This document shows, piece by piece, positions 1 through 64,000 of a DNA stretch of 64,000 bases. The notes under the pieces were generated by a model. The model was given only the letters and a program-made list of their open reading frames with translations. It made no database searches and had not been told where the DNA came from. Within the stretch, counting starts at the first letter, position 1, and every line of letters begins with the position of its first letter. Where the stretch lies: positions 1 to 64,000 of the IMG/VR virus record IMGVR_UViG_3300001782_000005. One strand, 5' to 3'. The position numbers were made by a program, and so were the translations under genes.

Positions 1-714
1 AAAAAGCTGTCTCATTGGAATGCTAAAAATTTTGGTATCATTCATTCAAAGTCTCCCTATCTATTCTTTTGTGATGCTCATTGTATTATTGGTAGGGACT
101 GTCTTTTCAATATGTTCATATATTACAAGAAGAATGAAGAAGAGTTACACGGGTCGCTTCACCTTCCGATCTCGTACATGATGGAACGCCCCGGTATGGA
201 GTTGATTTATAAACCTAAACTTGATCTTGAGAAAGGAGCGCTACACTATTCATTTAGTAGGTATAGACGACCGTCTGATGGAAAACCTTATAAAGTTCCC
301 TGTATGTCAACCTGCGGGATGTTAATGAGTAGGAAGATAATGGTTGATGAACTTCAAATGTGGCCGAGTGAACTTGGAATCTACGGAGGTGGAGAAAACT
401 TTGTAAACTATTGTTTAGCAGTAATGGGTTATAACGTAAATATTTTTCCAAGACCTGCAATTTATCACTATGCAGAGCAGAGAGGGTATCATTGGAATTA
501 TAATGATTGGTTGAGAAATCGAATCATAGCCTTATATCTTGCTTGTGGTAGAGAGATAGCACAAAGGCTAGTTGATAATGCGAGGGGCCACCAGCAAGTA
601 AAACAAGACATGCTGGAGGATGTAGTAATCAAGTGCAACCCCCAACGAGAACATATTAAAAAGAGAACGTGTGTGGATATTTACGAATGGGTTGAACGCT
701 GGAAAGATTTTTAG
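1..714 (+). CDS. GT-A fold glycosyltransferase, polypeptide GalNAc-transferase (GT27)-like or GT2; 5'-truncated by the window
   Basis: Frame 1 is open from base 1 (KKLSHWNAKNFGIIHSKSPYLFFCDAHCII...), so the gene starts upstream of the window, not at 112. DxH metal motif FCDAH (DAH at 73-81), then KVPCMSTCGMLMSR, YGGGEN (382-399), IFPRPAIYH and RNR, in the order found in ppGalNAc-T catalytic domains. Confidence 0.8.
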   Translation, partial: KKLSHWNAKNFGIIHSKSPYLFFCDAHCIIGRDCLFNMFIYYKKNEEELHGSLHLPISYMMERPGMELIYKPKLDLEKGALHYSFSRYRRPSDGKPYKVPCMSTCGMLMSRKIMVDELQMWPSELGIYGGGENFVNYCLAVMGYNVNIFPRPAIYHYAEQRGYHWNYNDWLRNRIIALYLACGREIAQRLVDNARGHQQVKQDMLEDVVIKCNPQREHIKKRTCVDIYEWVERWKDF

Positions 715-782
715 TTTATTGTATAAATACCTACAAGAGTTTGTACAAATAGATACAAGACCAGTTAATAGGGGGAACAGTT

Positions 783-3700
783 ATGCTTGCAACTTATATA
801 TCCAGCAATCAGTTTCGGGTCTCTGGTGATCGAAGTGCTGAATTTCAAACAGATAGAAGGGTCCGAGCTAATTGCGGGATTGATGGATATAAATATGGTA
901 CGGTACAGTCCGCTAGTTTTAGCGCTGGTTACACAACTGTAACCCTCTTAGAAAGTGAACTAACCTCAAATTTAACTGCAGTTCACTATGGCGTTGTATC
1001 ACCATTTCCTCCTGGTAGTATGCCAAGGATCCCTGGTTTAGCAATTGTCTATGACCAAGAGGTTTCAGCAGTTGAGTTTATTGAAATAACTGGTCTAGCC
1101 TCTGGTCAAATTTATGACCTTTCATTATTACTTACTACCTCTGAAGTAACTGAACTTCGTCTTCAATTTAATGGTGACACTGGTAACAACTATCAGTATG
1201 CTTATCACGATGGTGGAGTTGCTGGTGGTGCGCCATCTCACTCAACTAATCAGAGTGGAGCAATAGATTATATTCAATTTAGTCATAAGTGTGATGTAGG
1301 TACGGGTCGGGTTCAATTTGGAGCAAAACCAATTGATTCAACAGCAGTTATTGTGCACTCATCCTTTTCTACATATCAAGATAGTAATGATTTTATGAAA
1401 AGAGAGTTAGTAGGTTATTACGCTGGTGGTCTTAGTAGTATTAAGATTTATGCTGCTCCAGGTAGCACTAGTTATTTAAGTGGCCGTGTAACCTTAACTG
1501 CACAGGAAGAAGCTATTCCAACCGAGACAACTACGACTACAACGACTGTTTCAACTACACTTCCACCTACTCCTACTACTACGACAAGTACAACTACAAC
1601 GTCAACTACAATTACTCCTGCTCCAACAACCTCTACAACTACGACAACCACTACATCAACTACAGTTACAGTTCCTACGACAACTACAACTACAACGACT
1701 GTAACTACGACGACTACTACTACAACCGCACTTATTACGACTACGACTGCTCCTTCGTGTATCTGGGAAGATCATATGGATGATGGAATAGTAACACCAC
1801 CTTGGACACCAATGGGCGCTCCAGTTGAAGCAGGTACAACTGTGATATTCCAAGGTGTTGGTACAGGTTATATGGATTCAGGACCTGTTCCGTTTGATTG
1901 TTCAAGTTACTACCAGACACAAGCTAGAGTAAGAAATAATGAAAGTGTCTCAAGTCATATTATGAGTCTACTTGATATGAGCAGTGGTCCTCCATATCAA
2001 ACTGTTGTACGAATATGGTCAAATACAACTGGTACATATATTGAATATCAAGATTCATTTGGAACCACTTACTGGTGGGATGGTCTTGCTTGGACAATTG
2101 TTGGACTGACGCCTGCTGGACCACCTATTCCAGATAATATTTACTTTAGATTTGAATTTCAATTTGTCAAAGGGAATTTGATAGTTAATATTTATGACTG
2201 CACTATGGGTATTTTTATATCTACTGGTGCTTCTCCTGTGCCATGTGCTACTCTCATGGGTGGTGGCGGTCCACTTACTGGAGTCTATCTTGGAGCATAT
2301 GCTGGATTCGGACCTACTAATACTTTCTATACAGAAGTTGATTGGTTTGGCTTTGGTTGTATACCAGGTTCTTGGCCGCCTTGTATACCGTACACGACTA
2401 CAACAACCACTACGACTACTACAGCTGCTCCGACTACGACTACGACTCCTCCCGGCGAGTGGGTATCGAAATTTGGTTCTCCGAATTTCTGGGTTTGTGC
2501 TGTTAACTGTACTTGGGATGGAGATTCATATAATGTTGCAGGTCCTGGTCTACAGATTAATGCCGCCGGTACTTGGTATGTCGGTTACAGACCAACAAAG
2601 ATTAGAATTACTGCGACGAACAATGCTTCGAAAGGTTGGACCCTTAGGTTAAGAGATTCTGGAAATTCAACTATAGCAACACTTCTTATACCTAACGGTG
2701 CTTCTCAGGTTGCTGAGGCTGATATTGGTTGGTTTACTAAGAATTTAAATAATATTGTAGATGATACTGCTCCTGGTATTGGTCAAATTGAGAATATTGA
2801 ATTCTGGGAAGTTGGAGCAACGACAACCACCACAACTACTACAACTACAACTACGACATTTATTACTACTACCACAGCTCCTTGGGCGTGGGGCGATCAC
2901 TTTGATAATGGCATAGTGGATACTCCTCCCTGGTCAGTAACAGGTGCTCCGGTTGAAGCAGGAACGACTGTTGTAATAGATGATATTAAGACTAATGAGT
3001 GTCTAGTTACTATGTTTGCTTATGAAACTGGTATGTGGGCGAGATGTCAAGCAAGAGTAAGAACACCTGGATCATCTAGAACTACAGTTATGGGTCTTAC
3101 TGATCCTGGTGGGGCTGGTCCTGTTTTAAGAATTGAGGTAGATCAAGGTTTGTGCTACGTCTCATACTACAGTATGGGAGCAGGACCTGCTTGGCTCTAT
3201 TGGGATGAGAAGAGTATGGGTTGGATACCACCTCCAACTCCTCTTACATCTTTTGTTCCAACTATGAATATGTATTATCGTTATGAACTTCAGTCTGATG
3301 TGAACACAATTTGGGTTAATATTTATAATTGTGCTGGTATACTGTTGTTCACAATTCCGCCATTAGCTGGTGCACCGTGGGCAGATTTACCTCCTGCATA
3401 TCTCTATGTGATGTTGGGTGATTGTGATCCAGTATTCTTTGATAATTACACTGAGGTTGATTGGTTCGGGTTTGATTTGAGGTACTGGCCACCATGTCTG
3501 CCATATACGACTACAACGAGTACAAGTACGACCACTACAACAACTACTGCTATTCCTACTACAACGACAACTTCTCCCCCAGGTGAGTGGGAAGAGAAAT
3601 TTGGATCACCAAGTTTCTGGACATGCGCAGCTAACTGTACTTGGGATGGAGATTCGTATAATGTTGCAGGTCCAGGTTTAGTAATTCAAGCAGCAGGAAC

Positions 3701-4646
3701 TTGGGCAAATGGTTATCGACCAACAAAGATTAGAATTACTGCAACCAATAATGCTTCAAAGGGTTGGAACTTACAGTTAAGAGATAGTGGTGGAACTCCA
3801 CTTGCAACTACGGTGGTTCCGAATGGAGCTAGTCAAGTTGGTGTGGCTGATATAACTTGGGGCGCTAAAGATATGTATAGGATTTATGATTTAGATGCAC
3901 CAGGTACTGGAGAGATTGAGAATATTGAATTCTTCGTAGTTGGGGCTACTACAACCACAACAACAGCTCCTCCGGCTACAACGACTACAACTACCACGAC
4001 ATCTGCTCCAACCACAACGACTACTCCTGTTAGTCCCCTTGTGGCTTGTGATGGTTCTGTTTTTACTGATAATTTCTCAAGTATTACGGCTGATTGGTCT
4101 GAAACAGATGCAAGTAACATTGCATCACCAGGAGCTAACGGTTATGAGCATATTGTTCACGCAATAGATTTTGCTAGATTAATTGGTCAATTTGATATAG
4201 GTGGTGATTTCGATATCTGTCTGGAAGTAGATATATATGACCTTGGTTCAGCTCCCACTATCAGTACTTATATGCAATTTGCCTTGACTGAGGGTGTTAA
4301 AGGTGGTGCAGAAGCTTATGTCTGGATAAGAGGTGACGGAGCTGGTGGATTTGAGTATTATCTAGACGGAACTGATAATTTCAATTCTTGGGGTTCATAT
4401 GGGACAATAGATGCAACCAGTACTCACTATATCAGATTTACTAGAAGTGGAACTACTGTAACTGTTTATGTATGGAACCCAGCTATAGGATGGGAGTGGA
4501 ATGGAGTTCCTGGTGGTCTAGCAAGCACTAGTACATGGGATGTTGACCCCACTCCTACATTACAGTGGAGAGATAATAATCCTCCTACTGATCAAATATC
4601 TGGTACTATGGTCTCATTTAAGATCAATGTTGGAACCAAAATCTAG
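783..4646 (+). CDS. Giant modular Thr-rich putative virion appendage / tail-fibre-like protein (1287 aa)
   Basis: N-terminal ATYISSNQFRVSGD motif of the kind seen at tail-fibre N-termini. Globular modules are separated by poly-Thr linkers, with an internal AB-AB duplication and a C-terminal ConA-like beta-sandwich. Confidence 0.65.
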   Translation: MLATYISSNQFRVSGDRSAEFQTDRRVRANCGIDGYKYGTVQSASFSAGYTTVTLLESELTSNLTAVHYGVVSPFPPGSMPRIPGLAIVYDQEVSAVEFIEITGLASGQIYDLSLLLTTSEVTELRLQFNGDTGNNYQYAYHDGGVAGGAPSHSTNQSGAIDYIQFSHKCDVGTGRVQFGAKPIDSTAVIVHSSFSTYQDSNDFMKRELVGYYAGGLSSIKIYAAPGSTSYLSGRVTLTAQEEAIPTETTTTTTTVSTTLPPTPTTTTSTTTTSTTITPAPTTSTTTTTTTSTTVTVPTTTTTTTTVTTTTTTTTALITTTTAPSCIWEDHMDDGIVTPPWTPMGAPVEAGTTVIFQGVGTGYMDSGPVPFDCSSYYQTQARVRNNESVSSHIMSLLDMSSGPPYQTVVRIWSNTTGTYIEYQDSFGTTYWWDGLAWTIVGLTPAGPPIPDNIYFRFEFQFVKGNLIVNIYDCTMGIFISTGASPVPCATLMGGGGPLTGVYLGAYAGFGPTNTFYTEVDWFGFGCIPGSWPPCIPYTTTTTTTTTTAAPTTTTTPPGEWVSKFGSPNFWVCAVNCTWDGDSYNVAGPGLQINAAGTWYVGYRPTKIRITATNNASKGWTLRLRDSGNSTIATLLIPNGASQVAEADIGWFTKNLNNIVDDTAPGIGQIENIEFWEVGATTTTTTTTTTTTTFITTTTAPWAWGDHFDNGIVDTPPWSVTGAPVEAGTTVVIDDIKTNECLVTMFAYETGMWARCQARVRTPGSSRTTVMGLTDPGGAGPVLRIEVDQGLCYVSYYSMGAGPAWLYWDEKSMGWIPPPTPLTSFVPTMNMYYRYELQSDVNTIWVNIYNCAGILLFTIPPLAGAPWADLPPAYLYVMLGDCDPVFFDNYTEVDWFGFDLRYWPPCLPYTTTTSTSTTTTTTTAIPTTTTTSPPGEWEEKFGSPSFWTCAANCTWDGDSYNVAGPGLVIQAAGTWANGYRPTKIRITATNNASKGWNLQLRDSGGTPLATTVVPNGASQVGVADITWGAKDMYRIYDLDAPGTGEIENIEFFVVGATTTTTTAPPATTTTTTTTSAPTTTTTPVSPLVACDGSVFTDNFSSITADWSETDASNIASPGANGYEHIVHAIDFARLIGQFDIGGDFDICLEVDIYDLGSAPTISTYMQFALTEGVKGGAEAYVWIRGDGAGGFEYYLDGTDNFNSWGSYGTIDATSTHYIRFTRSGTTVTVYVWNPAIGWEWNGVPGGLASTSTWDVDPTPTLQWRDNNPPTDQISGTMVSFKINVGTKI
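1521..1748 (+). repeat. Thr/Ser/Pro-rich low-complexity tract (76 codons)
   Basis: ACN codon run inside the 1287-aa ORF. Confidence 0.95.
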
Positions 4647-4854
4647 ATGCTTGATATATGAAGATAGACCAAAAATCTGTAGGGATTTTCCGACTCTACA
4701 GACAAAACTTAAGAAACATTATCTATCTTGTACATATTGGTTTGATGAATTAGAGAGAAAAGGAGAATGTAGCAGATGTGGTGAATGTTGTGAACTTAAT
4801 AAAGTATTTACAGATAAGATTGGACCATGTCCATATCTAAGGAAGTTGACATAG
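4627..4854 (+). CDS. Small Cys-rich protein with YkgJ (CxxCxxCC)-like motifs in reversed order
   Basis: CLIYEDRPKICRDFP followed by CSRCGECC...CPYL. The ATG at 4627 has no clear SD and overlaps the preceding stop. Confidence 0.45.
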   Translation: MLEPKSRCLIYEDRPKICRDFPTLQTKLKKHYLSCTYWFDELERKGECSRCGECCELNKVFTDKIGPCPYLRKLT

Positions 4855-4893
4855 GGCGGTAACTTATTAGAGGGTTGCCGCCTTTCTTTTTTT
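4855..4893 (+). terminator. Rho-independent terminator
   Basis: 9-bp stem GGCGGTAAC/GTTGCCGCC (one G-U) followed by TTTCTTTTTTT. Confidence 0.8.
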
Positions 4894-4913
4894 AAACTGC
4901 CAGAGGAGTTAAG

Positions 4914-5810
4914 ATGAACCTAATCATAAATTTCACTCCTACCGGCATGATTCCTACCAAGGAAATGACTCCTTATGTACCTATTACAATCAATGAAATT
5001 ATTGAAGATGTACACGAAGCGTACGAAATTGGTATTACTGTTGTTCACCTTCACGCAAGAGACAAGAAGACGGGTGAACCTACATATAAAGCAGAAGTTT
5101 ATCAAGATATTATTGAGGGAATTAGAAAATTTTCAAAAGATTTGGTTATTTGTGTTTCCTTGAGCGGTCGTACATTTAAAGAATTTGAAGAACGATCAGA
5201 GGTTTTACAACTTAATGGTAATGTAAAACCAGATATGGGAAGTTTAACTTTGAGTTCTGTAAATTTTAATTACCAAGCAAGTGTTAGCTCTCCAAAGATG
5301 ATACAGGACCTTGCAAGAGTGATGAAAACTCGTGGCATCCTGGCCGAACTTGAAGCATTTGACTCGGGTATGATCAATTATGCTAAATACTTGGAGAGAA
5401 AAGACTTATTAGATCCCCCTCACTATTTTAATTTATTATTTGGTAATATTGCGTGTGCTCAGGCAACTCTATTACATATGGGAGTTATGATAAATGATTT
5501 ACCCAATTGGTCTTATTGGAGTGCGGCTGGTGTAGGTGATGCACAATCTATGGTAAATTCAATTGCTATTGCCTACGGTGGTGGAGTAAGAGTTGGCCTT
5601 GAAGATAATATTTGGTACGACAAAGGCAGGACTAAACTTGCTAAAAATTCTGACCTATTAAAACGTGTTCATAATTTAGCTGAGGCAAATGAAAGAGAAC
5701 TTATGACTTCTGAAGAATTTAGAAGATTCCTAGTTCTTCAACAAGATGGGAATTATGGAAGAATTTGTGGTGGAGTGAAACTAGAAGGTTCTGATCAAAT
5801 AGGTTGGTAA
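4914..5810 (+). CDS. kce: 3-keto-5-aminohexanoate cleavage enzyme family (BKACE / DUF849)
   Basis: IINFTPTG start, VVHLHARD Zn-binding motif, PDMGSL, ELEAFD, GVRVGLEDN; length about 300 aa; SD GAGGAG. Confidence 0.9.
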   Translation: MNLIINFTPTGMIPTKEMTPYVPITINEIIEDVHEAYEIGITVVHLHARDKKTGEPTYKAEVYQDIIEGIRKFSKDLVICVSLSGRTFKEFEERSEVLQLNGNVKPDMGSLTLSSVNFNYQASVSSPKMIQDLARVMKTRGILAELEAFDSGMINYAKYLERKDLLDPPHYFNLLFGNIACAQATLLHMGVMINDLPNWSYWSAAGVGDAQSMVNSIAIAYGGGVRVGLEDNIWYDKGRTKLAKNSDLLKRVHNLAEANERELMTSEEFRRFLVLQQDGNYGRICGGVKLEGSDQIGW

Positions 5811-5811
5811 A

Positions 5812-6783
5812 ATGATATACGGAGATTATGAGATTTTTCACTATCATCCTAATATGATAGATCAGGTTGCAAAAGTGATAAAATACCTTTGGGGCGGAAA
5901 ACGCGATTTTAGAATTGACCATCTCAAATGGAAACATTATGAAAATCCTTATTCAAATTTTCCACACGGAATAGTTGCTTTATATAATAGAGAAGTGGTT
6001 GGTTTTAGAGGATATTCTCCTATGAAATGGAGAGTTAAAGGACAAGAGTTTAAAACTTTAATTGCTGGAGATACAGTTGTAGATCAGAAACATCGTATGA
6101 AAGGTTTATCAGTGGCGATGGGTCAAGCAGCAAATAAATATCAATCAAACTATAAGTTCCTTCTAAATTTTACCTCAGGAGGTACTTCAACACCAGGTTA
6201 TTTAAAATTGGGTTTTAGAAAATTTTTGGAGAAAAGTTATTATACAAGGCGTGCTTTTAAAGAAGATATAGAGATAAAAGGCGATTTTAGTGGGGTACTC
6301 TTTTTTGAAATTCCAGACCTAAAGAAAATTTGTGATCTTATTTTGAAAGAGGATAACTTTGATAAGATTACTCCAGTTCGTACTGAAGAATACTTCCAAT
6401 GGAAGATGAGAAATTCTAAAAATAAATATTTATTTTTTGGTTATAAAGACAGAAGCTACGTTATTTTCTCAACTCAACCAAATGGTAATAATGGTTATAT
6501 AGTTGATTACGTAGTTGAAAATGTTGAAGACCTCGACAATATTCTTCGTTTTATACTAAAGACAAAACCGTTTAATTTCACTATGGTTTATAATTATGGA
6601 GTTTGTAATAAGCTCTCTAAAGTTTTGAAAGGACTGAATTTTGAAGAATCAAGTATGACATGGCATTTACTAATACGACCTGTGAAAAAAGATTTCAGTG
6701 AAAGAGATTGGTTTGTTGAAGGAGTTGATACCCGAAAGATCGAGAACTGGAACATGAGAGCTATCTGTTCAGATGATGCTTAG
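5812..6783 (+). CDS. GNAT-family N-acyltransferase
   Basis: HLKWKHYENP, VVGFRG, GDTVVDQKHRMKGL (acyl-CoA loop), FLLNFT, GYLKLGF; starts 1 nt after the kce stop (translational coupling). Confidence 0.75.
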   Translation: MIYGDYEIFHYHPNMIDQVAKVIKYLWGGKRDFRIDHLKWKHYENPYSNFPHGIVALYNREVVGFRGYSPMKWRVKGQEFKTLIAGDTVVDQKHRMKGLSVAMGQAANKYQSNYKFLLNFTSGGTSTPGYLKLGFRKFLEKSYYTRRAFKEDIEIKGDFSGVLFFEIPDLKKICDLILKEDNFDKITPVRTEEYFQWKMRNSKNKYLFFGYKDRSYVIFSTQPNGNNGYIVDYVVENVEDLDNILRFILKTKPFNFTMVYNYGVCNKLSKVLKGLNFEESSMTWHLLIRPVKKDFSERDWFVEGVDTRKIENWNMRAICSDDA

Positions 6784-6787
6784 ATTT

Positions 6788-6796
6788 AGAACAAAT
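6788..6796 (+). promoter_or_regulatory. RGAACAAA motif, candidate late promoter (representative copy)
   Basis: Recurs at 15184, 18294, 23026, 27275, 28321, 43872, 62463 (+) and about 43630, 59467, 61457 (-), nearly always shortly upstream of a gene. Confidence 0.6.
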
Positions 6797-6835
6797 TTAA
6801 AATAATCCGGAGGAAAATTATTAAAGGGAGAATAG

Positions 6836-9800
6836 ATGGCTTGGGATAATGTTATAAATCTGTTTATAGATTCTTCTAAGGTTGATGAGAATCTTACAGA
6901 TTTTCCAGTTGCAATTGACTTAAGTAATTTTCCAGAGGTTTTTGTAGAGTTAACGGAAGCTGACCGAAAGAAAATTAAAGTCACAACTGATGCCTCCGGA
7001 AACAACCAATGTTATGTTGAGATTGAGTATTTTGATTCCACCGCTCAGGTTGGAATAATTCACACAAAACTTCCTGCCATTGATTCCACTGCAGATACTT
7101 CCTTCTATTTCTGGTATGATAAGGATGAAGCAGATAATACAACCTACGTTGGTGATATTAGTGAATCTCCTGCTCAAAATGTCTGGGATAATAATTTTGT
7201 TATGGTTATTCATCCACAAGATCCAAGTGGTAATGGAGTGGATGATATTAAAGACTCAACTAGTAACTCTAATGACGGAACTCCATTTAATTTTGAAGCT
7301 GGAGATCTTGTTGAGATTGGTGGAGGGATTCCTGGTCGAGCAGTTGTTTTTGAAGAAACTAAAAATCAACGTATTGGAGTGCCACACCACTCCACTTTAG
7401 CACCCACTCGCCTTTGCTTAGAGGTATTTGCAATCAATGAAAATCCAGCGTGGGATGGGCCTAATTGGAATACTAGATCAGACCATTTAGTTTCAAAAAC
7501 AGAAGCTGGTGGATATGCAGTAGGTTTGAATGAGTCAGGTTCGTATTGTACTGACCATTTATACTTTGACGTTTATAGAAACGGAACTTATGGTCGAGCG
7601 TGTGAACCATCATCCAATATTTCAGATGGGTGGCACTATGTTGCTTGTGATTATGATGGAAGATACGGTGTCCTTCAGATTGATGATACTGAGGTTCAGA
7701 TAAATGATGCTGGAGGAACTTATGATATTACTTATTCTAATAGTAATATGCTTCAAATAGGTTGTGAAGCTGGTCCAGGAACTAGTCCTCCAAGTCCAGC
7801 TCTGCTCTGGGAGGGCAAGATTGGTGAAGTCAGAATTTCTAATGCTTCCCGACCTGATGCTTGGAGAAAGGCAACATATCACAATTTATTTGGAACTCTT
7901 TTAAGGCAAACATGGACAACTACCACTACTACAACCACTACAACGACTACTACATCAACAACGACTTCTACAGCGAGTACTACCATTCCTTATTTTCCAA
8001 CAACAACTACGTCTACTACTACGACAACTTCTACCACAACCACTACAACTACGACAACAACAACTAGTACAACTACAACAACTTGTCCTCCTTTAGAGTA
8101 TGCCCTTGATCCTTCTTATACTAGTGCCGATATAACTCTATCTAACTGTAATTTAACAGCCACAAGTACTGGTTGGGATGGTGGTTGGGATACTACTTAT
8201 GCCGCTCCAGGTTTCCCTGTAGCAAGTGGCGGCAAATGGTATTGGGAAATTCACATTGATGTTGGCGGTGGCCAAATGCTTGGAGTTGAGAAGCTCCGAG
8301 AGACAAACAATCATGTAGGATCGAGCGCTGCTGGTTATGGAATACTCAACAATGGTAGTATATGGAATGGTAATTCTCAAGCTGGTGATTTGGGAGCTGA
8401 TTACGTTACTAACGATATAGTTATGATCGCACTAGATCTTAATAATCTTAAGCTCTGGTTTGGTCGTAATGGTAGTTGGTATGGAGCTGGTGCTAATCCA
8501 GCAACTGGTACTAATCCTGCATTTACTATCGCAAGTGGTGGGACTTACTATGCCGGATTTAGTTTGGGCGGCGGCACCGATAGACAGATAACGGTCAATT
8601 TCGGGGAGACATCATTTACCCATACTCCACCTTCTGGGTTTAATGCTCCTGAAGATTATACTACCACCACTACTACAACTACAACTAGTACAACTGTACC
8701 ACCAACGACTACATCTACGAGCACGACTACTAGTACAACTACAACTAGTACGACAACAACTACACTTCCTCCAACTACTTCAACAACGACTACTACAACC
8801 ACCACAACAACCACTACAACGACAACCTCTGCAACTACGACCACCAGTACGACTACCACAACGACAACCTCTACGTCGACTACTACTACGTATCCTCCTG
8901 GTCAACTAACGTGGGACCCAACCTGGAAGGCTGCACAGTTACAGTTATTCAATAGTAACCTTACTGTTAAATCAAATGCGAGTGGTTGGAAATCTGTGGG
9001 TGGAACACTTGGAAGAGCGTTTGGTAAGTGGTATTGGGAGATCACAATAGATGTTATGGCTAGCGGAAATAGCCATATGACGGGTATTGCTCAAAGTGGC
9101 CACCTTGTTGAAAACCGCTACCCTGGTCAAGAAACTACTAGTTATGGTTATTTTGATAACGGTCAGAAGTATCACAGCGGTGGTGGTTCTGTTTATGGAA
9201 ATAGCTATAGTGAGGGAAATATAATTGGAGTTGCTCTTGATTTGGATAGCGGTAAAATTTGGTTTGCTGTTAATAATGTCTGGCAAAATAGTGGTGATCC
9301 TGCTGCCGGAACAAATGCGGCTTTTAGCGGGATAGCTTCAGCAACTTGGTATCCATTTCAAGGAATTTACGACTCAGGTGACCAATCCTCAATAAACGGG
9401 GATTCTGTGACTCTAAACTATACCCCACCAACTGGATATTCGGCCCTAGGTGGAGAAAGTGTAACAACGACCACGACTACCACTAGTACGACTACGACAA
9501 CTTCCACTTCAACAAGCACGACTAGTACAACAACCACAACAAGTACGAGCACAACTACGACAACTCCTCCTCCGACTACTACCACAACAACTACTACAAC
9601 GACAACTAGTACGACAACAACGACAGCAACGACAACAACTAGCACGACAACTACCACTACATCTACAACTACAACTACCACAACTAGTACGACAACAACA
9701 AGTACTAGTACAACAACGACTACACCTCCTCCAACCACAACCTCAACTTCTACGACGACGACTACAACCAGTACGTCAACATCAACTTCTACCTCGACAT

Positions 9801-12800
9801 CTACAACTACTTCAACGAGTACGTCGACTTCTACAACTAGTACGACTACAACTTCTACAAGCACGTCTACCACAACTACTACTAGTCCTCCACTCTTTGA
9901 AATTAATGAAAGTTGTACTGATTTGTACGGTTCAACTCGTGTGTGTCAAAGTGTTACTCCAGATAGAACTTTCGAGATTACTAGTATAGTTATAGGATCG
10001 TGTCGAATTGTAGGTACTTCTGGTACAGCTAGACTAACTATATATACCTACCATCCTACTAATCCATATAGTGGAGTACTTTTAGGTACTTCGGATGATG
10101 TAGCTATTACAACTACTCCCACTACTCTTACATTCACTTTTGCTTCTCCTGTACAGATAGGAGCAAAATTCTGGGTGGTCATGGAGCCATCTGGAACAGC
10201 AACAAATGCTTATACGTATAGGACTAATTTTAATGCATACGCAGGTGGTTCTATAGGTTACTCATGGGATGATGGTGTAAATTGGGCTTTTGATGCCTTC
10301 GATATGTGTGATATTAAGATCTATGGTAATGATCTTGGCCCAACTACAACAACTACTACAACTTCTACTACTACAACTACAACTACAACCAGCACAACTA
10401 CAAGTACGACAACCTCTACGTCGACCTCGACAAGCACAACTACTACAACTACAACCAGCACAACTACAAGTACGTCAACTACAACCAGTACGACTACAAC
10501 CACAACAACTTCAACTTCTACAACTACAACCTCAACTTCCACTAGTACGACTACAACTTCTACAACAACTAGTACTACGACGAGTACTTCAACGACTTCC
10601 ACTAGTACGACTACAACAACAACTTCTACTAGCACGACGACGAGTACTTCAACGACTTCCACTAGTACGACAACTACAACCAGTACGACAACAACTTCTA
10701 CTAGCACGACGACTACTACAGTTCCTCCAACTACTACAACGTCAACCACAACATCGACTACCACTACTTCAACGACCTCTACTACGACAAGCACTACGAC
10801 AAGCACGACTACCACAACTACGACAACTACAACTTTACCAATTGTCTCGTTTGTAGATGACTATTTTGATAACGCTGTCATTGATGCTTGGTGGCACCAA
10901 GAGCCTGGTTCTACTGGTTCGTTCGTCGAAGCATCGTTAACTATAAATAGTAGTCAAGAGAATATTTTAGCTGGTGGTACAGCAGACTTTAACTGGCTAT
11001 ACCAGGGTATGATTGCTGGAGATTTCGACGTAGTTGCTAAGTTGATTAGCCTTACAAACTTCAATCAAAATCAACAGATAACTGGTTTAGTTGCTTATGT
11101 AGATAATAATAATTGGGCAGCAGTAGGAAAGAAATACTACTTTGGTCAACAAGCGTGGGTTACTCACAGGGTAGGTGGTCCTTACCATGAGAACTATACT
11201 GCTGACACAAACCTACCGTTCTTCTTGAGGATTAGAAGGATCGGTTCTCTATTTGAGACTTTCTACTCAACAAATGGAATAACTTGGACTCCGTATGATC
11301 CTGTTGCTGGTAGTCTTGATAGTACAGCTAATGTTAAGATAGGTCTATTTGCTAATGATCAATATACTACACAATTTAGTGCAGAGTATGACTTTACTCT
11401 TAATAGTGGTTCATTTATAAGTACAACTACAACGACGACAACTAGCACGACAACTACTACGACCTCGACATCTACGACTACAACCACTGCTCCTTGTCCA
11501 GAGTATACTTATTGTGATTCTACTTGTGCTCCTTGCTATGAATTAACTCTCAGTGGTTGGTCTGGATCTTGTGATTTAGCTGATTGCTCAGCTCTTAATG
11601 ATACTTATATCTTAGAACCATATCATGGCCCAGGTGGATGTAAGTGGGCACATTATCTTGGTGTTCTATATGACGATGATAATGAGATAAAGATAACTTG
11701 TGATTATGGAATCTGGGAACTTAGAGTAACAGTAGATGCAACCGCTTGCCTGATATTTGAGGCTGATGCAGTTGTAAATACGTGTCCTCCAGAAGATTAC
11801 ATTTCTTGGACACAAGTGGGTGGAGATTGTGTAGGTGGTTCGTTTACTCTTGTTGGACAACCTTGTCCAACTACTACTACGACTACGACTACGACAACTA
11901 GTACAACTACAACCACAACAACTAGTACAACGACTACTACGACTACTACGACTACTTCAACCATCACTACGACTACACCGCCTGGCATTCCATATGGAAT
12001 CTGTGCTGATACGTCATTCGGTGGAGCGATGTATCGAGCTAATCAACTGACTTGGTCTGATGCACGTGACTCAACTGCTGCTATTGGTCAAGTATTACTA
12101 AATGCAATTGCTACTGGCAATGCAATTAATGTTGTTCACTATCAAAGTAAGGGTACTGATTATTACAATCTTTGGAGGTTCTACTTTAGATTTGATTTAA
12201 GTAATATTCCACTCGGAACGACTATTACAGATGCAAGAATTGGTTTGTATTGGCCCACAGATATTCCTGTAACTACCCCTGCACGCTGGGTAGTTCAGCA
12301 AGGCCCAACAACATTTGATCTTGACGATTTTGGTGGGTTTACTGGACCTGAATTTGGTCATATGCTTTTTGATCCAGATCAGAAATATAATTATGTTTAT
12401 TTAAATTCTGCTGGAAGAGCATATTTAGAGAGCCAAATCGGTGGATATGCGTATCTTTGCCTCCGTGAGTATCATCACGATTATTTAGATGTGCCGCCAG
12501 TTTTCGAGAACCTTAAAACTTATTCAACTTTTTCAGAACCACCACTTGCTAAGGTGGATGTTTATTATGATCCTGATTTAGTCCCGTGTACTTGGTTATC
12601 AAGTTATGAATACGATGTAATTGATAGGTATAAACCAGGTACAATACATGATTTACACTCTGTTGCTTATGGTAATGGCAGATATGTTGCAGTTGGTGAT
12701 GGTGGGAAGGTAATTACCTCTACTGACGACGGAGAAACTTGGATTCAGTTATCTACTTTTACATCTGAAGATCTATTTGTTGTAAGGTATCTGAATTGTA

Positions 12801-15181
12801 CTTGGTTTATTGGCGGACGAAATGTAATTTATACTTCTCAAAATGGTACTAATTGGTCATATAGAGTAAACCCTGCAAATGGTTCAGGTAGAATTGTCCG
12901 AGGATTTGCTTGTAATGAAGGCGGATTAATTGTTGCTGCTGCATGGTCTCATACTATTGAAGAACGCTCTTCTTATTCTACTGACGGAGGACTTACGTGG
13001 ACTGCCCTTCCTAATGGGTGTCCAGATATGTTTAACTTCACTGATTTAGTTTATGGTGATGGAATATTTGTTGGTTGTGGTGGCTCCGGAGTTACTGTGC
13101 CAAGATTTACATATTCATATGATGGACTTAATTGGAGCGCTGCTGATGAGTGGCTTGCTGATAATGCCGTTTATGGACTTGCTTTTAACGGTAGCAGATT
13201 CTTTGCTGTCGGTTCACCAGGTCGTGCTTGGATATCAGATGATGGTGTAAATTGGACTAGGACTTCTCAAGCAGAGGGTGCTCCACGTCTAGATTATGAA
13301 GATGCTTGTTATGGTGTGGTATGGAATGGATGTCAATTTGTAATTGCAGCACATGATACCAGTTCTTCAGATCGTCAAAAGATTATAACAACCTTAGATG
13401 GTTATCAACCATTTACATATGAATATGACCAAGATAGTGGAGAAAGCGGATTAACTGCCATTGCATTTGATGGTATAAGTCGTCACGTACTTGTGGGTTA
13501 CGATGGCCAGGTTTTAACTGCTGATATTCGTACAATAACCACGACTACAACTACAACTATTACTATACCGCCAATAACTACAACTACAATTTGTCCACCT
13601 GATCTAACTGAGGATGATTTTAATGATGGAGCAATAGGTTCTTGGTGGACTCTTAGGGACAAACAAGGTGGAGATTTTGTTGAATCCGGTGGGTATATGA
13701 ATATACTCTCTGGCCCAGATGGATGTGATGCAATAGATCCATGTACTCCAACTTACATTGCTCAGTGTATTGACCCAAATAGACCGTATGACTATTGGGT
13801 TAAAGTTCTCACTCCAACCCTTACTTATGATGGTCAAGAGTATGGTGTGATGTCTAGAAATCTTGCTAGTCTTGATATCTATACTAAAATTGGAGTAAGA
13901 CGAGAAGGTGGGTCTTTATATGTTTATGGTTTGTATTCTGAAACTGGAACTTTAATTGACCAGATAATTCCTCTTCCTCTTGGTATCCCACAAGTTTGGT
14001 TAAGAATATCTAGAGATTCGGGAGGGCTCTTTAGATTTTACTATGCTTTGAGTCAACCTTATTCTATATCTGATTGGACAATACTTAGTTTGGTTAGTGG
14101 GGTATTTACCGATAGTGATAGGCAGAGAGTTGGTCTGTTTGCTACGAACCCATTTCACACAACTACAACGACAACTACAACAACTACAACTACAACAACT
14201 AGTACACTTACAACAGTTAGTACGACAATACCACTCACACCAAGTACAACCACAGTTACATATGCAAGTACTACCACAACGATTACGGATTTTGGTTTAT
14301 GGCAACCTGACTGTACTGGAACTCCTGGTTATCATACTGGTTTACAAGTCTCACAAAGTGTCTATGTTGATCCAGGCACTTGGAAATTTGACGCAATTGA
14401 AATTGGTGATATGGTTAGCACGAGCGGTTATGCTAAAGTTATAATTTATCGAGATACTGGAGGAAATCCAGCCAGTGGAATCTATGTGGGTCAGACAGGA
14501 GTACAGCCAATTTCAGGAGGTTTAGAACCCTATACTTTTTATCTTACTGTTCCTCGACCTATTGTCATTAGTCAAGGGTATGATTATCACCTTGTTGTTA
14601 CTGCTACTGATGCTGGAGGAAATATTGCATACGGACAGACAGTAACCCTATACGCATCTGCAGAGCACTATCCACCAGGTCTAATGTGGTATTATGACGA
14701 GGGAGGTGGTGGTTGGATACAAGACTCTTCTTCAGATGCCTTATGTATTTTTGCACGTGGAATATTAGTTTATACACCTGATCCACCTAGCGGGAATCAG
14801 TGTGAAGATAGATGTGCTTACAGATATTATGTAACGGTATCTGGTTTAACTGGAACTTGTGGATCTTATGATTGTAGCGTATTTAATGGTACCTATGTTT
14901 TGGATCGTCGTCCGAGTCTTTGTGAGTGGAGGCAAACAATAGAAACCGAAATTATGGGGAATCCAATCACAATAACTGCGTCTATAACTATTGGTTATTG
15001 TGGAATTAATTGTTATCTATGGTTATTTAGTATTGGCACCTCTGGATCTGGAACTTGTGGTCTCGCTACTCAATTTGTAACATTACGTGAAGAAGGTGAG
15101 AATTGTCCTCCATTAACCGGATGGTGGAGTGATCCCGGAGCTTGTAATTATGGGGGAACAATTATAGTGTCGCATAGCTAG
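6836..15181 (+). CDS. Giant modular mucin-like putative virion appendage protein (2781 aa)
   Basis: N-terminal DUF2341-like + LamG-like region, two SPRY/B30.2-like domains (about 8095-8655 and 8900-9460; GKWYWEI, IALDLxxxKxWF), DUF1349-like beta-sandwiches, beta-propeller repeats (VAVGDGGKVITSTDDGETW, about 12640-13530), two Cys-rich modules and many Thr tracts. Confidence 0.7.
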   Translation: MAWDNVINLFIDSSKVDENLTDFPVAIDLSNFPEVFVELTEADRKKIKVTTDASGNNQCYVEIEYFDSTAQVGIIHTKLPAIDSTADTSFYFWYDKDEADNTTYVGDISESPAQNVWDNNFVMVIHPQDPSGNGVDDIKDSTSNSNDGTPFNFEAGDLVEIGGGIPGRAVVFEETKNQRIGVPHHSTLAPTRLCLEVFAINENPAWDGPNWNTRSDHLVSKTEAGGYAVGLNESGSYCTDHLYFDVYRNGTYGRACEPSSNISDGWHYVACDYDGRYGVLQIDDTEVQINDAGGTYDITYSNSNMLQIGCEAGPGTSPPSPALLWEGKIGEVRISNASRPDAWRKATYHNLFGTLLRQTWTTTTTTTTTTTTTSTTTSTASTTIPYFPTTTTSTTTTTSTTTTTTTTTTTSTTTTTCPPLEYALDPSYTSADITLSNCNLTATSTGWDGGWDTTYAAPGFPVASGGKWYWEIHIDVGGGQMLGVEKLRETNNHVGSSAAGYGILNNGSIWNGNSQAGDLGADYVTNDIVMIALDLNNLKLWFGRNGSWYGAGANPATGTNPAFTIASGGTYYAGFSLGGGTDRQITVNFGETSFTHTPPSGFNAPEDYTTTTTTTTTSTTVPPTTTSTSTTTSTTTTSTTTTTLPPTTSTTTTTTTTTTTTTTTSATTTTSTTTTTTTSTSTTTTYPPGQLTWDPTWKAAQLQLFNSNLTVKSNASGWKSVGGTLGRAFGKWYWEITIDVMASGNSHMTGIAQSGHLVENRYPGQETTSYGYFDNGQKYHSGGGSVYGNSYSEGNIIGVALDLDSGKIWFAVNNVWQNSGDPAAGTNAAFSGIASATWYPFQGIYDSGDQSSINGDSVTLNYTPPTGYSALGGESVTTTTTTTSTTTTTSTSTSTTSTTTTTSTSTTTTTPPPTTTTTTTTTTTSTTTTTATTTTSTTTTTTSTTTTTTTSTTTTSTSTTTTTPPPTTTSTSTTTTTTSTSTSTSTSTSTTTSTSTSTSTTSTTTTSTSTSTTTTTSPPLFEINESCTDLYGSTRVCQSVTPDRTFEITSIVIGSCRIVGTSGTARLTIYTYHPTNPYSGVLLGTSDDVAITTTPTTLTFTFASPVQIGAKFWVVMEPSGTATNAYTYRTNFNAYAGGSIGYSWDDGVNWAFDAFDMCDIKIYGNDLGPTTTTTTTSTTTTTTTTSTTTSTTTSTSTSTSTTTTTTTSTTTSTSTTTSTTTTTTTSTSTTTTSTSTSTTTTSTTTSTTTSTSTTSTSTTTTTTSTSTTTSTSTTSTSTTTTTSTTTTSTSTTTTTVPPTTTTSTTTSTTTTSTTSTTTSTTTSTTTTTTTTTTLPIVSFVDDYFDNAVIDAWWHQEPGSTGSFVEASLTINSSQENILAGGTADFNWLYQGMIAGDFDVVAKLISLTNFNQNQQITGLVAYVDNNNWAAVGKKYYFGQQAWVTHRVGGPYHENYTADTNLPFFLRIRRIGSLFETFYSTNGITWTPYDPVAGSLDSTANVKIGLFANDQYTTQFSAEYDFTLNSGSFISTTTTTTTSTTTTTTSTSTTTTTAPCPEYTYCDSTCAPCYELTLSGWSGSCDLADCSALNDTYILEPYHGPGGCKWAHYLGVLYDDDNEIKITCDYGIWELRVTVDATACLIFEADAVVNTCPPEDYISWTQVGGDCVGGSFTLVGQPCPTTTTTTTTTTSTTTTTTTSTTTTTTTTTTSTITTTTPPGIPYGICADTSFGGAMYRANQLTWSDARDSTAAIGQVLLNAIATGNAINVVHYQSKGTDYYNLWRFYFRFDLSNIPLGTTITDARIGLYWPTDIPVTTPARWVVQQGPTTFDLDDFGGFTGPEFGHMLFDPDQKYNYVYLNSAGRAYLESQIGGYAYLCLREYHHDYLDVPPVFENLKTYSTFSEPPLAKVDVYYDPDLVPCTWLSSYEYDVIDRYKPGTIHDLHSVAYGNGRYVAVGDGGKVITSTDDGETWIQLSTFTSEDLFVVRYLNCTWFIGGRNVIYTSQNGTNWSYRVNPANGSGRIVRGFACNEGGLIVAAAWSHTIEERSSYSTDGGLTWTALPNGCPDMFNFTDLVYGDGIFVGCGGSGVTVPRFTYSYDGLNWSAADEWLADNAVYGLAFNGSRFFAVGSPGRAWISDDGVNWTRTSQAEGAPRLDYEDACYGVVWNGCQFVIAAHDTSSSDRQKIITTLDGYQPFTYEYDQDSGESGLTAIAFDGISRHVLVGYDGQVLTADIRTITTTTTTTITIPPITTTTICPPDLTEDDFNDGAIGSWWTLRDKQGGDFVESGGYMNILSGPDGCDAIDPCTPTYIAQCIDPNRPYDYWVKVLTPTLTYDGQEYGVMSRNLASLDIYTKIGVRREGGSLYVYGLYSETGTLIDQIIPLPLGIPQVWLRISRDSGGLFRFYYALSQPYSISDWTILSLVSGVFTDSDRQRVGLFATNPFHTTTTTTTTTTTTTTSTLTTVSTTIPLTPSTTTVTYASTTTTITDFGLWQPDCTGTPGYHTGLQVSQSVYVDPGTWKFDAIEIGDMVSTSGYAKVIIYRDTGGNPASGIYVGQTGVQPISGGLEPYTFYLTVPRPIVISQGYDYHLVVTATDAGGNIAYGQTVTLYASAEHYPPGLMWYYDEGGGGWIQDSSSDALCIFARGILVYTPDPPSGNQCEDRCAYRYYVTVSGLTGTCGSYDCSVFNGTYVLDRRPSLCEWRQTIETEIMGNPITITASITIGYCGINCYLWLFSIGTSGSGTCGLATQFVTLREEGENCPPLTGWWSDPGACNYGGTIIVSHS
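8660..8890 (+). repeat. Thr/Ser/Pro-rich tract (77 codons)
   Basis: ACN run between the two SPRY-like domains. Confidence 0.95.
9464..9886 (+). repeat. Thr/Ser/Pro-rich tract (141 codons)
   Basis: ACN/AGT/TCN run with interspersed PPP. Confidence 0.95.
10343..10834 (+). repeat. Longest Thr/Ser-rich tract (164 codons)
   Basis: Almost pure Thr/Ser with a single VPP; mixed ACT/ACA/ACG/ACC codons. Confidence 0.95.
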
Positions 15182-15215
15182 TTGGAACAAACTAACAAAG
15201 GAGAATTATTCATAA

Positions 15216-18194
15216 ATGTCATGGGTAGACAGAACCTCTGATGAGTATTGGGTAGCCGCTCGTGGGGCCGCCTGGAATGCAGGTGGTTGGTGGGATGTAC
15301 CTGGTACGGATACTGTAGAATTGCAGGACAAGGGCAATTGGGCAGAGGGGTTCCGTCCGACTCTTATTAGAATGACTTTTAGTGGAGGTGCAGTTAATCA
15401 ATTCAGAGGTGAGGACGCCTCACCAAATACAATTTGGTATAATGGTTCGTATACTAGCGGAACTTCAGTAGCAATTTCTTGGTCAACAAATGATTTATTC
15501 GCATTATTGTGGTATGCACTTAAAGATCCTCCAGCACAGATAACGAAGATTGAATTCTTTGATCCTGTTATAACCACTACTACTACGACTATGCCTCCTT
15601 GCGGTATAGATGAACCACAATCTGACGATTTTAATAATAGTTCTTTAGAGCCATTTTGGACTTGGCAAGATGTATCTGCTGTAGGAAGTTACGTTGAGGA
15701 AAATACTTATTTAAAAATAACTGCTGGAGATTGGAATAAAGACGATGATCCAATTCCACCAGCTCCTACTTGGGTTTACCAAGATTGTACTTGTGCTTTT
15801 GATATTAACACAAAGGTTCTATGGCCTGAATCACCTCTTGCTAATTATCAGGAATTTGGGATAACTGTTTCAAATTATTACCCGGGCGCCACAAGTTATT
15901 ACCATGCTTCAGTAGAATTTTACTATATAGCTAAACCAGGCGAATACAGAGTAAGAGCAAGTATAATAAGTCAGGTTGGCACTTCTAGTCCGTCAGTTAC
16001 TTGGACTGGCACGCCCGGTGATCCAATATATCTTAGACTTACTCGAGATCCTAGTGGTTTAATAAAATTTTATTGGAGATTAGAAGGTTCTCCTACTTGG
16101 TCAGAGATATCTGTTTTTGACCCACCTTATATAAATGGTTGGTCACAAGTTGGTCTTAATGCTCAATATGCTTCAAGTTTTGGCGCTGCACAATATGATA
16201 TTAGATTTGATTACTTCTTATCTGAACTGCCATCTACTACTACTACCACGACTTCAATAACTACGACAACTACATCAACTCTACCTGAGCAATTTTATGC
16301 ACAGTTTGATTTCTTTGAAGAGTGGACAGAGGCGAGCACTACAACTACAACTACAGTTACTTGGCCACCTGGAGTTTGTCCAGAGCCTGAGAGATATGAT
16401 CCAAGATGGACTGAGAATTATTTTCATGTCGATTGGCCACAAGAATTTGTATTCCAGTCTAATCATAATACTAAATTAGATCACTGTGGTACTTTTAAAC
16501 CTCATGGATTCTTAGGTTATTATCCTGGTGATTTCTCAGTTGATATGAGATTTGAATTATCTAGACCCATGAGAAATGATGGAGTAGATAGAGATTATAT
16601 TGGACTTGCAGTTAATATTGAGAATCTAAGAACCGTCACTATTGTCTTAACGTCAGATACTCAGCAGAAGGCAAGACGACTTGACAGCGATGGTTGTGTA
16701 TTCTCTGAAAGTTTTGGAACTGTCTATAAACCAACTGAAGTATGGTTAAGGGTTTCAAGAACTGATTCAGATTTTAATACCTACTTTTCATATGACAGGA
16801 TTAAATGGTATGAAATTACAGTCGCAAGTCCTCAAACTTATTCTGGTTTAGTCACAGTTCATTTCGGGGCCTATCATCGTACTGGTGGCCAGAAATTTGA
16901 AGCTAGATACCAATTCTGGACTTTATGGCCAGATGGCCCAAGTTGGTTAAAGTCGGGAGCATATTTACCTCATTTAATTGAGTCTGATGACTTTAATGAT
17001 AATATTCTTGATGATCGTTGGTTTAAGAGACATGGTACTTATTTCAGACCAACTTCTTATTGGGCCGAAGGATGTATCTGGGAAGATGATCAGGTATTAA
17101 AAGTTCAGACAAGTCCAGAAGAATTTTATGGTCCCTATAATGAATTTAATGGAACTTGGGCATGGCAAGATGTAAAAGGATTCTTCAACCTTACTGTGAA
17201 AATCAACGTTATTCCTGGCCTTATTGTTGATGGTTCAGAAATGGGTATTATTGCAAGAGAATTGCCTACTGAAGGGGAACCAACTTGTAGAGTTATTTAT
17301 ACAAAACAGGGTGGGAATTTTTACTTCAAACGTGTTGATGTTCAAGGAAGTGGTTCTAGCAGTGAAACGGTAGTAGCGGCTGGTTCTCTTAGTACATTCT
17401 GGTTGGGATTAAGGTGGTATAAAGATGGTTTCACAGCAAGTTATTCTTTGAATGGAATTAATTGGAATCCAATAGCTGCTCCAACTTCTCCAATTACTCC
17501 AACCAACTGGTTACAAGTTGGCTGTGCAGCGAAAGGTTGGACTGAAGTGGGTCCGACCACGACGACAATTACTGTGACAACTACTACTCTATCGACTACT
17601 ATACCTCCTACCCCAACTACGACAAGCACAACTACCACAACTGGTACGACAACATCTACTAGTATAATGACTACTACTAGTACAGTTTGGTATGAGTCGT
17701 TTAATGGTAGTGATGGGGATCCACCGAATCCGGCATACTGGGTAGAGCATGACTCGGGTGGAGTTATGTCAATTCAGAGTAATAAATTAAATTTTGATTC
17801 TTCTTCAATTTTTGCAGAGCATTCTTGGGTTGAAGGAACTTTCCTTATTAGTGGAGATATTGATATAACACTTGAATATGATTGGGATACATTTATGCCA
17901 GCTGTAAGTGGAGATAGTTTTGCTGCTAGATTATTACTTTATAAGGTTCCGGCAGAACCTACAACTCCAAGAGTAGTCATTGGAGTGTACTGGGGAGCTG
18001 GAGATCCTAGTCCAGTATTTAGAGCACATAGTTGGCCAGATGGTAATATAGATTCTATTCAAGTTGCACCGTCTTCGGGGAAATTTAGGATAACAAGAGT
18101 TGGTGCTGTGTGGAAGGCATACTACGAAATTGGATCTGGTTGGGAGTGGGATGGAAATCCAGCAGGGTTAACTTTTTTTAGAGACTTATATTAA
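15216..18194 (+). CDS. Modular Thr-rich protein with DUF1349-like beta-sandwiches (992 aa; probably extends to 18291 via a +1 shift at a T7 run)
   Basis: SDDFN-starting beta-sandwich modules and Thr linkers. The last domain stops early at TFFRDLY; the +1 frame supplies ETYINVSRVEIEF...NVNNLILY up to TAG 18289-18291. Confidence 0.7.
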   Translation: MSWVDRTSDEYWVAARGAAWNAGGWWDVPGTDTVELQDKGNWAEGFRPTLIRMTFSGGAVNQFRGEDASPNTIWYNGSYTSGTSVAISWSTNDLFALLWYALKDPPAQITKIEFFDPVITTTTTTMPPCGIDEPQSDDFNNSSLEPFWTWQDVSAVGSYVEENTYLKITAGDWNKDDDPIPPAPTWVYQDCTCAFDINTKVLWPESPLANYQEFGITVSNYYPGATSYYHASVEFYYIAKPGEYRVRASIISQVGTSSPSVTWTGTPGDPIYLRLTRDPSGLIKFYWRLEGSPTWSEISVFDPPYINGWSQVGLNAQYASSFGAAQYDIRFDYFLSELPSTTTTTTSITTTTTSTLPEQFYAQFDFFEEWTEASTTTTTTVTWPPGVCPEPERYDPRWTENYFHVDWPQEFVFQSNHNTKLDHCGTFKPHGFLGYYPGDFSVDMRFELSRPMRNDGVDRDYIGLAVNIENLRTVTIVLTSDTQQKARRLDSDGCVFSESFGTVYKPTEVWLRVSRTDSDFNTYFSYDRIKWYEITVASPQTYSGLVTVHFGAYHRTGGQKFEARYQFWTLWPDGPSWLKSGAYLPHLIESDDFNDNILDDRWFKRHGTYFRPTSYWAEGCIWEDDQVLKVQTSPEEFYGPYNEFNGTWAWQDVKGFFNLTVKINVIPGLIVDGSEMGIIARELPTEGEPTCRVIYTKQGGNFYFKRVDVQGSGSSSETVVAAGSLSTFWLGLRWYKDGFTASYSLNGINWNPIAAPTSPITPTNWLQVGCAAKGWTEVGPTTTTITVTTTTLSTTIPPTPTTTSTTTTTGTTTSTSIMTTTSTVWYESFNGSDGDPPNPAYWVEHDSGGVMSIQSNKLNFDSSSIFAEHSWVEGTFLISGDIDITLEYDWDTFMPAVSGDSFAARLLLYKVPAEPTTPRVVIGVYWGAGDPSPVFRAHSWPDGNIDSIQVAPSSGKFRITRVGAVWKAYYEIGSGWEWDGNPAGLTFFRDLY

Positions 18195-18290
18195 TGTCTC
18201 AAGGGTTGAGATTGAGTTCTTGCAAGGCAATGCAGGAATAATTAATTCTAATGTTAATAATCTAATTCTATACCAAGGAGCAATACTGTA

Positions 18291-18420
18291 GTTGGAACAA
18301 ATCAATAAAGGAGATAGGATCTAGATGAAGATTTACAAAAAGGTAGTCATAGACATTGAATCAAGTAAGATCTTGGAAGAAGTGTCTTACGACTACAACG
18401 GTCCTATCGCTCAAATGCAG
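18291..18420 (+). repeat. Copy 1 of a ~130-bp dispersed repeat (upstream motif + SD + 32-codon leader)
   Basis: GTTGGAACAAA...GGAGATAGGATCTAGATGAAGATTTAC...GGTCCTATCGCTCAAATGCAG; near-identical copy at 23023-23154. Confidence 0.9.
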
Positions 18421-21400
18421 GGTTCCTGGGTATCACATTTTCTTAATGATGCAAGTGGATGGCAGTGTTATTTTCAGTGTAGTTGGACTGGTTCTTCTTG
18501 GGTACCAAATACTGTCAACATGGGTATTAGAACCAATGTTAGTGCAGTATGGCAAATAGGTTATAGACCTGAGAAATTTAGAGTAACAGTTACTAATATT
18601 ACAGATACTCCAGTACAGTTCTCTCTTACAGATACTGGTTTTACTCCTATTGGTACAACCCCTTCGATTACTGTACCAGGAACGTATGAAGGTACTATTA
18701 GTTGGGCAGGAAATGATATATACCACCTAGACGAGATTCAGTCATCTACTGGTTTTGAAATAACAAATATAGAATTTTTCGAGGGAGCTACAACTACAAC
18801 TACAACAGTAGATCCTTGTTTGTTTCCCCCTGAGTTGATAGTTGATGGAACTGCAGCTCAGGGTAATATAGAGTTTCTAGGAGAACTTGATTGTTGGTAC
18901 TTTGATGCTACGTCAGCTAACAGATATATAATTGAGACGCATTTTGATGGCGGAATTAGTGATACAGTAATAAGTTTAAATGGGCCAGATGACCCAGACC
19001 TTTTTATAGAAGAAAATGATGACGGTGGCGTGGGGACTATGTCCAAGATTGATAGATACTTGGGCATAGGGCGCTATTATGTAAAGGTCTGGGACTATGA
19101 CAACGATGATACTGGTACGTATTTAATTGACATCCGGACTGGTGTTTGGCCAACAACAACAACTACCTCAACTACAAGTACTAGCTCAACGACGACCACA
19201 ACTACTTATCATCAATCGTATCCATATGACGATGGTTGTGGTTGCTTAGCTTCTACTCCACCAGGATTTGGAAATACTTCGGCCCCTAAACCTTGGCACT
19301 TCTATGAACCAGGTTTTGACAGACATTGGGTAGGTAATCCTCCACACTATGCATACTCTGATGATCAAGGTAGAACATGGACTGATTTTCATTTAACTGG
19401 TCCTGAAACTGCTACTGGTTGGGCCATGGTTGATCTTAGTCCAGCTAATGCTTATTTCTATATTTCAAATGCAACAGATGGAATTAATTTTGGCTGGATG
19501 GCCATAAGCAAAGCAACTGGTGCAGCTACTTTTATGGCGGCCGGTACAGCAGCAGGCACAAGAAGTTCATCTATTGTTCAAATTGCTGCTCCTGCTGGAG
19601 TTCAATTTATAACGATGGGGTTAATACCTGGGCCGGCCTTCTCACTGGGAGAGCATAATGATATATTTGGCGCTTACTGGTACGCTAGTAGGGGGACAAT
19701 AGCAGCGCCATATTCTGGTCAAACTGAGTTAATTAGACTTGATTACGATAGAGCAATGTCGTTTGCAAGAACGACTAATGGAGTATATAGCGCAATAGCC
19801 CATATTGTGAGCGATCCACCAGGAGGTCCACCCGTGTGGGGTATTGACGGCCTTACTGGAGTTCAACATATTACAGAGACTGCTGGAATGGACTTTACTG
19901 ATCCTGGTGGGTGGCCAAATAGAGTAAGCGCCTCTGTAGATCCAACTGGCAATGTTCACGTCTTTTTCAGCAAGTTTACTCCTCCTGAAGGTATATACTA
20001 TTCTCGGTGGTCATTTGTATCAGGATGGAGCACGGCGGTTAGAGTTTATGATGATACTCCAGGAAATGTCTTCTCTTTCTATAACCAGCGTTTAGCTCCT
20101 CCAGGTAATGTTGTAGGTTTTGTCACTATCGTAAGCGCCCCTTCTGGATGTCCCGATGATCCCTTCAATCCACCATATTATACCAACTATGTAGGGAGAG
20201 TAAGTACAACTGGAGGGTTTACTTGGAATGAAGGTTGGTTCTGCGGTCAATGCTGGGGTGGAGAATTAGTACCACCTTCTCTTCCTTACCCCTTAACAGC
20301 AGTAGATCAAGTGTCAAGTCTCAACCACTATGGGTGGGATACTAGATGCCCAGCATATGCATATTTAGACGGTTTAACTAGTAGATTTATACATTTTGGA
20401 GAACTTACTTATGGTATAACAACTACTACTATTACTACCACTACGTCAACTACTACTACAAGCACAATAACAACTACCACTAGTACGACAACTACTACAA
20501 CTGCACCGTGTCTAGGTTTAGAGCAAGACGAATTTAATGATACTGTAATAGATCCCAGGTGGGCACTCCAAGATGAAAGAGGAGGAACATTCTCTGAATC
20601 TGGCGGGACACTTCATGTCCATTCAGGTGCAGATGGTTGTAATGCAATAGATCCATGTACTCCAACTTATATTGCTCAATGTGAACCAGCAGGAACAGAA
20701 TTTGATGTTTGGACTAAAATTATAGTTCCTTCATTTACGGGTCAATTTCAAGAGTTTGGTCTCATGTTCAGAGTTTGGGATCAGGAAGATGTCTATGCGA
20801 AAGTTGGAGGTAGAATTTACGGCGGTAATTTATATGCGTTTGCTCTATATTCAAACGTAGGTACTATTAACGATGAAGAGATCCCAATTGTAGCATCTGA
20901 ATTTTGGGTGAGGATACGCCGTAAGTATATTCTTGGGACTCCCCATTTCTCTTATTTTTATTCACTAACTGAACCTATAGTGGAAGGCGATTGGACTCTC
21001 TTTAGTACTATTGATCTATTATTCTATAATGGTTCTAAAGGTTGGGTTGGTCACTATGCTTCATATCCTCTGCCTGCAACAACAACAACGACAACAACGA
21101 CTACTACATCTACATCCACAACAGGTACGGTTATAACCACGACTACTTATTTTGAATTTATAGGAGATTGTCCATGTGGTCAAACTGAGATGCCGCCATA
21201 TGATAGTAATTTTGGTGTCACACATAGGCTGTACAATAGTAATTGGGGACACACTTACTGGGTTGGTTATGACTCTTCTGGTAATGAAAATCCAGGAATA
21301 ATGAGGGATTACACAGACTTAGGCCAGACTTGGCTGATGGACGGTACTGATGCTAAGATTATTAGGTGGTCCTCTCTAGATCTTGGTATTACTATTACTG

Positions 21401-23019
21401 ATACTTATAGTTTTCACCTATCTTATAATAAAGCAAGGGGAGAGTTCTTTGTTAGAGATACGCTTAATAATTACTATCTCTTTCAAATTTTTATGATTGG
21501 TGAGTGTTATTTTGCTGGAACGATTATACCAGTTACTGTATTACCTGGAGGTTCAGCGGATAAATCTGATATTTGGGTTTCTCCCACTCTTAATAATTGG
21601 TTAGTTTACAAAACTTCAACTAATAGAATTTATCATGCGCCATTAGATACCGCTGATCCATTTACATATCCTCATGGTAGAATAACCAACTGGACGTTAG
21701 TTAAAGATTTTGCTAATGGTGCTAATGGAGATAATATAATTGTTCGGAGCAATACTCAACTAGTTGCTATATCTCTAAATAGTGGAATTACCGGTCGTAA
21801 AGAATATTCTTATACAAATGACATAACCACATGGTCAGCTAATGCAGATATTATACCTCAAACGCCATGGTATGACCCTTCTGATTATCCAACTTCGTGG
21901 AGATTTGTGGTTGATACTAGAGGTTATGTACATGGGTTCTTTGCTTATCAAGGTTCAGGCACTAACCCAATACCAGGATCTCAGATTTATCACACGAGAT
22001 TTACAAGTTCTAGTTGGTCAAGTCCTCAATTAATCGGTACAGTAAATATTGGTTTAGCAACTATTGATGGTTCTTTTGCTCAATTCTTACATAGGCAAGT
22101 ATGGGATCCGGAGAAATATCCTGGTTGCTTAGTTTATAGATATCATGGCGGACCTGGCGATTATCACGCAGGTTTCTGGAGTAATGATTTTGGAGATACA
22201 TGGCATTCATATGGTCCTGGTGATATTTGTTTAGATCTAGATTATAATCATACTCAATGGTATGAAACTCGTGAGAGAGAACACATTCCTCCATGTGGTA
22301 TAAATTACAGTTTTCCAGTTGGTATTGAGCATACTGAAAGAATGCCATGCCATAGTTTAGTTGAAGAGTGGTGGACTAGTACTACTTCAACAACTACTAC
22401 AACTTCTACTACTACGACTTCGGTAACTTGGTTTACTACGACAACTACCACAACGTCGACAACTACTACTATTACCACGACAACAACTACTACTACTTCA
22501 ACTACTACTACTTCTATAACTTGGTTTACTACAACAACTGCTCCTCCATCAATCGAAACGATTGATCCTAATGGAGAATATATAGATTATGATTGGTCGG
22601 CAGATCCTGGTCCTGGTCATTATACAATGGTAAATGATTATGGTTCTCCGACACAAGATAATAGTAGGGTTTATCCAACTTATTATGATGCAGGTGAAGG
22701 TTGGGAATTTGAAAACCCAACTTTGGGTACAACTATTGTTGCTATTAAAGTAAAATTAAGAATTAGAACTGACAATGCTCCAACGACTTTTAAAGTCAGA
22801 TGTAGAATATGGGATGGAGCTATACAAATAGGTTCTAATTGGGATATCGAGACTGATAGCACCGGTAATTATGCAGAGTATAGTAACACATGGTCTAGTT
22901 TAAGTTTGACTCCGGCACAACTTTCAGATTTTAGAGTTACACTAACTAATGGTCATGCAGCACCCGGAAATCATTTGGGATCAGTTTCTGCTGCACAAGC
23001 TGACTTATATTATGTTTAG
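18325..23019 (+). CDS. Giant modular Thr-rich putative virion protein (1564 aa)
   Basis: 32-aa leader shared with the next gene; GYRP domain; PPC-like domain (about 18840-19137: DTVISLNGPD...ENDDGG...GRYYVKV); two BNR/Asp-box-like propeller regions (SDDQGRTW, SNDFGDTW); Thr linkers. Confidence 0.7.
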   Translation: MKIYKKVVIDIESSKILEEVSYDYNGPIAQMQGSWVSHFLNDASGWQCYFQCSWTGSSWVPNTVNMGIRTNVSAVWQIGYRPEKFRVTVTNITDTPVQFSLTDTGFTPIGTTPSITVPGTYEGTISWAGNDIYHLDEIQSSTGFEITNIEFFEGATTTTTTVDPCLFPPELIVDGTAAQGNIEFLGELDCWYFDATSANRYIIETHFDGGISDTVISLNGPDDPDLFIEENDDGGVGTMSKIDRYLGIGRYYVKVWDYDNDDTGTYLIDIRTGVWPTTTTTSTTSTSSTTTTTTYHQSYPYDDGCGCLASTPPGFGNTSAPKPWHFYEPGFDRHWVGNPPHYAYSDDQGRTWTDFHLTGPETATGWAMVDLSPANAYFYISNATDGINFGWMAISKATGAATFMAAGTAAGTRSSSIVQIAAPAGVQFITMGLIPGPAFSLGEHNDIFGAYWYASRGTIAAPYSGQTELIRLDYDRAMSFARTTNGVYSAIAHIVSDPPGGPPVWGIDGLTGVQHITETAGMDFTDPGGWPNRVSASVDPTGNVHVFFSKFTPPEGIYYSRWSFVSGWSTAVRVYDDTPGNVFSFYNQRLAPPGNVVGFVTIVSAPSGCPDDPFNPPYYTNYVGRVSTTGGFTWNEGWFCGQCWGGELVPPSLPYPLTAVDQVSSLNHYGWDTRCPAYAYLDGLTSRFIHFGELTYGITTTTITTTTSTTTTSTITTTTSTTTTTTAPCLGLEQDEFNDTVIDPRWALQDERGGTFSESGGTLHVHSGADGCNAIDPCTPTYIAQCEPAGTEFDVWTKIIVPSFTGQFQEFGLMFRVWDQEDVYAKVGGRIYGGNLYAFALYSNVGTINDEEIPIVASEFWVRIRRKYILGTPHFSYFYSLTEPIVEGDWTLFSTIDLLFYNGSKGWVGHYASYPLPATTTTTTTTTTSTSTTGTVITTTTYFEFIGDCPCGQTEMPPYDSNFGVTHRLYNSNWGHTYWVGYDSSGNENPGIMRDYTDLGQTWLMDGTDAKIIRWSSLDLGITITDTYSFHLSYNKARGEFFVRDTLNNYYLFQIFMIGECYFAGTIIPVTVLPGGSADKSDIWVSPTLNNWLVYKTSTNRIYHAPLDTADPFTYPHGRITNWTLVKDFANGANGDNIIVRSNTQLVAISLNSGITGRKEYSYTNDITTWSANADIIPQTPWYDPSDYPTSWRFVVDTRGYVHGFFAYQGSGTNPIPGSQIYHTRFTSSSWSSPQLIGTVNIGLATIDGSFAQFLHRQVWDPEKYPGCLVYRYHGGPGDYHAGFWSNDFGDTWHSYGPGDICLDLDYNHTQWYETREREHIPPCGINYSFPVGIEHTERMPCHSLVEEWWTSTTSTTTTTSTTTTSVTWFTTTTTTTSTTTTITTTTTTTTSTTTTSITWFTTTTAPPSIETIDPNGEYIDYDWSADPGPGHYTMVNDYGSPTQDNSRVYPTYYDAGEGWEFENPTLGTTIVAIKVKLRIRTDNAPTTFKVRCRIWDGAIQIGSNWDIETDSTGNYAEYSNTWSSLSLTPAQLSDFRVTLTNGHAAPGNHLGSVSAAQADLYYV

Positions 23020-23022
23020 ACA

Positions 23023-23154
23023 GTTGGAACAAACTGATAAAGGGGAGATAGGATCTAGATGAAGATTTACGAAAAGGTAGTCATAGATATTGAATCTGGT
23101 AAAATACTGGATGAAGTGTCCTACGACTATGAAGGTCCTATCGCTCAAATGCAG
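23023..23154 (+). repeat. Copy 2 of the ~130-bp dispersed repeat
   Basis: Same upstream motif, SD and leader coding sequence as 18291-18420, with scattered substitutions. Confidence 0.9.
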
Positions 23155-26100
23155 ACAACTACCACTACTATGACTTGCCCACCAACCACAGCAGATTGGA
23201 GCACCTGTTTTAGCGAGTATCCTCTTGGAGCTCAACCATCTGATTGGACGGAGCGCTGGTATCCCGCTAGCGTAGAATATAGAGTAGTTGATGGTTCGGC
23301 TGGTCGTATTGGTGGTCAGTCGATGCGTGAACGCATTTCAGTAGCACCATTTGAGAAATCTATTTCTTGGGATACGCCAGGATTTTTAACTGACGTTGAA
23401 GTGCTTGCTAGGGTTAAGTGTTTAAGTACGACTGGAGATCCAGCTGTTATTGTTAGAGGTTCGGGTGCAGATAGTGGTAAATATGGTTTCTATGCTAAAC
23501 TTAATGATGGATTAAATTTAGAAGTTGGCTATTGGAATAATTCTGCTTTATGGGGGATTCCTTTAGCAGATAAGAGATTCTATCATTACGTTCAGACATG
23601 GTATTGGATCAGATTTAGAGTATATGATAATACTATATTAAAAGCAAAGGTATGGGAAGATGGAGATCCGGAGCCTTCTGACTGGATGATAGAATTATCG
23701 ACTGGATCTGGTCCATCCTTCTCTGGTTGGGTAGGAGTAGGTGGAGTTGGAGCTACTGATAATTTCTATGATGTTTATGAGGTTTGGGATTTAAGTTCAC
23801 TAACGACTACTACAAGTACAACTACTACAACTACAACGAGTACAACTGGAAGCACAACAACTTCAATTACATATTTTACAACCACCACAACTATGCCTCC
23901 ATTTCCAACTACCACAACTGCTCCTCCATTTGAGTGGCTCTGTTGTGATAGATGCCTTCAAAGATCAATGCCGGGGTCAGATGGTTCATGGTCAAGTCTA
24001 AATTTTATAACTTATATTCCTCCAATACAGAGATTCTTTTACTGGTTTTATTATTCACCAGGTTTTAGAGTTCTTAAATATTCAGATGACTTTGGTTTGA
24101 CATGGACTAGTCAAGCGACAAAAGTTTCTTCTGGTCGTTTTTGTGTTGATCCCTATGGTTTGGAATTATACGTAATAGCAGGAACTACACTATGTAAAAT
24201 CCTATCTGGAAACCCTGAACTCTTTTGGCAAACTACACAGACAATACCTGCGGCTCCGGCAGGAACTCAGCATTTAATACTGACAAGACCTAGTGGCGAT
24301 CCTCTTATTGGAGGTTTTCTCATTGCTAATGCTGGAGGGGGGAATGTTACTGTTTATCAACTTGCCGATGAAAATATCTCTATAGCATGGCAATTACGTC
24401 TTAACTGGGCGCATGATCCTCTTGAGACTGTTACTAATAGTGATATTGCATGGTGTCAGACTGGAAGTGGAGGAGCAACCCTCATTATCAAAGAGGGCAA
24501 TAGATTTATGTACGCTGAGTGGGCTGGAAGTTTCTTCCAACCAGTTATACATCCAGCAGAGGTTTCAGATTCAGATTCAACATCAATTCAGAATTGGCAA
24601 GTAGTCGCAGATGACTATGGTCAAACTCACCTTTTCTGGAGAGATGAAGTTGATGGGAATTTACACTATCAAAGATATAGCGGGTCAACTTGGTTAGTAA
24701 ATAAAGTTACTATAGGTCCTATAAGTAATAAGTGGGAAGCTCAATATATAAATAGTGAGTTATTTGGAGTCTCTTATGGTATTCTATTTGCTAGGGAAGC
24801 AACGGTTGGAGGTAAAGGGTACTATATTGATACCGAATTTTCTACTGATTTTATAGAGGGGATTAATTGTTGTGATATAGACTTTAGCTTTATAGATCCA
24901 CCTCAACAACTTACTTTAAAACATAGTCATGTTGTTCCGCCGTGTGGGTATATGATTGTACGAGAGAACATATTTAGTACATCCCACGAATTTCAAATAT
25001 TTGATCCTGTTAGTCAGGAGCAGGCACTAACTACAACAAGTACAACTACGACCACAACTACTACTACAACAACTACAACTACAACTACTACAACTACTAC
25101 AACACCTCCACCTGATTTCGAAGTTGAGTTTGATTTCTTTAGATTTTGGAGTCCTGCGACTACAACCACAATAACAGTTACTACTCCTGCTACTACGACT
25201 ATTCCGCCTCTTCCAACAACTACAACTACTATACCACCATATATTCAATTTATTGTTGAGTTTGATGATTTTGAAGGAACTCCGCTAACCACTACAACTA
25301 CTACTACTACAACACTTACTACTACTACAACCACCTTTACTACCACTACGACAGCAACAACAACTACCGTAACAAGTACTGTAACGACAACTACTCCACC
25401 TCCAAGGAACTTAGAGTATAATAAAGATATAATTGGGACGATTGAAGAAGCAGATGCTGAATTTGAAGAATTGGTTAATACACCTCCAGAATCGAGAGAT
25501 GATAGAAAAGCTAAACTTGAGATATTTAGAGAGAATTGGTCTAGACTATTCAATAGCCCACCTTACCAAGTCGATCCAGATGCTGCTGAGACAATTCTAG
25601 CTGCAATAAATCCAGATTTAAAGAATGATATTGATAGCTGGTTTGATGCCGGAGATGATGCAACCCTAATTGAATATCTATTTACAGATTTACACCAGTG
25701 GATACTTGAGCATTTTGGTGCATATCCAAATCTTGGTTCAATTGCTGCGGGCATTCCATTCTTAATTAAGCAAGTTATTGATTTCTTTAAACCTTATAGA
25801 GCAAGACTCGCTTTCTTTGAATCAGCAGCAATTTTCGATGATGCTCTGTTAGATTCTATTAGACTTGACGACGCATCTTCGATGATTATTTATCAGACGG
25901 TTGTTGATACCCCAGTTGCTGATAGTATTCCATGTTGTCCATATCCAGAGACGTCTCCTTGTGATTCAACAGCTGCTCTATATTATGCAAGAGAATATTA
26001 TGACTGTGGTTCATATTATGATAGTGGAATTGTAGATGATTTAGACGACGTACGTCTTACAGTGCGTCAGGATGTACACGATTTCTACTCCTGCCTACCA

Positions 26101-27273
26101 GATGGTTCAGCAGTAATTGACTACAACTTCGATACAACAGCAACAATAACTTTGAGTACTACACTGCCTCCGGAAATTTGTCAGTGGACTGGTCAAGAAG
26201 AACAGTGGGTTGAAGAAGAAGGACAGTGGATAGATGATGAGAGTCAATGCGTCCCAATTGAGGTACTGTTAACCCAATGGATTAACAATAGTCCGCATTG
26301 GCAGACCCAGTGGGTCGATGAATCTCTCCAATGGGTAGATCAAGAATATACAACTCTGACATTACCTCCTATCCCGGATCCAACACCTCCGGATGAACCT
26401 TTCTATCTATATGGTTATATGGCAGGTGGTTGGCAAGATTTTGATGAAGAAGGTTTATTTGATTGTATGGGTAGTAAGGATATTGTTCAAATTTATATAC
26501 AAGATTCGACCGCGATAATTACCACGACTACAACAGTTACGTCAACAACCTCTACTACAAGTACAGTTACTACTACAACTACTACGACTACTACTACAAC
26601 CTCCACAACATCAACAACTACAACTACCTGCTGGGGTCCTATTGGAGACTCATTTGCTGGACCAGACTATAGTCCGCCTAATCCAGCACTTTGGACTGAC
26701 GTGACGTTTGGCGGAACTGGTAATGAAGTTAGAATTCTAAATAATAAACTCAATCTATACATGTCTGGAACTCCTAACCCGGAAGTTGACTCTGTCTTCA
26801 ATCTTGGAGTTGGAGACTTTGATGTTCAAGTCGATTATGAGATACTCCAAAGTACAATTTCAGAAGACTGGTATATAATTATGTCGGGTTGGGATCAAGC
26901 TGCTATTGGATTCTGTAATGGTACTTATGTTGGAGTAATGAGAGGTGTCTGGAGTGGAGTGCATGAATATCGCCTTTACTACTGTAGTGGCAGTTCGTTT
27001 GGATATTTAGGTGCTGTTGCTACTGCTGATATGTCAGGAAAGTTACGTTTAGCAAGAGTAGGTAGTATATGGTCGACTTATTATTGGAGTGGCGGATCTT
27101 GGGTTCTAATTGCTCAGTGGACACAAGTAACACACCCAGTAGGCAATGTGGTTTATCCATTGACGTTCCAACTTAGAAATTTAACTGGTTCTGCTCCGAT
27201 ACTTGAGATTGCGCTTGATAACTTCTGTTTAGTTAGTTATATAACCACGACAACTACAACTACACCGCCATAG
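23059..27273 (+). CDS. Giant modular Thr-rich protein containing a baseplate-wedge-like segment (1404 aa)
   Basis: Shared leader, ConA-like domain, propeller region (SDDFGLTW), acidic helical segment with VIDFFKPYRARL (FFKPYRARL at 25783-25809), QW repeats, C-terminal ConA-like domain. Confidence 0.65.
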   Translation: MKIYEKVVIDIESGKILDEVSYDYEGPIAQMQTTTTTMTCPPTTADWSTCFSEYPLGAQPSDWTERWYPASVEYRVVDGSAGRIGGQSMRERISVAPFEKSISWDTPGFLTDVEVLARVKCLSTTGDPAVIVRGSGADSGKYGFYAKLNDGLNLEVGYWNNSALWGIPLADKRFYHYVQTWYWIRFRVYDNTILKAKVWEDGDPEPSDWMIELSTGSGPSFSGWVGVGGVGATDNFYDVYEVWDLSSLTTTTSTTTTTTTSTTGSTTTSITYFTTTTTMPPFPTTTTAPPFEWLCCDRCLQRSMPGSDGSWSSLNFITYIPPIQRFFYWFYYSPGFRVLKYSDDFGLTWTSQATKVSSGRFCVDPYGLELYVIAGTTLCKILSGNPELFWQTTQTIPAAPAGTQHLILTRPSGDPLIGGFLIANAGGGNVTVYQLADENISIAWQLRLNWAHDPLETVTNSDIAWCQTGSGGATLIIKEGNRFMYAEWAGSFFQPVIHPAEVSDSDSTSIQNWQVVADDYGQTHLFWRDEVDGNLHYQRYSGSTWLVNKVTIGPISNKWEAQYINSELFGVSYGILFAREATVGGKGYYIDTEFSTDFIEGINCCDIDFSFIDPPQQLTLKHSHVVPPCGYMIVRENIFSTSHEFQIFDPVSQEQALTTTSTTTTTTTTTTTTTTTTTTTTTPPPDFEVEFDFFRFWSPATTTTITVTTPATTTIPPLPTTTTTIPPYIQFIVEFDDFEGTPLTTTTTTTTTLTTTTTTFTTTTTATTTTVTSTVTTTTPPPRNLEYNKDIIGTIEEADAEFEELVNTPPESRDDRKAKLEIFRENWSRLFNSPPYQVDPDAAETILAAINPDLKNDIDSWFDAGDDATLIEYLFTDLHQWILEHFGAYPNLGSIAAGIPFLIKQVIDFFKPYRARLAFFESAAIFDDALLDSIRLDDASSMIIYQTVVDTPVADSIPCCPYPETSPCDSTAALYYAREYYDCGSYYDSGIVDDLDDVRLTVRQDVHDFYSCLPDGSAVIDYNFDTTATITLSTTLPPEICQWTGQEEQWVEEEGQWIDDESQCVPIEVLLTQWINNSPHWQTQWVDESLQWVDQEYTTLTLPPIPDPTPPDEPFYLYGYMAGGWQDFDEEGLFDCMGSKDIVQIYIQDSTAIITTTTTVTSTTSTTSTVTTTTTTTTTTTSTTSTTTTTCWGPIGDSFAGPDYSPPNPALWTDVTFGGTGNEVRILNNKLNLYMSGTPNPEVDSVFNLGVGDFDVQVDYEILQSTISEDWYIIMSGWDQAAIGFCNGTYVGVMRGVWSGVHEYRLYYCSGSSFGYLGAVATADMSGKLRLARVGSIWSTYYWSGGSWVLIAQWTQVTHPVGNVVYPLTFQLRNLTGSAPILEIALDNFCLVSYITTTTTTTPP

Positions 27274-27289
27274 TAGAACAAATAAATAG

Positions 27290-27305
27290 AGTAGTCGCTC
27301 GTTAC
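27290..27305 (+). repeat. Left arm of a 16-bp inverted repeat bracketing the 303-aa gene
   Basis: AGTAGTCGCTCGTTAC; complementary to 28288-28303, with one G-U pair on the + strand. Confidence 0.85.
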
Positions 27306-27367
27306 TTAAACTCCAATCGTCTTTAAACATTGAGGGTTTAGACGATGCCCTGTAAAAGGAGGTAGTC

Positions 27368-28279
27368 ATGGTGTACAAAGATCGCTTCGTTGCCGTTGTC
27401 AAATGTAACGGTAAAGTCTTGAGAGAAAAAGACGATACTGTTACCCTACCATTTGGTTCAGAGTATTCCCTTCTATTGAAAAACCTTGAGTCAAGAAAAG
27501 CAGTCGTGAATGTTTCGATTGACGGTCAGGACGTAGTCGATGGATCTCTAATTCTTGATCCAAATTCGGAAGTAGAACTCGAAGGTTTTTTAAAGGGATA
27601 TCAAGTCAAGAATAAATTTAAGTTTATTCAGAAGACTGAAGAAATAACCAAACATCGTGGTGATAGAATTGATGACGGAGTTATCAGAATTGAGTACAGG
27701 TTTGAAAAGAAGATTGAAGAGGAGATAGTCTATAGGAGAAGATATAGACGGTGTTATCCACCCTATATTCCCTATTGGACGTGGACCTGTTCTAGGTGTG
27801 GTTGTTACCCTTGTTGTTGCCCTCCGTATTATTATTATGAATGTGGTTCATTTAGTAATAAGACGGATGATTCGTCTGTACAGTATACATTCACTAATTC
27901 AAATGGAGAAGTTGAAACGGGTACAATTGCACAGTCTAATGATGTTCAGGTGATGAATTGTGCTTTCTCTGATGGTCAATCAGGAACACCTAGATCGACT
28001 AGCCACTCAACGATCTTACATGAAAATTCTAAACCTGCTGAAGATGAGGGTATTACTGTTCCTGGGTCACATTCAGGTCAAAGGTTTAGTCAGGGACATT
28101 TCAGAGAACTAGAAAACAATTCTCACGTTATCACAATAAAACTAAGAGGAGTCAAATCTAATATGACTCCTGTTAAGAAACCTGTGACAACCAAAAGTAA
28201 GGTTAGTTGTCCAACTTGTGGAACCAAATCAAAGTCTAGTGCTGATTTCTGCTCTAAGTGTGGAACAGCTCTATTCTAA
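27368..28279 (+). CDS. Conserved large-phage hypothetical protein with Cys/Tyr/Pro-rich middle and C-terminal double zinc ribbon
   Basis: NGKVLRE...LPFGSEYSLLLKNL...VSIDG motif recognised from large-phage hypothetical proteins; CPTCG...FCSKCG C-terminus; SD AAGGAGGT. Confidence 0.75.
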   Translation: MVYKDRFVAVVKCNGKVLREKDDTVTLPFGSEYSLLLKNLESRKAVVNVSIDGQDVVDGSLILDPNSEVELEGFLKGYQVKNKFKFIQKTEEITKHRGDRIDDGVIRIEYRFEKKIEEEIVYRRRYRRCYPPYIPYWTWTCSRCGCYPCCCPPYYYYECGSFSNKTDDSSVQYTFTNSNGEVETGTIAQSNDVQVMNCAFSDGQSGTPRSTSHSTILHENSKPAEDEGITVPGSHSGQRFSQGHFRELENNSHVITIKLRGVKSNMTPVKKPVTTKSKVSCPTCGTKSKSSADFCSKCGTALF

Positions 28280-28287
28280 TTAAACTG

Positions 28288-28303
28288 GTAATGAGCGACT
28301 ACT
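28288..28303 (+). repeat. Right arm of the 16-bp inverted repeat
   Basis: GTAATGAGCGACTACT. Confidence 0.85.
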
Positions 28304-28360
28304 TAATTTGCATTTATATTAGAACAAATTAAAAACAATCTCAGTAAAGAGGATTTGGAC

Positions 28361-29023
28361 ATGAGCAAAATAGAGACAATTCACGTCGAAGTAAAAGACG
28401 AATACGGAGAACACTGTTTCGGTGATGGAGTACAAGAGAAAGATACAATTCTCCGAAAACCCAAAGGTAGAGTCGATATTTTTGAAGAAAAGGATGGAGA
28501 AAGAAAGAAAATCTATTCAAGTGATAATCTTGTAGTTTATCTTGGGCGTGAATATGTAGCTGTGAGAGTTTTCAATGTTGATAACCCAAGCATAGTACCA
28601 GTTAAAGAGGATTTTATTGGATGGTTAGGTCTGGGCGATGGAGGAGTTACTCCAGGCGATCCGTTAGATCCGATTTTGCCGACTAATTATGATACCGATA
28701 TGGCTAGTGAAGTTCCAATAAGTGCAACTGATACTAGCTATGGAGATTTTCGTGGTGGTTTTTATTACAAGCACCCAATTGATACAGTTGTTTTTTACCA
28801 GGATGACGCAAATGACGATCAGTGGTTAATAGGACAAGTTACAACGACAATTGGAACCGCAGACGCCAATGGAGAATTATTGAGTGAGGCAGGTCTCTAT
28901 GTAGCCCCAAGCAAATCTGGAGGCGAATCGGGTCCATTTAGCTTATTTGCGAGAGTTACATTTCCAACAATTGTAAAAGATTCTACTCGTCAGCTAGTTA
29001 TTGTGTGGTATATCTATTTCTAG
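28361..29023 (+). CDS. Tail-collar/fibre or baseplate-associated structural protein
   Basis: NLVVYLGR, IGWLGLGDGG, SEAGLY, LFARVTFPTIVK...IVWYIYF pattern; directly upstream of the sheath. ATG 28361 has the better SD spacing than TTG 28355. Confidence 0.6.
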   Translation: MSKIETIHVEVKDEYGEHCFGDGVQEKDTILRKPKGRVDIFEEKDGERKKIYSSDNLVVYLGREYVAVRVFNVDNPSIVPVKEDFIGWLGLGDGGVTPGDPLDPILPTNYDTDMASEVPISATDTSYGDFRGGFYYKHPIDTVVFYQDDANDDQWLIGQVTTTIGTADANGELLSEAGLYVAPSKSGGESGPFSLFARVTFPTIVKDSTRQLVIVWYIYF

Positions 29024-29123
29024 AGAAGAAGACAAAAAAAGGGATTAAAAAAATATACACCTAGAGAAAGGAAGATTTCTATTAGAGCGTGCTAATTAGA
29101 GAGACAACTAGGAGGAATTTCAT

Positions 29124-31106
29124 ATGGCAAATATCTCTCCAGGTGTATATACTAAGATCATTGACCTGTCAACATACGTACAGGCGGTACCTGGAACAAT
29201 TGGTTTCTTCTGTGCGTTGACAGAGAAGGGTGAGGACAATAAATTCAAATTTATTGGTTCTCGTAGTGAATTAGTTGGTGAGTATGGCGAACCAAATATC
29301 GAAACGTATGGACAAAGTTATGGTCAAGGTCTATACTGTGCTTACAATTACCTAGGCGAATCTGGAGCAATGTACTTCATCCGAGCACTTCCGGATGATG
29401 CCACATTCGCAAACTTAAGAATTGATGCTGTTTATGCAGATGTAGATGCAACAGCTTCAGTCCAAATCACCTACAATGATTCACTTAACTCGAAAGCAGA
29501 AATCACTTCTAACCTAGAACCATCTGGTGATACCTATCCCCTTTGCTTTATCTATCCAATAGGGAGAGGTCAATGGTATAATAACATTGGCATCAGATTG
29601 GTCGAACACTCAAATCCGCTATTCAATGATGTTTATGTGCTAGATATTTATGAGAAACAATCAGATGGTGACGATGTTATTATAGAGTCTTTTGAGATAT
29701 CTTTTAGACCAGATGCATTGGACGATGCAGGAACTTCAATGTTTATTGTTGACGTTCTTGAAACTTATTCAACCCTCCTAAGAGCAAGTATGATGAGGGC
29801 CAATGGTGAATGGTCTGAGGGTTACAATATTCTCTCAAGACGTTATGATAAAGAAATTGGTACAGTATCCGTAGTTGAGACACCAGGATCTGCAACAATC
29901 ACTGATAACAAGCAAGACTTTAGCGATTGGCAAAATGCTGCAGAAACTGGAAATTCAACCTATATGGTTGTTGCAAAGGATGCTAGAGGTAATGTGCTTT
30001 ATGGTTGGTTGGGTGCTTCTGGTGGTTCTGAAAACGACACAGTCAATGTATTTGATTCTCGTAACCTCACGGGTGCAAGTCAGTCTTGGGTTGGTGACGT
30101 CTCAGTATTTGACGATGGCGTAGGCATCACTTATGAGATCAAACAGTCAAATACAAGTGTCGCAACTGCATTTACTTCAGCTGAACCTGTTCCATTGAAA
30201 TATGGTTCAGAGGGCGCTTTGCTAGATGCAACTGGGGATCTTGTCACAACAGAGGCAACTCTGCTATTAGCCCAAGCATATGCAGGAAATCTGACAAGTG
30301 CAATAGACGGTTCAAGTCTTGTCGATGAGGTTTTGGATACAGAGAATTTTTATATGAGCGCTGTATTTGACTGTGGTTATCCAACTGAAGTTAAACAGCA
30401 AATCTCATCTCTTGTCCAGACGAGGCGTGACTGTGTTGCTCTATTAGACAACGGAGACAATGCAACATTCAATGCTGCCATTTCACAGAGGCAGGATGTA
30501 CATACATTCAATACTTACTTTGTCGCGTTGTATGAGTCATATAACAAGGTCTACGACATATTTACTGGTAGGGATGTATGGTTCTCCCCAGTATTCCATA
30601 TTTCCTATCTATTGCCAAGAAATGATTCTGTAGCAGAAGTCTGGTTTGCTGTTGCAGGTTTCAATCGTGCGGCAATTGATGATATTAAGGAACTCCGCTT
30701 CAATCCGAAGTTGGGTCAGAGAGACCAAATGTATCTCAAACAACTAAACCCAATTGTGAAATTCAATCCGGGTTATGTTGTGTGGGGTCAGTTAACGAGT
30801 CAGGCAAAGGCAAGTGCTCTGCAAGATCTGAATATTGTACGCCTTGTTCTCTATATCAAGAGAGCTCTAGAGGAGTATTGCAGATACTTCATCTTTGAGC
30901 AGAATGATCAACTGACCTGGAGTCAAGTGTCAGGTGATATTGTTCTGTTCCTAGAGGATATTAAGAGGCGAAGAGGTCTGTATAATTTCAGTGTTGAAGT
31001 TGGTGCAACAGATTATGAGAGGAAGAGAAAGACCTTCCACGTCAATGTTATCCTTGAACCAACAAGGGTTGTTGAGAAGATCGAACTCAACTTCTTCATC
31101 GTCTAA
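29124..31106 (+). CDS. Contractile tail sheath protein
   Basis: SPGVYTKIIDLS N-terminus; WFAVAGFNR, NPIVKF, VVWGQLT, ALQDLNIVRLVLYIKRAL, FIFEQND, LEPTRVVEKIELNF C-terminus. Confidence 0.95.
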   Translation: MANISPGVYTKIIDLSTYVQAVPGTIGFFCALTEKGEDNKFKFIGSRSELVGEYGEPNIETYGQSYGQGLYCAYNYLGESGAMYFIRALPDDATFANLRIDAVYADVDATASVQITYNDSLNSKAEITSNLEPSGDTYPLCFIYPIGRGQWYNNIGIRLVEHSNPLFNDVYVLDIYEKQSDGDDVIIESFEISFRPDALDDAGTSMFIVDVLETYSTLLRASMMRANGEWSEGYNILSRRYDKEIGTVSVVETPGSATITDNKQDFSDWQNAAETGNSTYMVVAKDARGNVLYGWLGASGGSENDTVNVFDSRNLTGASQSWVGDVSVFDDGVGITYEIKQSNTSVATAFTSAEPVPLKYGSEGALLDATGDLVTTEATLLLAQAYAGNLTSAIDGSSLVDEVLDTENFYMSAVFDCGYPTEVKQQISSLVQTRRDCVALLDNGDNATFNAAISQRQDVHTFNTYFVALYESYNKVYDIFTGRDVWFSPVFHISYLLPRNDSVAEVWFAVAGFNRAAIDDIKELRFNPKLGQRDQMYLKQLNPIVKFNPGYVVWGQLTSQAKASALQDLNIVRLVLYIKRALEEYCRYFIFEQNDQLTWSQVSGDIVLFLEDIKRRRGLYNFSVEVGATDYERKRKTFHVNVILEPTRVVEKIELNFFIV

Positions 31107-31128
31107 AACCAAAAAAAATAGTAACAAA

Positions 31129-31165
31129 AATAACCCTCCGGGTAAATCTCGGGGGGTTATTTTTT
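31129..31165. terminator. Bidirectional terminator between convergent operons
   Basis: AATAACCCTCCG / CGGGGGGTTATT stem with flanking A and T tracts. Confidence 0.85.
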
Positions 31166-31176
31166 CGACTTTCATC

Positions 31177-31623
31177 TTAAAGGAGAAGATTCTCTTTCCT
31201 GAGTAAGATATAAGTATTTACAGGTTTCTCCCTTATCCATTTATCAATCGTAGTTTCAAAGGCATCACTACTTTTAGTTTGGACATTCCAAGGTAAAACA
31301 TAGTTTGCACCAAATCCTCCTGCTCCTGTTTTTATAGCATCGAGGACCTCATCGAGTCTACACTCCTGCGTGGCCACTATTTCCATTGAACCTAATACGA
31401 TATAATCAGCTGGGCGAGGAAGTTCTTTCTGACTTCCGATAACTGTAACCTTTGCATCCTCTACAGGTTCATAGTCTTGGGTTGTGGCCTTGAAACGCTT
31501 GACTATAATCCTGCACTGTATCTTTTCCTCAGGGGGAAGATTCGTTTGGTAGTTCTGTCCAGCATTTGTGGTTTTGCAGGATAGAATTACCAAACCTATT
31601 ATTATGATTAAAAGTTTCTTCAT
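31177..31623 (-). CDS. Predicted lipoprotein
   Basis: MKKLLIIIIGLVILSC: basic N-terminus, hydrophobic core, lipobox Cys. Confidence 0.65.
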   Translation of the reverse strand: MKKLLIIIIGLVILSCKTTNAGQNYQTNLPPEEKIQCRIIVKRFKATTQDYEPVEDAKVTVIGSQKELPRPADYIVLGSMEIVATQECRLDEVLDAIKTGAGGFGANYVLPWNVQTKSSDAFETTIDKWIREKPVNTYILLRKENLLL

Positions 31624-31626
31624 TCT

Positions 31627-32181
31627 CTACTCCTCTCTCGTTTTCTGATCCTCCTCCAATTTATACCACGGAACTCGTAGTACATTGTGTAGAGCAATTG
31701 TGCTGTAAATTGCATATTCTAAGTCACCATTACCGCCTGCATCATCTATCGTCTTAAAATCATTATATTTAGAGTTATGCATGACGGGATAAAACCAAGT
31801 ACCAATTGCTGCTGTACCAACATATCCCTTGGTGAAATAGGAATATCTTGTTGCCTCAAAACTGGTTAGAGCAAGGCCAACACTGTGTTGAAGGACAAAC
31901 CCTCCACGTGCAAACCATCTCAAATCACTATCGCTATCGTGGTCATCTACGTGTTCAGCTCTATAACCGTTTTCGAAGTGCCAATCAACACCCCAAATCT
32001 CTCCTGCTAACCAGTGACCAGCAGTGTGTACTCCTATACTTGTTACAATTCCAGCACCGACGTATGCCCAATCTTTCGGTTTTGCCTCTGTGACTATATC
32101 CATATCAATTCCGAAGAAATAGAACTTCGTTCCTCCACAACCACAGAGTAATAACAGAAGAACAAGCATAATTTTCTTCAT
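31627..32181 (-). CDS. Predicted lipoprotein / membrane protein
   Basis: MKKIMLVLLLLLCGC signal followed by several hydrophobic helices. Confidence 0.6.
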   Translation of the reverse strand: MKKIMLVLLLLLCGCGGTKFYFFGIDMDIVTEAKPKDWAYVGAGIVTSIGVHTAGHWLAGEIWGVDWHFENGYRAEHVDDHDSDSDLRWFARGGFVLQHSVGLALTSFEATRYSYFTKGYVGTAAIGTWFYPVMHNSKYNDFKTIDDAGGNGDLEYAIYSTIALHNVLRVPWYKLEEDQKTREE

Positions 32182-32207
32182 CCAATATTCACTCCTTTGA
32201 AGATAAA

Positions 32208-32244
32208 AATAACCCTCCGGAGAATCTTAACGGGGGTTATTTTT
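32208..32244. terminator. Terminator; sequence paralog of 31129-31165
   Basis: AATAACCCTCCG...CGGGGGTTATTTT. Confidence 0.75.
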
Positions 32245-32255
32245 GGATGAGGTTT

Positions 32256-32435
32256 CTACTTGATGACGGGATCGAAAGGATCGCCCATATCTTCTATGAT
32301 TATGATGGCATCCATATCCAATTTCTCAAGTTCTTCTTCAGTTGCCTTGAGACCTTCGATAGGATCATCCTTTCTCTTCTTGTACTTGTCTGCCGCCATT
32401 GCCCCTTCTCTGATAATTCTCTCGTAATAATTCAT
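32256..32435 (-). CDS. Small acidic protein (59 aa; absent from the ORF track)
   Basis: MNYYERIIREGAMAADKYKKRKDDPIEGLKATEEELEKLDMDAIIIIEDMGDPFDPVIK; AGGAGG upstream; fills the gap between the PilZ gene and the terminator. Confidence 0.6.
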   Translation of the reverse strand: MNYYERIIREGAMAADKYKKRKDDPIEGLKATEEELEKLDMDAIIIIEDMGDPFDPVIK

Positions 32436-32449
32436 GAGGTAACATCCTC

Positions 32450-32815
32450 CTATGGTGTTACTGCTATTTTCCTGATCAGAGTTCTGACTCTAGACTTGTC
32501 CTTTGGATCTAAGGACACAAATTTGATCCCGAACCCGTAGCGGTTAGTCCAGACAACCTTTCCATAAACCAGTATTGGTGAATCATTTGGCAGATCAATA
32601 CATAAATTAGTGAAGACGCCAACTGGCATACTCACATTCCCTGCGGAGATGAATACACCACCAACACTAATGTTTCTGGTTTTTCCGTGTCTGAATTGAC
32701 CATTTAGGTCTGTAAACCTAACGGGTAGTGCTACCTCAACCCTTACTGATCTCCTCTTTGAAACATACAACTTGGCTGTTTGATTCTCTTTTGTTAGTAA
32801 TTCTTCCACGGTCAA
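32450..32815 (-). CDS. PilZ domain protein
   Basis: RRSVR (RxxxR) and NISVGG (D/NxSxxG) motifs, GKVVW, GFGIKF; TTG start. Confidence 0.9.
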   Translation of the reverse strand: MTVEELLTKENQTAKLYVSKRRSVRVEVALPVRFTDLNGQFRHGKTRNISVGGVFISAGNVSMPVGVFTNLCIDLPNDSPILVYGKVVWTNRYGFGIKFVSLDPKDKSRVRTLIRKIAVTP

Positions 32816-33267
32816 CTCCTTCCTGACCCTAGACTTTCGTTTACGAATTTGAAAAGGAGCTTTATGTGATCCTGACTTAAGTTTTCAAATTCGACTGCAA
32901 AACCAGCCTCCTCTCGTCCGGCAACTTCATTAGAGCGGACAACTCGTGCACCAATCATTCCAATATCCGCTCTGAACGGACTAATTACTCGAACTGTCAG
33001 AGCGATCTTTGTACCAACTGGTGGGGGGTCAGAATCCAAAATATATGCTCCACCCACACTGAGGTCTCTAGTGAGTGCACAGGCATGAGTTGCCTTATGG
33101 GTATAAACCAGGGGAAGACTAGCTCTAACCCTCACCTTGAGTCGCTTGAGGACTTCAGTCTGACCTGCGTCGACTACTTGACACTCCATTAAACTTGTTG
33201 CTAACTCCATTTCCTTCGTATCAAGAAACTTCCTTAGCTCCTGTTCTGTGGTAATTTCAATCGCCAT
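32812..33267 (-). CDS. PilZ domain protein
   Basis: RLKVR, DLSVGG, ARVVRS, GFAVEF. Confidence 0.85.
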   Translation of the reverse strand: MAIEITTEQELRKFLDTKEMELATSLMECQVVDAGQTEVLKRLKVRVRASLPLVYTHKATHACALTRDLSVGGAYILDSDPPPVGTKIALTVRVISPFRADIGMIGARVVRSNEVAGREEAGFAVEFENLSQDHIKLLFKFVNESLGSGRS

Positions 33268-33310
33268 GTAAATAACCTCCTTTCATTTAAAATCAAAAAC
33301 TATTATCCAG

Positions 33311-33326
33311 TAATTAATATATATAG
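33311..33326. promoter_or_regulatory. TAATTAATATATATAG motif (copy 1 of 3) at a divergent junction
   Basis: Also at about 43810-43823 and, reverse-complemented, at 59491-59506. Confidence 0.55.
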
Positions 33327-33408
33327 AGAATGATTTTTAACTGATCTGTTCTCATATCTAGAACATATATAAAATAGAGACACAGAACCAAAAAAAGGAG
33401 TTAGAAAA

Positions 33409-33630
33409 ATGCTGATTAATTATGACGCGAAATGTCAAGAAGTGAAGGCGAAGTTTGACGAATTTTTGGAAGCTGCTGAAAAGGGGAGAGAAGGGCATGG
33501 AAGTAAAACGCATGCCCTGAAAGCAAGGAAGTTAAGTACAGAGATAGCGATGTTATTGAAAGATTTCCGTGCTATCTCAATTGCCAATGATAAGGCAAAA
33601 CCAGTTAAGAAAAGAAATCCTCAAGCCTAA
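33409..33630 (+). CDS. Histone H1-like Hc1-family small basic protein
   Basis: FDEFLEAAEKG...HALKARKLSTEIAMLLKDFRAIS resembles the bacterial Hc1-type helical pattern; basic tail; SD AAGGAG. Confidence 0.55.
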   Translation: MLINYDAKCQEVKAKFDEFLEAAEKGREGHGSKTHALKARKLSTEIAMLLKDFRAISIANDKAKPVKKRNPQA

Positions 33631-33665
33631 AACAGGCTGTCCGTTCACTCTCCTTCCACCCTTGG

Positions 33666-33706
33666 CCCCACTCAGGATTATTAGTCCTGAGTGGGGTTAT
33701 TTTTTT
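33666..33706 (+). terminator. Rho-independent terminator
   Basis: 12-bp perfect stem CCCCACTCAGGA/TCCTGAGTGGGG followed by a T tract. Confidence 0.9.
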
Positions 33707-33804
33707 ATTCACTATCTACACCTTTATACCTTGTTGGATTGCTCATCCAGTCTACAATTTCATCTGTCAGAATCCTATCTTGAGTTGGTTCTTCTTGTAG
33801 AGAT

Positions 33805-33999
33805 CTAACTGAACTTTGTGGGGTTTCCAAGTGATTTCTGAATAGATGAAAAAGATCTTCCTAGCAAATTAGGAATGTCAAATAACGTCTTGATCTCTTG
33901 AGTTTCTCTACTTTCTATTTTATTTTCTTCTGTTGAAGAACTACAAGAATATACTGCAACTATAGAAAGTAAAAGAATACTAATTATTATCCTCTTCAT
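33805..33999 (-). CDS. Short lipoprotein, possibly truncated
   Basis: MKRIIISILLLSIVAVYSC lipoprotein signal; FDIPNLLGRS...LGNP, then an early stop. Confidence 0.5.
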   Translation of the reverse strand: MKRIIISILLLSIVAVYSCSSSTEENKIESRETQEIKTLFDIPNLLGRSFSSIQKSLGNPTKFS

Positions 34000-34423
34000 T
34001 TTTCCACCTCCCCCACTCCTGTGGATTCGTAGTATCTGGCAAACAAAGATATCTACTGCTTGTAAACCATTGATCTTTCACAGAAGTGTTTATAGCACAG
34101 CATTTTTCAGGTGAGATTTGAGGTTTATCCTCATCTTCTTCAATGGCTTCAGATATCATTTTGTATTTCTTTCTCCACAATTTAACTTTAGCCTCATCAC
34201 ATGATTTAAGAGATGGATAAACCTCAATTAATCTGTATACTTGACTAGATTCTTTTTCAATATAGTCAATACTTTCATACCTCACCCACAAAACCCAATA
34301 GACCTCTTCGTCCTCGATGACTTCACTTTCTCTGGTTAATACCAATACCATTACAGCTGTCATTACTAGAAGAGCGGATAAAACTAGAAGAGAAAGTATA
34401 GTTGTAATTTTCCTTGCTGTCAC
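33980..34423 (-). CDS. Membrane-anchored hypothetical protein
   Basis: N-terminal transmembrane helix, Cys-containing soluble domain. Confidence 0.55.
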   Translation of the reverse strand: MTARKITTILSLLVLSALLVMTAVMVLVLTRESEVIEDEEVYWVLWVRYESIDYIEKESSQVYRLIEVYPSLKSCDEAKVKLWRKKYKMISEAIEEDEDKPQISPEKCCAINTSVKDQWFTSSRYLCLPDTTNPQEWGRWKNEEDNN

Positions 34424-35199
34424 TTCTTGCCACCTCTCTCTTTCATAATTTTCAAATTGTTTTCTCGTACTTGTCTTATAATCTCCCTCTCTTTCTTTAA
34501 ATTCTCTTCTGCCTTTTTATAGTCAAAAGGTCTTTTCTTGAGAGCATAGGGAGCAGAACTCTTAGTTTCCCACAAATAGTCATATCTCTTCCAATACTCA
34601 ATGAATTTTATCCACTCATCATCACACCAACTAGGAGTCCACCCCGATGACCTACAAGTGAAAACGATCTCGAATTTTCTAGGGTAAATCATTGTTGGAA
34701 TTTCATAGAATACTTGATGGACAAAATTCGGTTCGCCATCCTCTGGACTCTCTCTTCTCCAAGGAGGGTAGATAACTGTATAACCAAATAATCTTTTATT
34801 CTCACGTAAGTGACGAACCCAATTATCACAGTTCAATTTTTCCATATCATAACCAGCATCGTGGTGCTGATCAAAATTCCATATTGAAAATTTCACACTA
34901 GATTCGAAAAAGTTTTCAAGAACCATCAAGATATCTTTATGAGATTCTGCAATGCAAAGGTGCATTGATGGTTCTAAGGGGCACGCTCTTTGCCAAAAAT
35001 TCTTCAAGAGTTTCTGATCTGGTTTGACAATATCTTTTGCCTCTTCTCCAGTTTTCATATGAACGTTGCCATATCTAAGAGGCCAAAGATACTCTAAGAA
35101 GACCATACTCTCTTCTTTTTGACTCCAGTCAAACCAGTATACATCAGGAAAAAAGTAATCCCAGTCAACTGAAAGAACCCTCGCTACGGTTTCGTGCAT
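34420..35199 (-). CDS. UPF0489 / arginase-deacetylase-like metal-binding protein
   Basis: LSVDWDYFF, ESHKDI, WNFDQHHDAGY, CDNWV, CRSSGWTP motifs. Confidence 0.6.
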   Translation of the reverse strand: MHETVARVLSVDWDYFFPDVYWFDWSQKEESMVFLEYLWPLRYGNVHMKTGEEAKDIVKPDQKLLKNFWQRACPLEPSMHLCIAESHKDILMVLENFFESSVKFSIWNFDQHHDAGYDMEKLNCDNWVRHLRENKRLFGYTVIYPPWRRESPEDGEPNFVHQVFYEIPTMIYPRKFEIVFTCRSSGWTPSWCDDEWIKFIEYWKRYDYLWETKSSAPYALKKRPFDYKKAEENLKKEREIIRQVRENNLKIMKERGGKK

Positions 35200-35390
35200 A
35201 ATTTAGTAATCTCCTTTAGTACTAGTTTAAAGGTTATAAAAGAATTAATAAGGATAAATCCGCCAAATACTAATGGAAACCAAATCTTTAATGTTTTCCC
35301 TCCTGCGATAGAGATCCCTAGACACAGGAGGAAAAACATTAAAGGGATTAATACTGATATTAATAAAAAGCATTTAAGTCTTTCACTCAT
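35184..35390 (-). CDS. Small two-TM membrane protein (68 aa)
   Basis: MSERLKCFLLISVLIPL... with SD GGAGG. The longer track ORF would overlap the upstream gene. Confidence 0.55.
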   Translation of the reverse strand: MSERLKCFLLISVLIPLMFFLLCLGISIAGGKTLKIWFPLVFGGFILINSFITFKLVLKEITKLCTKP

Positions 35391-35401
35391 TTGCCCCTCC
35401 G

Positions 35402-35803
35402 TTAAAGTTTTACAATTATATATGGCATACCGCCAGGCAGTATATTCCACATATCTCTTGGTAAAGTGTAGGAGACTAAATCTATTGCCATACCAAGACA
35501 GAATAATTGGTCCATTGTCATATGGAGACCAGTCCACTGCTCTCCATCTTTGGTCATACAAGCATTTAAGAAGGTCCACCCGCCTCCTCCTGATTTCTTA
35601 AATTCATCAGGCAATTGGTTAAGCATCTCAGTAATTTCTTTTCGATGACCTTCGATTCGATCTTTATTAAATCCAAAGCGGTTTAGAATACCTTCTACTT
35701 CAATCATTCCATCAAGATCTTTAGGCATTCCATGAATTGTAAGTTCACTCTGTTTGTACAGGCAATCTTTGAAAATAAATTCAACTCTCCCAGCATCAAT
35801 CAT
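35402..35803 (-). CDS. Conserved phage hypothetical protein
   Basis: GGGWTFLNAC...GEQWTGLH...MDQLFCLG...PGGMPY motif recognised from phage hypothetical proteins. Confidence 0.7.
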   Translation of the reverse strand: MIDAGRVEFIFKDCLYKQSELTIHGMPKDLDGMIEVEGILNRFGFNKDRIEGHRKEITEMLNQLPDEFKKSGGGGWTFLNACMTKDGEQWTGLHMTMDQLFCLGMAIDLVSYTLPRDMWNILPGGMPYIIVKL

Positions 35804-36015
35804 TTGCCTTTCTCCTCTTTAAATCTTGGGTCATTGGCTATCTGTCTTCCTGCGATATCCATGAAGTCTGCCATACCACAATATGGACATTGGGGAATTT
35901 TTTCACCCGGATCAACTCCTTGAATATACATATTATCTGGAAGAACAGTGTTATGCTTCGCTGGATCGTACTCCTTTTTACACTTATAACACTCAGTTAG
36001 ATTTGACACCATCAA
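35800..36015 (-). CDS. Small zinc-finger protein
   Basis: CYKC...CPYCG; overlapping start/stop coupling. Confidence 0.55.
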   Translation of the reverse strand: MMVSNLTECYKCKKEYDPAKHNTVLPDNMYIQGVDPGEKIPQCPYCGMADFMDIAGRQIANDPRFKEEKGK

Positions 36016-36280
36016 CCTCCATCCTTGTAATTGTTAGTATGATTTTTGGAGCATCCTCTGGTTTTTCGTCTATCACTTCTCGAATCACTTTGAGGATTAC
36101 CTCAATCTCGGAACTATACTTCTTATCCAAGAAAGATTCTGGACAGACATCACATTTAAATGATTCGTACCCCTCAAAAACCTGTTCATGACCTTTATAG
36201 GTAAAGTTTATAGGATCAATGGTTAACAATAATCTTCCTTTAAGACACACTGGGCATAACATACCGTGTTTATATTCCAT
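35993..36280 (-). CDS. YgiT-type zinc-finger (MqsA N-terminal-like) protein
   Basis: CPVCLKG...FTYKGH...FKCDVCPESFLD. Confidence 0.75.
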   Translation of the reverse strand: MEYKHGMLCPVCLKGRLLLTIDPINFTYKGHEQVFEGYESFKCDVCPESFLDKKYSSEIEVILKVIREVIDEKPEDAPKIILTITRMEVDGVKSN

Positions 36281-36282
36281 AT

Positions 36283-36615
36283 CTACCTCAATGATTCGTG
36301 AAAACGAATATGAAATTTAGGACTATCAAATCCACTTCTAAGACAATAGTCAAAAACTTCTCCAGCAGGGTCATAGTTTTCATCTCCAAAGATAAGATTG
36401 TGTCTTCCCTTACTTAGCGGGAATCCATAACTTTTATTCAGAGAATCAATTATTTGCTGTTGTGAGTGTCTAAAATCATAATATATCATCTGGGCAGGCA
36501 AATCGCCCATCCATAAGTGTTTTACAAATTCATCTGCTGTCAAGATATCAACGTAGACATCAATCATATAAGACGTTGATGAACTATTTGTTACGAAATC
36601 TGCTTTTGCTTTCAT
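36283..36615 (-). CDS. FVTNSSS-motif protein (paralog 1)
   Basis: N-terminus MKAKADFVTNSSSTSYMI. Confidence 0.75.
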   Translation of the reverse strand: MKAKADFVTNSSSTSYMIDVYVDILTADEFVKHLWMGDLPAQMIYYDFRHSQQQIIDSLNKSYGFPLSKGRHNLIFGDENYDPAGEVFDYCLRSGFDSPKFHIRFHESLR

Positions 36616-36991
36616 TTACTTCCATCACTCCTAGATTTATGAGTAGTACTAATGCTTCTCTGAATCTAAGTGTAATCCAAAGAGCGGCCATATTAGCTAC
36701 AAAGTCCCCAAACATTGAAGCGAGTACAGATAGAGTTGCAGTCAACATAATTGTGGTAATTGTAAGATTAATATGTGTTGATTCATATGGTCGCCTAAAT
36801 ACAGTAAGCGCAATTGTAGAATAAAAGATCACAAGTAGTAGATAACCAAATTGGCCCTTAAATACTACAGGATAAAGGAAAAGTACAGCAATACTAATAA
36901 GATATATTGGTGTATCTTTCACAAAGGCCGCCGCTATATCTCTACGATCTATTGACTTCAACCAATATTGTCTGAGGTTCACTAATATCAC
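36584..36991 (-). CDS. Integral membrane protein (about 4 TM)
   Basis: Multiple hydrophobic helices; SD AAGGAGGTG; GTG start. Confidence 0.6.
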   Translation of the reverse strand: MILVNLRQYWLKSIDRRDIAAAFVKDTPIYLISIAVLFLYPVVFKGQFGYLLLVIFYSTIALTVFRRPYESTHINLTITTIMLTATLSVLASMFGDFVANMAALWITLRFREALVLLINLGVMEVNESKSRFRNK

Positions 36992-36998
36992 CTCCTTA

Positions 36999-37084
36999 GA
37001 AAAAAAAGTGCCCGGGCAGGCGATCAGTTAGGACGAACCTCCGTAGAGGCCTGGGGCCTGACCAATCACACCACACCGGGCACA
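36999..37084 (-). terminator. Extended multi-helix hairpin ending in a U tract
   Basis: GTGCCCGG/CCGGGCAC outer stem, inner stem, C(UACG)G tetraloop, TTTTTTT on the - strand after the OmpA gene. Confidence 0.6.
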
Positions 37085-37109
37085 CCATAACTACCAGATA
37101 GGTAGTCTT

Positions 37110-37823
37110 CTACTTGTATTGAATGATCTCAACACGACGGTTTTTCTGCCTGTTGAATGGACTGTCTTTCCCGCCCACTAGGTTGGGAAATAGTGGGAAG
37201 AGTTCACCCTTGGCCTTGATTGAGTGAATCTGACTGGGGTTTACACCCTGCTTGATAAGATGGTTCTCAGAAGACCTAGCACGCCTTTCAGATAGTCCTT
37301 GGTTGTACTCTTCCGAACCAAAGGAGTCAGTATGACCAATAATAACAACTTTGACGTCCGGGTTAGCTTTTAGGTCCTCAGCTACCCTATCAAGAACCTC
37401 GGCCGCATCTGGTCTGATGTTTGATTTGTCGAAGTCGAATAGTGCGTTATCCCATTTGAGGACAACAGGTTTGACTTCTTCAACAACAGGAGCCGCCTGA
37501 CAATCACAGGCCTCTTGTGCTTTTGCAAGTGCCTGCTTAATCAGATCCCAGGCTTCTGCACTATCACATCTTACCCATGCATCATAAGCGGCGGCCTTCA
37601 ACCTCTGTGCCTCGTTGTAGATATCGGGGCAATTCTTCATTCCGTTCTTCTCACATTCTTTTAGTTTTGCCTCGACCTCCATTAAGGCATCAGAAAAACC
37701 TTGGTTCTCCATTTCGGTCGAATAGACCTGAAGTGGTTGTTCCGGGGCCTTTGCCTTTTTAGCACATGCTACTGGAAGTACCAGAAAGAGTGCTAGTGAG
37801 ATTAACAATAATTTCCTCGCCAT
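37110..37823 (-). CDS. OmpA-family peptidoglycan-binding (lipo)protein
   Basis: LFDFDKSNI, IIGHTDSFGSEEYNQGLSERRA, NRRVEI; signal peptide ending LPVAC. Confidence 0.92.
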   Translation of the reverse strand: MARKLLLISLALFLVLPVACAKKAKAPEQPLQVYSTEMENQGFSDALMEVEAKLKECEKNGMKNCPDIYNEAQRLKAAAYDAWVRCDSAEAWDLIKQALAKAQEACDCQAAPVVEEVKPVVLKWDNALFDFDKSNIRPDAAEVLDRVAEDLKANPDVKVVIIGHTDSFGSEEYNQGLSERRARSSENHLIKQGVNPSQIHSIKAKGELFPLFPNLVGGKDSPFNRQKNRRVEIIQYK

Positions 37824-37842
37824 GTCTTAATTCCTCCTTTCA

Positions 37843-38970
37843 CTATTTGCTTTCTCCGAATAAAAACCTGAATTTGATTTCACCTGATACATTAAGATTC
37901 AGATCAAATCTTCTGTCCACAGAATTAAGAATGTCAGCAATAGCTTTAGTTATTCCTTCAGCTACATCTTCGACTCCCTTCTTAACTTCTGCTTCTAATT
38001 CTTTTAGTTTCCGTTCCGTATCGTCAACCACTTCCTCAGGTTTCGGTTCTACCTTTGGAACTTCAACTTTTGGTTTATCGAATTTTGGGCCACGAGTGTA
38101 GAATTCTTCAGCAAAATCAGATGGAGAACTGAAAAGCTCTTTTCCAAACTCAACTTTACGTCTCAGTCTCCTTGCTCCTCCCACCCCGATATTTTCAATA
38201 ACTAATAGATCTCTCATTCGATTATCAATTCTTGAGAGTAGGGAAGATGCTGAACGCTTAGATATTCCAAGAGTGCCTGCTACATCTTCAGTCACGGCCC
38301 ACGCCTCATCTCCTTCTAACTTACTTTTTGCGTAGAGATACATTAAAGCACCACGCATCAAATCTTTTGATCTGGGTTGTTTCGTTACTTTTGTTGGTTT
38401 TGGTTTCATCCGTGGTTTGACTGGCCTTACTTTCTTTTTCTTCCTCTCATCTCGACGATAATACTCTTCAACAAATTCTTTTGCGTTGTCAAATGGAATA
38501 TCGTCTTTCACACGCCGTAAGATCTTCTTTTCATCAAACTTTCTCTCAAGAAGATCCCCCATCTTTCTGTCGATGGCAGTCATTACTGACGATGACGTAG
38601 TTTTTGGAACTTCTAAGTGAATAGATAACTCCTCCGTACCTATCCATTTTTCGGTTCCATAAGTTTGATCAAAAAGGAAAGCTAAGGCCACCATGGTCCT
38701 ATCCGATCTCCTTTTTTTCACCATTTTTAACATCCTCTCAAATTCAATTTGTTTAATTTCATCTTTTGAAAATTGTCTAACTGGTCCGTGTTTTCCCCTC
38801 CTTTCTGAATTTCTAATTTTTACAAATTTTCTTTTACACTTAGACATCTTAATTAGATCTTCAAGAATTGACTCTCTAGTTTCCGGACACTCAATTCCAA
38901 GGTTTGTGGGATCTAATGGGATGCCTTCAAGAGTAATGCCTCTGAGATTTGGAACTGTAGTAGTTGTCAT
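37843..38970 (-). CDS. Putative DNA-binding protein with two tandem winged-HTH-like units
   Basis: Repeated unit: AL.FL...W..TE...HL...K...SS....ID..M.DLL...RR...F....F.EE.Y.R; Lys/Pro-rich linkers. Confidence 0.5.
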   Translation of the reverse strand: MTTTTVPNLRGITLEGIPLDPTNLGIECPETRESILEDLIKMSKCKRKFVKIRNSERRGKHGPVRQFSKDEIKQIEFERMLKMVKKRRSDRTMVALAFLFDQTYGTEKWIGTEELSIHLEVPKTTSSSVMTAIDRKMGDLLERKFDEKKILRRVKDDIPFDNAKEFVEEYYRRDERKKKKVRPVKPRMKPKPTKVTKQPRSKDLMRGALMYLYAKSKLEGDEAWAVTEDVAGTLGISKRSASSLLSRIDNRMRDLLVIENIGVGGARRLRRKVEFGKELFSSPSDFAEEFYTRGPKFDKPKVEVPKVEPKPEEVVDDTERKLKELEAEVKKGVEDVAEGITKAIADILNSVDRRFDLNLNVSGEIKFRFLFGESK

Positions 38971-39009
38971 TTCCCACTCTCCTCTGATATTTGGGAAGAA
39001 ATAGGGGGT

Positions 39010-39195
39010 TACAATCCTTTTTCGTCAGGGCATGGACCCCCGGCCATATCTATCCCTTAGCCAAATAAAAGACCATTCCGAAAGGGTTTTCCGGCACGTC
39101 AGAATCTAGTCTTATACCACAGGATTGCAGGTGGCCAGAGGAGTTTCGTGCCAACCACCATATCTGCTAGTGAGGTGGCGACTGGGGGGATAAAC
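39010..39195 (-). ncRNA. Candidate structured RNA with pseudoknot potential
   Basis: GC-richer intergenic stretch with interleaved helices GGUGGUU/GGCCACC and GGCACG/CGUGCC; no known family recognised. Confidence 0.35.
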
Positions 39196-39198
39196 TAT

Positions 39199-39981
39199 TT
39201 AATCAAGGAAGGTTACACCTGCACTCCAACGTCCCTCGAACTCACGGTTCATTACAACCAGGTGCCATCCTTGTAACTTAAGGGTCTTGTGATCTGGATG
39301 ACTGATTGTCCCTCTTGCATAAACACTTTCAACTCGGGACATTTCTCGCATAATTTCATTACCTTCTTTATCATAACGACCAGTACCAACAAGTGTTGTC
39401 CGTGAACCAGTCCTTATGACTTCAGAAGCTATATGCGGTCTACCTGCCATACGACCACGAACCATTCTAACTAGAGGTTCATTAGTATGAATGTGATTTC
39501 CTTCTTCCTCAAAATCTGGTTGAGGGATAAAATACCACTCTCCCTGCCTTAAAACCTTTTCTCCCCTCCTTTCTGCTTCTATGACAGGGTCTCTTTTTAG
39601 ACTATCAATAGCTTGCTCGACTGTAGTTACACGAGCATCACTTGGAAGATTTGCAATGAAATATTCTCTCTCGTCATGACCACATAGGAGACGATCAATA
39701 ATACCCGGTTCATTTTCAACTCCCAATAGAATATGACGAGTCTCAGGTCGATAAGAAAGAACCTTTATACGCTCATGGTTATCAATGAAAAGGATGAATT
39801 TCTCACCCTTACGAGTACGGAGAATATCAAATGCAAAATCTGGATCTGGCTCTCTAGTAAAACTTCTTATCCTCCTATTCCAAACGCTCTCAGCCTCTTG
39901 CCTATCATTACGAACATCAATCTCAAGATTGCACCGACTGAAGTGCTTTTTCAGAACTTTCTTCCAATGGTCGTACTGCAT
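39199..39981 (-). CDS. Hypothetical protein with RQGEWYFIP...H...HPDH motif
   Basis: His-rich beta motif family; ATG 39981 has SD GGAAGGA. Confidence 0.6.
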   Translation of the reverse strand: MQYDHWKKVLKKHFSRCNLEIDVRNDRQEAESVWNRRIRSFTREPDPDFAFDILRTRKGEKFILFIDNHERIKVLSYRPETRHILLGVENEPGIIDRLLCGHDEREYFIANLPSDARVTTVEQAIDSLKRDPVIEAERRGEKVLRQGEWYFIPQPDFEEEGNHIHTNEPLVRMVRGRMAGRPHIASEVIRTGSRTTLVGTGRYDKEGNEIMREMSRVESVYARGTISHPDHKTLKLQGWHLVVMNREFEGRWSAGVTFLD

Positions 39982-40363
39982 CTGAAATCCTTCCCTTCTG
40001 TTTGTCACTAAATTTAGCTAATTTTTCTTTGATCTTATCAATGTGTGCACCAACATTTAAGATAATATATGGCGCACCAGCAGGAGTATCAATCCTTTCA
40101 ACAATTACTCCTAACTCGTTAAGAACCCTTAGAGTATAATCAAAAACCTCTGGGCAGTCGTAAAAGTCCTCCGAACTTACACTCCCATCCATTAAAAGCA
40201 TATCAAAACTCGTGATAACATCATCTATGTGAACTCGTGAATTATCGAGAATATTAGCGTGTTCACGTATACTAAGAAAATTCCTAACATCAAAACAGTT
40301 AGGTAAAACAACTATGTAATTGATAGAGGAACTATTTGTTACAAAATCTGATTTGATCTTCAA
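39923..40363 (-). CDS. FVTNSSS-motif protein (paralog 2)
   Basis: TTG start gives (M)KIKSDFVTNSSSINYIV, in register with the other paralogs. Confidence 0.7.
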   Translation of the reverse strand: MKIKSDFVTNSSSINYIVVLPNCFDVRNFLSIREHANILDNSRVHIDDVITSFDMLLMDGSVSSEDFYDCPEVFDYTLRVLNELGVIVERIDTPAGAPYIILNVGAHIDKIKEKLAKFSDKQKGRISDAVRPLEESSEKALQSVQS

Positions 40364-40374
40364 CTTTTCCCCCA

Positions 40375-40743
40375 TTATTGGTTGGATATTACTTCAAATT
40401 TGATACTCTTAACCTTCTGTAAGAAGAAATGTGTCATATCCGGTCTTACATTAATATGTTCCATAATTATATGACCCATGTAATACGGAACATTACTATA
40501 ATCGTTGAACATTGAAGTTCCATCCTCCAACCTAAAATTTTTGGAATTAAGCATTGTAATTGTTGGTTGAAAGAATCTGAGATTTTTAAAATCATCTCGA
40601 TAACTATATACATTCTGCATCTTATTCATATAATCACCGAAAAGATTAAAGAAATCATCAAGAGTAAAATCCTCTGTCATCTCTAGAAATAAATAGAAAC
40701 TCGCAGAGCTGCTATTGGTTACGAAATCACTTTTTATCTTCAT
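40375..40743 (-). CDS. FVTNSSS-motif protein (paralog 3)
   Basis: MKIKSDFVTNSSSASFYL. Confidence 0.8.
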   Translation of the reverse strand: MKIKSDFVTNSSSASFYLFLEMTEDFTLDDFFNLFGDYMNKMQNVYSYRDDFKNLRFFQPTITMLNSKNFRLEDGTSMFNDYSNVPYYMGHIIMEHINVRPDMTHFFLQKVKSIKFEVISNQ

Positions 40744-41035
40744 GAAACCTCATCCATTCTTGACCATTATCAGAGATAATTCTCGTAAATAAACGACTAC
40801 AACGTTTACATTTAAAGGTTGTCACATTCCTCATAAATCTTGCTGGCCTTGGTTTCCCTCCACAATCTGGACATATTTGTTTCTCCATTATTAGATAAGT
40901 AAGTTTATCATGGTTTACTTCAAGTTTACCACATATGCTTGAGCAATTAGGAAAAACTATACACTCAACACAAGGGAAACCGTCTGGAAGTAATAATTCA
41001 ATTGGAAGATCGGCCTTAAAGGTGAGGGAACTCAT
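40727..41035 (-). CDS. Cys-rich zinc-finger protein
   Basis: CVEC...CSSIC, CPDCGG...CKRCS; ATG 41035 with SD GAGGAG. Confidence 0.55.
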   Translation of the reverse strand: MSSLTFKADLPIELLLPDGFPCVECIVFPNCSSICGKLEVNHDKLTYLIMEKQICPDCGGKPRPARFMRNVTTFKCKRCSRLFTRIISDNGQEWMRFHEDKK

Positions 41036-41417
41036 GACCACACTCCTCATAGTAACTATTCTCTCCATAACTTGCAGGAAATATATCATGGTCCATGTCT
41101 GAGAGAGATTCATCTCTTAATACCCACACAATCCATCTACTATTTGATTCTTTAGCGTAGTGGAGTACGTGTGAATATAATAATGACTGGTATTCATTTG
41201 CGAGTACATGATCTTTAGTATGGACAGCAGCATCTATATATTTATGTATTGTTTCTCTAATATGATCTGCACTATCCCACTCCCTACCATACGACTGTAA
41301 ATAAGCTATCGCCTCTTCTTTTGTAAATTTGGTTTCTGGATCTTTCTCGTATTTTTTCCAGTTGATTACAAAAGCAGTTGAGCTACTGTTTGTCACGAAG
41401 TCTTGTTTTATCTTCAA
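41016..41417 (-). CDS. FVTNSSS-motif protein (paralog 4)
   Basis: MKIKQDFVTNSSSTAFVI. Confidence 0.8.
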   Translation of the reverse strand: MKIKQDFVTNSSSTAFVINWKKYEKDPETKFTKEEAIAYLQSYGREWDSADHIRETIHKYIDAAVHTKDHVLANEYQSLLYSHVLHYAKESNSRWIVWVLRDESLSDMDHDIFPASYGENSYYEECGHEFPHL

Positions 41418-41805
41418 TTAATCCTCCAATCTCCTTTATTCTATTAAAGATATCAGCTAATCCAATATTCACTATGAGGTTATTACCTTCATAAGGTAAA
41501 TCGTAATCTGCTATTATAAAGTTGAGATCTCTGCAGATATCTATTACAATCCACATATATAATCGACTGCTATCAAACAAAAGGTTTTCAATTATGTTTC
41601 CCTCTTCAAGGAGTTTGTCGAAAAAATTCTCTATCATATTGACTTGCATTCCATCATCACTGAATTCCATATAGCTCTCGAAACGATTAAAGATTCCTCC
41701 CTTTTCTAACATTGATAGATGATCTTGTAATTTAAATTCTGATGGAATCATAACGACATAACAAGTAGAAGAACTGTTAGTTACAAAGTCAGATTTAACC
41801 TTCAC
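41383..41805 (-). CDS. FVTNSSS-motif protein (paralog 5)
   Basis: MKVKSDFVTNSSSTCYVV. Confidence 0.8.
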   Translation of the reverse strand: MKVKSDFVTNSSSTCYVVMIPSEFKLQDHLSMLEKGGIFNRFESYMEFSDDGMQVNMIENFFDKLLEEGNIIENLLFDSSRLYMWIVIDICRDLNFIIADYDLPYEGNNLIVNIGLADIFNRIKEIGGLIEDKTRLRDKQ

Positions 41806-42197
41806 TCTTTCTCCTTTGGAAATCTAATAACTACAGATTCAGTTACTTCGATAAACCCGTATTTTCCAAACCACACTTTCAACTCTTCTAAATTCATTCT
41901 TCCATACGGATTTATTGGGTTGATAATTGCGATACCCTTCTCATCACAAAGTTCAACCAAACGCTTCATTAAGACTGTACCATGACCCTTCCCTTCTTCC
42001 ATCGACTTTATTCTATGAAAGAAGAACAAAGGATGTGAACATTCTATATTATAACCTGATAGAAATTCTTTGTGTTTTTGCATTCCAAATGCTGATAACT
42101 CGCAAATTGCTCCTCTGTTAGTCATTAGGCAGATAACTTCATCAGTGATGGTTTCATGCATTATCCTTGGCTCCATTGCCAACTCCTTAGAATCCAA
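41802..42197 (-). CDS. GNAT-like acetyltransferase
   Basis: FHRIKSMEEGKGHGTVLM...WFGKYGF. Confidence 0.65.
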   Translation of the reverse strand: MDSKELAMEPRIMHETITDEVICLMTNRGAICELSAFGMQKHKEFLSGYNIECSHPLFFFHRIKSMEEGKGHGTVLMKRLVELCDEKGIAIINPINPYGRMNLEELKVWFGKYGFIEVTESVVIRFPKEKE

Positions 42198-43188
42198 ATG
42201 GACACTTTTCTCTATTTTGTTTTAGTGTCAACCTAGTTGATACAAAACCACGACTATTATTCCATGCCCTTTTGATAGACATTTTACGCAGGGAAATACC
42301 GCGTCTGCTGTGATCTGCAAATGAACATGGAACTAACATCATATCCGGACTTATATAGCATGACATACGAGCAGCCTCGCATGTATCAAGGAACATCTCC
42401 TCACTCTTGGTCAGACTTGTAATTTGCACAAGTCTATTAACGAGACATGAATCCATGCCTATTTTGAATTTTGTTTTACCTGCCAACCTTAGATCAACAA
42501 ACTCTTTCAACTCACCGTTTGTTAGACTCCAATTCTTCAAATCTTTTCCTCTGCCCTGCGGTTTGAACAATAGGAAAATGACAGCATTTAATTGATCTAG
42601 ATCAATCTTTCCGCTCCAAACATCTTCACCTTTGAGAATATTTACTGCTTTTTCCAAGGATTTTTTAGACAATAGAAAATGTAGATTTGTCTTTATATCA
42701 GAATCCATGAGTTTTTGTAAAGCTCCAAATGTGAAGTCTTGACCATAGTCCGATACTGCAACGGCCCCACACATCTTTGATATCTCGATGTGTTTGCTTG
42801 TCAGACCTAGACCTGATGTTGTGTAATTGGGGACTACGATATTTTCCCGAGCATAACCAACAATCTCTCCAAAGTTTTCGTGTAAATTTGGATCCCCCCT
42901 TCCTCCTAAGGCCACTTGATTTGTGAAGGTTTTAGATTCATTTATTATCCTCTTAAAATCTTCTAACTTCATATTTGGTTGTTTTTGACTACCTTGATAA
43001 CAAAACTTACACTCATTAGGACAATGGCCCATAATCCCAATATCAATTAAATTTGGGTAGTCAAGCATGAATGGATCAGGAAAACCATGTTTTCCAAAAA
43101 TGATCTCTTTGCCATTTGCCACATTAAAAATAATCACATAGCGATCCGTCTCAACGATCTTTTTCATTCCGACCATTCGTGCGACCAT
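42187..43188 (-). CDS. Radical SAM enzyme with Twitch/SPASM-like C-terminus
   Basis: CPNECKFCY (CxxxCxxC), QVALGGRGDP, NYTTSG; C-terminal CEAARMSCYISPD...PCSF...CP. Confidence 0.92.
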   Translation of the reverse strand: MVARMVGMKKIVETDRYVIIFNVANGKEIIFGKHGFPDPFMLDYPNLIDIGIMGHCPNECKFCYQGSQKQPNMKLEDFKRIINESKTFTNQVALGGRGDPNLHENFGEIVGYARENIVVPNYTTSGLGLTSKHIEISKMCGAVAVSDYGQDFTFGALQKLMDSDIKTNLHFLLSKKSLEKAVNILKGEDVWSGKIDLDQLNAVIFLLFKPQGRGKDLKNWSLTNGELKEFVDLRLAGKTKFKIGMDSCLVNRLVQITSLTKSEEMFLDTCEAARMSCYISPDMMLVPCSFADHSRRGISLRKMSIKRAWNNSRGFVSTRLTLKQNREKCPFGF

Positions 43189-43196
43189 CTTCCCTC

Positions 43197-43391
43197 CTAA
43201 AATCTAGGTATGGTTAATATGAGTAACAATGCCGTTGAAATTGAAACAAAAATGAAACCAATGAAATATGCAACCCGCTTAAGTGTTTTTTTATATGCTC
43301 TAATAATTAGATAAAGACCAAACCAAAATCCAGACACTATCATTAGGAGAAGGAAGAATCTAACAAGTAACATAATATCAAAATTTGGCAT
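43197..43391 (-). CDS. Small two-TM membrane protein
   Basis: Two hydrophobic helices; SD GGAGGT before ATG 43391. Confidence 0.55.
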   Translation of the reverse strand: MPNFDIMLLVRFFLLLMIVSGFWFGLYLIIRAYKKTLKRVAYFIGFIFVSISTALLLILTIPRF

Positions 43392-43425
43392 TTTAGTACC
43401 TCCCCTCGGCATACCTCCTTTCTCG

Positions 43426-43602
43426 CTACCAATTTATTGTGGCCCCAAGTTCTTGAAGAAATAATACACTTTCAATAATTTGTTTCTTTGCTACAATTCG
43501 TAATTCCTCCGTATCTGCTAGATTTTTGCTAATTAGAATCTCACACAATTTCTCAACTGCTTTCTGAGGAACCTCAGGAAAAATATTATTAACATCATTC
43601 AT
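43426..43602 (-). CDS. Small hypothetical protein
   Basis: MNDVNNIFPEVP...; SD AGGAG before ATG 43602. Confidence 0.5.
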   Translation of the reverse strand: MNDVNNIFPEVPQKAVEKLCEILISKNLADTEELRIVAKKQIIESVLFLQELGATINW

Positions 43603-43639
43603 TTTAAATCTCCTATCAGTTTTTTGTTCCAAAATTACT

Positions 43640-43772
43640 AAAAAAATTCCCGGCTTCTAGACAAGGAGGTTATACTGAAGTCCATGCCGTCGCCTACAGC
43701 ATTAGACCTCTTTACTCTTCTTGCTTTTGGGTCTAGGGCCATGTTTTGGAGGTCCAGGAGCCGGGAAATTGA
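43640..43772 (-). ncRNA. Candidate structured leader / small RNA ending in a U tract
   Basis: 11-bp outer stem TTCCCGGCTTC/GGAGCCGGGAA enclosing about 100 nt with an inner TAGACC/GGTCTA stem. Confidence 0.35.
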
Positions 43773-43898
43773 AAAACTAATTAAAAAGACACAACCACAT
43801 TACTTTAAAATTAATATATATAGTTATTCATCTTATTAATGAATCCTCCCATCCAATTTATTCTGGTATAAAGAACAAATTATAAATGCCAACTATCC

Positions 43899-44612
43899 AT
43901 GGAGATAGCGCGAATGAAATTAAGCAAGATAGTAGAGCAATTAACTTCTGGTGGACCGAGAGCTGGTGCAGGTAGGACTGAAGCATGTGCTTGTGAGAAC
44001 AAGACATGTGAGTTATTTGGAAAACCAGTTAAACGACAGAATGATATACTTTGTTCAACTATGAAGTGTACATCGTGTGGTTTAACGCTAGCAAATATTG
44101 AGGATGTTGGAAGTAAATATGAGCAAAAGGTTTTAACCAAAATAGTATCAAAAATTAAAGAGTACGAATCTATTTTTCCTATCGACTGGCCTCACAAAAA
44201 GAAAAAAGTTCTTCGTGTTCCCTATCCCAATGAGCAGGTTAATATGAATGGTAAGAAGATATTGGTTGACCTTGATAGAACACTACACCGATATTCTGAA
44301 GGTTGGTCGGACGGGACAGTTTATGATCCTCCAATACCGGGAGCACGAGAGGCAATGACAGAATTGAAAGAAAGGGGATATCAAATTGTAATTTTTTCGG
44401 CAAGGACAGGAAAGTCTAAGCCCGACTGGAGAGAACAAGAAAGAATGGTGAATGAGTGGCTTATCAAACATGATATTCCATTCGATATGATAACATCTGA
44501 AAAATTACCAGCCGAATTTTATATTGACGATAGAGCAGTCAGATTTGAAGGCAACTGGGCTGCGACTTTACAGGTAATAAAACAATTAGAATCAATGATA
44601 CAGGCCAATTAA
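43899..44612 (+). CDS. Cys-rich Zn-binding domain fused to a HAD-superfamily phosphatase
   Basis: GGPRAG...CAC...C...C...CTSCG, then LVDLDRT (DxDxT), IFSAR, KLPAEFYIDDRA. Confidence 0.75.
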   Translation: MEIARMKLSKIVEQLTSGGPRAGAGRTEACACENKTCELFGKPVKRQNDILCSTMKCTSCGLTLANIEDVGSKYEQKVLTKIVSKIKEYESIFPIDWPHKKKKVLRVPYPNEQVNMNGKKILVDLDRTLHRYSEGWSDGTVYDPPIPGAREAMTELKERGYQIVIFSARTGKSKPDWREQERMVNEWLIKHDIPFDMITSEKLPAEFYIDDRAVRFEGNWAATLQVIKQLESMIQAN

Positions 44613-44623
44613 GGAGGATTTTT

Positions 44624-45349
44624 ATGAAATACTCGTTCGCAGAGTTAGGCCAGAATATACTCACCAGACGGTTTGGCGGGACGACAGTTGGTGTTGCTGA
44701 CCCATACGTTACCGGTTACCATTTTATCTGGTTTGATAAACTTCCGGCCACACTCCCAAACTATACAAGACAAATGAATAGTGGACTGGAGAACCTAAAT
44801 GATATTAGGTATGTACTAGCTGCCTCATGTCTATCGGTTACTCCTCCAGGTGGAACTTTAGCTAAAGTCGAGTTTACCGGACTAGGCGGAGTTAAATGGG
44901 CAGTTCCTGGGAACATCGACTATGGCAACACTGTTTCAATTAAGTTCCTAGAGTTCAACAAAACTCCAATCCTTGATATTTTTCATGGTTGGACTAAACT
45001 GATCCGCGATTATAGGACGGGTGTTACCGAACTAGAAGACGGTGATGATGGTTCTGGTTACACTAAGGCCACTTATGGTTCTCTTATTTACTATTGGACC
45101 ACGGCCCCGGATGCCCAGACAGTTGAATATTTTGCATGCTTTGATGGATGTTTCCCAGCAAAGGATCCACAAGATTTATATACCAGTGATGTTGAAACCG
45201 TTGGAAAACTTGAAGTTGAGATTGAATTTAATGTTGATTACCAATGGCATGAACCGTGGGTTAAATCAAAAATAGTAGACACGTTTATTCCAGCTATCAC
45301 TCAAAGCAGGATTACTGTTGAAGGATATGGTGAGAGACAATCAACATAA
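44624..45349 (+). CDS. Tail tube protein (T4 gp19-like)
   Basis: SVTPPGGTL, PGNIDYG...SIKFLEF, FHGW, FDGCFP, EVEIEFNVD; heads the tail/baseplate operon. Confidence 0.7.
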   Translation: MKYSFAELGQNILTRRFGGTTVGVADPYVTGYHFIWFDKLPATLPNYTRQMNSGLENLNDIRYVLAASCLSVTPPGGTLAKVEFTGLGGVKWAVPGNIDYGNTVSIKFLEFNKTPILDIFHGWTKLIRDYRTGVTELEDGDDGSGYTKATYGSLIYYWTTAPDAQTVEYFACFDGCFPAKDPQDLYTSDVETVGKLEVEIEFNVDYQWHEPWVKSKIVDTFIPAITQSRITVEGYGERQST

Positions 45350-45369
45350 GTTTAATTTAGGAGGAAGTT

Positions 45370-46626
45370 ATGTTCACTGAAAAAGTAAACGTTCAAAACT
45401 CTATACTCTTCCTTGGGACTGCAAGAGAAACACTTGCTAACCTAGTGGAGTCAAGTAGCATTAAAGAGAAAGAGAGTCTCGTAAATCATATTATGAACGA
45501 AGCGTCAGACTACGAGGTTCTTTATGCTCTTGTCCATGAGGAATTCCCAGCATCGGATGTTAAATATGATGTTTTTGACGAGATGTTTCTCTTTGATCAA
45601 CTAAAAGATGCCATGTTAGGTAACTACCATGAAATGTGTGATATTCTAAAAGAGGATGTTGTAACAGAGTTTGTCTCAACTGTAGATACAGTCACTCCCT
45701 TTGGAATCTCCACTGCATTACCGATAATGGAACACTCAGCAAAAACTCAATTTGCATTTGACAGATTAGCTTTCTGGCAAAGACTTGAGGGACACTATAG
45801 CAGACTACTAGAGCAAGGTGCAGAAGATCCATTTACCGCTGCAGATGTAGCCATTCCCGGCAAAGAAAAAATTGCACAAATGGGAGCAGAGGCGACTAAG
45901 AAGGCGATGGCCGCAGCAAATGTTGCTATTGAGAAGGGAAAGAAACTTCTTGATGCGCATAAGGGAAAGATGAACGATCTTGCGGCCGATATAGATAAGA
46001 AAAGACAGGCTATAAAGAAATATATGACCGCAGGCGAGACAGAAAGAGCAGATCTAGCAACAAAAGCGCTACAGAAATCAAATCAAAAGATGAAAGCTAT
46101 TAAAGGTGAACTCGCATCTACCCAGTCCAAACTCAAAGATCTAACAGCCAAGCAAGGTCAACTCAGATATCACCTTTCCCAAGTAATGAAGAAAGGGAAA
46201 GAAGCAGTAGGAACCGCTGCTGCTGGTGCAGTTGCAAAGGGTACTGCTGCTTTGCAAGCAATTGGAACAAAAACTGGAGCTGCTGGTATTGCAAAAGCTG
46301 CTGGTCTTAAAGGTACAGCAGCTGGTGTAGCTGGTGGGGCTGGTGTTGTTTTAGCTGGTGCTGCTCTTGCTGCTCTATTGGCGTGGGGTGCTGTTAAGAC
46401 TTATAAGCGATTCTTCTCTAAGTGGGCAAAAATGTGTGCTGGTAAATCTGGCGCAGAGAAGACCGCCTGTATGAAAGAAGCTAGGTCAAAAGCACTTCAG
46501 GCACAAATTGCGGATCTTCAAGCAGGACTTAGAGGATGTGCTGATTCAAAAGATCCACAAAAGTGTTCCAAAGCAATCGCTGGAAAACTCACAAAACTAA
46601 AAGGCAAGTTAGCAAAAATCAAATAG
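45370..46626 (+). CDS. Putative virion structural protein
   Basis: Acidic N-terminal domain, coiled coil, Gly/Ala-rich hydrophobic stretch, basic Cys-containing C-terminus; lies in the structural operon. Confidence 0.5.
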   Translation: MFTEKVNVQNSILFLGTARETLANLVESSSIKEKESLVNHIMNEASDYEVLYALVHEEFPASDVKYDVFDEMFLFDQLKDAMLGNYHEMCDILKEDVVTEFVSTVDTVTPFGISTALPIMEHSAKTQFAFDRLAFWQRLEGHYSRLLEQGAEDPFTAADVAIPGKEKIAQMGAEATKKAMAAANVAIEKGKKLLDAHKGKMNDLAADIDKKRQAIKKYMTAGETERADLATKALQKSNQKMKAIKGELASTQSKLKDLTAKQGQLRYHLSQVMKKGKEAVGTAAAGAVAKGTAALQAIGTKTGAAGIAKAAGLKGTAAGVAGGAGVVLAGAALAALLAWGAVKTYKRFFSKWAKMCAGKSGAEKTACMKEARSKALQAQIADLQAGLRGCADSKDPQKCSKAIAGKLTKLKGKLAKIK

Positions 46627-46656
46627 TCTATAGAGATTAAGAAAGGAGATCGAAGT

Positions 46657-47439
46657 ATGCCATTTCAAGGATTTGGTGTGTCGTATCCTGAATACGAGGT
46701 TATCACACCTCAGACGAAAATGTCTTTTCATGTGAGATCACTGAATGTTTCCGAAGAAGAAAGATTAAAAGGAAGTCTAATCACACCACAGAAAGTTACA
46801 GAGCACCTGAATAGATGTCTTTTTGATGCAATTGTTAAGAAACCGGAAACAATTAGTGACTACAAATCATTTCTCCAAAACGTAACTCTAAAAGATAGGG
46901 ACGCAATTCTTTACGGTCTCTATCATATTACTTATGAAGAAATAAGAAATTATGATATTAGATGCCTTGCTTGTAGGAAGATGTACCCAGTAACAATCAA
47001 AGCATCAAGTACATTCAACATTAACCTTTATCCAAATAACGATATATTAGCTAAAAAGGTCAGAGTTCCGCTTCCAGTTACAAAGGGTGTTTTCGCGGTA
47101 ATTAAACAGCCAAAATTGATTGACGAGGAAACTCTGATGAAGCAACTTGCTGGAGTTAGTGTTGATACAATTACTGAACTCCTAATTCTTGATGCCTTTG
47201 AGCAGGACATTCCAGAGGCTAAAGAACCTAAAGTATACAGAGAACCTCAGGATATAAGAGATGCATATTTAAGTCTTCCTGCAAAAGACAAAAGAGAAAT
47301 ACATGATAGATATATGGAAGAGTTTGGAAAATATGGACTTGATCTAAAAATGAGAACTCACTGTACATTCTGTGGCCAAGATGATGAAGTTGATATTGAT
47401 TTAGTTGACAACTTTTTTCGGATGGTATTCGGAGCATGA
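46657..47439 (+). CDS. Baseplate hub / tail assembly chaperone (T4 gp26-like)
   Basis: YPEYEVITP...VRSLNVSEEE, LKDRDAILY, CLAC and CTFCG zinc pairs, ends DLVDNFFR. Confidence 0.7.
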   Translation: MPFQGFGVSYPEYEVITPQTKMSFHVRSLNVSEEERLKGSLITPQKVTEHLNRCLFDAIVKKPETISDYKSFLQNVTLKDRDAILYGLYHITYEEIRNYDIRCLACRKMYPVTIKASSTFNINLYPNNDILAKKVRVPLPVTKGVFAVIKQPKLIDEETLMKQLAGVSVDTITELLILDAFEQDIPEAKEPKVYREPQDIRDAYLSLPAKDKREIHDRYMEEFGKYGLDLKMRTHCTFCGQDDEVDIDLVDNFFRMVFGA

Positions 47440-47626
47440 TCAAATTACAGAGTATCGTAAACTTTTAGCTGATAATATTTTTGCCTGCATAGAAATGAGC
47501 GGCATGTCATACTCCGAAATCGCTGCCATGCCCCTAAAAAGATTTTTTGATTACCTCAAGTGGAAGACTGACTTGGAGGATGAAAAGAGGAAGTTAGTAC
47601 GAGAAGAATCCAAAAAATTGAGGTAG
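47405..47626 (+). CDS. Small chaperone partner (gp51- or gpE'-like), possibly a frameshift extension of the previous gene
   Basis: MSYSEIAAMPLKRFFDYLKW; +1 frame overlapping at AAC TTT TTT CGG; no SD before TTG 47405. Confidence 0.55.
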   Translation: MTTFFGWYSEHDQITEYRKLLADNIFACIEMSGMSYSEIAAMPLKRFFDYLKWKTDLEDEKRKLVREESKKLR

Positions 47627-47637
47627 AAGGAAATTAA

Positions 47638-48072
47638 ATGTCCACATTAATGGAGAAGTTTAGAAAGTCTGTAATTGGTTCAAGTGGGAAGATTGCAGAT
47701 TTCACAGCTAAGATAGCTCCATATGGTGACTTCTATAGAGTTGAAAATTTACAGACTATCTTAACTTCTTGGAATAATATATTACTCACTCCAACTAGGA
47801 CATATACATATGACCCTGAGTTTGGTAGTGATTTATATAAATATGTATTTGACCCTCAAGATGATGATACAAAAGATGCAATTCAAGATGAAATTCTTTA
47901 TAAATTAAAAAGGTATGATGATCGTGCTGAAATCGTTAGCCTCGACATTGAATATCTTACAAATAGAAAAGGTTTTACAGTTAGCATAGTTGTTGATTAT
48001 GAAGGCGAAAGAGGTGGTGTTTCATTTGAGGTTGACGAATCTCTTTACTTTAACATTACTGGGATTGAATAA
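47638..48072 (+). CDS. Baseplate wedge protein, GPW/gp25 family
   Basis: NILLTPTRT...DPEFGSDLYKYVFDP...LKRYDDR. Confidence 0.85.
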   Translation: MSTLMEKFRKSVIGSSGKIADFTAKIAPYGDFYRVENLQTILTSWNNILLTPTRTYTYDPEFGSDLYKYVFDPQDDDTKDAIQDEILYKLKRYDDRAEIVSLDIEYLTNRKGFTVSIVVDYEGERGGVSFEVDESLYFNITGIE

Positions 48073-48596
48073 TGAGACTATATTACGCAGTCTATAAAAA
48101 TTATAAGGGATTGTTTAGAAAGAAGCATAAAGGTAATACTCAAATGTTTTCTCTTCCTGCAATTCCTGCCAGTCAATATTTTACTTATGGTGTCATAGTT
48201 GGAAGGATGACAGCACCAGGCGAGGAGTATGATGGTGCTCTCACTTTCATGACTATATCAATGGCCGAAATGTCTAAAATGAAACCTTTTATGGATGGGA
48301 TTGGTGCAGAATTGGGAAAGAATTATGAACTGATTGAAGACCTTCCAGTTAATGTGGCAGACACTGGAGAACTAGATTACACAATAAAACTTCTGAAGAA
48401 GGGTGAATTTATCAAATCTGATATCCAAGTAATTTACGCTGACCATTTAACTAAAGAAATGGGCAGGAAGATATTTCTATTCAAAGGAGATATTGATCTC
48501 TTCACTGATAAAGTAAGAACTAATCAGATGAAGATGGTAGCAATGAAAAAGATGGCGTTTCTCAGACGACCAAAAGTCGGGATGCCGAGGGCATAA
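48072..48596 (+). CDS. Hypothetical protein
   Basis: Coupled ORF in the structural operon. Confidence 0.55.
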   Translation: MRLYYAVYKNYKGLFRKKHKGNTQMFSLPAIPASQYFTYGVIVGRMTAPGEEYDGALTFMTISMAEMSKMKPFMDGIGAELGKNYELIEDLPVNVADTGELDYTIKLLKKGEFIKSDIQVIYADHLTKEMGRKIFLFKGDIDLFTDKVRTNQMKMVAMKKMAFLRRPKVGMPRA

Positions 48597-49279
48597 TGAC
48601 AGACTATCTACAAAATTATCAAAGAATATATGACTATATTCATGAGTACCAGAAACTTGTATATGATGTCTATAGTAAGCATGCCCCCAGATTCCTTATA
48701 ACTTATTATAATATAAATAAAGAAACTACAATTTGGGAAGATGAATATGTCTTCGGTGGTTCTTATGAGAGAATTGGTGATTTAACTGGAATGAGGTGGG
48801 ACAAATATCTTCTCCTTCCAATATACTGGATAGATGAAGTTTCGACAGCATTTTCTGGTGAAGATATAGGTTATATAAAGGAAGGGGAAACATTTATTAC
48901 AATTCCAAGCACTTATAATATTCAACCGTATCCTGGTGATTTGGTTAAATTTGAGCAGGAATTCCTAAGGCCGACTAACGACATCTACCCTCTTTTTATA
49001 GTCACAAATGCTGAAATATCAGCTAATACAGACAGAAGATATTGGAAACTGAAAATCGAAGTTAGAGAAAGCGAAACAACTGCGAATGCTGACCAACAAG
49101 TTTCTCGAACCTTTGCATTCTTTGAGTATACGAAAAAAATTTACGAAATTTCTGATGCAGCTTTTTTGACAAAGATGCTTACAAAAAATGAATCACTTAG
49201 AGAAAGGTTAAAAAGTCTTTTTGATGAAAATAGTGGATTCTATTTTGTTGGAGATGGAGAGAATCCAGGAGACTGCTAA
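48596..49279 (+). CDS. Neck / head-closure-like protein (T4 gp14-like)
   Basis: ITYYNIN...YERIGDL, LPIYWID, PYPGDLVKF; structural context. Confidence 0.5.
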   Translation: MTDYLQNYQRIYDYIHEYQKLVYDVYSKHAPRFLITYYNINKETTIWEDEYVFGGSYERIGDLTGMRWDKYLLLPIYWIDEVSTAFSGEDIGYIKEGETFITIPSTYNIQPYPGDLVKFEQEFLRPTNDIYPLFIVTNAEISANTDRRYWKLKIEVRESETTANADQQVSRTFAFFEYTKKIYEISDAAFLTKMLTKNESLRERLKSLFDENSGFYFVGDGENPGDC

Positions 49280-49294
49280 GGGGATAAATTAAAT

Positions 49295-51895
49295 ATGGCT
49301 AATAATACGGTTTCTTCTATTGGTTCAGCACAAAGTTCAGTTTCTAGTCAGGTATACCTTTCGAGAGATAACACAAGAAATCAAATTGCAAACCACTTAA
49401 AGACATACCTTGAGTTAGAAAATGTTGATCTGACCAAATCCTCATTCCTTTCTTTCATCATAAATATAATGTCCACATTAACTGGTAATATAATGTTTTA
49501 CCAGATCTCCGCATATAAAGAGTTCTTCTTAACTACCGCTCAGCTAGATGAATCCATCTTCAATCTTTCAGCATTTCTTGGTTATAATACGAAAGAAGCT
49601 CAATATGCAACCGCTAATGTTTTAATTACAATACCCTTTGGTTTTCCAGATGCTAATACTACATTCACAATTCCAGAAGGTTTTGTATTTAAAGCGCAGC
49701 AAACAGAATTTCTTACATATTATAGAACAGATATTACTGTATTAAATAATCAGTTTGCCGGTGTAAAAGTAACAGAAGGAACTGATATCTATAATCTTCC
49801 AGTTGATGTTGATACAACTGCAAATTTTAACTTTAGTTTTGTACTTCCTCTTAGACAGTACAAGGATGTAGTTCAAGAGTTTCAAGTTGATGAAGATTTG
49901 AAAACCTACCAATTCTCGACAATTGACGTACCTGTTGAAGGAAAAGTTGCTGGGCAGGTTGTAGAGGTAAGAGAACCAGGCAGTTCCGGGTTTGATTTAT
50001 GGACTGAGTTTGAAAGTATATATTTAATGTCATCAATAGATAAGGGGTACGTTTCTAGAAGGACTGGGTTTGGTAGAAGGTTATATTTCGGAAATGGTTT
50101 AATGGGAGTACAGCCAGAACCGGGATCTACTATTAGAGTTACTGTACGAGAAACTGAAGGTGCAGATGGAAATGTCATAGCCGGATCAATAAAATCTGGT
50201 CAAAGGATTTATAATATAACCGATTCAGGTGTACAACAAATAGTCAATTATACAGTTACAAATCCTTCTCCAGCTATAAATGGGGAAGATGAAGAAGATA
50301 CAGAAGAAATTAGAAGCAATGCTATTGCTAACCTAACAGCTCTTGGGAGACTTGTAACATATAATGACTACACCAATACTGATGTTGTTCTCACAAGCAC
50401 TGATGAAGATGCAGTTTCTCCAATCGCGCCCAATTCCTTAGCAATATTAAAGAGGTCTGATATTAAAGTTAACGAAATAATGCTATTTACTACTCTCCTA
50501 TATGGGACAGAAAATGGTGAGACAGAAGATTCTCCTCAAACTGTTCTTGAGCAACTTGTTCCAATGAGAAATGCCTGGATAACTATTGACTCAACTGCTC
50601 CCATAACTACATATTATTTAGAGAGGGGTTCTGTTGTAAATATTGATGGAGTAGACTATTATACCCTATTCGATATAACTACTGATAATATCTATAATAA
50701 AACCGCGTATTATCATTATATTATGTATCAGATAACACAGAACCCATTACTAGTAACTGGTTATGGTGTAGATTATAATTTAATTGCAACAACATTATCT
50801 GTCCAAAGGTCTGGTAGCCAAGCAATCTTTAGACTTCTATACTCAACAACTGAACTTGATTATGCTACAACATCCTGCGAAATGAAGATTATTCAGAATG
50901 ATGCAACTTATGCGATGGTAAATGATTCTCTTAATCAATACTATGAACTTATTGTTGATCCATATACTGATCTTCCAGAAGATACTTTAACTCTACAATT
51001 TACTCTTAGTACAGTAACTGAGACATTTGCAAGATATGAAAATGAGTTTGTTTTTAGACAATCATTAGACGATTTTATGATCTCGAACCTAACAGCAAAT
51101 GATGCTACTTCACCAACTCAAATTGTAATCTATGATGTTCCAGTTATTCAAGCAGAATACTATGACTCAATTGATCAAGGAAATTTTGAATTAGTAGTTT
51201 TACAGAATATGTTAGCTACAATGGAATTTGAAAATTACAGAATGTTGACGGACTTCACAAATGTTAAATTTGCACATACAACTGGAGTAATGAGTGGTAT
51301 GCAACGAAATACAGTATCCAAGTCTCCAGTTATTGATATTGGATTGAAGGATGTGCCCGTTGCGCCGTCACGTGGAGATAGGTATATTGTTAGTGGTTTA
51401 GAAGGTGGAGCATGGGAAGGTCAGCAAAATAATATAGCTGAATGTACAGATGCTACTGCTGTCACATGGATCTTTATTGAACCTGTTACAGACGATATAG
51501 TATATGTGACAAATAAAGGTTTAAAGTATATTTATACAGGACGTGGTGGTTGGGTTGCTCCAATATATGAAATTCCTTTACAAATCGAGATGGAGGTACA
51601 CAGAGATCCACTTTACCCAGATTCAGCAGTGAAATTATCGAACGACATCAAAGATGCGTTGCTTGAAGAGTTTAGTGAAAGATTTGGAGTTAATGCAACA
51701 ATTTATAGGTCTGAGATTATAGATGTGGTGCAAGAAGTTGAGGGAGTAGATCACGTTCATTTACTTAAACCAGAATCAAATATCTTTTTTGAGTTTGATC
51801 CTTATAAAGATTTTACACAACAAGAATTACTTGAGTATGGTCCAGAATATATTTTCTTTACTGAAGATGATATTTCAATAGCTATATACGGTTAG
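49295..51895 (+). CDS. Baseplate wedge protein (T4 gp6 / baseplate J-like)
   Basis: KEFFLTTAQLDESIFNLSAFLGY, LYFGNG..G..P, GADGN, GEDEEDTEEIR, RLVTYNDY, IYRSEII...VEGVDHV. Confidence 0.85.
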   Translation: MANNTVSSIGSAQSSVSSQVYLSRDNTRNQIANHLKTYLELENVDLTKSSFLSFIINIMSTLTGNIMFYQISAYKEFFLTTAQLDESIFNLSAFLGYNTKEAQYATANVLITIPFGFPDANTTFTIPEGFVFKAQQTEFLTYYRTDITVLNNQFAGVKVTEGTDIYNLPVDVDTTANFNFSFVLPLRQYKDVVQEFQVDEDLKTYQFSTIDVPVEGKVAGQVVEVREPGSSGFDLWTEFESIYLMSSIDKGYVSRRTGFGRRLYFGNGLMGVQPEPGSTIRVTVRETEGADGNVIAGSIKSGQRIYNITDSGVQQIVNYTVTNPSPAINGEDEEDTEEIRSNAIANLTALGRLVTYNDYTNTDVVLTSTDEDAVSPIAPNSLAILKRSDIKVNEIMLFTTLLYGTENGETEDSPQTVLEQLVPMRNAWITIDSTAPITTYYLERGSVVNIDGVDYYTLFDITTDNIYNKTAYYHYIMYQITQNPLLVTGYGVDYNLIATTLSVQRSGSQAIFRLLYSTTELDYATTSCEMKIIQNDATYAMVNDSLNQYYELIVDPYTDLPEDTLTLQFTLSTVTETFARYENEFVFRQSLDDFMISNLTANDATSPTQIVIYDVPVIQAEYYDSIDQGNFELVVLQNMLATMEFENYRMLTDFTNVKFAHTTGVMSGMQRNTVSKSPVIDIGLKDVPVAPSRGDRYIVSGLEGGAWEGQQNNIAECTDATAVTWIFIEPVTDDIVYVTNKGLKYIYTGRGGWVAPIYEIPLQIEMEVHRDPLYPDSAVKLSNDIKDALLEEFSERFGVNATIYRSEIIDVVQEVEGVDHVHLLKPESNIFFEFDPYKDFTQQELLEYGPEYIFFTEDDISIAIYG

Positions 51896-51901
51896 GAGAA
51901 T

Positions 51902-53014
51902 ATGGAAGAACTATATAAGCAATCAAAAATTGATATCTCCAGACTGAGGAGATATATGCTTCGTACTGCCGGAGAAGAGTTGAGTAAGTTGGTAGAACCA
52001 TGTTACTACCCCCCGGTGAAAAAACATTTCTATGAAATACTCAACATGGTTGGATTGAAGGAAAAAGACATAAAGGAATTTCGTAATAGGTTCTATAAGG
52101 AAATAGGTCCAAAGGCTGGTTTACTGGTTAGAGAACTCCAAACTAATTTACTCATCTTTACTATGTTTGTTGCCTTGAGAAAGAGGGATAGGGTTTTATA
52201 TCAAGCAACAATAAATTATATGGGTATAAGATACTATTCAAATTTAATGCATAAGCAAATTCCATATTGTAATCCTGAGGTCTTTAAATATGCCCTTGAA
52301 CATCTAACAAAAACTCACCTATTTGCTCGTGAAAAGACAATTCCAAATGCTATAATGTTTTTATCTAGAGAGATGGTTAAGAGACACACTCCATCTATTC
52401 AAGCAGCAGATCCAGATAAAATAGCTGATTTTATATTAGTCTATCGTCACAGAATTTCGCAAAGTATAAAGAGTTTTGCTGAGTTATATTATCGTGCTGC
52501 AAAAGAAGGGGTTGCAATAAAGAAACCTTATGAACCTGAAGAAGGTATGGAAGATCCTGCTGAATTGCAGAAAGTGGAAAAAGCTAGTCGGGTAATTGAT
52601 CAAATTGTTAAGAAAATAACAGTCTACAAAGAAGTAGATAAAAAAGCAATTGACGAAGCTAAGAAATTAACGAAGATAAGTGCTGTGCTTGCCCAGCAAA
52701 TTGCGAATACTATAGCTGATTTGAAATATTCAGATGATATTAAGATGATATTACATCTCTTTCTAAAAAATGTGACGAGTGTAAAACAAATCTGTGGTAA
52801 GGATTATTATGATTACGTAAAGAAATTGATGGCCATTAAAAGACTTGGGAATCGTGTAAGTTTCAAGCAGGTAGTTGGTGATACTTTAATGAAGGTGGCT
52901 GTTGATTTGGATTATGTAGATAGATATGACAGATTCACTACCCAAACCAAATTTGTTATCAACTTATATCTTGCCTATTATATCACAATGGTTCTAAGAA
53001 ATTCTGTCTGCTAG
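51902..53014 (+). CDS. Hypothetical helical protein
   Basis: 370-aa ORF with SD AGGAG at the operon end; its stop overlaps the convergent stop. Confidence 0.6.
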   Translation: MEELYKQSKIDISRLRRYMLRTAGEELSKLVEPCYYPPVKKHFYEILNMVGLKEKDIKEFRNRFYKEIGPKAGLLVRELQTNLLIFTMFVALRKRDRVLYQATINYMGIRYYSNLMHKQIPYCNPEVFKYALEHLTKTHLFAREKTIPNAIMFLSREMVKRHTPSIQAADPDKIADFILVYRHRISQSIKSFAELYYRAAKEGVAIKKPYEPEEGMEDPAELQKVEKASRVIDQIVKKITVYKEVDKKAIDEAKKLTKISAVLAQQIANTIADLKYSDDIKMILHLFLKNVTSVKQICGKDYYDYVKKLMAIKRLGNRVSFKQVVGDTLMKVAVDLDYVDRYDRFTTQTKFVINLYLAYYITMVLRNSVC

Positions 53015-54198
53015 AACCCCAGAAATCTTCTCGCCCTAGAAACTAAATCATCATAAGTATTTCTTGCTGCCTGTTGTACCCTTGGTGAGACTTGAGTAGT
53101 AGGATCAGATCGAGTAGGAGCTTGTTGTTGAGTAATAGGTCTTGTTACGGGTGGACTAGGAGTATATCCCTCTGGATCTACATAGACGTCTTCATGAGGC
53201 CCTTCCAATGCTAGAACCTCTGCATAATTTTTCAATGTGGGGCGACTTTTATTTGAGAGGTTTACTCGACCAGCAACCATACTATTGTATAAACTTCCAA
53301 TATCCAACCTAATATCCATAATTCCCATTCGCTGGTTATATGAAATTGACTGCTGATCTCCGCCCTTAATAACTGCGACACTTCCAATAAAGGAGGGGGT
53401 TAAATTAAAGATACCTGGACATTCAATGTGTTGTAAGAAAGGCCAATTATAAGTATCTCCGTCCGAAGTTTGTGGGGTTGCCAAAAGTAGAAGAGCAACC
53501 ATTGGACCGATAATATATTTTTGAGTAGAGGTTTTATTTCCAGGTTTAGGATTGTAGAGTCTTATTGTTAATTGATATGAAGGTGTGAAACCGCTGTTTT
53601 TCCACACTTGTGGAAAATCAACTCTAGCACCAGCTAGCATTTTATTAATGATATCTATAGTTCTTGCTGCGCCAGCACCAAGACCCCTTTGACCTCTGAG
53701 TTCTGATAGTGCTCTTCTAGTTTCTGTAGCACCCTTAGCAACACCTCCACCAAGTTGCTGTAAAAGTGTACCTGCTCCACCACCTAATTTCTCGCCAACG
53801 GCACTAAGTAATCTTCCAGAAGCACCAATTCCACCAAGAGCTGTTCGCTGACCCATTACTTGAGCGATTTCGCCTGCACCCTGACTAGCAATATCAGTAA
53901 TTTTATTTATGAAACTCTCTCCATACTCATTTTGAAAATTGTCTGTTGGGAAATTCTCAGCAAGAAATGCTACTTTAATATTATCACTTTGAAGTTTGAA
54001 ACCATGATAATTCAAAAGTTTATTGTACTCTGTCCATGCTTTTCTAGTTGTATATAGTCCTAAACCCAAAGAGAATTGCGGAACAGCTGGAGTTATATTT
54101 GCGATAGGCATTGTATTAATAATCATATTATTACTAACAAAAGTCCTTGGCGGTAAACCCCAAATTGGATCTAGGGTTATCAGATCTCTCTCTGCCAT
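53011..54198 (-). CDS. Putative baseplate / tail-tube initiator-like virion protein
   Basis: FQNEYGES, Gly-rich middle, FPQVWKNSGFTPSYQLTIRLYNP, CPGIF; follows the tape-measure-like gene. Confidence 0.5.
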   Translation of the reverse strand: MAERDLITLDPIWGLPPRTFVSNNMIINTMPIANITPAVPQFSLGLGLYTTRKAWTEYNKLLNYHGFKLQSDNIKVAFLAENFPTDNFQNEYGESFINKITDIASQGAGEIAQVMGQRTALGGIGASGRLLSAVGEKLGGGAGTLLQQLGGGVAKGATETRRALSELRGQRGLGAGAARTIDIINKMLAGARVDFPQVWKNSGFTPSYQLTIRLYNPKPGNKTSTQKYIIGPMVALLLLATPQTSDGDTYNWPFLQHIECPGIFNLTPSFIGSVAVIKGGDQQSISYNQRMGIMDIRLDIGSLYNSMVAGRVNLSNKSRPTLKNYAEVLALEGPHEDVYVDPEGYTPSPPVTRPITQQQAPTRSDPTTQVSPRVQQAARNTYDDLVSRARRFLGF

Positions 54199-54228
54199 CT
54201 AAATCCTCCTATAGCCACAACACTCTAT

Positions 54229-56880
54229 TTAGATAGCACCCATAAGAGTTCTATCTAGTTGTGGATCAAAATCACCTGTCTGCTGTTGACCACCCATTTG
54301 TGAGACAACATTTTGGGTATTGTTTTGTATCGTGTTGGTTAATTCAGAAACCACCGCAACTGTTTGCTCTTGACCTCTCTTAGCCATCTCCTCAACTGAT
54401 TTCTTGCCCGCCTCAACTATTGGTTCAGTCTGCATAATAAAGTCCATAGCTGCGCCACGAGCAAGGGCCATTCTATCAGTAACAACTCCCCTAGCTTTCT
54501 CCATAGCAACTCCACCAGCTATGGCAGCTTTATCTAGAAGGTCTCTACTCTTAACAGTCCTAGCAAGAGCTTCGAGTCCAACGGGTTTATATTGAGATTT
54601 AAGAAAAGTTAAAAATCTCTTTTCTCTTTCAACACCATATTTTTCTGGGTCAGCAAATGGCATTTTCTTCCCAGCTACTTTAGCAAACTCAATTCTGGCC
54701 ATTTGAACTTGATCAAAACCATATGGTATATACTCGCCAATATGTTCTTCCATATATTTCTGTTGAGCAGCCTGTATGGCCAAATAAGTCTCACTACCGC
54801 CCATGCCACCAACATAATATCTCTCTCTTAATTCTTCAGCTCTTCCACCAACCGTTGTAGCAATTCTAGCAGCATGTACTGCTTCAACTCTTTCCCTTCC
54901 ACGACCAGCAGCAGCTTCCCGCCTTGCTCTCATTCCTGCTTCAACAGTCTCCCAATTCTTTGCAACTTTAGCTTGTAGTTCCCTTGATCTCTTCTCCATC
55001 CACGGATCAACTATGTACTTATTTATTAAACTACCAATAGCAAAACCACCAGCACCAGCGAGTATAGGTCCCAAGACAGCTGGACTAAGTAGTGGTCTTA
55101 ACAAAGCAGGTAGAGTCCTTGTTATTACAGGCAGTACAGTACCCGAAAGGAATCTCGCCGCCATACCTCCTATACCGCCAATAAGGTTCTTAACAAAACC
55201 AATAGCCATTACAATCCATCTTAGTGCACTTCTAGCCATACTTCTAATTCTTCGAGCAGTTCGTTGAGTCGCATCTTTTATATCTTCAGTCTTTGAGAGT
55301 AATTTTTTCCACCAAGGTCGTTGGTCCTCTATAGCATCAGTTTGATATTCTAATTGCTTCAGAATTGATATTTCTCTATCTTCTTGTGGTTTAATCCTAT
55401 CTATTATTGCTTGTAGGACAAAATCTAATTTCTGCATAGTTCCAGTTGGTAGAACTGCTTTCTTTTCTTCTTCAGGAAAAACTGTCCTCCAAGCATCAAC
55501 CATAAGACTCTTAAATGTCCTTGGTTTTGTCCAAAATAAAGCTTCTTCTTCTCCTCTTGCTTTCTTTGTTAACCATTCAATTGGCCAAGAAACTGCTCTC
55601 AAAGATTTTCTTAAAATGGACCAGCGTTGTCTCTCTACCTCTTGAACTTGTTCATAACCCTTACCAGTAAAAGCACCAGAAATATCTCTTAGATATTCAC
55701 TTTGTGCCCGAGCATGACCAACTATCTTATCAAATTGATACATCATTCCAGTATAGATGAGACCAGAAGTCTGTACCAAATTTTCGAATGGATTTCTCGA
55801 AGTTGGAAGATCAGCTTCATACCCTCCTCTTGCCTTAATAAGAAATCTAAAAGGTGCGGTAAGGGCCTTTGAGAATTCACCTATACTCCAGAAAAGGTTT
55901 CTTAGAAGCGGATGCTCATAAAGCATAGTTGAGAAAGCAATTCTAAACCTATTGCCAAGTCCAATAAGGCTAAAAACTAATCGCCTTGTAAGTCTAACCA
56001 TCTGTTCTTGATGAGGTAGTGTATGCTCTTCAAAAGTCTCTCTATATGCACCCATAAAAGATCTTATTAAACTTCTTCTCTCAGCAGGGATTCGTCGAAG
56101 GGTATATTGCTCAATCATATGTTGCCGTCTTGACATTCCAGATATTAGAGCACTGAACATCCTCATAGGTTTAACGGCAACTTCAGCGGCTTCTTCAGTA
56201 GGTTTCTTTAGTTCATCAAGTTTTTGCAGCAATTTTTCAATTGGCATTATGACTTCAGCTTTATGAACTTCCGCTAACCCCCCCTTACCGATTACACCAC
56301 CCGCTTGGAGTTTTGGAATTTCCTCAGTTTCCGCTCTTTTAGCCTTACCAAACAAACCTCTTACTTTTTCCCAACCTGCAGTAAATAGATTTCTAAATTT
56401 TCCACCAACTGCAGAAATAGCATTACTAAGGGTAGATTTAATTTTTTCTGCAGCAGATTTAAATACATCAGTTTCCATAAACTTGGATGCAAAATATCCA
56501 AATAATGGAGTTGCTCTGGCAAGGGACATTGCTACAATGTTTTGCTTATTGAAACTTATATCTTCACTTATCGCTTTTCCATATTGACCAATAGCTTCTT
56601 TTGTTGCTAGAGCAGTTCCTATAGTAATCCTCTTTGTGCCTACGGCAATTTCTCTAATAACTGCACTAAGGCTCCTAAGTACTGAACTAGTTGCTTTCGA
56701 AACTTGCTCAATACCTTCTTGAGTACCTATACCTTTTATCTCGTCAATTCTTTCCTCAATGCTCGCTTGCATTTTTGCAGCAGCGGCATTGACTCCGCCG
56801 ATGTTCTTTAACCTTTCTTCATATTCTTCTTCGGCAGTTTTTGCTAACTCCTCGCCAGATTTCATTTCCTCATCGGGCAT
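54229..56880 (-). CDS. Tape-measure-like protein
   Basis: 883 aa, helical, Ala/Gly-rich hydrophobic segments, among tail/baseplate genes. Confidence 0.55.
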   Translation of the reverse strand: MPDEEMKSGEELAKTAEEEYEERLKNIGGVNAAAAKMQASIEERIDEIKGIGTQEGIEQVSKATSSVLRSLSAVIREIAVGTKRITIGTALATKEAIGQYGKAISEDISFNKQNIVAMSLARATPLFGYFASKFMETDVFKSAAEKIKSTLSNAISAVGGKFRNLFTAGWEKVRGLFGKAKRAETEEIPKLQAGGVIGKGGLAEVHKAEVIMPIEKLLQKLDELKKPTEEAAEVAVKPMRMFSALISGMSRRQHMIEQYTLRRIPAERRSLIRSFMGAYRETFEEHTLPHQEQMVRLTRRLVFSLIGLGNRFRIAFSTMLYEHPLLRNLFWSIGEFSKALTAPFRFLIKARGGYEADLPTSRNPFENLVQTSGLIYTGMMYQFDKIVGHARAQSEYLRDISGAFTGKGYEQVQEVERQRWSILRKSLRAVSWPIEWLTKKARGEEEALFWTKPRTFKSLMVDAWRTVFPEEEKKAVLPTGTMQKLDFVLQAIIDRIKPQEDREISILKQLEYQTDAIEDQRPWWKKLLSKTEDIKDATQRTARRIRSMARSALRWIVMAIGFVKNLIGGIGGMAARFLSGTVLPVITRTLPALLRPLLSPAVLGPILAGAGGFAIGSLINKYIVDPWMEKRSRELQAKVAKNWETVEAGMRARREAAAGRGRERVEAVHAARIATTVGGRAEELRERYYVGGMGGSETYLAIQAAQQKYMEEHIGEYIPYGFDQVQMARIEFAKVAGKKMPFADPEKYGVEREKRFLTFLKSQYKPVGLEALARTVKSRDLLDKAAIAGGVAMEKARGVVTDRMALARGAAMDFIMQTEPIVEAGKKSVEEMAKRGQEQTVAVVSELTNTIQNNTQNVVSQMGGQQQTGDFDPQLDRTLMGAI

Positions 56881-56890
56881 TTAGATCTCC

Positions 56891-57781
56891 TTATTTAAAT
56901 GCTTTATAAATACTTGATCTTATCTTTATTTCAGTTGATACTGCTATAACCTCAGAACACAAAAACAATTCCTGAATTGGAATAGTATCAGTTGTACTTC
57001 CAAATGTTTTCCTGTAGGCTTCTTGAAGAGGACCCAAAATATGAGTATATTTATCCCTTATATTTAGGAAGATAGTTATATCCTTTGAGTAATATTTCAA
57101 TACAGCAATATAATCATTTAATCTTTTCTCGAATTCTTTACCCTTCAAATTCGAATACTTTCTAAGATTTTCATTTAGATAAGTATGATAACGTTTCAAG
57201 AGAGAATTAGTTATTCCCCCTCCAGAAGCAACTTTCCTTTCGATACCCATAAATATAAATCTTACAATATTGTCCATCTCTTTTACTGGTTTATTCCCAA
57301 GATCAAATACAATATTAAAATACTCATAATAAAACTTCTTTAAATCATCATTGAATATAGAGAAAAATTTAGTTGGTTTTCTATCAGCAAACATATGAAT
57401 ACATTCATGCATTGTCAGATCAGAGAGAACTTTATTTGATGCAAACCCCCACTTGTTTATCTGATTATCAATTAGAATATAGACCCGCTTCGACCGTGGA
57501 TCATAAAATCCTGCTATATGTCTTATCGCTCCCTTCTCATTAATTATAAATTTTCTGACTTTTAAAACTCCCCTTTGTAACCAACAAGGAACGATTATCT
57601 GTTTATCAACTAATTCTTTTAGTTCTTCTTTAACTGCTTTTGTCTTTTGAACTTTTCCTAAAGATAATAAGAACATAAAATTTAGAGATTTTGATCCATA
57701 TAATGGAATACCATCTATTTTCGCAACCATTCTGGGTGCTACAGGAAGTGCAAAGAACTCTTGTTGAATAACATCACTCAT
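56891..57781 (-). CDS. Hypothetical protein with HExxH metallopeptidase-like motif
   Basis: MHECIHM; candidate third ligand in QELF...SE. Confidence 0.45.
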   Translation of the reverse strand: MSDVIQQEFFALPVAPRMVAKIDGIPLYGSKSLNFMFLLSLGKVQKTKAVKEELKELVDKQIIVPCWLQRGVLKVRKFIINEKGAIRHIAGFYDPRSKRVYILIDNQINKWGFASNKVLSDLTMHECIHMFADRKPTKFFSIFNDDLKKFYYEYFNIVFDLGNKPVKEMDNIVRFIFMGIERKVASGGGITNSLLKRYHTYLNENLRKYSNLKGKEFEKRLNDYIAVLKYYSKDITIFLNIRDKYTHILGPLQEAYRKTFGSTTDTIPIQELFLCSEVIAVSTEIKIRSSIYKAFK

Positions 57782-57792
57782 ATTTTACTCTC

Positions 57793-59421
57793 CTAGCCGA
57801 AATATGTACCAACTATATCAACAAAAGGATCATCAACCTCTCCGTCATCTAACCTTTTTCTCACATCATCTATGATAGCTTGATTCCTAAATGGAGTAAT
57901 ATTATCTTGAAAGTTAAGGTCCATAATACTTGTTAATGAATCTTCTCTGAACTGTGGCATATCAATCATTATTGGTGGATCATATTTACGAACATAATAT
58001 GCGCACGCTGCTGCAAGAGACAAGTCATCATTACAACCAGTATCGGCCTCCACTCGACCACTTGGTTTGCTTATTAAACCAATTAATTCAAGAATCAACC
58101 TCTTTGATCTAATACACTCTGGAAATTCACTTACATAAGAATATAGAGCATCAATCATTAGAGGTCTTGTTCTAGAGTTTGTGTTTAAACCCGGAACTAT
58201 CTGATCTTTTCCTTTCTTTTCTTTATACATCATTATAGATAGTTCAGTATTATTAATTGCTTCAGCAACCTGATTACCATAAGAATTATTTTCAATAACC
58301 ATGCAACCGGGGTACTGAATGCCTGCCATTTTCACAACTTCTGTGAAATCAGTTACTGAACACTTCCCTTGATATTCCCAAACCTGCTCTAAAGTTTCAT
58401 AATCAAAAACTTCAATAGCAGATTTATTATCTCCAAACTCAGGAGCAGTATCTACACCAAGAATATAATATCTACCCGGGATAGGGTCTGAGAATTTCCA
58501 AATCTCGCCATTGTATAGTTTCATAGTTCCAACAGGATCAGCATTTATATCTTGTAGCAACTCAATCGTTTCAGCATCAAAGAAGGAACCTGTCGACGCA
58601 ATGAACTTAAGCTCCAGCTCCTGTTGTATTTTTCTTAAATCATTGCCCCAAAGTTCACACTGAGTTTTATACCAACTTGGATCATTAGCTAATTGAGGTA
58701 TATCTCCCCAATGAATCTTTACTGGTTTGAAAATATCGTCCCTGCTAACTGCTTTTTGATATCTTTCATAAAACCATTTTCCAACTCCTTGAGTTTTATT
58801 TGGAGTAGAAAGTATTACTGTTCCAAATGGGACTTTCTTTTCCCTCGCATTTTTCTGATTCGTAGATAAAGCAGGAACCATTCCAGTCCACGCTTCGTCG
58901 ATAAATTTAATGAAGGCCGCCTCATCAATGACAAGAAAAGTGACGGATTTACCACGTAAAGTTTTTTCAGGAGCGTTCGGGGCAACTGGCGATGCGTAGC
59001 ATTTGCAACCATTGCTTAGTATAAACGTCCTCTCTGTTCTTTTAGTAAATCTTGGTGCCATCCAACTAGGCAACTTATCAATCATACTCATAATGTGACG
59101 AGCAAAATCGGTTGCCTCTGGTGCGTCCTTTGAAATTACCCCAATTACTACGTTCTTATAAAATGTTACTAACCAACAAACTAGTGCTTGAATTATTGTT
59201 GAGATGCCTATTTGTCTAGATTTCAATACAAAAACAAAGTGATTTCGAATTATCTCCATTACTAATTTTTCTTGAGCACCGTAGGGAATTAACGGAACAT
59301 CTCCACCAGGTAGTTCAATTTTTACGTACTTCCTACAGAAATAGATGAAGTCTCTTTTACACTTCAAATATTCAACTACGTATTTCTGAGCATGGTCTTC
59401 AAGTCTCTCTGCACTTATCAT
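57793..59421 (-). CDS. terL: Terminase large subunit
   Basis: LKSRQIGIS (Walker A region), LVIDEAAF (Walker B), STPN, ILGVDTA and IENN nuclease motifs, NDDLSLA. Confidence 0.95.
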   Translation of the reverse strand: MISAERLEDHAQKYVVEYLKCKRDFIYFCRKYVKIELPGGDVPLIPYGAQEKLVMEIIRNHFVFVLKSRQIGISTIIQALVCWLVTFYKNVVIGVISKDAPEATDFARHIMSMIDKLPSWMAPRFTKRTERTFILSNGCKCYASPVAPNAPEKTLRGKSVTFLVIDEAAFIKFIDEAWTGMVPALSTNQKNAREKKVPFGTVILSTPNKTQGVGKWFYERYQKAVSRDDIFKPVKIHWGDIPQLANDPSWYKTQCELWGNDLRKIQQELELKFIASTGSFFDAETIELLQDINADPVGTMKLYNGEIWKFSDPIPGRYYILGVDTAPEFGDNKSAIEVFDYETLEQVWEYQGKCSVTDFTEVVKMAGIQYPGCMVIENNSYGNQVAEAINNTELSIMMYKEKKGKDQIVPGLNTNSRTRPLMIDALYSYVSEFPECIRSKRLILELIGLISKPSGRVEADTGCNDDLSLAAACAYYVRKYDPPIMIDMPQFREDSLTSIMDLNFQDNITPFRNQAIIDDVRKRLDDGEVDDPFVDIVGTYFG

Positions 59422-59490
59422 CCTTACTCCTTAACATGGTCGTACTCTACCTTTATTATTTGTTCTCAAAATTTGGAATGCAAAAACTTT

Positions 59491-59506
59491 CTATATATAT
59501 TAATTA
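59491..59506. promoter_or_regulatory. CTATATATATTAATTA motif (copy 3); sigma70-like TTGGAA-17-TATATT on the + strand
   Basis: TTGGAA 59473-59478, TATATT 59496-59501. Confidence 0.5.
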
Positions 59507-59707
59507 CTAGTAGAGGGTTTTTATGTTTTTCAGTCAGTATGTTGGTTTTACTAATCTTAGGTTCCTCGTTGGGATCTTTTGCCCTCTCCCAAATGAGGCA
59601 ATAAAAGGAGGTGGTAAGGTAGAAAAAATTGAGGGTCGTACCATTTTTTTCTTTAGATGATGTTACCGAAAGGGGGTTGAAAAAACTTCAACAGAGAGGT
59701 AGAAACA

Positions 59708-59983
59708 TTGAGTAACTTGGCATGCAAACTGGGGCCTGCCCTTGAAAAAGATGACATTACCAAATGCGGAAAGAACGCACATAATCCAGTGTTGGTACTT
59801 GAAAACTTTGTTTACGAGGAATCAACACCATGCCCTGTTTGTGAGAAAGGTATCATAATGATACCGCCGAGTCTGGAGAAGCACACCCTTCCCCTTGAGG
59901 GACTATACTGCATTTTGTGTGGCCAACGGTACGAGGTCGCTAGTGTTAACCACATCCGAAAAAGGAGGAAGTGGAAATGTTGA
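59708..59983 (+). CDS. Small Cys-rich zinc-ribbon protein
   Basis: CPVCEKG and CILCGQ; TTG start. Confidence 0.55.
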   Translation: MSNLACKLGPALEKDDITKCGKNAHNPVLVLENFVYEESTPCPVCEKGIIMIPPSLEKHTLPLEGLYCILCGQRYEVASVNHIRKRRKWKC

Positions 59984-60123
59984 GTAGCTTGAAAGGAGAA
60001 CTCAGCAGTATAGGTAATGGAGGCGCGAAATCGCCTGACGACACAGACTCAGACATGGTTTACGAAAAGGAGGTGGTAAAGTACTTTCCGATGTCTTTGT
60101 GTGTTTTACAACAAATAACCTAA
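59977..60123 (+). CDS. Small ORF (48 aa; absent from the track)
   Basis: MLSSLKGELSSIGNGGAKSPDDTDSDMVYEKEVVKYFPMSLCVLQQIT; SD AGGAGG; overlaps the upstream stop. Confidence 0.35.
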   Translation: MLSSLKGELSSIGNGGAKSPDDTDSDMVYEKEVVKYFPMSLCVLQQIT

Positions 60124-60148
60124 CCGAAAAGTTGTATTTTTTCATTTC

Positions 60149-60187
60149 GGTGTGGAGGCTGTAGGCCTCCTAACACCATTCTTTTTG
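60149..60187 (+). terminator. Rho-independent terminator
   Basis: GGTGT-GGAGGC/GCCTCC-ACACC stem followed by a T tract. Confidence 0.7.
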
Positions 60188-60190
60188 GTT

Positions 60191-61423
60191 TTATAGACTC
60201 TGATGAGTTCTCATTAATCTGACAGTTGCAACCGCCTGCCACTCACCTGCTCTATTAAAATGTAAATCAGTAGACCTAAGAATGTACTTTCCACTTAAAT
60301 CTTTATTTTCCATAATATTGACACTTAACTGTACTGGGTGACCAACATTAGATAGATTTAGAATACGAAGATTTCTTTCAATATTAAACCTTATAGTTGC
60401 CATATTCTTTACTGGTGCAGAAACTCTAGAAATAGCAAAAGTATCATTAGTATCATAACCAGTATGGTCAACGTGATATTTAGTCCTATTTAATACCGGA
60501 TTGAAAAATATTGTAGCATCTCTCTTTGAAAGTAAACCATAAGTTTTGCATACATTCTCCAGATCTAAATTAACATTTCCATATAGAGTATCTCTAGGTT
60601 TCACAATATGATTTATCGTTTTTCCTTCATTAGTAAATCTAGTATTGGCACTATAATCGCTTCTTATCAACTCATAAGTATAAAATCTCTTTCCATCATT
60701 ACACTTTTCTATTACCTCTGAATTATCATCCCCAGAAACAAGTTGGTATATTATGAACGTATCGGCTTTATTCATCCTCTTGGTTAGATTATACATCTTT
60801 ATTTTATTTTCTGAAATAGTCCATCCCATTGTACCTTTATAAAAACCAAATATACTATCTAGATATCCAATGGCTCTATTCAGAGATATTGGTGGAATGA
60901 CAACCTGATCAAGTATCTCTGTATTTAAATCATCGGTATCAATTTCGAGTTCTGCGTATGCATCATTAGCTAAATCTGTTAATATTTCTTGCAAAGTTTT
61001 TCCATAGTATATTTTATTTACAAGGGTTGATAATGAAAACATTTCCTTCTCAGGAATACATACTATACTAATCGCAGTTCTATCTGGTTGATCTGTCTGA
61101 GATGCTGATTTTTGTAAAGGTAGCGGGAAACCAGATTTAAAATGTATAAGATTATACTGTATCTGTTCTTTTGGAACTTCAGGTTGTGTCTGACCAATAT
61201 ATCTTATCTTCAATTTGATTGGATCTTGCCCATAGATATGATCTAGAACAATGTCTCGAGGATCAACAAATAAATCTAAAATAAATTGGGTAAAGGGATT
61301 ATCCAAGGAGTTGACAATACGCACACGACTCAAATCATTCGAGTAATCTTTATCTCTTATTATCATCTCAATATCGTAACTTCTAGATGGAACAAATGGT
61401 CTTTTCGCCGGTTCATCTGGCAT
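60191..61423 (-). CDS. Putative baseplate hub (gp27-like) / tail protein
   Basis: Beta-rich; KTLQEIL, QVVIPP...AIGYL, SGKYILRSTDLHF...WQAVATVRL C-terminus typical of hub proteins. Confidence 0.55.
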   Translation of the reverse strand: MPDEPAKRPFVPSRSYDIEMIIRDKDYSNDLSRVRIVNSLDNPFTQFILDLFVDPRDIVLDHIYGQDPIKLKIRYIGQTQPEVPKEQIQYNLIHFKSGFPLPLQKSASQTDQPDRTAISIVCIPEKEMFSLSTLVNKIYYGKTLQEILTDLANDAYAELEIDTDDLNTEILDQVVIPPISLNRAIGYLDSIFGFYKGTMGWTISENKIKMYNLTKRMNKADTFIIYQLVSGDDNSEVIEKCNDGKRFYTYELIRSDYSANTRFTNEGKTINHIVKPRDTLYGNVNLDLENVCKTYGLLSKRDATIFFNPVLNRTKYHVDHTGYDTNDTFAISRVSAPVKNMATIRFNIERNLRILNLSNVGHPVQLSVNIMENKDLSGKYILRSTDLHFNRAGEWQAVATVRLMRTHQSL

Positions 61424-61469
61424 GTTTAAACTCCAATATGATTTTTAAATTTGTTCCTAATATTAAGAC

Positions 61470-61508
61470 AAAAAAATAGACCTGACTTTCACCAGGCCCA
61501 TTTTTTTT
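61470..61508 (-). terminator. Terminator
   Basis: GGGCCTG/CAGGTCT stem and T tract on the - strand. Confidence 0.6.
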
Positions 61509-61518
61509 GGATTTGTAA

Positions 61519-62418
61519 CTAAGCAGCTTGCCTTGCCGCTTGTAATGTAGCAACAGCATTCATCATTTGTGCCGGTACGGTTAGAACACTCTCCGCTACA
61601 TCTTCCATTAATATTCTTGCATTGAGGTTTTTCTCAATTGAACTGAATCTACAAATAGAGTGGAAAAGATTCCATGAAGTAACATTGTTCGCACCAATCT
61701 CCTCTAGATACATTGAAAGAGTATTTCTACGTCTCTTGCCAACAGAACTCTCAATTGCATCTAAGACTGTAAGCATATCCTCTTCAGAAACTCTCCTATT
61801 GAAATTTGCCTCAATAAGGTGAATGATATTCTGAGAGAATACGTCGATATAAGACCCGACAGCAGTAGACATCCTTGATCTTGAATGCTCATAGTGAACC
61901 TGCCTCATCTGACCAAATTTTTGTCGGAAACCAAATCCTATACGAGGATTGTTTTCAGATTCATTGATGCAGATCCCAAAGGCAACTTCAACTGCTCTTG
62001 ATCCATTATAACTATTTGCAACAATAAGGTTAGGGTAGATGTCTCCCACCTGGGGATAATTTGTAACATTTTGTATTAGAATCTCCCCGAGCATCATCGT
62101 ATACTGATAATTCATAAATACATGCTCTGTAAATATTGGAGATCCAACTTCAGAAACTGATTCTCTAATTGACGAAAGAACAATCTCATTACCAACGAAT
62201 TGATATCCGTCAGAAACATAACCGGCATAGTCCCATTGCCCTGCTTCTTGATTCTCACGAGTAGGCGGACGTGTGAAAATTGCGAGCAGGGGTACTTGAA
62301 CCTCAGTATTTGTTTTCAACTGCTGATACATTACTTCACTATACCTATCTGAATACTGATACACGCCTGTACTATGGACAGTTAATCCCATGTCCAACGC
62401 ACGATCTAAAAATGCCAA
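61519..62418 (-). CDS. DUF932-like protein
   Basis: VSDGYQFVGNE, IVANSYNGSRA...FG, H, VTSWNLFHSI pattern. Confidence 0.45.
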   Translation of the reverse strand: MAFLDRALDMGLTVHSTGVYQYSDRYSEVMYQQLKTNTEVQVPLLAIFTRPPTRENQEAGQWDYAGYVSDGYQFVGNEIVLSSIRESVSEVGSPIFTEHVFMNYQYTMMLGEILIQNVTNYPQVGDIYPNLIVANSYNGSRAVEVAFGICINESENNPRIGFGFRQKFGQMRQVHYEHSRSRMSTAVGSYIDVFSQNIIHLIEANFNRRVSEEDMLTVLDAIESSVGKRRRNTLSMYLEEIGANNVTSWNLFHSICRFSSIEKNLNARILMEDVAESVLTVPAQMMNAVATLQAARQAA

Positions 62419-62462
62419 ATTTTACCTCCTATAGTAATAGTTATTGTTGTAATACTACAACT

Positions 62463-62530
62463 AGAACAAATATTTAACCAAAGTATCTAGAGGGTAGAGA
62501 GGAGGCACATCTTTTACCTCCTCTTTATTT
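62463..62530 (+). ncRNA. Candidate small RNA: GAACAAAT motif followed by a terminator
   Basis: AGAACAAAT at 62463-62471; AGAGGAGG/CCTCCTCT stem with + strand T tract; no ORF. Confidence 0.35.
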
Positions 62531-62531
62531 T

Positions 62532-63068
62532 CTATGTTAGTAAATTTTCAGTCCGTAGGGTAGTTATCAAATTATTAACATAAGATTGCATATCTTGGGG
62601 CCTCAATTGCTTCACAAACTCAACATCTTTTATTATTTTCATTCTGATAGCTCCGTTGCTACCAAATATAGCTTCATTCTCCCTAAATATTCTATATTCA
62701 TATTTCTTCTGTCTATCCCTCATTTTATTCTGGATATCCTCCAGTTTAGATGGGTCCGCCGCTCGACTATGTCGGATACCAACCGTTCTATAACCCTCTC
62801 CTCTATCAATTGCGTAACCTTCCATTCTAAGTTTACGGAGGGTAACACTACAACAATACTCAACCTGACGAAGAAAATAGTCTTTCTGGTCTTGCCGGTT
62901 AAAGAAAGACGGAAGACCCCTCTCAACGCCATTTTGCCATAGTGCTTCACCAACCTGCACTGGAAAAGTTGGAGGTGGAACTATAGTTAGATCGTGATTA
63001 CTACTTTCTAACCAGTTCCTGACATAGCTATCTACTACAGTTTGCAATGGATCTTCAAAAGGGTTCAT
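62532..63068 (-). CDS. Hypothetical protein
   Basis: ATG 63068 (MNPFED) with SD AAGGAG. Confidence 0.55.
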   Translation of the reverse strand: MNPFEDPLQTVVDSYVRNWLESSNHDLTIVPPPTFPVQVGEALWQNGVERGLPSFFNRQDQKDYFLRQVEYCCSVTLRKLRMEGYAIDRGEGYRTVGIRHSRAADPSKLEDIQNKMRDRQKKYEYRIFRENEAIFGSNGAIRMKIIKDVEFVKQLRPQDMQSYVNNLITTLRTENLLT

Positions 63069-63143
63069 ATTTTCTCTCCTTCTCAATGATTTCTAAAAAA
63101 TCAGAAAAACAAAACCTAGTAAATTTCAATTTCTTTTAGGATC

Positions 63144-64000
63144 TCACCTCCCCTCTTCTCTCACCAGACCTACATTTTCCATAAGTTCACTTATTTCACT
63201 ATAAAGTTGACGGTTTGATGTATGTAACAAAGTTAGACGGTGAGTAAAATACATTAGTGAACCAGAAGGAAGTTTCTCTATAATATCTCGATGTCTCCCT
63301 ATTCTGGTTTTACACTTATCTATAGCATTAGTTATAGACTCTAAATCTTTATCAATTATTTTGTGAGTATGTTGACGGCGAGAACATGAAGTACAAAGTT
63401 TTTCTCTAAAATCCACTATTGGTTGTGATTTACAATCTATACATATACAACTCGCACAATATGGAGAATCTGCTCCTTTTGGATTTCTCTTACAGTTTAT
63501 ACAAGCACAACCGCCACATATAATATTTTCTTGTGCAACTCGTGATGTATTACAAACTGGACATAGAAAAATCTCAACCACTTCCTCTTCTCTTCTCTCA
63601 GCCTCTGCTTCTTGTTCAGTTACCTGCTCCTCAGAAGTTTCAATTACTTCTTCACTTACCTCTTCACCCTCACTCTTATCTTCCTCTTCAGTATCTTCAT
63701 CCTGCTCAACAATCGCTTGTTCATCTTCTACAACCTGTGTCATATCTTGAGTTTGTGATATATCATGATCTGTAGATTCTTTATCTCTAATAGTCTCTAC
63801 ATATTGTAGAAGAATTATATCACGAAAGGAACTATACTCCATCGTTGGAACTTTTTCCCTAATTAAATAACTAATCAGGTCTTCTAAAACTCCAGAAGGA
63901 ACATTAAGAGAGTCTACTGCATTTATAAAATACTCAATATGACTCATTGTTGGAAGTCTAGACAGAGTCTTTATATCAAAACCTTCCTCTTCCCGCCTAA
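63144..64000 (-). CDS. Acidic / Cys-rich hypothetical protein, 5'-truncated by the window
   Basis: Frame open from the window end (RREEEGFDIKTLSRLPTMSHIE...); Glu-rich linker and tandem CxxC repeats. Confidence 0.6.
   Translation of the reverse strand, partial: RREEEGFDIKTLSRLPTMSHIEYFINAVDSLNVPSGVLEDLISYLIREKVPTMEYSSFRDIILLQYVETIRDKESTDHDISQTQDMTQVVEDEQAIVEQDEDTEEEDKSEGEEVSEEVIETSEEQVTEQEAEAERREEEVVEIFLCPVCNTSRVAQENIICGGCACINCKRNPKGADSPYCASCICIDCKSQPIVDFREKLCTSCSRRQHTHKIIDKDLESITNAIDKCKTRIGRHRDIIEKLPSGSLMYFTHRLTLLHTSNRQLYSEISELMENVGLVREEGR

What the first reader, a model, noticed from the sequence alone, without database searches (positions are those of the whole stretch)
1..27273. Candidate phage-encoded mucin-type O-glycosylation system: ppGalNAc-T-like transferase next to five giant poly-Thr proteins
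Seen: the truncated first gene reads FCDAHC...KVPCMSTCGMLMSR...YGGGENF...IFPRPAIYH...RNR. The next 26 kb encode about 8,000 aa of adhesin-like modules joined by Thr/Ser/Pro tracts up to 164 aa, often as TTTPP. Established: polypeptide GalNAc-transferases (GT27) have FLDSHCE, TPMIAGGLF, WGGEN, IVPCSRVGH and RN in this order, and they modify Thr/Ser near Pro in mucin PTS domains; glycosylated mucin tracts extend roughly 0.25 nm per residue. Inference: the phage O-glycosylates its own appendage proteins, giving stiff, protease-resistant stalks (the longest tract about 40 nm) that display lectin-like domains, i.e. a mucin-like virion coat.
Basis: partly seen in the sequence, partly recalled or inferred. 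Interest (0 to 1): 0.92.

Follow-up and report, generated by a model that had tools for sequence, protein, structure and literature searches.

The report
Phage mucin-like fibres with GalNAc-transferase-like enzyme
A 277-kb uncultured phage carries an enzyme shaped like the animal enzymes that start mucin glycosylation, placed directly before five giant proteins full of threonine tracts, so it probably sugar-coats its own fibres, which has not been described for phages and has not been shown experimentally here.

Summary
Window 1-714 is the 3' part of a 313-aa glycosyltransferase, cut only because a circular assembly was linearised. Five ORFs follow (1287, 2781, 992, 1564 and 1404 aa). They hold 27 globular modules joined by Thr/Ser/Pro tracts totalling 1032 aa, the longest 164 aa.

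The transferase is a GT-A enzyme. Its nearest solved relatives, by profile and by predicted fold, are exclusively polypeptide GalNAc-transferases (GT27): Foldseek top 50, E 2e-16, TM 0.70-0.77. The DxH motif, the distal His and the GGGEN motif are invariant. It lacks the lectin domain and membrane anchor, so it is GT27-like rather than a member.

It is the last gene of a soluble cassette (GT4-like, GT9-like, two methyltransferases) that recurs in about 70 viral contigs beside tail genes. The family is absent from GenBank phages and PHROGs.

Loci with the enzyme hold 5 times more Thr/Ser-tract ORFs per Mb than random viral loci, and 37 versus 0 ORFs with long tracts. The converse fails: most viral poly-Thr proteins lack this enzyme nearby.

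Self-glycosylation of fibre proteins is the best explanation (about 0.55). Sugar, acceptor and virion location are untested.

The parts
1..714 (+). 3' part (237 codons) of a 313-aa soluble GT-A glycosyltransferase, GT27-like and without a lectin domain. The full gene is L001:9773-10714.
   Evidence: Translation. Contig ends overlap. Pfam PF00535, 1.2e-8. Invariant D101, H103, H232 and G205-E208. Profile versus PDB. Model and Foldseek.
719..760 (+). Two copies of a 22-nt repeat containing TGTAYAAATA, between the GT and giant 1. Possibly a promoter.
   Evidence: TRF and sequence. Function is inferred only.
783..4646 (+). Giant 1, 1287 aa: 7 modules and 173 aa of Thr/Ser/Pro tracts.
   Evidence: The N-terminal 250 aa are about 92% identical to the L014 orthologue, while distal modules have diverged and tract lengths differ.
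4914..5810 (+). Beta-keto acid cleavage enzyme (BKACE, Kce-like).
   Evidence: Pfam PF05853, 6e-77. NCBIfam Kce 1.5e-66, below the cut-off. Present in L004/L014, absent in L293.
5812..6783 (+). GNAT-like acetyltransferase, 323 aa.
   Evidence: Pfam PF13527, 1.6e-5.
6836..15181 (+). Giant 2, 2781 aa: 8 modules (Laminin_G_3, two SPRY, DUF1349 ConA-like, a 725-aa module) and 532 aa of tracts, including runs of 143 and 165 aa.
   Evidence: The phrog_10080 match is shared with a tract protein of L029.
15216..18194 (+). Giant 3, 992 aa: 3 modules with ConA-like folds and 53 aa of tracts.
18325..23019 (+). Giant 4, 1564 aa: 5 modules and 109 aa of tracts. It shares its N-terminal 29 aa with giant 5.
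23059..27273 (+). Giant 5, 1404 aa: 4 modules and 165 aa of tracts.
6787..6795 (+). First of six TRGAACAAA motifs that lie just upstream of G2, G3, G4, G5, p303 and p222. The others start at 15183, 18293, 23025, 27274 and 28320.
   Evidence: 11 matches in the window against 2.6 expected, and no shuffle reached 11. Positions.
28355..29023 (+). 222-aa virion structural protein. It is context: same strand and same upstream motif as the giants.
   Evidence: phrog_19418, 4e-12.
29124..31106 (+). Tail sheath. It is context and shows that the giants sit at the head of a structural block.
   Evidence: phrog_19666 2e-70, plus Pfam sheath domains.

Best explanation
The window belongs to a roughly 277-kb uncultured myovirus. 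A cassette of soluble enzymes lies upstream of the window's first base in the circular genome. It contains a GT4-like retaining transferase, the C-terminal half of a heptosyltransferase-like GT9 protein, two methyltransferases and further proteins of unknown function, and it ends with the GT27-like transferase.

Proposed mechanism, all of it inferred:
- During late infection, in the host cytoplasm, the GT27-like enzyme uses a host UDP-sugar and a Mn2+ ion held by D101, H103 and H232.
- It puts the first sugar on Thr/Ser hydroxyls of the long disordered tracts of the five giant proteins encoded directly downstream.
- The other transferases and methyltransferases then extend and cap the glycan.
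- The giants are modular fibres or adhesins with ConA-like, SPRY and orphan modules strung on glycosylated, extended, protease-resistant spacers. They are attached to the virion through conserved N-terminal parts.

What is shown: the anatomy, the fold and motif relation to GT27, the conserved cassette, and the statistical association with Thr/Ser-tract ORFs next to tail genes.
For: 1. Fold and motifs.
- The family profile hits only ppGalNAc-Ts over positions 4-240.
- The AlphaFold model has pLDDT 94.8.
- The Foldseek top 50 in the PDB are all GT27, with E down to 2e-16 and TM 0.70-0.77 over about 330 columns.
- The DxH motif, the distal His and GGGEN are invariant in 48 homologues.

2. Other transferases are not protein-type.
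- The GT4-like partner resembles MshA/BshA, not GtfA.

3. Arrangement.
- The order GT then giants is kept in three related phages at 86-88% GT identity.
- It is also kept in a 33%-identity relative, L005, where a poly-Thr ORF starts 12 nt after the GT ORF ends.

4. Association with tracts.
- GT loci hold 42.9 tract ORFs per Mb against 8.1 in 80 random viral loci (p 2e-6).
- ORFs with at least 50 tract residues number 37 against 0 (p 3e-8). The window's own phage and duplicates were excluded.
- Tract-positive loci occur in all major clades of the GT tree.

5. Position of the tract ORFs.
- They lie at the end of the tail block, and some are true tail proteins: phrog_1101 at 1e-64 and 8e-50.

6. 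Cellular location.
- No signal peptide, membrane segment, flippase or polymerase is present.

7. Evidence that the giants are structural.
- They lie on the same strand directly before a virion protein and the tail sheath.
- They share the upstream motif TRGAACAAA with those genes.
- Giant 1 has a conserved N-terminus and a variable distal part.
- Giants 4 and 5 share their N-terminal peptide.

8. Selection on the tracts.
- Thr codons in the tracts are mixed (ACT 308, ACA 256, ACG 120, ACC 75), so selection acts on the protein and this is not a DNA repeat.

9. Precedent.
- Mycobacteriophage virions are glycosylated by phage-encoded transferases (Freeman 2023, as cited in PMC12582341 and PMC12894461).
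Against: - There are no biochemical or proteomic data.
- Identity to GT27 is only 15-18%, and the lectin domain that guides GT27 on mucins is missing.
- 31 of 68 distinct family members have no tract ORF within 10 kb.
- One clade that sits next to a DNA polymerase and a portal gene is mostly tract-negative.
- Within +-4.5 kb the enrichment is not significant, 9/70 against 6/80. The cassette itself fills that space.
- Of 120 viral loci holding a run of at least 15 ACN codons (85 with a Thr/Ser-tract ORF), none has a true family member nearby. Poly-Thr proteins therefore clearly exist without this enzyme close by.
- The loci are phylogenetically and perhaps ecologically non-independent.
- The giants have no homology to known virion proteins.
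Confidence: 0.55

Rival explanations
1. The cassette does glycosylate phage structural proteins, but not the tracts. Its targets would be other virion proteins such as capsid or tail tube tails, as in mycobacteriophages. The poly-Thr tracts would then be bare flexible spacers, and adjacency would only reflect shared placement in the late/structural region.
For: Poly-Thr proteins are common in viral contigs with no family member nearby. 31 of 68 GT loci have no tract ORF within 10 kb. Enrichment within +-4.5 kb is not significant.
Against: ORFs with tracts of at least 50 aa number 37 against 0 between GT and random loci. The GT ORF is followed within 12-62 nt by a tract ORF in L005, L013, L014 and L055, which belong to different lineages. 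The closest structural relatives of the GT act on exactly such Thr/Ser/Pro tracts.
Confidence: 0.15
2. The cassette modifies a host envelope glycan (LPS, capsule or S-layer glycan) during infection or lysogeny, for example for superinfection exclusion. The giants would be unrelated.
For: Many phage GT2-type enzymes do this (own knowledge). The cassette contains a heptosyltransferase-like protein. One family member lies in a Desulfatiglans prophage.
Against: The cassette has no membrane-anchored transferase, flippase, polymerase or priming enzyme, and no TM segment except weak single hydrophobic windows. It sits beside tail genes rather than an integrase. The GT's fold neighbours are peptide-modifying, not lipid- or polymer-modifying.
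Confidence: 0.1
3. The transferases decorate hypermodified phage DNA bases, as the T-even glucosyltransferases do, to evade restriction.
For: DNA glycosylation is a classic role of phage transferases (own knowledge). In one clade the GT sits next to a DNA polymerase gene.
Against: No base-hydroxymethylase was seen in the cassette. Several transferases plus sugar-type O-methyltransferase-like enzymes point to an oligosaccharide. The GT27-like fold has no known DNA-modifying member (own knowledge). This rival was not searched exhaustively.
Confidence: 0.07

Closest known systems
Polypeptide N-acetylgalactosaminyltransferases (CAZy GT27; e.g. human GalNAc-T2, Drosophila PGANT9, Toxoplasma GalNAc-T3)
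   Same: It has a GT-A catalytic domain with the same overall fold (TM 0.70-0.77). It shares the DxH motif plus distal His metal triad and the GGEN-type Gal/GalNAc-T motif. It sits next to Thr/Ser/Pro-rich tracts.
   Different: Sequence identity is 15-18%. There is no ricin-type lectin domain, and a roughly 70-aa helical C-terminus takes its place. There is no signal anchor, so it is cytoplasmic rather than in the Golgi lumen. It is viral or prokaryotic. The donor sugar is unknown.
Mycobacteriophage virion glycosylation (Che8, Corndog, Myrna; Freeman et al. 2023)
   Same: Phage-encoded transferases, with a methyltransferase, are proposed to O-glycosylate the phage's own structural proteins in the cytoplasm.
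   Different: The transferases are not homologous: tblastn of this GT against 50,697 phage records found nothing. There the targets are short C-terminal tails of capsid and tail-tube subunits (own knowledge; the paper is not held). Here they would be tracts of up to 164 aa in giant modular proteins.
Serine-rich-repeat adhesin glycosylation in Gram-positive bacteria (GtfA/GtfB plus extending transferases)
   Same: Very long Ser/Thr-rich tracts of fibrillar adhesins are O-glycosylated in the cytoplasm by a cassette of several soluble transferases.
   Different: The initiator there is a GT-B enzyme, GtfA, with a chaperone partner and an accessory Sec export system. The GT-B protein here resembles MshA/BshA and not GtfA, and there are no export genes.
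Glycosylated fibrils of giant viruses (Mimivirus and relatives)
   Same: Virus-encoded clusters of transferases, methyltransferases and acetyltransferases decorate surface fibrils. BFVD matches to this GT include Megaviridae GT-A proteins.
   Different: Those are eukaryotic viruses. The BFVD matches are weaker than the GT27 matches (E 1e-12, TM at most 0.67). The fibril proteins are unrelated.
Thr/Pro-rich interdomain linkers of bacterial glycoside hydrolases and cellulosomal proteins
   Same: Globular carbohydrate-binding or β-sandwich modules are joined by Thr/Pro tracts, and some of these linkers are O-glycosylated in the native host (own knowledge).
   Different: Those proteins are secreted. 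Their linkers are tens of residues, not up to 164. No dedicated adjacent transferase cassette is present.

Membership tests
GT27 (ppGalNAc-T) | GT-A catalytic domain whose nearest structural relatives are GT27 | tested here: met
   The Foldseek top 50 PDB matches are all GT27, with E 2e-16 to 1e-12 and TMq 0.67-0.77. The model has pLDDT 94.8.
GT27 (ppGalNAc-T) | DxH motif plus a distal His as Mn2+ ligands | tested here: met
   D101, H103 and H232 are invariant in 48 sequences. HMMER aligns them to the DSH motif and the VGH histidine of PGANT9. The geometry in the model was not inspected.
GT27 (ppGalNAc-T) | Gal/GalNAc-T motif (WGGEN-like) | tested here: met
   Y204-G205-G206-G207-E208 is invariant, and position 209 is N or H across the family. 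The motif aligns with the WGGEN region, with a one-residue offset.
GT27 (ppGalNAc-T) | C-terminal ricin B-type lectin domain | tested here: not met
   The protein ends at residue 313, and residues 243-310 are helices. Pfam gives no ricin or CBM13 hit.
GT27 (ppGalNAc-T) | Type II membrane anchor and lumenal location | tested here: not met
   A Kyte-Doolittle scan finds no hydrophobic segment.
GT27 (ppGalNAc-T) | Transfers GalNAc from UDP-GalNAc to Ser/Thr of polypeptides | not testable with these tools
   This needs an enzyme assay. The only support is indirect association with Thr/Ser-tract ORFs.
GT27 (ppGalNAc-T) | Sequence similarity at family level | tested here: inconclusive
   The single sequence against the PDB gives E 0.04 and the profile gives 1.5e-7. 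This is remote homology, so the protein would not be auto-classified as GT27.
Pfam Glycos_transf_2 (PF00535) | Score above the gathering cut-off | tested here: met
   35.5 bits against a cut-off of 23.3 for the full-length protein. The window fragment alone scores 21.3, which is below it. PF00535 also covers GT27 catalytic domains (own knowledge), so this does not discriminate.
Mycobacteriophage-type virion glycosylation system | Homologous transferases | tested here: not met
   tblastn of the GT against 50,697 GenBank phage records found no match, and there is no PHROG match.
Mycobacteriophage-type virion glycosylation system | Phage-encoded soluble transferases plus a methyltransferase next to structural genes | tested here: met
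Mycobacteriophage-type virion glycosylation system | Glycan found on virion proteins | not testable with these tools
   This phage is known only from metagenomes.
SRR-adhesin GtfA/GtfB pathway | GtfA-like GT-B initiating enzyme | tested here: not met
   The top matches of the c1 model are MshA, BshA and GlgM. The profile hits only the GT4 E-x7-E region.
Autotransporter heptosyltransferases (Aah/TibC, GT9-like) | Full-length GT9 fold acting on Ser/Thr of an adhesin | tested here: inconclusive
   The 266-aa protein matches only the C-terminal part of LPS heptosyltransferases, at 1e-7. It was not modelled.

The most novel reading that the evidence does not exclude
This phage-specific family is a genuine polypeptide O-glycosyltransferase. 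It has at least 629 members in metagenomes, about 70 viral contigs and almost no cellular genomes. If so, mucin-type initiation (a GT27-like enzyme acting on long Thr/Ser tracts) exists outside eukaryotes as a cytoplasmic, lectin-less form that phages use to build glycosylated fibres. The family would also be a candidate relative of the ancestor of eukaryotic GT27.
Probability: 0.4. Interest if true: 0.9.

Novelty: new variant of a known kind. Interest (0 to 1): 0.78.

Why it matters
GT27 enzymes are regarded as a eukaryotic invention (own knowledge). Phage virion glycosylation has so far been shown only in mycobacteriophages, and with unrelated enzymes.

A widespread phage family with the GT27 catalytic core, embedded in a conserved glycan-building cassette beside tail genes and mucin-like proteins, would have four consequences:
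- It would extend mucin-type chemistry to viruses of prokaryotes.
- It would offer a small, soluble, lectin-free enzyme for making O-glycopeptides.
- It would give a testable explanation for the many poly-Thr proteins in environmental phage genomes.
- It would bear on how phage fibres resist proteases, stick to surfaces or evade recognition.

The enzyme is short, predicted with high confidence, and can be assayed in E. coli laboratory strains, so the hypothesis is directly testable.

Tried and rejected
Searches that found nothing:
- Megablast of window 1-12000 against GenBank phages.
- PHROGs for the giants and the GT.
- A homologue search with the N-terminal domain of giant 1 found a single close relative among 5.8 billion proteins, so nothing could be learned about virion attachment.
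- NCBIfam gives no named family for the GT.
- Literature searches found no paper linking a phage GT27-like enzyme with poly-Thr proteins.
- The tRNA scan was empty.

Steps that failed or were unavailable:
- A lineage-matched control using the tail host-specificity protein failed because the alignment had no stretch conserved enough to scan with.
- The Freeman 2023 paper is not held. I used it only through citing papers and my own knowledge.

Tests that came out negative or against the hypothesis:
- Reverse association: loci chosen for a run of at least 15 ACN codons do not carry the GT or c1 family.
- The length-matched +-4.5 kb test was not significant.

Readings considered and rejected:
- The tracts are not simple DNA slippage repeats. 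Codons are mixed, and TRF finds only degenerate arrays at 62-88% match.
- The GT4-like partner is not the protein-specific initiator, because it has no GtfA-like features.
Full report
**What the window is**

The window is the first 64 kb of IMG/VR contig UViG_3300001782_000005, which is 277,131 bp long. It is a phage:
- tail sheath at 29124-31106;
- baseplate wedge at 49295-51895;
- T4-type large terminase at 57793-59421.

The terminase is at most 30% identical to any GenBank phage, the best being Flavobacterium phage immuto. The DNA has no megablast match. The contig's two ends overlap by 93 nt inside the first gene, so the assembly is circular and the 'truncated' gene is intact.

**Checking the observation**

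Five large ORFs follow on the same strand. They total 8028 aa with 12-22% Thr. They contain 27 globular modules of 81-725 aa and Thr/Ser/Pro tracts summing to 1032 aa. The longest pure Thr/Ser run is 164 aa. No other ORF in the remaining 37 kb has such a tract.

Thr codons in the tracts are a mixture of all four ACN codons, and TRF sees only degenerate arrays. The tracts are therefore kept at the protein level.

- A BKACE gene and a GNAT-like gene sit between giants 1 and 2.
- Only 9 of 27 tracts are followed by PP.
- Only some modules are recognisably lectin-like: Laminin_G_3, two SPRY and several ConA-like DUF1349/GH43_C2 modules.

**The transferase**

The full-length gene is L001:9773-10714 (313 aa) and is 100% identical where it overlaps the window. 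It passes Pfam Glycos_transf_2, but that model does not separate GT2 from GT27.

A search of 5.8 billion proteins found 629 homologues, typically at about 50% identity. Almost all come from metagenomes. An alignment of 48 has these invariant residues: D101 and H103 (DxH), H232, Y204-GGG-E208, and R248-N249.

Evidence that the fold is GT27-like:
- A profile of the alignment, searched against all PDB sequences, puts ppGalNAc-Ts first (PGANT9 1.5e-7, then T10, T7, T4, T12, T1 and T2). The alignment spans positions 4-240.
- Bacterial GT2 structures (TarP, heparosan synthase) match only positions 1-125.
- AlphaFold2 with this alignment gives pLDDT 94.8 and pTM 0.93.
- The 50 best Foldseek matches in the PDB are all GT27 chains: E 2e-16 to 1e-12, TM 0.67-0.77, about 330 aligned columns, 13-19% identity.
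- In the viral structure library the best matches are generic GT-A proteins with weaker scores.

The enzyme nevertheless lacks the ricin-type lectin domain and any membrane anchor. I therefore call it GT27-like, not a GT27 member.

**Where the family lives**

- It has no match in 50,697 GenBank phage records and none in PHROGs.
- Only 7 loci were found among one genome each of 185,579 prokaryotic species. Most are Desulfobacterota MAGs, and two are archaeal MAGs.
- By contrast, IMG/VR holds 72 loci.
- The three bacterial or metagenomic contexts I opened are all phage or prophage regions.

Clustering of all ORFs in 80 loci shows a conserved order:
1. A tail host-specificity protein.
2. A GT4-like protein of about 430 aa, present in 64 of 80 loci.
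3. A variable set: a second GT4, a GT2-like protein, a hexapeptide acetyltransferase, two kinds of methyltransferase (one with a weak rhamnosyl-O-methyltransferase-like match), an epimerase and a GT9-like protein.
4. The GT27-like enzyme.
5. In one lineage, DNA polymerase A and the portal gene.

In the window's genome the cassette contains the GT4-like protein, a GT9-like C-terminal half, two methyltransferases, a radical SAM/SPASM protein and a pectate-lyase-like β-helix protein. None has a convincing membrane segment.

The GT4-like partner models well (pLDDT 89). It resembles MshA/BshA-type retaining transferases, not the protein-specific GtfA. The GT27-like enzyme is therefore the only cassette member with a specific resemblance to a polypeptide transferase.

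**Is the enzyme linked to Thr/Ser tracts?**

Evidence for a link:
- Two close relatives of this phage keep the cassette, the GT and several tract-rich giants in the same order. These are L004/L014 (GT 86% identical) and L293 (87% identical).
- In a 33%-identity relative on a 16-kb contig, a poly-Thr ORF begins 12 nt after the GT ORF ends.
- Of 67 further viral loci, 36 have an ORF with a Thr/Ser tract of at least 15 aa within 10 kb. All of these are on the GT strand.
- As background I sampled 80 viral loci with an arbitrary 14-mer. Six were positive.

The control loci are shorter, so I recomputed per base after removing the window's own phage and duplicates:

| Measure | GT loci | Random viral loci | p |
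|---|---|---|---|
| Tract ORFs per Mb | 42.9 | 8.1 | 2e-6 |
| ORFs with at least 50 tract residues | 37 | 0 | 3e-8 |

- Positive loci are spread over all major clades of a maximum-likelihood GT tree.
- The tract ORFs sit mostly just before the cassette, at the end of the tail block, or just after the GT.
- Some are genuine tail proteins (phrog_1101 at 1e-64 and 8e-50). One shares phrog_10080 with giant 2.

Evidence that limits the link:
- Within +-4.5 kb, the same mean length as the controls, the difference is not significant (9/70 against 6/80). The cassette fills that space.
- 31 of 68 distinct GTs have no tract ORF within 10 kb.
- Among 120 viral loci chosen for a run of at least 15 ACN codons, none carries a true member of the GT or GT4-like families nearby.
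- For at least one 'negative' GT contig (L067), the poly-Thr gene turned up elsewhere on the same contig (L174).

The enzyme predicts tracts. Tracts do not predict the enzyme.

**Are the giants virion parts?**

This is indirect.
- They lie on the same strand directly upstream of a PHROG 'virion structural protein' and the tail sheath.
- The motif TRGAACAAA occurs 11 times in the window against 2.6 expected. Six copies sit immediately upstream of giants 2-5 and the two following genes, which suggests co-regulation.
- Giant 1 compared with its orthologue shows the pattern typical of receptor-binding fibres. The N-terminal 250 aa are about 92% identical. Tract positions are kept but lengths change by indels. 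Distal modules have diverged or been reshuffled.
- Giants 4 and 5 share their first 29 residues at 86% identity and nothing else there, as alternative fibres docking on one site often do.
- None has a signal peptide.
- No module matches a known virion protein family, and the N-terminal domain of giant 1 is an orphan.

**Mechanism proposed**

The shown and inferred steps are kept apart in the Best explanation section. In short, the Thr/Ser tracts of phage fibre proteins would be O-glycosylated in the cytoplasm late in infection. The GT27-like enzyme would start the glycan and the cassette would extend and methylate it. I put this at about 0.55.

Rivals:
- Glycosylation of other virion proteins, with the tracts as bare linkers: 0.15.
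- Modification of a host envelope glycan: 0.10.
- DNA modification: 0.07.
- The remainder is unassigned.

**Comparison and novelty**

Phage self-glycosylation has a precedent in mycobacteriophages (Freeman 2023, cited in PMC12582341 and PMC12894461), but with unrelated enzymes and short C-terminal tails. Cytoplasmic glycosylation of long Ser-rich adhesins is known in Gram-positive bacteria, with a GT-B initiator. Extracytoplasmic glycosylation of Ser/Thr-rich disordered regions is known in streptococci (PMC12041528). Giant viruses glycosylate their fibrils.

What is new here is a phage-specific, lectin-less, soluble relative of the mucin-initiating enzymes, together with its conserved cassette and its association with mucin-like tracts. 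I found no paper describing it. I rate it a new variant of a known kind, with interest 0.78.

Noticed in passing
window 6787, 15183, 18293, 23025, 27274, 28320 (+); also 43623 (-): The motif TRGAACAAA sits 20-45 nt upstream of six consecutive genes, giants 2-5 and the next two. It occurs 11 times in the window against 2.6 expected. It may be a late-promoter-like element of this phage lineage.
   Followed up: partly
window 719-760: Two 22-nt direct repeats containing TGTAYAAATA, which resembles the T4 late promoter TATAAATA, lie between the GT and giant 1.
   Followed up: no
window 4914-6783: A BKACE (Kce-like, 6e-77) and GNAT-like gene pair is inserted between giants 1 and 2. It is kept in relative L004/L014 but absent in relative L293. 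Its role is unknown; it might make an acyl group for the glycan.
   Followed up: partly
L001:3101-4024 (upstream cassette of the same genome); window 42187-43188 (-): A radical SAM/SPASM protein resembling peptide or protein maturases lies inside the glyco cassette, and a second radical SAM gene lies elsewhere in the window. The giants contain 1-2% Cys, so another post-translational modification is conceivable.
   Followed up: no
L001:769-2181: A 470-aa pectate-lyase-like β-helix protein, the tailspike or depolymerase type, lies just upstream of the cassette.
   Followed up: no
window 18325-18420 and 23059-23145: Giants 4 and 5 share an N-terminal 29-residue peptide at 86% identity and are otherwise unrelated at that end. 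It may be a common docking peptide.
   Followed up: partly
window 1 and the contig end (L006, L058): The contig ends overlap by 93 nt inside the GT gene. This indicates a circular or terminally redundant 277-kb genome, so the window's first gene is split only by linearisation.
   Followed up: yes
L073:6407-10950: One viral contig carries three paralogues of the GT27-like enzyme within about 4.5 kb, plus two tract-rich ORFs 7-8 kb downstream.
   Followed up: no
L173-L292: Runs of at least 15 ACN codons occur in more than 120 IMG/VR contigs, including several giant-virus MAGs (GVMAG). Almost all lack this GT family nearby. Poly-Thr proteins are thus a wider, unexplained feature of environmental viruses.
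   Followed up: partly
L169, L170: Family members occur on contigs binned as Thermoplasmatota and Thorarchaeota MAGs. These could be archaeal viruses or binning errors.
   Followed up: no
window 27368-28279: A 303-aa protein between giant 5 and the virion protein ends in a CxxC...CxxC zinc-ribbon-like tail. No family match was found.
   Followed up: no

What the first reader, a model, noticed from the sequence alone, without database searches (positions are those of the whole stretch)
4914..6783. Kce (BKACE) + GNAT cassette inserted between two giant structural genes
Seen: a coupled two-gene unit after a terminator, inside the GT/mucin locus. Established: BKACE enzymes cleave beta-keto acids with acetyl-CoA, releasing acetoacetate and an acyl-CoA (3-aminobutyryl-CoA for Kce); GNATs transfer acyl groups from acyl-CoA to amines. 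Inference: the pair supplies and installs an unusual N-acyl group on an amino sugar of the virion glycan, rather than boosting lysine fermentation, whose other genes are absent from this window.
Basis: partly seen in the sequence, partly recalled or inferred. Interest (0 to 1): 0.62.

Follow-up and report, generated by a model that had tools for sequence, protein, structure and literature searches.

The report
Phage acyl-CoA maker plus acyltransferase
A 277-kb phage carries a tightly linked gene pair, a zinc enzyme that should make an unusual acyl-CoA and a double-GNAT acyltransferase that should use it; the same pairing recurs in sugar-coat gene clusters of many bacteria, some archaea and other phages, which points to an undescribed way of decorating glycans, here probably on the phage's mucin-like fibre proteins.

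Summary
4914-5810 encodes a full-length BKACE (Pfam 259 bits) and 5812-6783 a 323-aa tandem-GNAT acyltransferase. The two genes are 1 nt apart, lie behind a strong terminator, and sit at the head of a row of giant Thr/Ser-rich proteins next to GT1/GT9/GT2/methyltransferase genes.

It is not Kce. It scores below the Kce equivalog cut-off, the residue that binds the substrate's amino group (Kce Glu14) is Ile, and no lysine-fermentation genes are present.

It belongs to a very conserved BKACE subfamily (65-88% identity across phyla). In at least 63 of 80 species-representative genomes this subfamily sits directly beside an acyltransferase of one of four families: small GNAT, tandem GNAT, FemAB-like, or NeuD/PglB/VioB sugar N-acyltransferase. 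Outside Flavobacteriaceae the locus usually also holds GT2, DegT, WbqC and flippase genes.

The association holds in reverse: 27 of 33 assessable close tandem-GNAT homologues have the BKACE just upstream. A second, unrelated phage lineage carries BKACE+GNAT inside its own glycosyltransferase island.

Best reading: a two-enzyme module that makes a non-acetyl acyl-CoA and transfers it to a glycoconjugate amine. The acyl group and the acceptor are unknown, and the phage encodes no aminotransferase. I found no published link between BKACE and glycans. The finding is real, moderately novel and testable.

The parts
1..714 (+). 3' part of a GT2 glycosyltransferase gene. The whole gene encodes 313 aa and starts at the far end of the 277-kb record, across a 94-bp terminal repeat.
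   Evidence: Pfam Glycos_transf_2; join across the repeat gives one open frame of 313 aa
783..4646 (+). 1287-aa protein with a mucin-like Thr/Ser/Pro tract (80% S/T over 60 aa from residue 262). It has no family match and is presumed to be a fibre or decoration protein.
   Evidence: homologous 1328-aa gene at the same place in related phages
4627..4854 (+). Small CxxCxxCC (YkgJ-like) Zn/Fe-binding protein. The ORF is listed from 4540, but the likely start is the ATG at 4627 (75 aa).
   Evidence: Pfam PF03692 25.7 bits; 76-aa gene at the same place in related phages; translation
4853..4893 (+). Intrinsic-terminator-like hairpin (13-bp stem, 6 GC pairs) with a T-run, ending the upstream unit.
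   Evidence: sequence
4914..5810 (+). BKACE-family Zn enzyme (298 aa), not Kce. It has Zn ligands H45/H47/E230, catalytic E147, R226 and D231. Ile13 stands in place of Kce Glu14 and Phe149 in place of Kce Tyr145.
5812..6783 (+). Tandem-GNAT acyltransferase (323 aa). The N-terminal domain carries the CoA-binding motif (R95, G98, G104). The C-terminus is of fixed length behind the invariant W313.
6836..15181 (+). 2781-aa protein with a SPRY domain and pure Ser/Thr tracts (100% over 60 aa). It follows the pair after 52 nt with no terminator between, so co-transcription is likely.
15216..27273 (+). Three more giant Thr/Ser-tract proteins (992, 1564 and 1404 aa; the first has ConA-like domains). 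They lie upstream of the tail-sheath gene at 29124-31106.

Best explanation
The two genes form a self-contained acyl-donor/acyl-transfer module. The BKACE takes a neutral beta-keto acid from the host pool plus acetyl-CoA and releases acetoacetate and a non-acetyl short acyl-CoA. This is the family's reaction and is inferred here from an intact active site. The translationally coupled tandem-GNAT enzyme transfers that acyl group to an amine, which is inferred from fold, CoA motif and gene pairing. In this phage the target is most likely the glycan, or the glycoprotein itself, that the neighbouring GT1/GT9/GT2/methyltransferase genes build on the Thr/Ser-rich tracts of the giant fibre-like proteins encoded around the pair. 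That step is inferred from context alone. The identity of the acyl group is unknown. Two single-locus hints (acetoacetate-CoA ligase, 3-hydroxyacyl-CoA dehydrogenase) point weakly towards C4 units such as acetoacetyl or 3-hydroxybutyryl.
For: (1) Intact BKACE. The Pfam match is full length. The Zn triad, catalytic Glu, Arg226 and Asp231 are invariant in 217 subfamily sequences.
(2) The subfamily is very conserved (65-88% identity in Chloroflexota, Planctomycetota, Bacteroidota, Omnitrophota, Hermodarchaeota and phages), which suggests one fixed chemistry.
(3) In 80 species-representative genomes the BKACE is directly adjacent to an acyltransferase in at least 63: small GNAT 32, NeuD/PglB/VioB hexapeptide sugar N-acyltransferase 24, tandem GNAT 4, Acetyltransf_6 3. 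What these four families share is an acyl-CoA donor.
(4) The reverse also holds. Of the 33 assessable metagenome loci whose tandem GNAT is at least 32% identical to the window's, 27 have the BKACE upstream on the same strand, 26 of them 5-104 bp away. None of the more distant homologues does.
(5) Only these two genes are shared between the window's lineage and L008/L012/L013/L102. In the BKACE tree the tandem-GNAT-linked phage and cellular genes form one clade (SH-aLRT 94), and partner type follows the tree (16 changes vs 47 when shuffled).
(6) Glycan context. L008 is a polysaccharide locus with epimerase, GT4, Wzx and GT2. L009-L011 carry GT2s, CapK_C and AglB/STT3. L103 reads Wzx-DegT-WbqC-acyltransferase-BKACE-GT2. 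Among 148 other neighbours from 45 non-Flavobacteriaceae loci, the commonest families are GT2 (17), DegT (6), WbqC (6) and sugar dehydratase/epimerase (4). An unrelated phage lineage has BKACE+GNAT at the end of an epimerase/GT/LicD/methyltransferase island.
(7) In L013 a bona fide acetoacetate-CoA ligase (TIGR01217, 792 bits) follows the BKACE by 79 bp. This fits acetoacetate as by-product, which inhibits BKACE unless removed (PMC11961710).
(8) In the window the pair has the glycosyltransferase genes and the upstream mucin-like protein on one side and four further mucin-like giants on the other.
Against: There is no biochemical evidence for any member of this subfamily. The substrate and acyl group cannot be read from sequence. 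The phage genome has no DegT aminotransferase, SDR dehydratase/epimerase, polysaccharide deacetylase or nucleotidyltransferase, so a free sugar amine would have to come from the host. The tandem GNAT's closest folds are Eis-like enzymes and N-myristoyltransferases, which acylate proteins or aminoglycosides. The 32 small-GNAT pairs (31 of them in the Flavobacteriaceae-dominated clade) stand in variable, mostly non-glycan surroundings. The Tyr held to be general in BKACEs is Phe in the whole subfamily, as in BsfD, which does different chemistry (PMC12871164), though also as in PDB 3NO5 and 3FA5. The acetoacetate-CoA ligase link is a single locus.
Confidence: 0.55

Rival explanations
1. Same donor logic but a protein acceptor. 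The tandem GNAT acylates a lysine or an N-terminus of the giant virion proteins (or of a host protein), as N-myristoyltransferase and Eis do, using the BKACE-made acyl-CoA.
For: The best structural matches are Eis-like proteins and N-myristoyltransferases (Z 19-20 over about 290 residues), with the C-termini aligned. The C-terminal length is fixed behind the invariant W313. From my own knowledge, NMT and Eis use the C-terminal carboxylate as base. The phage has no gene to make an amino sugar. The pair heads the operon of the giant proteins.
Against: Cellular homologues of the same pair sit in polysaccharide loci. In other lineages the partner is a NeuD/PglB/VioB-type sugar N-acyltransferase next to DegT. 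Fold similarity within GNATs does not fix the acceptor.
Confidence: 0.2
2. The pair makes a small N-acylated metabolite (an amine, an amino acid or an aminoglycoside-like compound) rather than decorating a polymer.
For: The Flavobacteriaceae BKACE+small-GNAT pairs are free-standing two-gene units beside unrelated housekeeping genes. The phage L012 pair lies among replication genes. Eis-type enzymes act on small amines.
Against: Glycosyltransferase, aminotransferase and flippase genes dominate the neighbourhoods outside Flavobacteriaceae. In two independent phage lineages the pair lies in a glycosyltransferase island.
Confidence: 0.1
3. Non-canonical BKACE chemistry as in BsfD. The enzyme C-acetylates and decarboxylates a malonyl-like beta-carbonyl acid that the acyltransferase has installed (for example N-malonyl to N-acetoacetyl), so it acts after the transferase rather than before it.
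For: The Tyr145 equivalent is Phe in all 217 subfamily members, as in BsfD, where this change is discussed as part of its divergent chemistry (PMC12871164).
Against: Phe also occurs in PDB 3NO5 and 3FA5, which are ordinary DUF849 structures. The acetoacetate-CoA ligase next to the pair in L013 argues for release of acetoacetate. A polymer- or nucleotide-bound substrate has no precedent in the family.
Confidence: 0.08
4. An auxiliary metabolic gene for catabolism: a true Kce that boosts lysine fermentation or ketone-body metabolism of the host.
For: [quoted passage not shown]
Against: The score is far below the equivalog cut-off of 382. Glu14 is replaced by Ile. The genome has no lysine aminomutase, and none appears among the 25 commonest families of the 148 neighbours tallied. 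The constant partner is an acyltransferase.
Confidence: 0.03
5. Host contamination or a chimeric assembly.
For: The BKACE is 70-80% identical to cellular proteins.
Against: Two further viral contigs carry identical sequence, and the synteny is conserved in diverged relatives from other samples. GC3 equals that of the flanking phage genes. The record has a 94-bp terminal repeat and is rated complete.
Confidence: 0.01

Closest known systems
Characterised BKACE enzymes: Kce of Cloacimonas (PDB 2Y7D/2Y7F), triacetate acetoacetate-lyase CsTAL, BKACE15 of Paracoccus (8RIO/8RIP/9HNF)
   Same: Same family and fold class by sequence (E 1e-27 to 1e-35 to PDB chains). Same Zn triad and catalytic Glu. Expected reaction: beta-keto acid + acetyl-CoA gives acetoacetate + acyl-CoA (PMC12871164, PMC11961710).
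   Different: All characterised members work in catabolism (lysine, phloroglucinol, carnitine, aromatics). This subfamily is coupled to acyltransferases and glycan genes. Ile replaces the amino-binding Glu14 of Kce, Phe replaces Tyr145, and the substrate is unknown.
BsfD of the flavophos pathway (PDB 9ZSC series; PMC12871164)
   Same: A BKACE homologue used for biosynthesis rather than degradation, and it also has Phe at the Tyr145 position.
   Different: BsfD has a roughly 20-residue insertion with Arg91 for a phosphonate substrate and makes no thioester. Nothing here indicates a phosphonate, and the partner gene is an acyltransferase.
Tandem-GNAT N-acyltransferases: Eis and Eis-like proteins (2HV2, 2I00, 3N7Z, 3RYO), N-myristoyltransferases, MAB_4324
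   Same: Two GNAT domains in one chain, Z 19-20 over about 290 residues, CoA motif in the first domain, C-terminus aligned with theirs.
   Different: Only 10-15% identity, and no sequence-level PDB hit. The protein is 323 aa and lacks Eis's third domain and NMT's N-terminal extension. It is paired with a BKACE, which none of those is.
Amino-sugar N-acylation cassettes (DegT aminotransferase + PglD/NeuD/VioB acyltransferase) of O-antigen, capsule and flagellin-glycan loci
   Same: In about 24 of 80 genomes the BKACE sits directly beside exactly such an acyltransferase, often with DegT, WbqC, GT2 and a flippase.
   Different: Known cassettes draw acetyl-CoA or other donors from general metabolism. 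A dedicated BKACE donor-maker has not been described in the papers I could search. The window's transferase is a GNAT, not a hexapeptide protein, and no aminotransferase is present.
Virus-encoded glycosylation of virion fibres or capsids (giant-virus fibril glycans with their own sugar N-acetyltransferases; glycosylated mycobacteriophage virions). This comparison rests on my own knowledge and was not retrieved here.
   Same: A virus-encoded glycosyltransferase island lies next to heavily Thr/Ser-rich structural proteins.
   Different: No virus-encoded nucleotide-sugar pathway is present here, and a BKACE has not been reported in such islands.

Membership tests
BKACE (Pfam PF05853, DUF849) | Full-length match to the family profile above the gathering score | tested here: met
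   259 bits vs cut-off 24.8, profile positions 2-273 of 274; PDB relatives at E 4e-35 to 1e-23
BKACE (Pfam PF05853, DUF849) | Zn site His-x-His + Glu and the catalytic Glu (Kce H46/H48/E230, E143) | tested here: met
   H45, H47, E230 and E147 align with them and are conserved in 216-217 of 217 subfamily sequences
BKACE (Pfam PF05853, DUF849) | Tyr at the Kce Tyr145 position, said to be present in all BKACEs (PMC12871164) | tested here: not met
   Phe149 here and Phe in 217 of 217. PDB 3NO5 and 3FA5 also have Phe, so the feature is not universal.
BKACE (Pfam PF05853, DUF849) | Catalysis: beta-keto acid + acetyl-CoA gives acetoacetate + acyl-CoA | not testable with these tools
   Only indirect: an acetoacetate-CoA ligase lies beside a homologous pair in L013
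[quoted passage not shown] | Score at or above the NCBIfam equivalog cut-off (NF052387, 382 bits) | tested here: not met
   224.5 bits
[quoted passage not shown] | Glu14, which binds the 5-amino group of the substrate (PMC10470551) | tested here: not met
   Ile13 in the window; Ile 210, Leu 6, Val 1 of 217
[quoted passage not shown] | Lysine-fermentation gene context | tested here: not met
   No LAM_C match in the 277-kb genome; no such family among the 25 commonest families of the 148 neighbours tallied
GNAT superfamily, tandem-GNAT (Eis/NMT-like) architecture | Two GNAT folds in one chain | tested here: met
   Model pLDDT 92.7; Foldseek E 1.7e-15, TM 0.62-0.67; Z 20.4 to 2HV2 and 20.2 to NMT 4QBJ
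GNAT superfamily, tandem-GNAT (Eis/NMT-like) architecture | Acyl-CoA pyrophosphate-binding motif (R/Q-x-x-G-x-G/A) after strand 4 | tested here: met
   R95, G98 and G104 are at least 90% conserved and M103 is invariant in 21 homologues; Pfam Acetyltransf_9 covers residues 13-136
GNAT superfamily, tandem-GNAT (Eis/NMT-like) architecture | C-terminal carboxylate reaching the active site as general base (Eis, NMT; from my own knowledge) | tested here: inconclusive
   19 of 21 homologues end exactly 10 residues after the invariant W313, and the model's C-terminus aligns with the chain ends of NMT and Eis. The geometry was not inspected.
Eis proper | Third, SCP2-like C-terminal domain and about 400 aa | tested here: not met
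   323 aa; targets of 380-400 aa are only partly covered (TM by target 0.51-0.56)
NeuD/PglB/VioB hexapeptide sugar N-acyltransferases | Left-handed beta-helix with hexapeptide repeats | tested here: not met
   The window protein is a GNAT. The hexapeptide type is the BKACE partner in other lineages only (TIGR03570, 188.6 vs 160.8 bits).

The most novel reading that the evidence does not exclude
A widespread and so far undescribed pathway in which a dedicated BKACE makes one specific non-acetyl acyl-CoA (possibly a C4 unit such as acetoacetyl or 3-hydroxybutyryl) for glycan N-acyltransferases of at least four different families in bacteria, archaea and phages. Phages captured the two-gene module at least twice and use it to tailor the glycan coat of mucin-like virion fibres.
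Probability: 0.4. Interest if true: 0.75.

Novelty: new variant of a known kind. Interest (0 to 1): 0.6.

Why it matters
BKACEs are so far known from degradative pathways, plus one phosphonate antibiotic. A biosynthetic role as donor-maker for glycan tailoring would give the family a new physiological function. It could also explain how some of the unusual N-acyl groups of bacterial surface sugars are supplied.

The subfamily is abundant: about 8000 close homologues were scored, in many phyla. It also occurs in cultivated Flavobacteriaceae, so the idea can be tested by ordinary genetics and enzymology.

For phage biology it adds to the evidence that large phages glycosylate, and further decorate, mucin-like fibre proteins with their own enzymes. 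That bears on host recognition and on masking of virions.

Tried and rejected
- PHROGs: no match for either protein.
- NCBIfam and PDB by sequence: nothing for the GNAT.
- Literature: searches for BKACE or DUF849 with polysaccharide or glycosyltransferase terms found no paper linking the family to glycans. WbqC and Cj1324 searches gave nothing usable for the mechanism. A search on phage virion glycosylation was unproductive. The Kce structure paper (PMC3149333) is not held, so residue roles come from PMC10470551 and PMC12871164.
- Acetoacetate-CoA ligase as a general neighbour: found in one locus only.
- Profile comparison of the small-GNAT and tandem-GNAT families: not significant (hhalign probability 0.6%). 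They are treated as separate families; the small one was shown to be GNAT by Pfam instead (18 of 20 members).
- A conserved third gene of the cassette: none. Only the two genes are shared across lineages.
- Genes replacing the BKACE beside close tandem GNATs: no consistent substitute. One locus has a 3-hydroxyacyl-CoA dehydrogenase, kept as a weak lead only.
- Protein Atlas for the 1287-aa neighbour: only weak viral hits under 0.8.
No statement on physical binding is made.
- The search for related loci with the wide GNAT alignment failed for lack of a conserved stretch and was repeated with closer sequences.
- One look-up (L098) found no record.
- Not used: the reads tools, other genetic codes and the large representative protein search.
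Full report
**What the window is.** The window is the first 64 kb of a 277,131-bp viral record with terminal repeats, rated complete. The repeat is 94 bp. Joining the ends restores an intact 313-aa GT2 gene whose 3' part is window 1-714. A tail-sheath gene lies at 29124-31106, so this is a jumbo myovirus-like phage.

**The observation.** ORFs lie exactly at 4914-5810 (298 aa) and 5812-6783 (323 aa) on the + strand.
- The first matches Pfam BKACE over its whole length (E 6e-77, 259 bits).
- The second matches GNAT Acetyltransf_9 at the cut-off (25.3 vs 25 bits). It has no PHROG, NCBIfam or PDB sequence match.
- The stop of the first gene and the start of the second are 1 nt apart.
- A hairpin with a 13-bp stem and a T-run at 4853-4893 closes the upstream unit. 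No + strand terminator follows the pair, and the 2781-aa gene starts 52 nt later.

**Surroundings.**
- Upstream, across the record's ends, lie a pectate-lyase-like protein, a radical-SAM/SPASM protein, GT1, GT9, an O-methyltransferase, a second methyltransferase and the GT2.
- The 1287-aa protein follows (783-4646), then a small CxxCxxCC protein.
- Downstream come proteins of 2781, 992, 1564 and 1404 aa.
- All five giants contain mucin-like tracts of 60-100% Ser/Thr over 60 residues. The 2781-aa protein has a SPRY domain and the 992-aa protein has ConA-like domains.

**Not an artefact and not a recent insertion.**
- Two further viral contigs carry the same 12-13 kb at 100% identity. Diverged relatives (74-83% DNA identity) keep the order GT2, giant protein, small Cys protein, BKACE, GNAT, giant proteins.
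- GC3 of the two genes (0.25 and 0.24) equals that of the flanking giants (0.24).

**The BKACE is not Kce.**
- It scores 224.5 bits on the Kce equivalog model, whose cut-off is 382.
- Aligned to Kce (PDB 2Y7D), the Zn ligands (H45, H47, E230), the catalytic Glu (E147), R226 and D231 are present.
- Kce Glu14 binds the 5-amino group of the substrate and is Trp in the triacetate lyase (PMC10470551). Here it is Ile13.
- Across 217 members of the subfamily the catalytic residues are conserved in 216-217 of 217. Position 13 is Ile, Leu or Val, never acidic. A neutral substrate is the reasonable inference, so 3-aminobutyryl-CoA is not the product.
- The Tyr145 position is Phe in all 217. It is also Phe in BsfD, which C-acetylates and decarboxylates instead of making a thioester (PMC12871164), and in PDB 3NO5 and 3FA5. 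I keep this as a caveat and as a low-probability rival.

**The GNAT.** Fifteen homologues were found by the word search, and 21 sequences were aligned.
- The model is confident (pLDDT 92.7, pTM 0.89) and shows two GNAT domains.
- Nearest structures are Eis-like proteins (2HV2: Z 20.4, rmsd 3.7, 297 aligned) and N-myristoyltransferases (4QBJ: Z 20.2, rmsd 4.0, 288 aligned), at 10-15% identity.
- The CoA motif (R95, G98, G104) is conserved in the first domain.
- The chains end at a fixed distance after the invariant W313, and the model's C-terminus aligns with those of NMT and Eis. From my own knowledge, both of those use the terminal carboxylate as base.
- It is an acyl-CoA-dependent N-acyltransferase by every test available. 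Its acceptor cannot be read from the fold.

**The decisive comparative result: the BKACE subfamily.** The subfamily is abundant and very conserved. Of 8000 candidates, 7997 scored E <= 0.001, and the best 120 are 70-100% identical. In one genome per species, 216 loci were found; the best 80 come from Chloroflexota, Planctomycetota, Bacteroidota, Omnitrophota, Acidobacteriota, Pseudomonadota and a Hermodarchaeota archaeon, at 65-74% identity.

I clustered the neighbours and typed them. The BKACE is directly adjacent to an acyltransferase in at least 63 of the 80 loci:

| Partner family | Loci |
|---|---|
| Small GNAT, about 215 aa (18 of 20 members match Acetyltransf_1) | 32 |
| Hexapeptide NeuD/PglB/VioB sugar N-acyltransferase (TIGR03570, above cut-off) | 24 |
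| Window-type tandem GNAT | 4 |
| Acetyltransf_6 | 3 |
| Weaker cases | a few more |

- Partner type follows the BKACE tree (16 changes against 47 for shuffled labels).
- The window groups with two related phages (SH-aLRT 99), then another phage (L012), then two cellular-looking contigs (L008, L013), all with tandem GNATs (clade support 94).

**The reverse test.** I scanned metagenomes for the tandem GNAT and kept 80 loci.
- 33 of those loci have a tandem GNAT at least 32% identical to the window's and enough upstream sequence to judge. Of these, 27 have the BKACE upstream on the same strand, 26 of them 5-104 bp away.
- No locus with a more distant homologue has it.
- Between the window's lineage and L008, L012, L013 and L102, only these two genes are shared. 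The BKACE is 73-80% identical and the GNAT 25-37%.

The pair is thus a mobile two-gene module with a rigid first enzyme and an adaptable second one.

**Context of the module.**
- L008 is a polysaccharide locus (epimerase, GT4, two Wzx-type flippases, GT2).
- L009-L011 have GT2s, Acetyltransf_6, CapK_C ligases and an AglB/STT3 oligosaccharyltransferase.
- L103 reads Wzx, DegT, WbqC, hexapeptide acyltransferase, BKACE, GT2.
- L102 reads Wzx, BKACE, tandem GNAT.
- Among 148 non-acyltransferase neighbours (three genes either side) from 45 non-Flavobacteriaceae loci, the commonest families are GT2 (17), DegT (6), WbqC (6) and sugar dehydratase/epimerase (4). No lysine-fermentation family appears among the 25 commonest families.
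- A second phage lineage, in a separate deep BKACE clade, has BKACE plus a 162-aa GNAT at the end of an island of epimerase, Gly_transf_sug, two GT2s, LicD and a methyltransferase, next to the terminase.
- In Flavobacteriaceae, by contrast, the BKACE+small-GNAT pair is a free-standing unit beside varying housekeeping genes. Only one of four loci examined had glycan genes nearby.
- The L012 phage pair lies among replication genes.

**Chemistry.** BKACEs convert a beta-keto acid and acetyl-CoA into acetoacetate and the acyl-CoA shortened by two carbons. They are promiscuous and are inhibited by acetoacetate (PMC12871164, PMC11961710).
- In L013 a true acetoacetate-CoA ligase (TIGR01217, 792 bits vs cut-off 521) lies 79 bp after the BKACE. 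This fits removal of that by-product, but it is a single case.
- Beside one close tandem GNAT that lacks a BKACE there is a 3-hydroxyacyl-CoA dehydrogenase.
- Together these two hints point weakly to C4 units. I give this no more weight than a lead.

**Limits for the phage itself.** Six-frame family searches of the whole genome found no DegT aminotransferase, no SDR epimerase/dehydratase, no polysaccharide deacetylase, no nucleotidyltransferase and no lysine aminomutase. A free sugar amine would therefore have to come from the host. Otherwise the acceptor is a protein amine or something else.

**Conclusion.**
- Shown: the genes, their intact catalytic motifs, the coupling, the two-way conserved pairing, the mobility of the pair, and the glycan context in many lineages, including two phage lineages.
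- Inferred: that the BKACE product is the GNAT's donor, that the acceptor is a glycoconjugate on the Thr/Ser-rich fibre proteins, and that canonical chemistry applies.
- Unknown: the beta-keto acid, the acyl group and the acceptor.
It fails on the Kce/3-aminobutyryl detail and on 'inserted'.
- In the library I could search, no paper links BKACE or DUF849 to glycan biosynthesis. The characterised members are catabolic, or in one case make a phosphonate.
- I rate it a new variant of a known kind, of moderate to good interest, with cheap decisive experiments available in cultivated carriers.

**Housekeeping.** The reads tools, alternative genetic codes and the large representative protein search were not used. 

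Noticed in passing
window 783-27273: Five consecutive giant genes (1287, 2781, 992, 1564 and 1404 aa) all carry near-pure Thr/Ser tracts, up to 100% S/T over 60 residues. They also carry lectin-like domains (SPRY, ConA-like). The 2781-aa gene holds an internal DNA repeat around 10370-10680 (78% self-similarity). GC skew turns negative at 8001-12000 inside this + strand gene.
   Followed up: partly
window 4540-4854 (likely start 4627): A small CxxCxxCC (YkgJ-like) metal-binding protein overlaps the end of the 1287-aa gene. Only the C-terminal half of the Pfam domain matches. A 76-aa counterpart is conserved at the same place in related phages. Its role is unknown, and it is not shared with cellular BKACE-GNAT loci.
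   Followed up: partly
L094 10607-13862 (genome 267806-271061): Upstream of the glycosyltransferases the phage encodes a pectate-lyase-like beta-helix protein (a possible depolymerase or tail spike) and a radical-SAM/SPASM enzyme, with unannotated 305-aa and 345-aa genes around them.
   Followed up: no
window 1-94 and genome end (L094 19839-19932): The record's terminal repeat is 94 bp and cuts through the GT2 gene, so the record's ends look like an assembly break of a circular or permuted map rather than physical genome ends.
   Followed up: yes
L057 7386-8921 and L091 7419-8882: In a Planctomycetota and a Thermoanaerobaculales genome the BKACE open frame carries about 200 extra N-terminal residues with no Pfam match. 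This could be a fusion or only an upstream-extended ORF call.
   Followed up: no
L039-L093 (Flavobacteriaceae loci): The BKACE+small-GNAT pair looks vertically inherited in Flavobacteriaceae, since the tree follows the genera. It stands alone beside unrelated genes (topoisomerase, pseudouridine synthase, TonB receptor, beta-lactamase-fold protein). This suggests a conserved cellular role not tied to a variable glycan locus.
   Followed up: partly
L103 3938-9851; L025, L038, L053, L059, L061, L065: A compact recurrent operon, Wzx-DegT-WbqC-hexapeptide acyltransferase-BKACE-GT2, occurs in Prolixibacteraceae and Bacteroidales. WbqC-like proteins are uncharacterised. The operon resembles lipid-carrier-based addition of a modified amino sugar.
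   Followed up: partly
L124 849-1700 and 3076-4086: Beside a close tandem-GNAT homologue that lacks a BKACE lie an Hbd-type 3-hydroxyacyl-CoA dehydrogenase and a ketopantoate-reductase-like enzyme. They may be an alternative source of the acyl donor.
   Followed up: no

Follow-up and report, generated by a model that had tools for sequence, protein, structure and literature searches.

Predicted lectin-fold modules lacking a last strand, and three free-standing strand-like peptides, in the putative fibre proteins of a marine jumbo phage

Why should a phage keep three beta-sandwich modules that stop before their last strand, and keep elsewhere, isolated between threonine tracts, three short peptides that resemble the missing strand? 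The question arises in a window of 64,000 nucleotides (positions 1 to 64,000 of IMG/VR record IMGVR_UViG_3300001782_000005), part of the 277-kb genome of a marine jumbo phage, where four giant genes lie in the structural module near a sheath gene (29124-31106), a baseplate wedge gene (49295-51895) and TerL (57793-59421), in a gene order that is the same in relatives. The giants, all on the plus strand, are as follows.

6836-15181, plus strand: giant A, 2781 aa, modular, with domains separated by Thr/Ser tracts, SPRY domains by Pfam, and one complete and one truncated ConA-like module.
15216-18194, plus strand: giant B, 992 aa as read in the window but probably 1024 aa (the 1024-aa form is protein P0155; the two readings differ by T7 versus T6 in a run at 18173), with two complete modules, one isolated ("orphan") peptide and one truncated module.
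18325-23019, plus strand: giant C, 1564 aa, with one truncated module.
23059-27273, plus strand: giant D, 1404 aa, with two orphan peptides preceding a conserved domain.

The original prediction was that modules at 13601-14158, 16980-17555 and 20521-21078 stop after the VG strand and run into Thr tracts, whereas peptides at 16287-16325, 25114-25149 and 25243-25278 resemble the strand that is missing. This observation held: every coordinate is in frame and reads as described. The six modules, the three peptides and their surroundings are listed here, all on the plus strand.

13601-14158, plus strand: truncated ConA/DUF1349-like module of A (aa 2256-2441; "A2244-type"), ending ..RVGLFATNPFH and running into a Thr tract; 42% identical to the C module; its orthologue in protein P0013/contig L102 ends the same way.
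16980-17555, plus strand: truncated module of B (aa 589-780; "B586-type"), ending ..LQVGCAAKGW and fused directly behind a complete module; orthologues in proteins P0006, P0007 and P0008 and in contig L086 end the same way, and in two of them this is the protein C-terminus.
20521-21078, plus strand: truncated module of C (aa 733-918; "C728-type"), ending ..WVGHYASYP; in the relatives G002/L006 and L092 the orthologous module is followed by a stop codon 2-3 residues after the strand.
10838-11395, plus strand: complete module of A, last strand ..QFSAEYDF.
15615-16220, plus strand: complete module of B, last strand ..QYDIRFDYF, with a GH43_C2 Pfam hit.
16362-16934, plus strand: complete module of B, last strand ..FEARYQFW, with a DUF1349 Pfam hit below the curated cut-off.
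16287-16325, plus strand: orphan 1, B aa 358-370, EQFYAQFDFFEEW, between Thr tracts.
25114-25149, plus strand: orphan 2 (D686), D aa 686-697, DFEVEFDFFRFW, between Thr tracts.
25243-25278, plus strand: orphan 3 (D729), D aa 729-740; the conserved unit is PPYIQFIVEFDDFEGTPL, 25234-25287 (D aa 726-743), between Thr tracts.
25396-26517, plus strand: conserved domain of D (aa 780-1153), homologous to the middle and C-terminal part of non-Thr phage proteins carrying the FFKPYRARL motif; the N-part of that ancestral protein is a separate gene at G000 266893-267858.
18325-18420, plus strand: 31-aa N-terminal peptide of C (MKIY.KVVIDIES..), followed by a Thr tract.
23059-23154, plus strand: the shared 31-aa N-terminal peptide of D; the starts of C and D are 89% identical in nucleotides, and the same peptide heads P0006, P0013 and ORFs of G002, L086 and L087.

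We first asked whether the matched numbers survive a census of the complete genome. An HMM of the six modules, run on all six-frame ORFs, finds exactly six, of which three reach profile position 190 and three stop at 182. A genome-wide scan for peptides of 7-30 aa with at least three aromatic residues between Thr tracts finds only the three orphans. The truncated modules keep the conserved N-terminal DDFND motif, but the C-terminal strand xFxAxFDYF, which directly follows the VGxxA strand in the three complete modules, is absent from them and is found only as separate peptides.

We then asked whether the orphans resemble the last strand of the family by more than eye. A last-strand matrix was built from 69 complete modules of unrelated proteins and scored over 108,293 12-mers of the genome. 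Orphan D686 ranks first, at 20.3 bits, a true last strand (that of the first complete module of B) ranks second, at 19.1 bits, and orphan 1 ranks third, at 16.4 bits, with the next hit at 9.7; this is far more than chance would give. Orphan D729 is weaker, at rank 51, but because two genuine last strands of this genome rank 21 and 804, it is compatible with the matrix although not unique. The shared MKIY peptide is not strand-like in the same matrix.

The modules resemble DUF1349 and related ConA-like domains, only in part by Pfam sequence match but clearly in the predicted fold of the B586 module. PF07081 scores 25.5 bits, below its cut-off of 32.4, and PF17851 scores 23.8 bits, above its cut-off of 22.7, both in B only; the family profile finds 4,662 relatives. 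In an AF2 model of whole B, only the third module (B586-780) folded confidently, at a pLDDT of about 90, and Foldseek and VIA superpose it on solved members (VIA Z of 18.6 to 3mep, 18.2 to 3o12 and 19 to GH43 C-domains). These alignments, rather than model coordinates, indicate that an extra strand beyond residue 780 is needed to match the C-terminal strand of the reference, and a slot is therefore left open. In the model the slot was filled by a low-confidence strand (903-909) of the next domain, which we do not trust. PHROGs searches with the other domains returned nothing.

Related lineages carry both features. The window has three truncated modules and three orphans, G002 has two and two (with only 33 kb of its 113 kb scanned for orphans) and L092 has two and two. 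The A2244-type module and orphan 1 occur together in the window and in L086 and L102; L087 also has orphan 1, but its contig starts after where that module would lie, and both are absent from G002 and L092. This support comes from three or four closely related lineages, however, so that the matched counts are not independent events. Searches of viral contigs with the orphan alignment returned the same contigs and of metagenome contigs none, those with the truncated-module alignment returned the same contigs plus L102, and more distant relatives, with sheath identity of 68% or less, carry no such modules within 10 kb of the sheath. Among 556 domains in the 150 best of the 4,662 hits, truncation occurs only in proteins of this clade.

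The orphans are under purifying selection. D729 has 16-17 of 18 residues identical across lineages, with 4-8 synonymous against 0-2 replacement changes in 18 codons. D686 and orphan 1 keep F, F, D, F/Y, F and W at alternate positions while the other positions vary, with D686 following the pattern xFxxxFD(F/Y)FxFW in four lineages. Orphan 1 is conserved as AEFEAPFDFFGEW in L086, L087 and L102, even where the neighbouring complete module is absent, as it is in P0007. The flanking Thr tracts, in contrast, vary in length.

It might be supposed that the last strand lies in cis beyond the Thr tract, and candidates exist in TTYFEFIGD behind the C module and ITDFGLW behind the A module. We rejected this idea because both stretches score low in the strand matrix, ITDFGLW belongs to the next domain, which is conserved in P0013 and G002, and in relatives the truncated modules often end the protein (..WVGHYASYTTP then stop; ..NVGLFASYVS then stop; ..AAKGWVS plus a short Thr tail then stop), leaving no downstream strand to complete them.

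The original prediction offered three explanations, namely donor-strand complementation in trans that clips the giants together, shuffling of gene segments by recombination through the Thr tracts, and misassembly across repeats, and it is partly supported, in that comparative evidence favors the first, the second is real but insufficient, and the third is refuted. In the view we favor, to which we assign a probability of roughly 0.55, the four giants are virion fibre or decoration proteins of a jumbo myovirus, with globular modules strung on Thr-rich linkers. Three modules would be natural acceptors lacking the C-terminal strand of the family, and three donor peptides carrying its motif, displayed on flexible Thr linkers in other giants, would insert into the vacant slots in trans, completing the sandwich and tying the giants together non-covalently. 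The inferred pairs are the C module with the first D orphan, the B module with the second D orphan, and the A module with the B orphan, which would make D a two-donor hub and link A-B-D-C. Our analysis establishes the truncations, the strand likeness of the orphans, their conservation, the matched numbers and the colinearity of the assemblies; that the modules and peptides bind one another, and which binds which, is inferred, without structural evidence of binding. A complex prediction with the C module, the B module and the D orphan pair scored 0.65, against 0.00 with unrelated partners, but the control that replaced the B module while keeping the C module and the orphan chain scored higher, at 0.81, so that these scores are evidence neither for nor against pairing. 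An AF2 model of D aa 640-1160, made to see whether the orphans dock in cis on D's own domain, had a mean pLDDT of 33 and is uninformative.

If the pairing is real, it would be donor-strand complementation outside pili and biofilm fibres, in a lectin-type jelly roll, used to build a virion appendage from separate giant proteins; our literature searches on strand complementation in phages found no such case. It would explain how modules can be shuffled freely at Thr tracts between genes while the particle still assembles, because the clip travels with the module. It would also offer small natural peptide/domain pairs with possible specificity for protein engineering, and, with short peptides and 190-residue domains, it is directly testable. 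In its boldest form, which we consider about as likely as not, the virus would assemble a branched super-fibre in which acceptor modules, often at protein C-termini, capture cognate donor strands on a hub protein with type-specific pairing, a pilus-like assembly principle in a different fold, not previously described for phage particles.

Several other possibilities should be considered. The one that survives best, although we think it unlikely, is that the truncated modules are self-sufficient sandwiches one strand shorter, and that the orphans are conserved for an unrelated reason, such as forming sticky aromatic knots, binding another virion or host component, or pairing with each other as a hairpin in D. 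In its favor, the B586 module is modeled at a pLDDT of about 90 without the strand, the two D orphans always sit together just upstream of the conserved D domain, and D729 fits the strand matrix poorly. Against it, two orphans are the best and third-best matches in the genome to the last strand of the family, counts match in three lineages, orphan 1 co-occurs with one module type, and distant homologues of the D domain (proteins P0002-4) have no orphans, so the domain does not need them.

Less likely still, complementation could occur in cis or within one protein species, with orphan 1 filling the truncated module of the same B chain, or of another B copy to give head-to-tail polymers, or with the Thr-rich tail behind each module occupying the slot. 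B does carry both orphan 1 and a truncated module, here and in L086, L087 and L102, and AF2 draws a short strand, 785-788 (TITV), just behind the module at a pLDDT of about 50. But orphan 1 stays disordered in the whole-B model, at a pLDDT of about 25, P0006 and G002 have the B586-type module without orphan 1 in the same protein, C728-type modules end 2-3 residues after the strand in two lineages, and A, C and D each carry only an acceptor or only donors.

Equally doubtful is that the modules and peptides are functionless debris of illegitimate or homologous exchange through the Thr tracts. Hundreds of imperfect ACN repeats provide recombination substrates, module order differs between lineages with breakpoints at the tracts, and one run contains a Thr-tract length variant; recombination is real as background evolution. 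It does not explain, however, why orphans and truncations are conserved and matched in number: synonymous changes dominate in D729, each truncation point is conserved within its type in every lineage that carries it, and complete modules have no Thr tract between the VGxxA strand and the last strand where such a cut could occur. Finally, although all the data come from short-read metagenomes and the tracts are repetitive, misassembly is refuted, because a second 224-kb assembly matches window positions 657-19258 with a single T of difference, three IMG/VR assemblies are 100% identical over all or part of 19124-32000, single Logan contigs from three runs span 13500-19400 with no other letters, the only differences seen being that one in a homopolymer and one 12-nt tract variant, and the same architecture recurs in diverged relatives.

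Among known systems, the closest analogy is to donor-strand complementation and exchange in chaperone-usher pili, and also in TasA fibres and archaeal bundling pili and threads. There, as proposed here, a beta-sandwich lacking its C-terminal strand is completed by a strand from another polypeptide, which links subunits non-covalently. The analogy is not exact, because the predicted fold is a ConA-like jelly roll rather than an Ig-like pilin fold missing strand G, the putative donors are internal peptides flanked on both sides by Thr tracts rather than N-terminal extensions of the next subunit, no chaperone or usher was found (without a targeted search) at a locus that is the structural module of a phage, and the partners would be different giant proteins of a virion rather than a homopolymer. 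With DUF1349 (PF07081), the GH43 C-terminal ConA-like domain (PF17851) and the LamG-type lectin fold, the modules appear to share sequence family and share the predicted fold, but three of the six copies lack the last strand, which among the 150 best database relatives occurs only in this clade. In engineered split beta-domains, such as split GFP strand 11 and SpyTag/SpyCatcher, derived from CnaB2, a short strand peptide, as is proposed here, completes a truncated beta-domain and joins two proteins; those systems are engineered, and Spy forms an isopeptide bond, whereas this would be a natural and presumably non-covalent version. In cohesin-dockerin assembly of cellulosomes, the docking principle and fold are different and there is no sequence relation, but, by analogy only, large modular proteins with Thr/Pro-rich linkers are, as is proposed here, assembled through dedicated small docking modules onto a scaffold with several sites.

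The sequence is the start of a complete 277,131-bp phage genome with direct terminal repeats. Sequencing runs that hold it come from marine sediment and seawater metagenomes, and the nearest cultured phages, jumbo phages such as phiR1-37 and AR9, share only about 30% sheath identity. Upstream of the sheath lie four co-directional giant ORFs, each a chain of globular modules separated by Thr/Ser tracts. The features that orient the locus are:

6836-15181, giant ORF A
15216-18194, giant ORF B
18325-23019, giant ORF C
23059-27273, giant ORF D
29124-31106, tail sheath
49295-51895, baseplate wedge
57793-59421, minus strand, large terminase

A fifth Thr-tract protein (1287 aa; 783-4646) carries an internal duplication (2394-2662 against 3522-3790, 76% nucleotide identity) and repeated modules ending ..IENIEFF/W, but it holds no DUF1349-like module and no orphan strand. 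A conserved 30-nt motif (AGTTGGAACAAA..AAAGGAGA) sits just upstream of the start codons of B, C, and D (15175-15204, 18285-18314, and 23017-23046, respectively) and may be a shared late promoter or translation signal. C and D also share a 31-aa N-terminal peptide (MKIY.KVVIDIESGKIL.EVSYDY.GPIAQMQ; 18325-18420 and 23059-23154), followed at once by a Thr tract. The same peptide heads several giants in relatives (proteins P0006 and P0013 and giants of the related contigs and loci G002, L086, and L087), and it is probably a common docking peptide to the virion.

The original prediction held that three modules of a beta-sandwich family stop short of their last strand, whereas three isolated peptides resembling that strand lie between Thr tracts elsewhere. 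This observation proved correct, as every one of these segments is in frame and reads as proposed. An HMM built from the six ConA/DUF1349-like modules, run on all six-frame ORFs of the whole genome, finds exactly six modules, of which three reach the last profile position (190) and three stop at position 182, right after the VGxxA strand:

A aa 1339-1520, complete module
B aa 134-333, complete module
B aa 390-567, complete module
A aa 2258-2442, truncated module (A2244-type)
B aa 589-778, truncated module (B586-type)
C aa 733-918, truncated module (C728-type)

A genome-wide scan for short aromatic peptides isolated between Thr tracts returns only the three orphans, one in B (orphan 1) and two in D. 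To ask how strand-like these are, we built a position matrix of the last strand from 69 complete modules of unrelated database proteins and scored it over all 108,293 12-mers of the genome. The first D orphan ranks first, at 20.3 bits, a genuine last strand ranks second, at 19.1 bits, and the B orphan ranks third, at 16.4 bits; the next hit scores 9.7. The second D orphan ranks only 51st, although two genuine last strands of this genome rank 21st and 804th. Thus, the observation is real and far beyond chance. In addition, tiny aromatic islands of the form S(I/V)T(W/Y/F)F, or IPYF, are embedded in Thr tracts at about 22420-22530 (C aa 1366 and 1398), about 23866 (D aa 270), and 7985-7996 (A aa 384), and they recur in G002 (SVTFF and SITFF).

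The arrangement is not an assembly artifact. A separately assembled 224-kb contig (G001) matches positions 657-19258 of the window, differing by one T in a homopolymer. Three IMG/VR contigs from different samples are 100% identical over all or part of 19124-32000, and single Logan contigs from three runs span 13500-19400 with no other letters. These runs may include the source sample. Even so, two assemblers and several data sets agree. The homopolymer at 18173-18179 is T7 in the window but T6 in the second assembly and in Logan contigs of all four runs. With T6, ORF B runs 32 aa further (1024 aa; protein P0155), and its last domain regains a C-terminal strand (..SRVEIEFLQG..), so that the end of B in the window is probably a one-base error. 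One run carries a 12-nt insertion at 17615, in the Thr tract behind the truncated B module, indicating that the Thr tracts vary in length within natural populations.

Pfam gives weak DUF1349 and GH43_C2 hits. The AF2 model of whole B is poor overall (mean pLDDT 55), but the truncated module (aa 586-780) reaches about 90 and superposes on the DUF1349 structures 3mep and 3o12 and on GH43 C-terminal domains at Z 18-19. In those alignments, the C-terminal strand of the reference is matched by model residues about 903-909, a low-confidence strand borrowed from the next domain. The predicted module itself therefore leaves that slot open, and the filler is not trustworthy. Orphan 1 did not dock in cis in this model.

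Truncation of this kind is unusual. The family profile finds 4,662 proteins in 1.84 billion. In the 150 best of these (556 domains), a module that runs into a linker or a stop within 8 residues of the VGxxA strand occurs only in P0006, P0007, P0008, and P0013, all four of which are close relatives of the proteins of this phage. Elsewhere, the last strand, with consensus xFxAxFDYF, is present.

Three further lineages carry the system. First, G002 (113 kb; loci L006 and L084) has a B586-type truncated module inside a 1375-aa protein, a C728-type module that ends its protein (..WVGHYASYTTP, then stop), and a D-like protein carrying both D orphans, but it has no A2244-type module and, in the 33 kb of it scanned for orphans, no orphan 1. 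By eye alone, several ORFs upstream of the giant cluster in this relative (L084, G002 13800-33000, minus strand; reverse-complement positions 1365-6605) look like glycosyltransferases, which might glycosylate the Thr tracts. Second, in L092, a 24-kb ENA contig covering the whole cluster up to the sheath, the A-like protein ends with a truncated module (..NVGLFASYVS, then stop), P0006 ends with a B586-type module, and the D-like protein carries both orphans. Third, in a partial lineage comprising L086, L087, and L102, P0013, with an A2244-type module, is followed by a B-like protein that keeps orphan 1, although the neighboring complete module is absent. In L086 this B-like protein ends with a B586-type module; the longer L087/L102 form (P0007) carries further domains after it. 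Counts of truncated modules to orphans are 3:3 in the window, 2:2 in the scanned part of G002, and 2:2 in L092, although the lineages are few and closely related. The extra module type and the extra orphan appear and disappear together, and truncated modules at protein ends exclude completion by downstream sequence.

The orphans are also conserved. Across four lineages, the second D orphan keeps 16-17 of 18 residues and shows 4-8 synonymous against 0-2 replacement codon changes. The first D orphan and orphan 1 vary at alternate positions but keep F, F, D, F/Y, F, and W, whereas the Thr tracts around them change in length. We infer that this pattern fits a strand with one buried face.

Of the three interpretations offered in the original prediction (strand complementation in trans, recombination through the Thr tracts, and misassembly), the first is the one we favor; the interpretation is supported in part. 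In this view, the acceptor modules, often C-terminal, would capture donor strands displayed on Thr linkers of another giant. Co-occurrence suggests three pairs: the C module with the first D orphan, the B module with the second D orphan, and the A module with the B orphan. D would then be a hub with two donors. The conserved domain of D (aa 780-1153; 25396-26517) is the C-part of a widespread phage protein (P0002-4, motif FFKPYRARL), whose N-part (36% identical to P0002 aa 1-302) is a separate 329-aa gene at 266893-267858 of the complete genome (G000), about 10 kb upstream of the giant-protein cluster across the genome ends. An ancestral protein has been split into two genes, and by inference D may itself be anchored by a second split. 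In jelly-roll topology the first and last strands are neighbors, which would explain why the truncated modules keep the conserved N-terminal DDFND motif. The truncations, the likeness of the orphans to the last strand, their conservation, and the matched counts come directly from the sequences, whereas binding between orphans and modules, and the identity of the pairs, are inferred. A single prediction of the complex gave no answer in either direction, and structure prediction for D did not give a usable fold. We place the probability of this mechanism at roughly 0.55.

Recombination through Thr tracts is clearly at work, as there are hundreds of imperfect ACN repeats and module orders differ between lineages, but it accounts for the shuffling and not for the conserved, matched split. 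Misassembly is excluded.

Literature searches on strand complementation in phages found no phage precedent. The proposed system is not a member of the chaperone-usher pilus, TasA, or archaeal pilus systems: the fold differs, the donors are internal rather than N-terminal, and, without a targeted search, no chaperone or usher was found. Nevertheless, it would work like the donor-strand complementation of those systems.

Follow-up and report, generated by a model that had tools for sequence, protein, structure and literature searches.

[quoted passage not shown]

The locus and its long-range helix

The stretch of DNA analyzed here (the window) comprises the first 64,000 nucleotides of the 277-kb virus record IMGVR_UViG_3300001782_000005, which has direct terminal repeats. 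It encodes a tail sheath, a baseplate and a terminase, and the genome carries two sets of multisubunit RNA polymerase (RNAP) beta and beta' genes. It is therefore a jumbo myovirus that brings its own transcription machinery. A tubulin (PhuZ-like) gene was not found, so that a phage nucleus is neither shown nor excluded. DNA of this phage was found in marine sediment and seawater metagenomes, whereas no RNA sequencing run was found to contain the region. A nucleotide search of the region against 50,697 phage records gave no match. The features of the locus are the following.

27276..27283 (+), GAACAAAT promoter-like motif (AACA core at 27277-27280), with a predicted start at A27288
27289..27306 (+), 5' arm of the long-range helix (core 27290-27305, possible extension to 27284)
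27316..27322 (+), 5' strand of pseudoknot stem 1, pairing with 27340-27346
27333..27337 (+), 5' strand of pseudoknot stem 2, inside the loop of stem 1 and pairing with 27347-27351
27340..27351 (+), 3' strands of the pseudoknot, stem 1 at 27340-27346 directly followed by stem 2 at 27347-27351
27358..27362 (+), Shine-Dalgarno (SD) sequence GGAGG, 6 nt after the pseudoknot and 5 nt before the ATG
27368..28279 (+), gene encoding a hypothetical protein of 303 aa with a predicted Ig-like beta-sandwich, a variable Cys/Pro/Tyr-rich insert and a C-terminal zinc ribbon
28280..28286 (+), spacer between the stop codon and the 3' arm
28287..28304 (+), 3' arm of the long-range helix (core 28288-28303, possible extension to 28309)
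28322..28329 (+), GAACAAAT promoter-like motif of the next gene (222 aa), marking the outer limit of the unit

The initial annotation had reported that the two flanks of the gene are complementary over 16 bp, and this observation is confirmed. AGTAGTCGCTCGTTAC at 27290-27305 pairs with GTAATGAGCGACTACT at 28288-28303 through 15 Watson-Crick pairs and one G-U pair (27301:28292). Two more G-U pairs extend the helix to 18 pairs (27289-27306 with 28287-28304) and, after one A:A mismatch, four more pairs bring it to 23 positions (27284-27306 with 28287-28309).

Taken alone, the helix is not significant. Indeed, in 100 Markov shuffles of the window, 26 had somewhere a helix of at least 16 bp with at most one G-U at a distance of 200-3000 nt, although this search rule missed the real helix, which runs on into extra G-U pairs, and shows only that length alone is not significant. 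However, among 362 crudely called genes of the 277-kb genome, this gene has the best bracketing helix, with a score of 14.5, where the next best is 11.5 and the median 6.75.

The GAACAAAT motif recurs just upstream of many genes of this phage. In Bacillus phage AR9, which also has two multisubunit polymerases, late promoters read AACA-N6-T-A/G with the last base as the start, which puts +1 at the 8th nt after AACA (PMC5312081). Applied here, this rule predicts a start at A27288, and the helix would begin at +2. This start is inferred by an imperfect analogy, as the T-A/G element is not well conserved in this phage. No terminator was found in the window upstream of the gene or between the 3' arm and the next promoter, so read-through RNAs are likely.

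The 303-aa protein belongs to a large family with more than 1,700 hits, all hypothetical. AlphaFold (mean pLDDT 78) predicts one Ig-like beta-sandwich built from residues 1-115 and 228-260, a disordered, variable Cys/Pro/Tyr/Trp-rich insert and a C-terminal zinc ribbon. Pfam recognized only the zinc ribbon and PHROGs nothing meaningful, while a profile search of the PDB gave only a weak likeness to ribosomal zinc ribbons. Foldseek and VIA searches of the PDB returned generic Ig-like sandwiches, and the ESM Atlas clusters are all hypothetical. Matches in BFVD at E about 1e-10 are uncharacterized proteins of large eukaryotic DNA viruses and one marine phage protein. Synteny places the gene at the head of a conserved block formed by the 222-aa protein and the tail sheath.

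Conservation and covariation of the helix in related loci

To determine whether the pairing is maintained, we gathered about 80 loci from viral contigs, closer relatives from assemblies, and three cultured jumbo phages, XacN1, Xoo-sp13 and RAS14. Most loci share one layout: a promoter-like AACA motif, often preceded by TTAATATATATAG, a 5' arm, a conserved leader element, the SD and the ORF, a short A-rich spacer, a 3' arm complementary to the 5' arm and, often, an ordinary terminator hairpin. The arm sequences are unrelated between lineages, with at least 12 sequence families, but each pairs with its own partner. In these families, the 5' arm ends 57-70 nt before the ATG and the 3' arm starts 7-15 nt after the stop, mostly 7-11 nt.

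RNAduplex energies, which allowed large internal loops, were too noisy to be informative (cognate −24.1 against non-cognate −16.9 kcal/mol, with wide overlap). We therefore used an ungapped-helix score that treats all mismatches alike. Cognate 5' and 3' flanks reached 10 or more in 30 of 67 loci, against 3.2% of non-cognate pairs, and 12 or more in 21 of 67, against 0.9%. Contiguous Watson-Crick or G-U helices of 11 bp or more were found in 30 of 67 cognate pairs, against 5.5% of non-cognate pairs. Overall, about half to two-thirds of the 67 loci have a 5'UTR/3'UTR helix at the same positions, and about a third of homologues lack it, so it is not essential to the gene.

Compensatory changes were observed in the window's own clade (66-81% protein identity). 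The pair 27301:28292 is G-U, G-C or A-U; 27302:28291 is U-A, U-G or C-G; and 27296:28297 is C-G, or U-A in one locus, L032, where the outer extension also changes on both sides and stays paired. These are the classical routes through wobble intermediates, which work only on the sense strand. Over the family, independent non-Watson-Crick positions inside helices are G-U 13 times and A-C 4 times (p about 0.05, conservative count), indicating that the pairing acts in the sense-strand RNA. Within the clade, the 5' flank is 96-99% identical and the 3' flank 89-96%, against 73-84% for the CDS and about 60% for the DNA further upstream. When the complete 0.9-1.0-kb mRNAs were folded, the helix was in the minimum-energy structure in 11 of 11 lineages tested, with a mean pair probability of 0.91-1.00; for the 5' arm of the window, the pairing probability was at least 0.99. 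The initial annotation had set complementary flanks and compensatory changes in homologues as a test of its proposal, and both were found.

The homologues without the long-range helix fall into two groups. Some have a local hairpin of 4-7 bp at the same place, namely the cultured phages XacN1 and Xoo-sp13 and our loci L073, L094, L024, L028, L030, L036 and L059. In others, the pseudoknot follows the promoter directly, with leaders of 12-20 nt (loci L047, L057, L061, L068, L069 and L084). On a quick tree, the helix occurs throughout the metagenomic family, including deep branches, is absent from the cultured outgroup and has been lost several times.

A conserved pseudoknot beside the Shine-Dalgarno sequence

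The initial annotation had also noted an extra hairpin before the SD (27316-27322 with 27340-27346). This was an under-reading, since this hairpin is stem 1 of a conserved pseudoknot, whose stem 2 starts inside the loop of stem 1 and ends directly after it. On an alignment of 65 sequences, 93% of cells were paired in the proposed structure, against 29-41% in slid controls, and 167 double-change cells were counted, against 39 in shuffles. For stem 1, 97.6% of cells were paired and 4 of 7 pairs showed double changes; for stem 2, all pairs showed changes on both sides. The loop lengths, with a long A-rich loop 1, a 2-nt loop 2 and no loop 3, would fit a coaxial stack in which the 2-nt loop crosses the deep groove of the 7-bp stem, as reasoned from pseudoknot geometry alone. 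The pseudoknot also has invariant unpaired bases (CUUUAAA and UUAG), which suggests tertiary or protein contacts.

A covariance model of this element hit a single site in the 277-kb genome and the start of the homologous gene in every locus. A second copy drives unrelated inserted endonuclease ORFs. The element was also found in XacN1, Xoo-sp13 and RAS14 (cultured Xanthomonas and Stenotrophomonas phages), where both stems have different sequences. Searches of Rfam 15 returned only chance-level hits at E up to 10 in 27200-28400 and, at gathering score, nothing in the window and only tRNAs in 20 loci.

Possible roles of the helix and comparison with known systems

What the analysis shows is that the helix is real, gene-specific, thermodynamically dominant and maintained by compensatory evolution across a large family of jumbo-phage genes, and that it does not touch the ribosome-binding site (RBS). 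It ties the first nucleotides of the 5' UTR, taking the predicted start, to the 3' UTR about 8 nt past the stop codon and loops out the whole 303-codon reading frame. We are highly confident that it is a functional sense-strand RNA helix. Its role, the presence of both arms on one transcript, which promoter and terminator positions make likely, and any effect on ribonuclease cleavage or mRNA half-life are inferred from sequence alone. The interpretation of the initial annotation is thus partly supported: its RNA loop is right in kind, its excisable cassette is not supported, and covalent circularization, which it had also listed, has no support.

The most likely role is an mRNA end clamp. By burying the 5' end of the message only when the 3' UTR is present, the helix would shield the mRNA from 5'-end-dependent decay, in a host whose RNase set is unknown, and link this protection to transcript integrity, much like the 14-bp 5'/3'-UTR pairing of B. 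subtilis hbs and like 5'-terminal stem-loop stabilizers. We hold this explanation as a whole to be only somewhat more likely than not, and that stabilization by end sequestration is the main role remains tentative. In its favor, the 5' arm begins 4-12 nt after the AACA core, and the three layouts of the family have in common a structured 5' end; in this view, the local hairpin or the pseudoknot at the 5' end does the same job in relatives, and the long-range helix adds dependence on the 3' UTR. The giant phage phiKZ encodes a protein, Dip, that inhibits the host degradosome (PMC4980113). However, in several lineages complementarity extends 4 nt upstream of the predicted start (AAAT/ATTT), covarying in L032, so the real 5' end may lie further upstream and leave a single-stranded tail.

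Two other RNA-level readings are less likely but remain open. An RNase III-type stem, forming in read-through polycistronic RNA and cut to release a monocistronic mRNA whose ends stay paired, was among the proposals of the initial annotation and would agree with the 18-23 positions reached in the window clade, the 24 bp of L032, the bases paired upstream of the predicted start and the lack of terminators around the gene in the window. These points keep it alive for the long-helix lineages, but it is unlikely as a family-wide function, because helix lengths range from 8 to 28 bp with a median near 14, many being too short for a classical RNase III substrate of about two helical turns. Moreover, many loci have their own promoter directly before the 5' arm and their own terminator hairpin after the 3' arm, so that no processing is needed there, and a short local hairpin substitutes for the helix in relatives. 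A translation-level closed loop or regulatory scaffold is also rather unlikely, though possible: the helix brings the stop codon next to the pseudoknot, SD and start codon, so terminating ribosomes could re-initiate on the same message, or a protein, possibly the zinc-ribbon product itself, could bind the helix-pseudoknot platform to set the yield. The geometry is conserved (stop, 7-11 nt, helix, 5-10 nt, pseudoknot, 5-6 nt, SD), and the spacer after the stop is never shorter than 6 nt in helices at the canonical place, which would keep the helix outside a terminating ribosome. Conversely, the pseudoknot occurs without the helix in a third of loci, its second copy before unrelated endonuclease ORFs argues against an operator specific to this protein, and there is no evidence that the protein, with its generic Ig-like fold, binds RNA. 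A more speculative and unlikely extension is a prokaryotic-virus counterpart of the eukaryotic closed-loop mRNA, in which only complete transcripts would be protected and efficiently re-translated, as a built-in integrity check and ribosome-recycling device. This may suit jumbo phages whose own RNA polymerases make ribosome-free full-length transcripts before translation begins.

A DNA-level inverted repeat marking an excisable or invertible cassette, or a remnant of its insertion, is very unlikely. The arms do bracket exactly one gene between promoter-like direct repeats, and upstream genes differ between relatives while conservation starts at the promoter motif. However, the arm sequences differ between lineages yet stay complementary, which a recombinase site would not do, and mismatches are strand-asymmetric. 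Contigs of four DNA runs were collinear over both arms without joints or inverted forms, which is weak evidence as these are contigs, the gene keeps one orientation relative to its downstream neighbors (the 222-aa gene and the sheath gene) in 49 of 50 loci, no recombinase lies beside it, and no repeat-mediated rearrangement was seen. Chance complementarity in AT-rich intergenic DNA, which the shuffles alone would allow, is refuted by the comparative data. A terminator role was rejected, as the flanks after the 3' arm are not consistently U-rich and many loci have a separate terminator hairpin further on. Anti-SD or alternative pairing was also rejected, since cognate and non-cognate scores did not differ (means of 7.16 and 7.03 for 3' UTR against RBS, 7.03 and 6.96 for 3' UTR against pseudoknot, and 7.00 and 6.74 for 5' arm against RBS).

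Classical H-type pseudoknots in leaders, such as the T4 gene 32 operator, likewise have two crossing stems just upstream of a translation start, and here both stems are supported by covariation, but the loop lengths are permuted. The RNase III processing stems that flank 16S and 23S rRNA and those of the T7 early mRNAs also bracket a long functional RNA, whereas here the median helix is about 14 bp, many loci have their own promoter and terminator, and there is no evidence of cleavage. In the S. aureus icaR and E. coli R1 hok mRNAs (PMC7821165, PMC9841398), long-distance 5'/3' pairing (anti-SD 3' UTR pairing and tac/fbi end pairing, respectively) also closes the molecule, but these pairings repress translation by occluding the SD, directly or through alternative pairings, and are resolved by RNase III or by 3' trimming; the icaR pairing creates an RNase III site (PMC7821165). 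Here, the 3' UTR has no cognate complementarity to the RBS and no alternative partner was found. As in 5'-terminal stem-loop stabilizers of the E. coli ompA leader type, a stem lies at or within a few nucleotides of the predicted 5' end, but its 3' strand is about 1 kb downstream, so that protection would depend on the presence of the 3' UTR.

Functional 5'/3'-UTR pairing in prokaryotic mRNAs is known from a handful of single-species cases (hbs, icaR, hok) and, for several of these, hbs among them, the 3' UTR is not conserved in close relatives. Here, the same principle is held by compensatory evolution across a large family, with natural swap variants (a local hairpin, or no stem at all) and an undescribed pseudoknot beside the RBS, which gives a ready comparative and mutational system for asking how message ends are protected, and how integrity is coupled to expression, in phage infection, and adds two candidate RNA motifs for the databases. 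[quoted passage not shown] The complementary, compensated UTR segments of the phage gene fit this type, but hbs is a short cellular mRNA, whereas the phage pairing spans about 1 kb, sits at the extreme 5' end as predicted, and is kept by covariation across a wide viral family.

Leader pseudoknot copies and gene order upstream of the 303-aa homologues

In three relatives, designated here by their loci, an extra ORF was found between the promoter and the homologue of the 303-aa gene. The regions concerned are:

L036, 2168-2884
L028, 2123-2935
L030, 2143-2222

These ORFs are 215 and 250 aa, have a DUF559/Vsr-like endonuclease fold and NUMOD-like repeats, and are probably free-standing homing endonucleases. 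Each has its own second copy of the leader pseudoknot, with different stem 2 sequences that still pair. The pseudoknot thus behaves as a portable expression element.

The region upstream of the 303-aa gene was also compared with that of the relatives (window 26538-26627 and 27243-27263; upstream flanks of the loci L003-L020). The 1404-aa upstream gene ends in Thr-rich ACN-type repeats. Among close relatives, the upstream gene differs completely, while sequence identity starts exactly at the GAACAAAT motif. The promoter therefore marks a recombination or module boundary. In several relatives (loci L014, L024, L028, and L062), tRNA gene arrays lie 1-2.5 kb upstream of the homologous gene, and in phage RAS14 a valyl-tRNA synthetase gene lies just upstream.

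Terminator-like and GC-rich structures in the window

Two near-identical terminator-like hairpins (AAAAATAACCCTCCGG...GGGGGTTATTTTT) were found to flank a two-gene minus-strand block set among plus-strand tail genes:

window 31107-31176, terminator-like hairpin
window 31177-32181 (-), two-gene block
window 32182-32246, terminator-like hairpin

This looks like an inserted module bounded by repeated bidirectional terminators. Neither of the two proteins has a Pfam hit.

A GC-rich stretch in this AT-rich genome (window 36992-37109, minus strand) folds on the minus strand into a long hairpin of about 75 nt followed by U8 (-54.5 kcal/mol, z -4.9). It is either an unusually strong terminator or a small structured RNA downstream of gene 37110-37823, and it has no Rfam match. 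In comparison, a second GC-rich spacer at 38971-39198 is not unusually stable (z -1.2).

Predicted fold of the 303-aa protein

The predicted fold of the 303-aa protein (window 27368-28279) matches, at a Foldseek E-value of about 1e-10, uncharacterised proteins of marseilleviruses, mimivirids, pithovirus, iridoviruses, nudiviruses, and baculoviruses in BFVD. In the Atlas, it matches phage clusters where a SHOCT domain replaces the zinc ribbon. This may indicate a very widespread viral beta-sandwich family of unknown role.

RNA polymerase genes and a possible second promoter class

No tubulin homologue was found. The phage genome (G000, contig C1) carries two copies each of RNA polymerase beta-like and beta'-like genes with strong Pfam scores:

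81320-82543 and 114109-115425, beta-like
85772-86200 and 120136-120636, beta'-like

The sequence TTAATATATATAG occurs three times in the window, where 0.24 occurrences would be expected:

33314-33326 (+)
43811-43823 (+)
59491-59503 (-)

Each occurrence lies in a divergent intergenic region, 25-60 nt upstream of a GAACA motif, and in many related loci the two motifs are adjacent. The sequence resembles the AT-rich early promoter class of AR9-type phages, which would imply two promoter classes in this phage.
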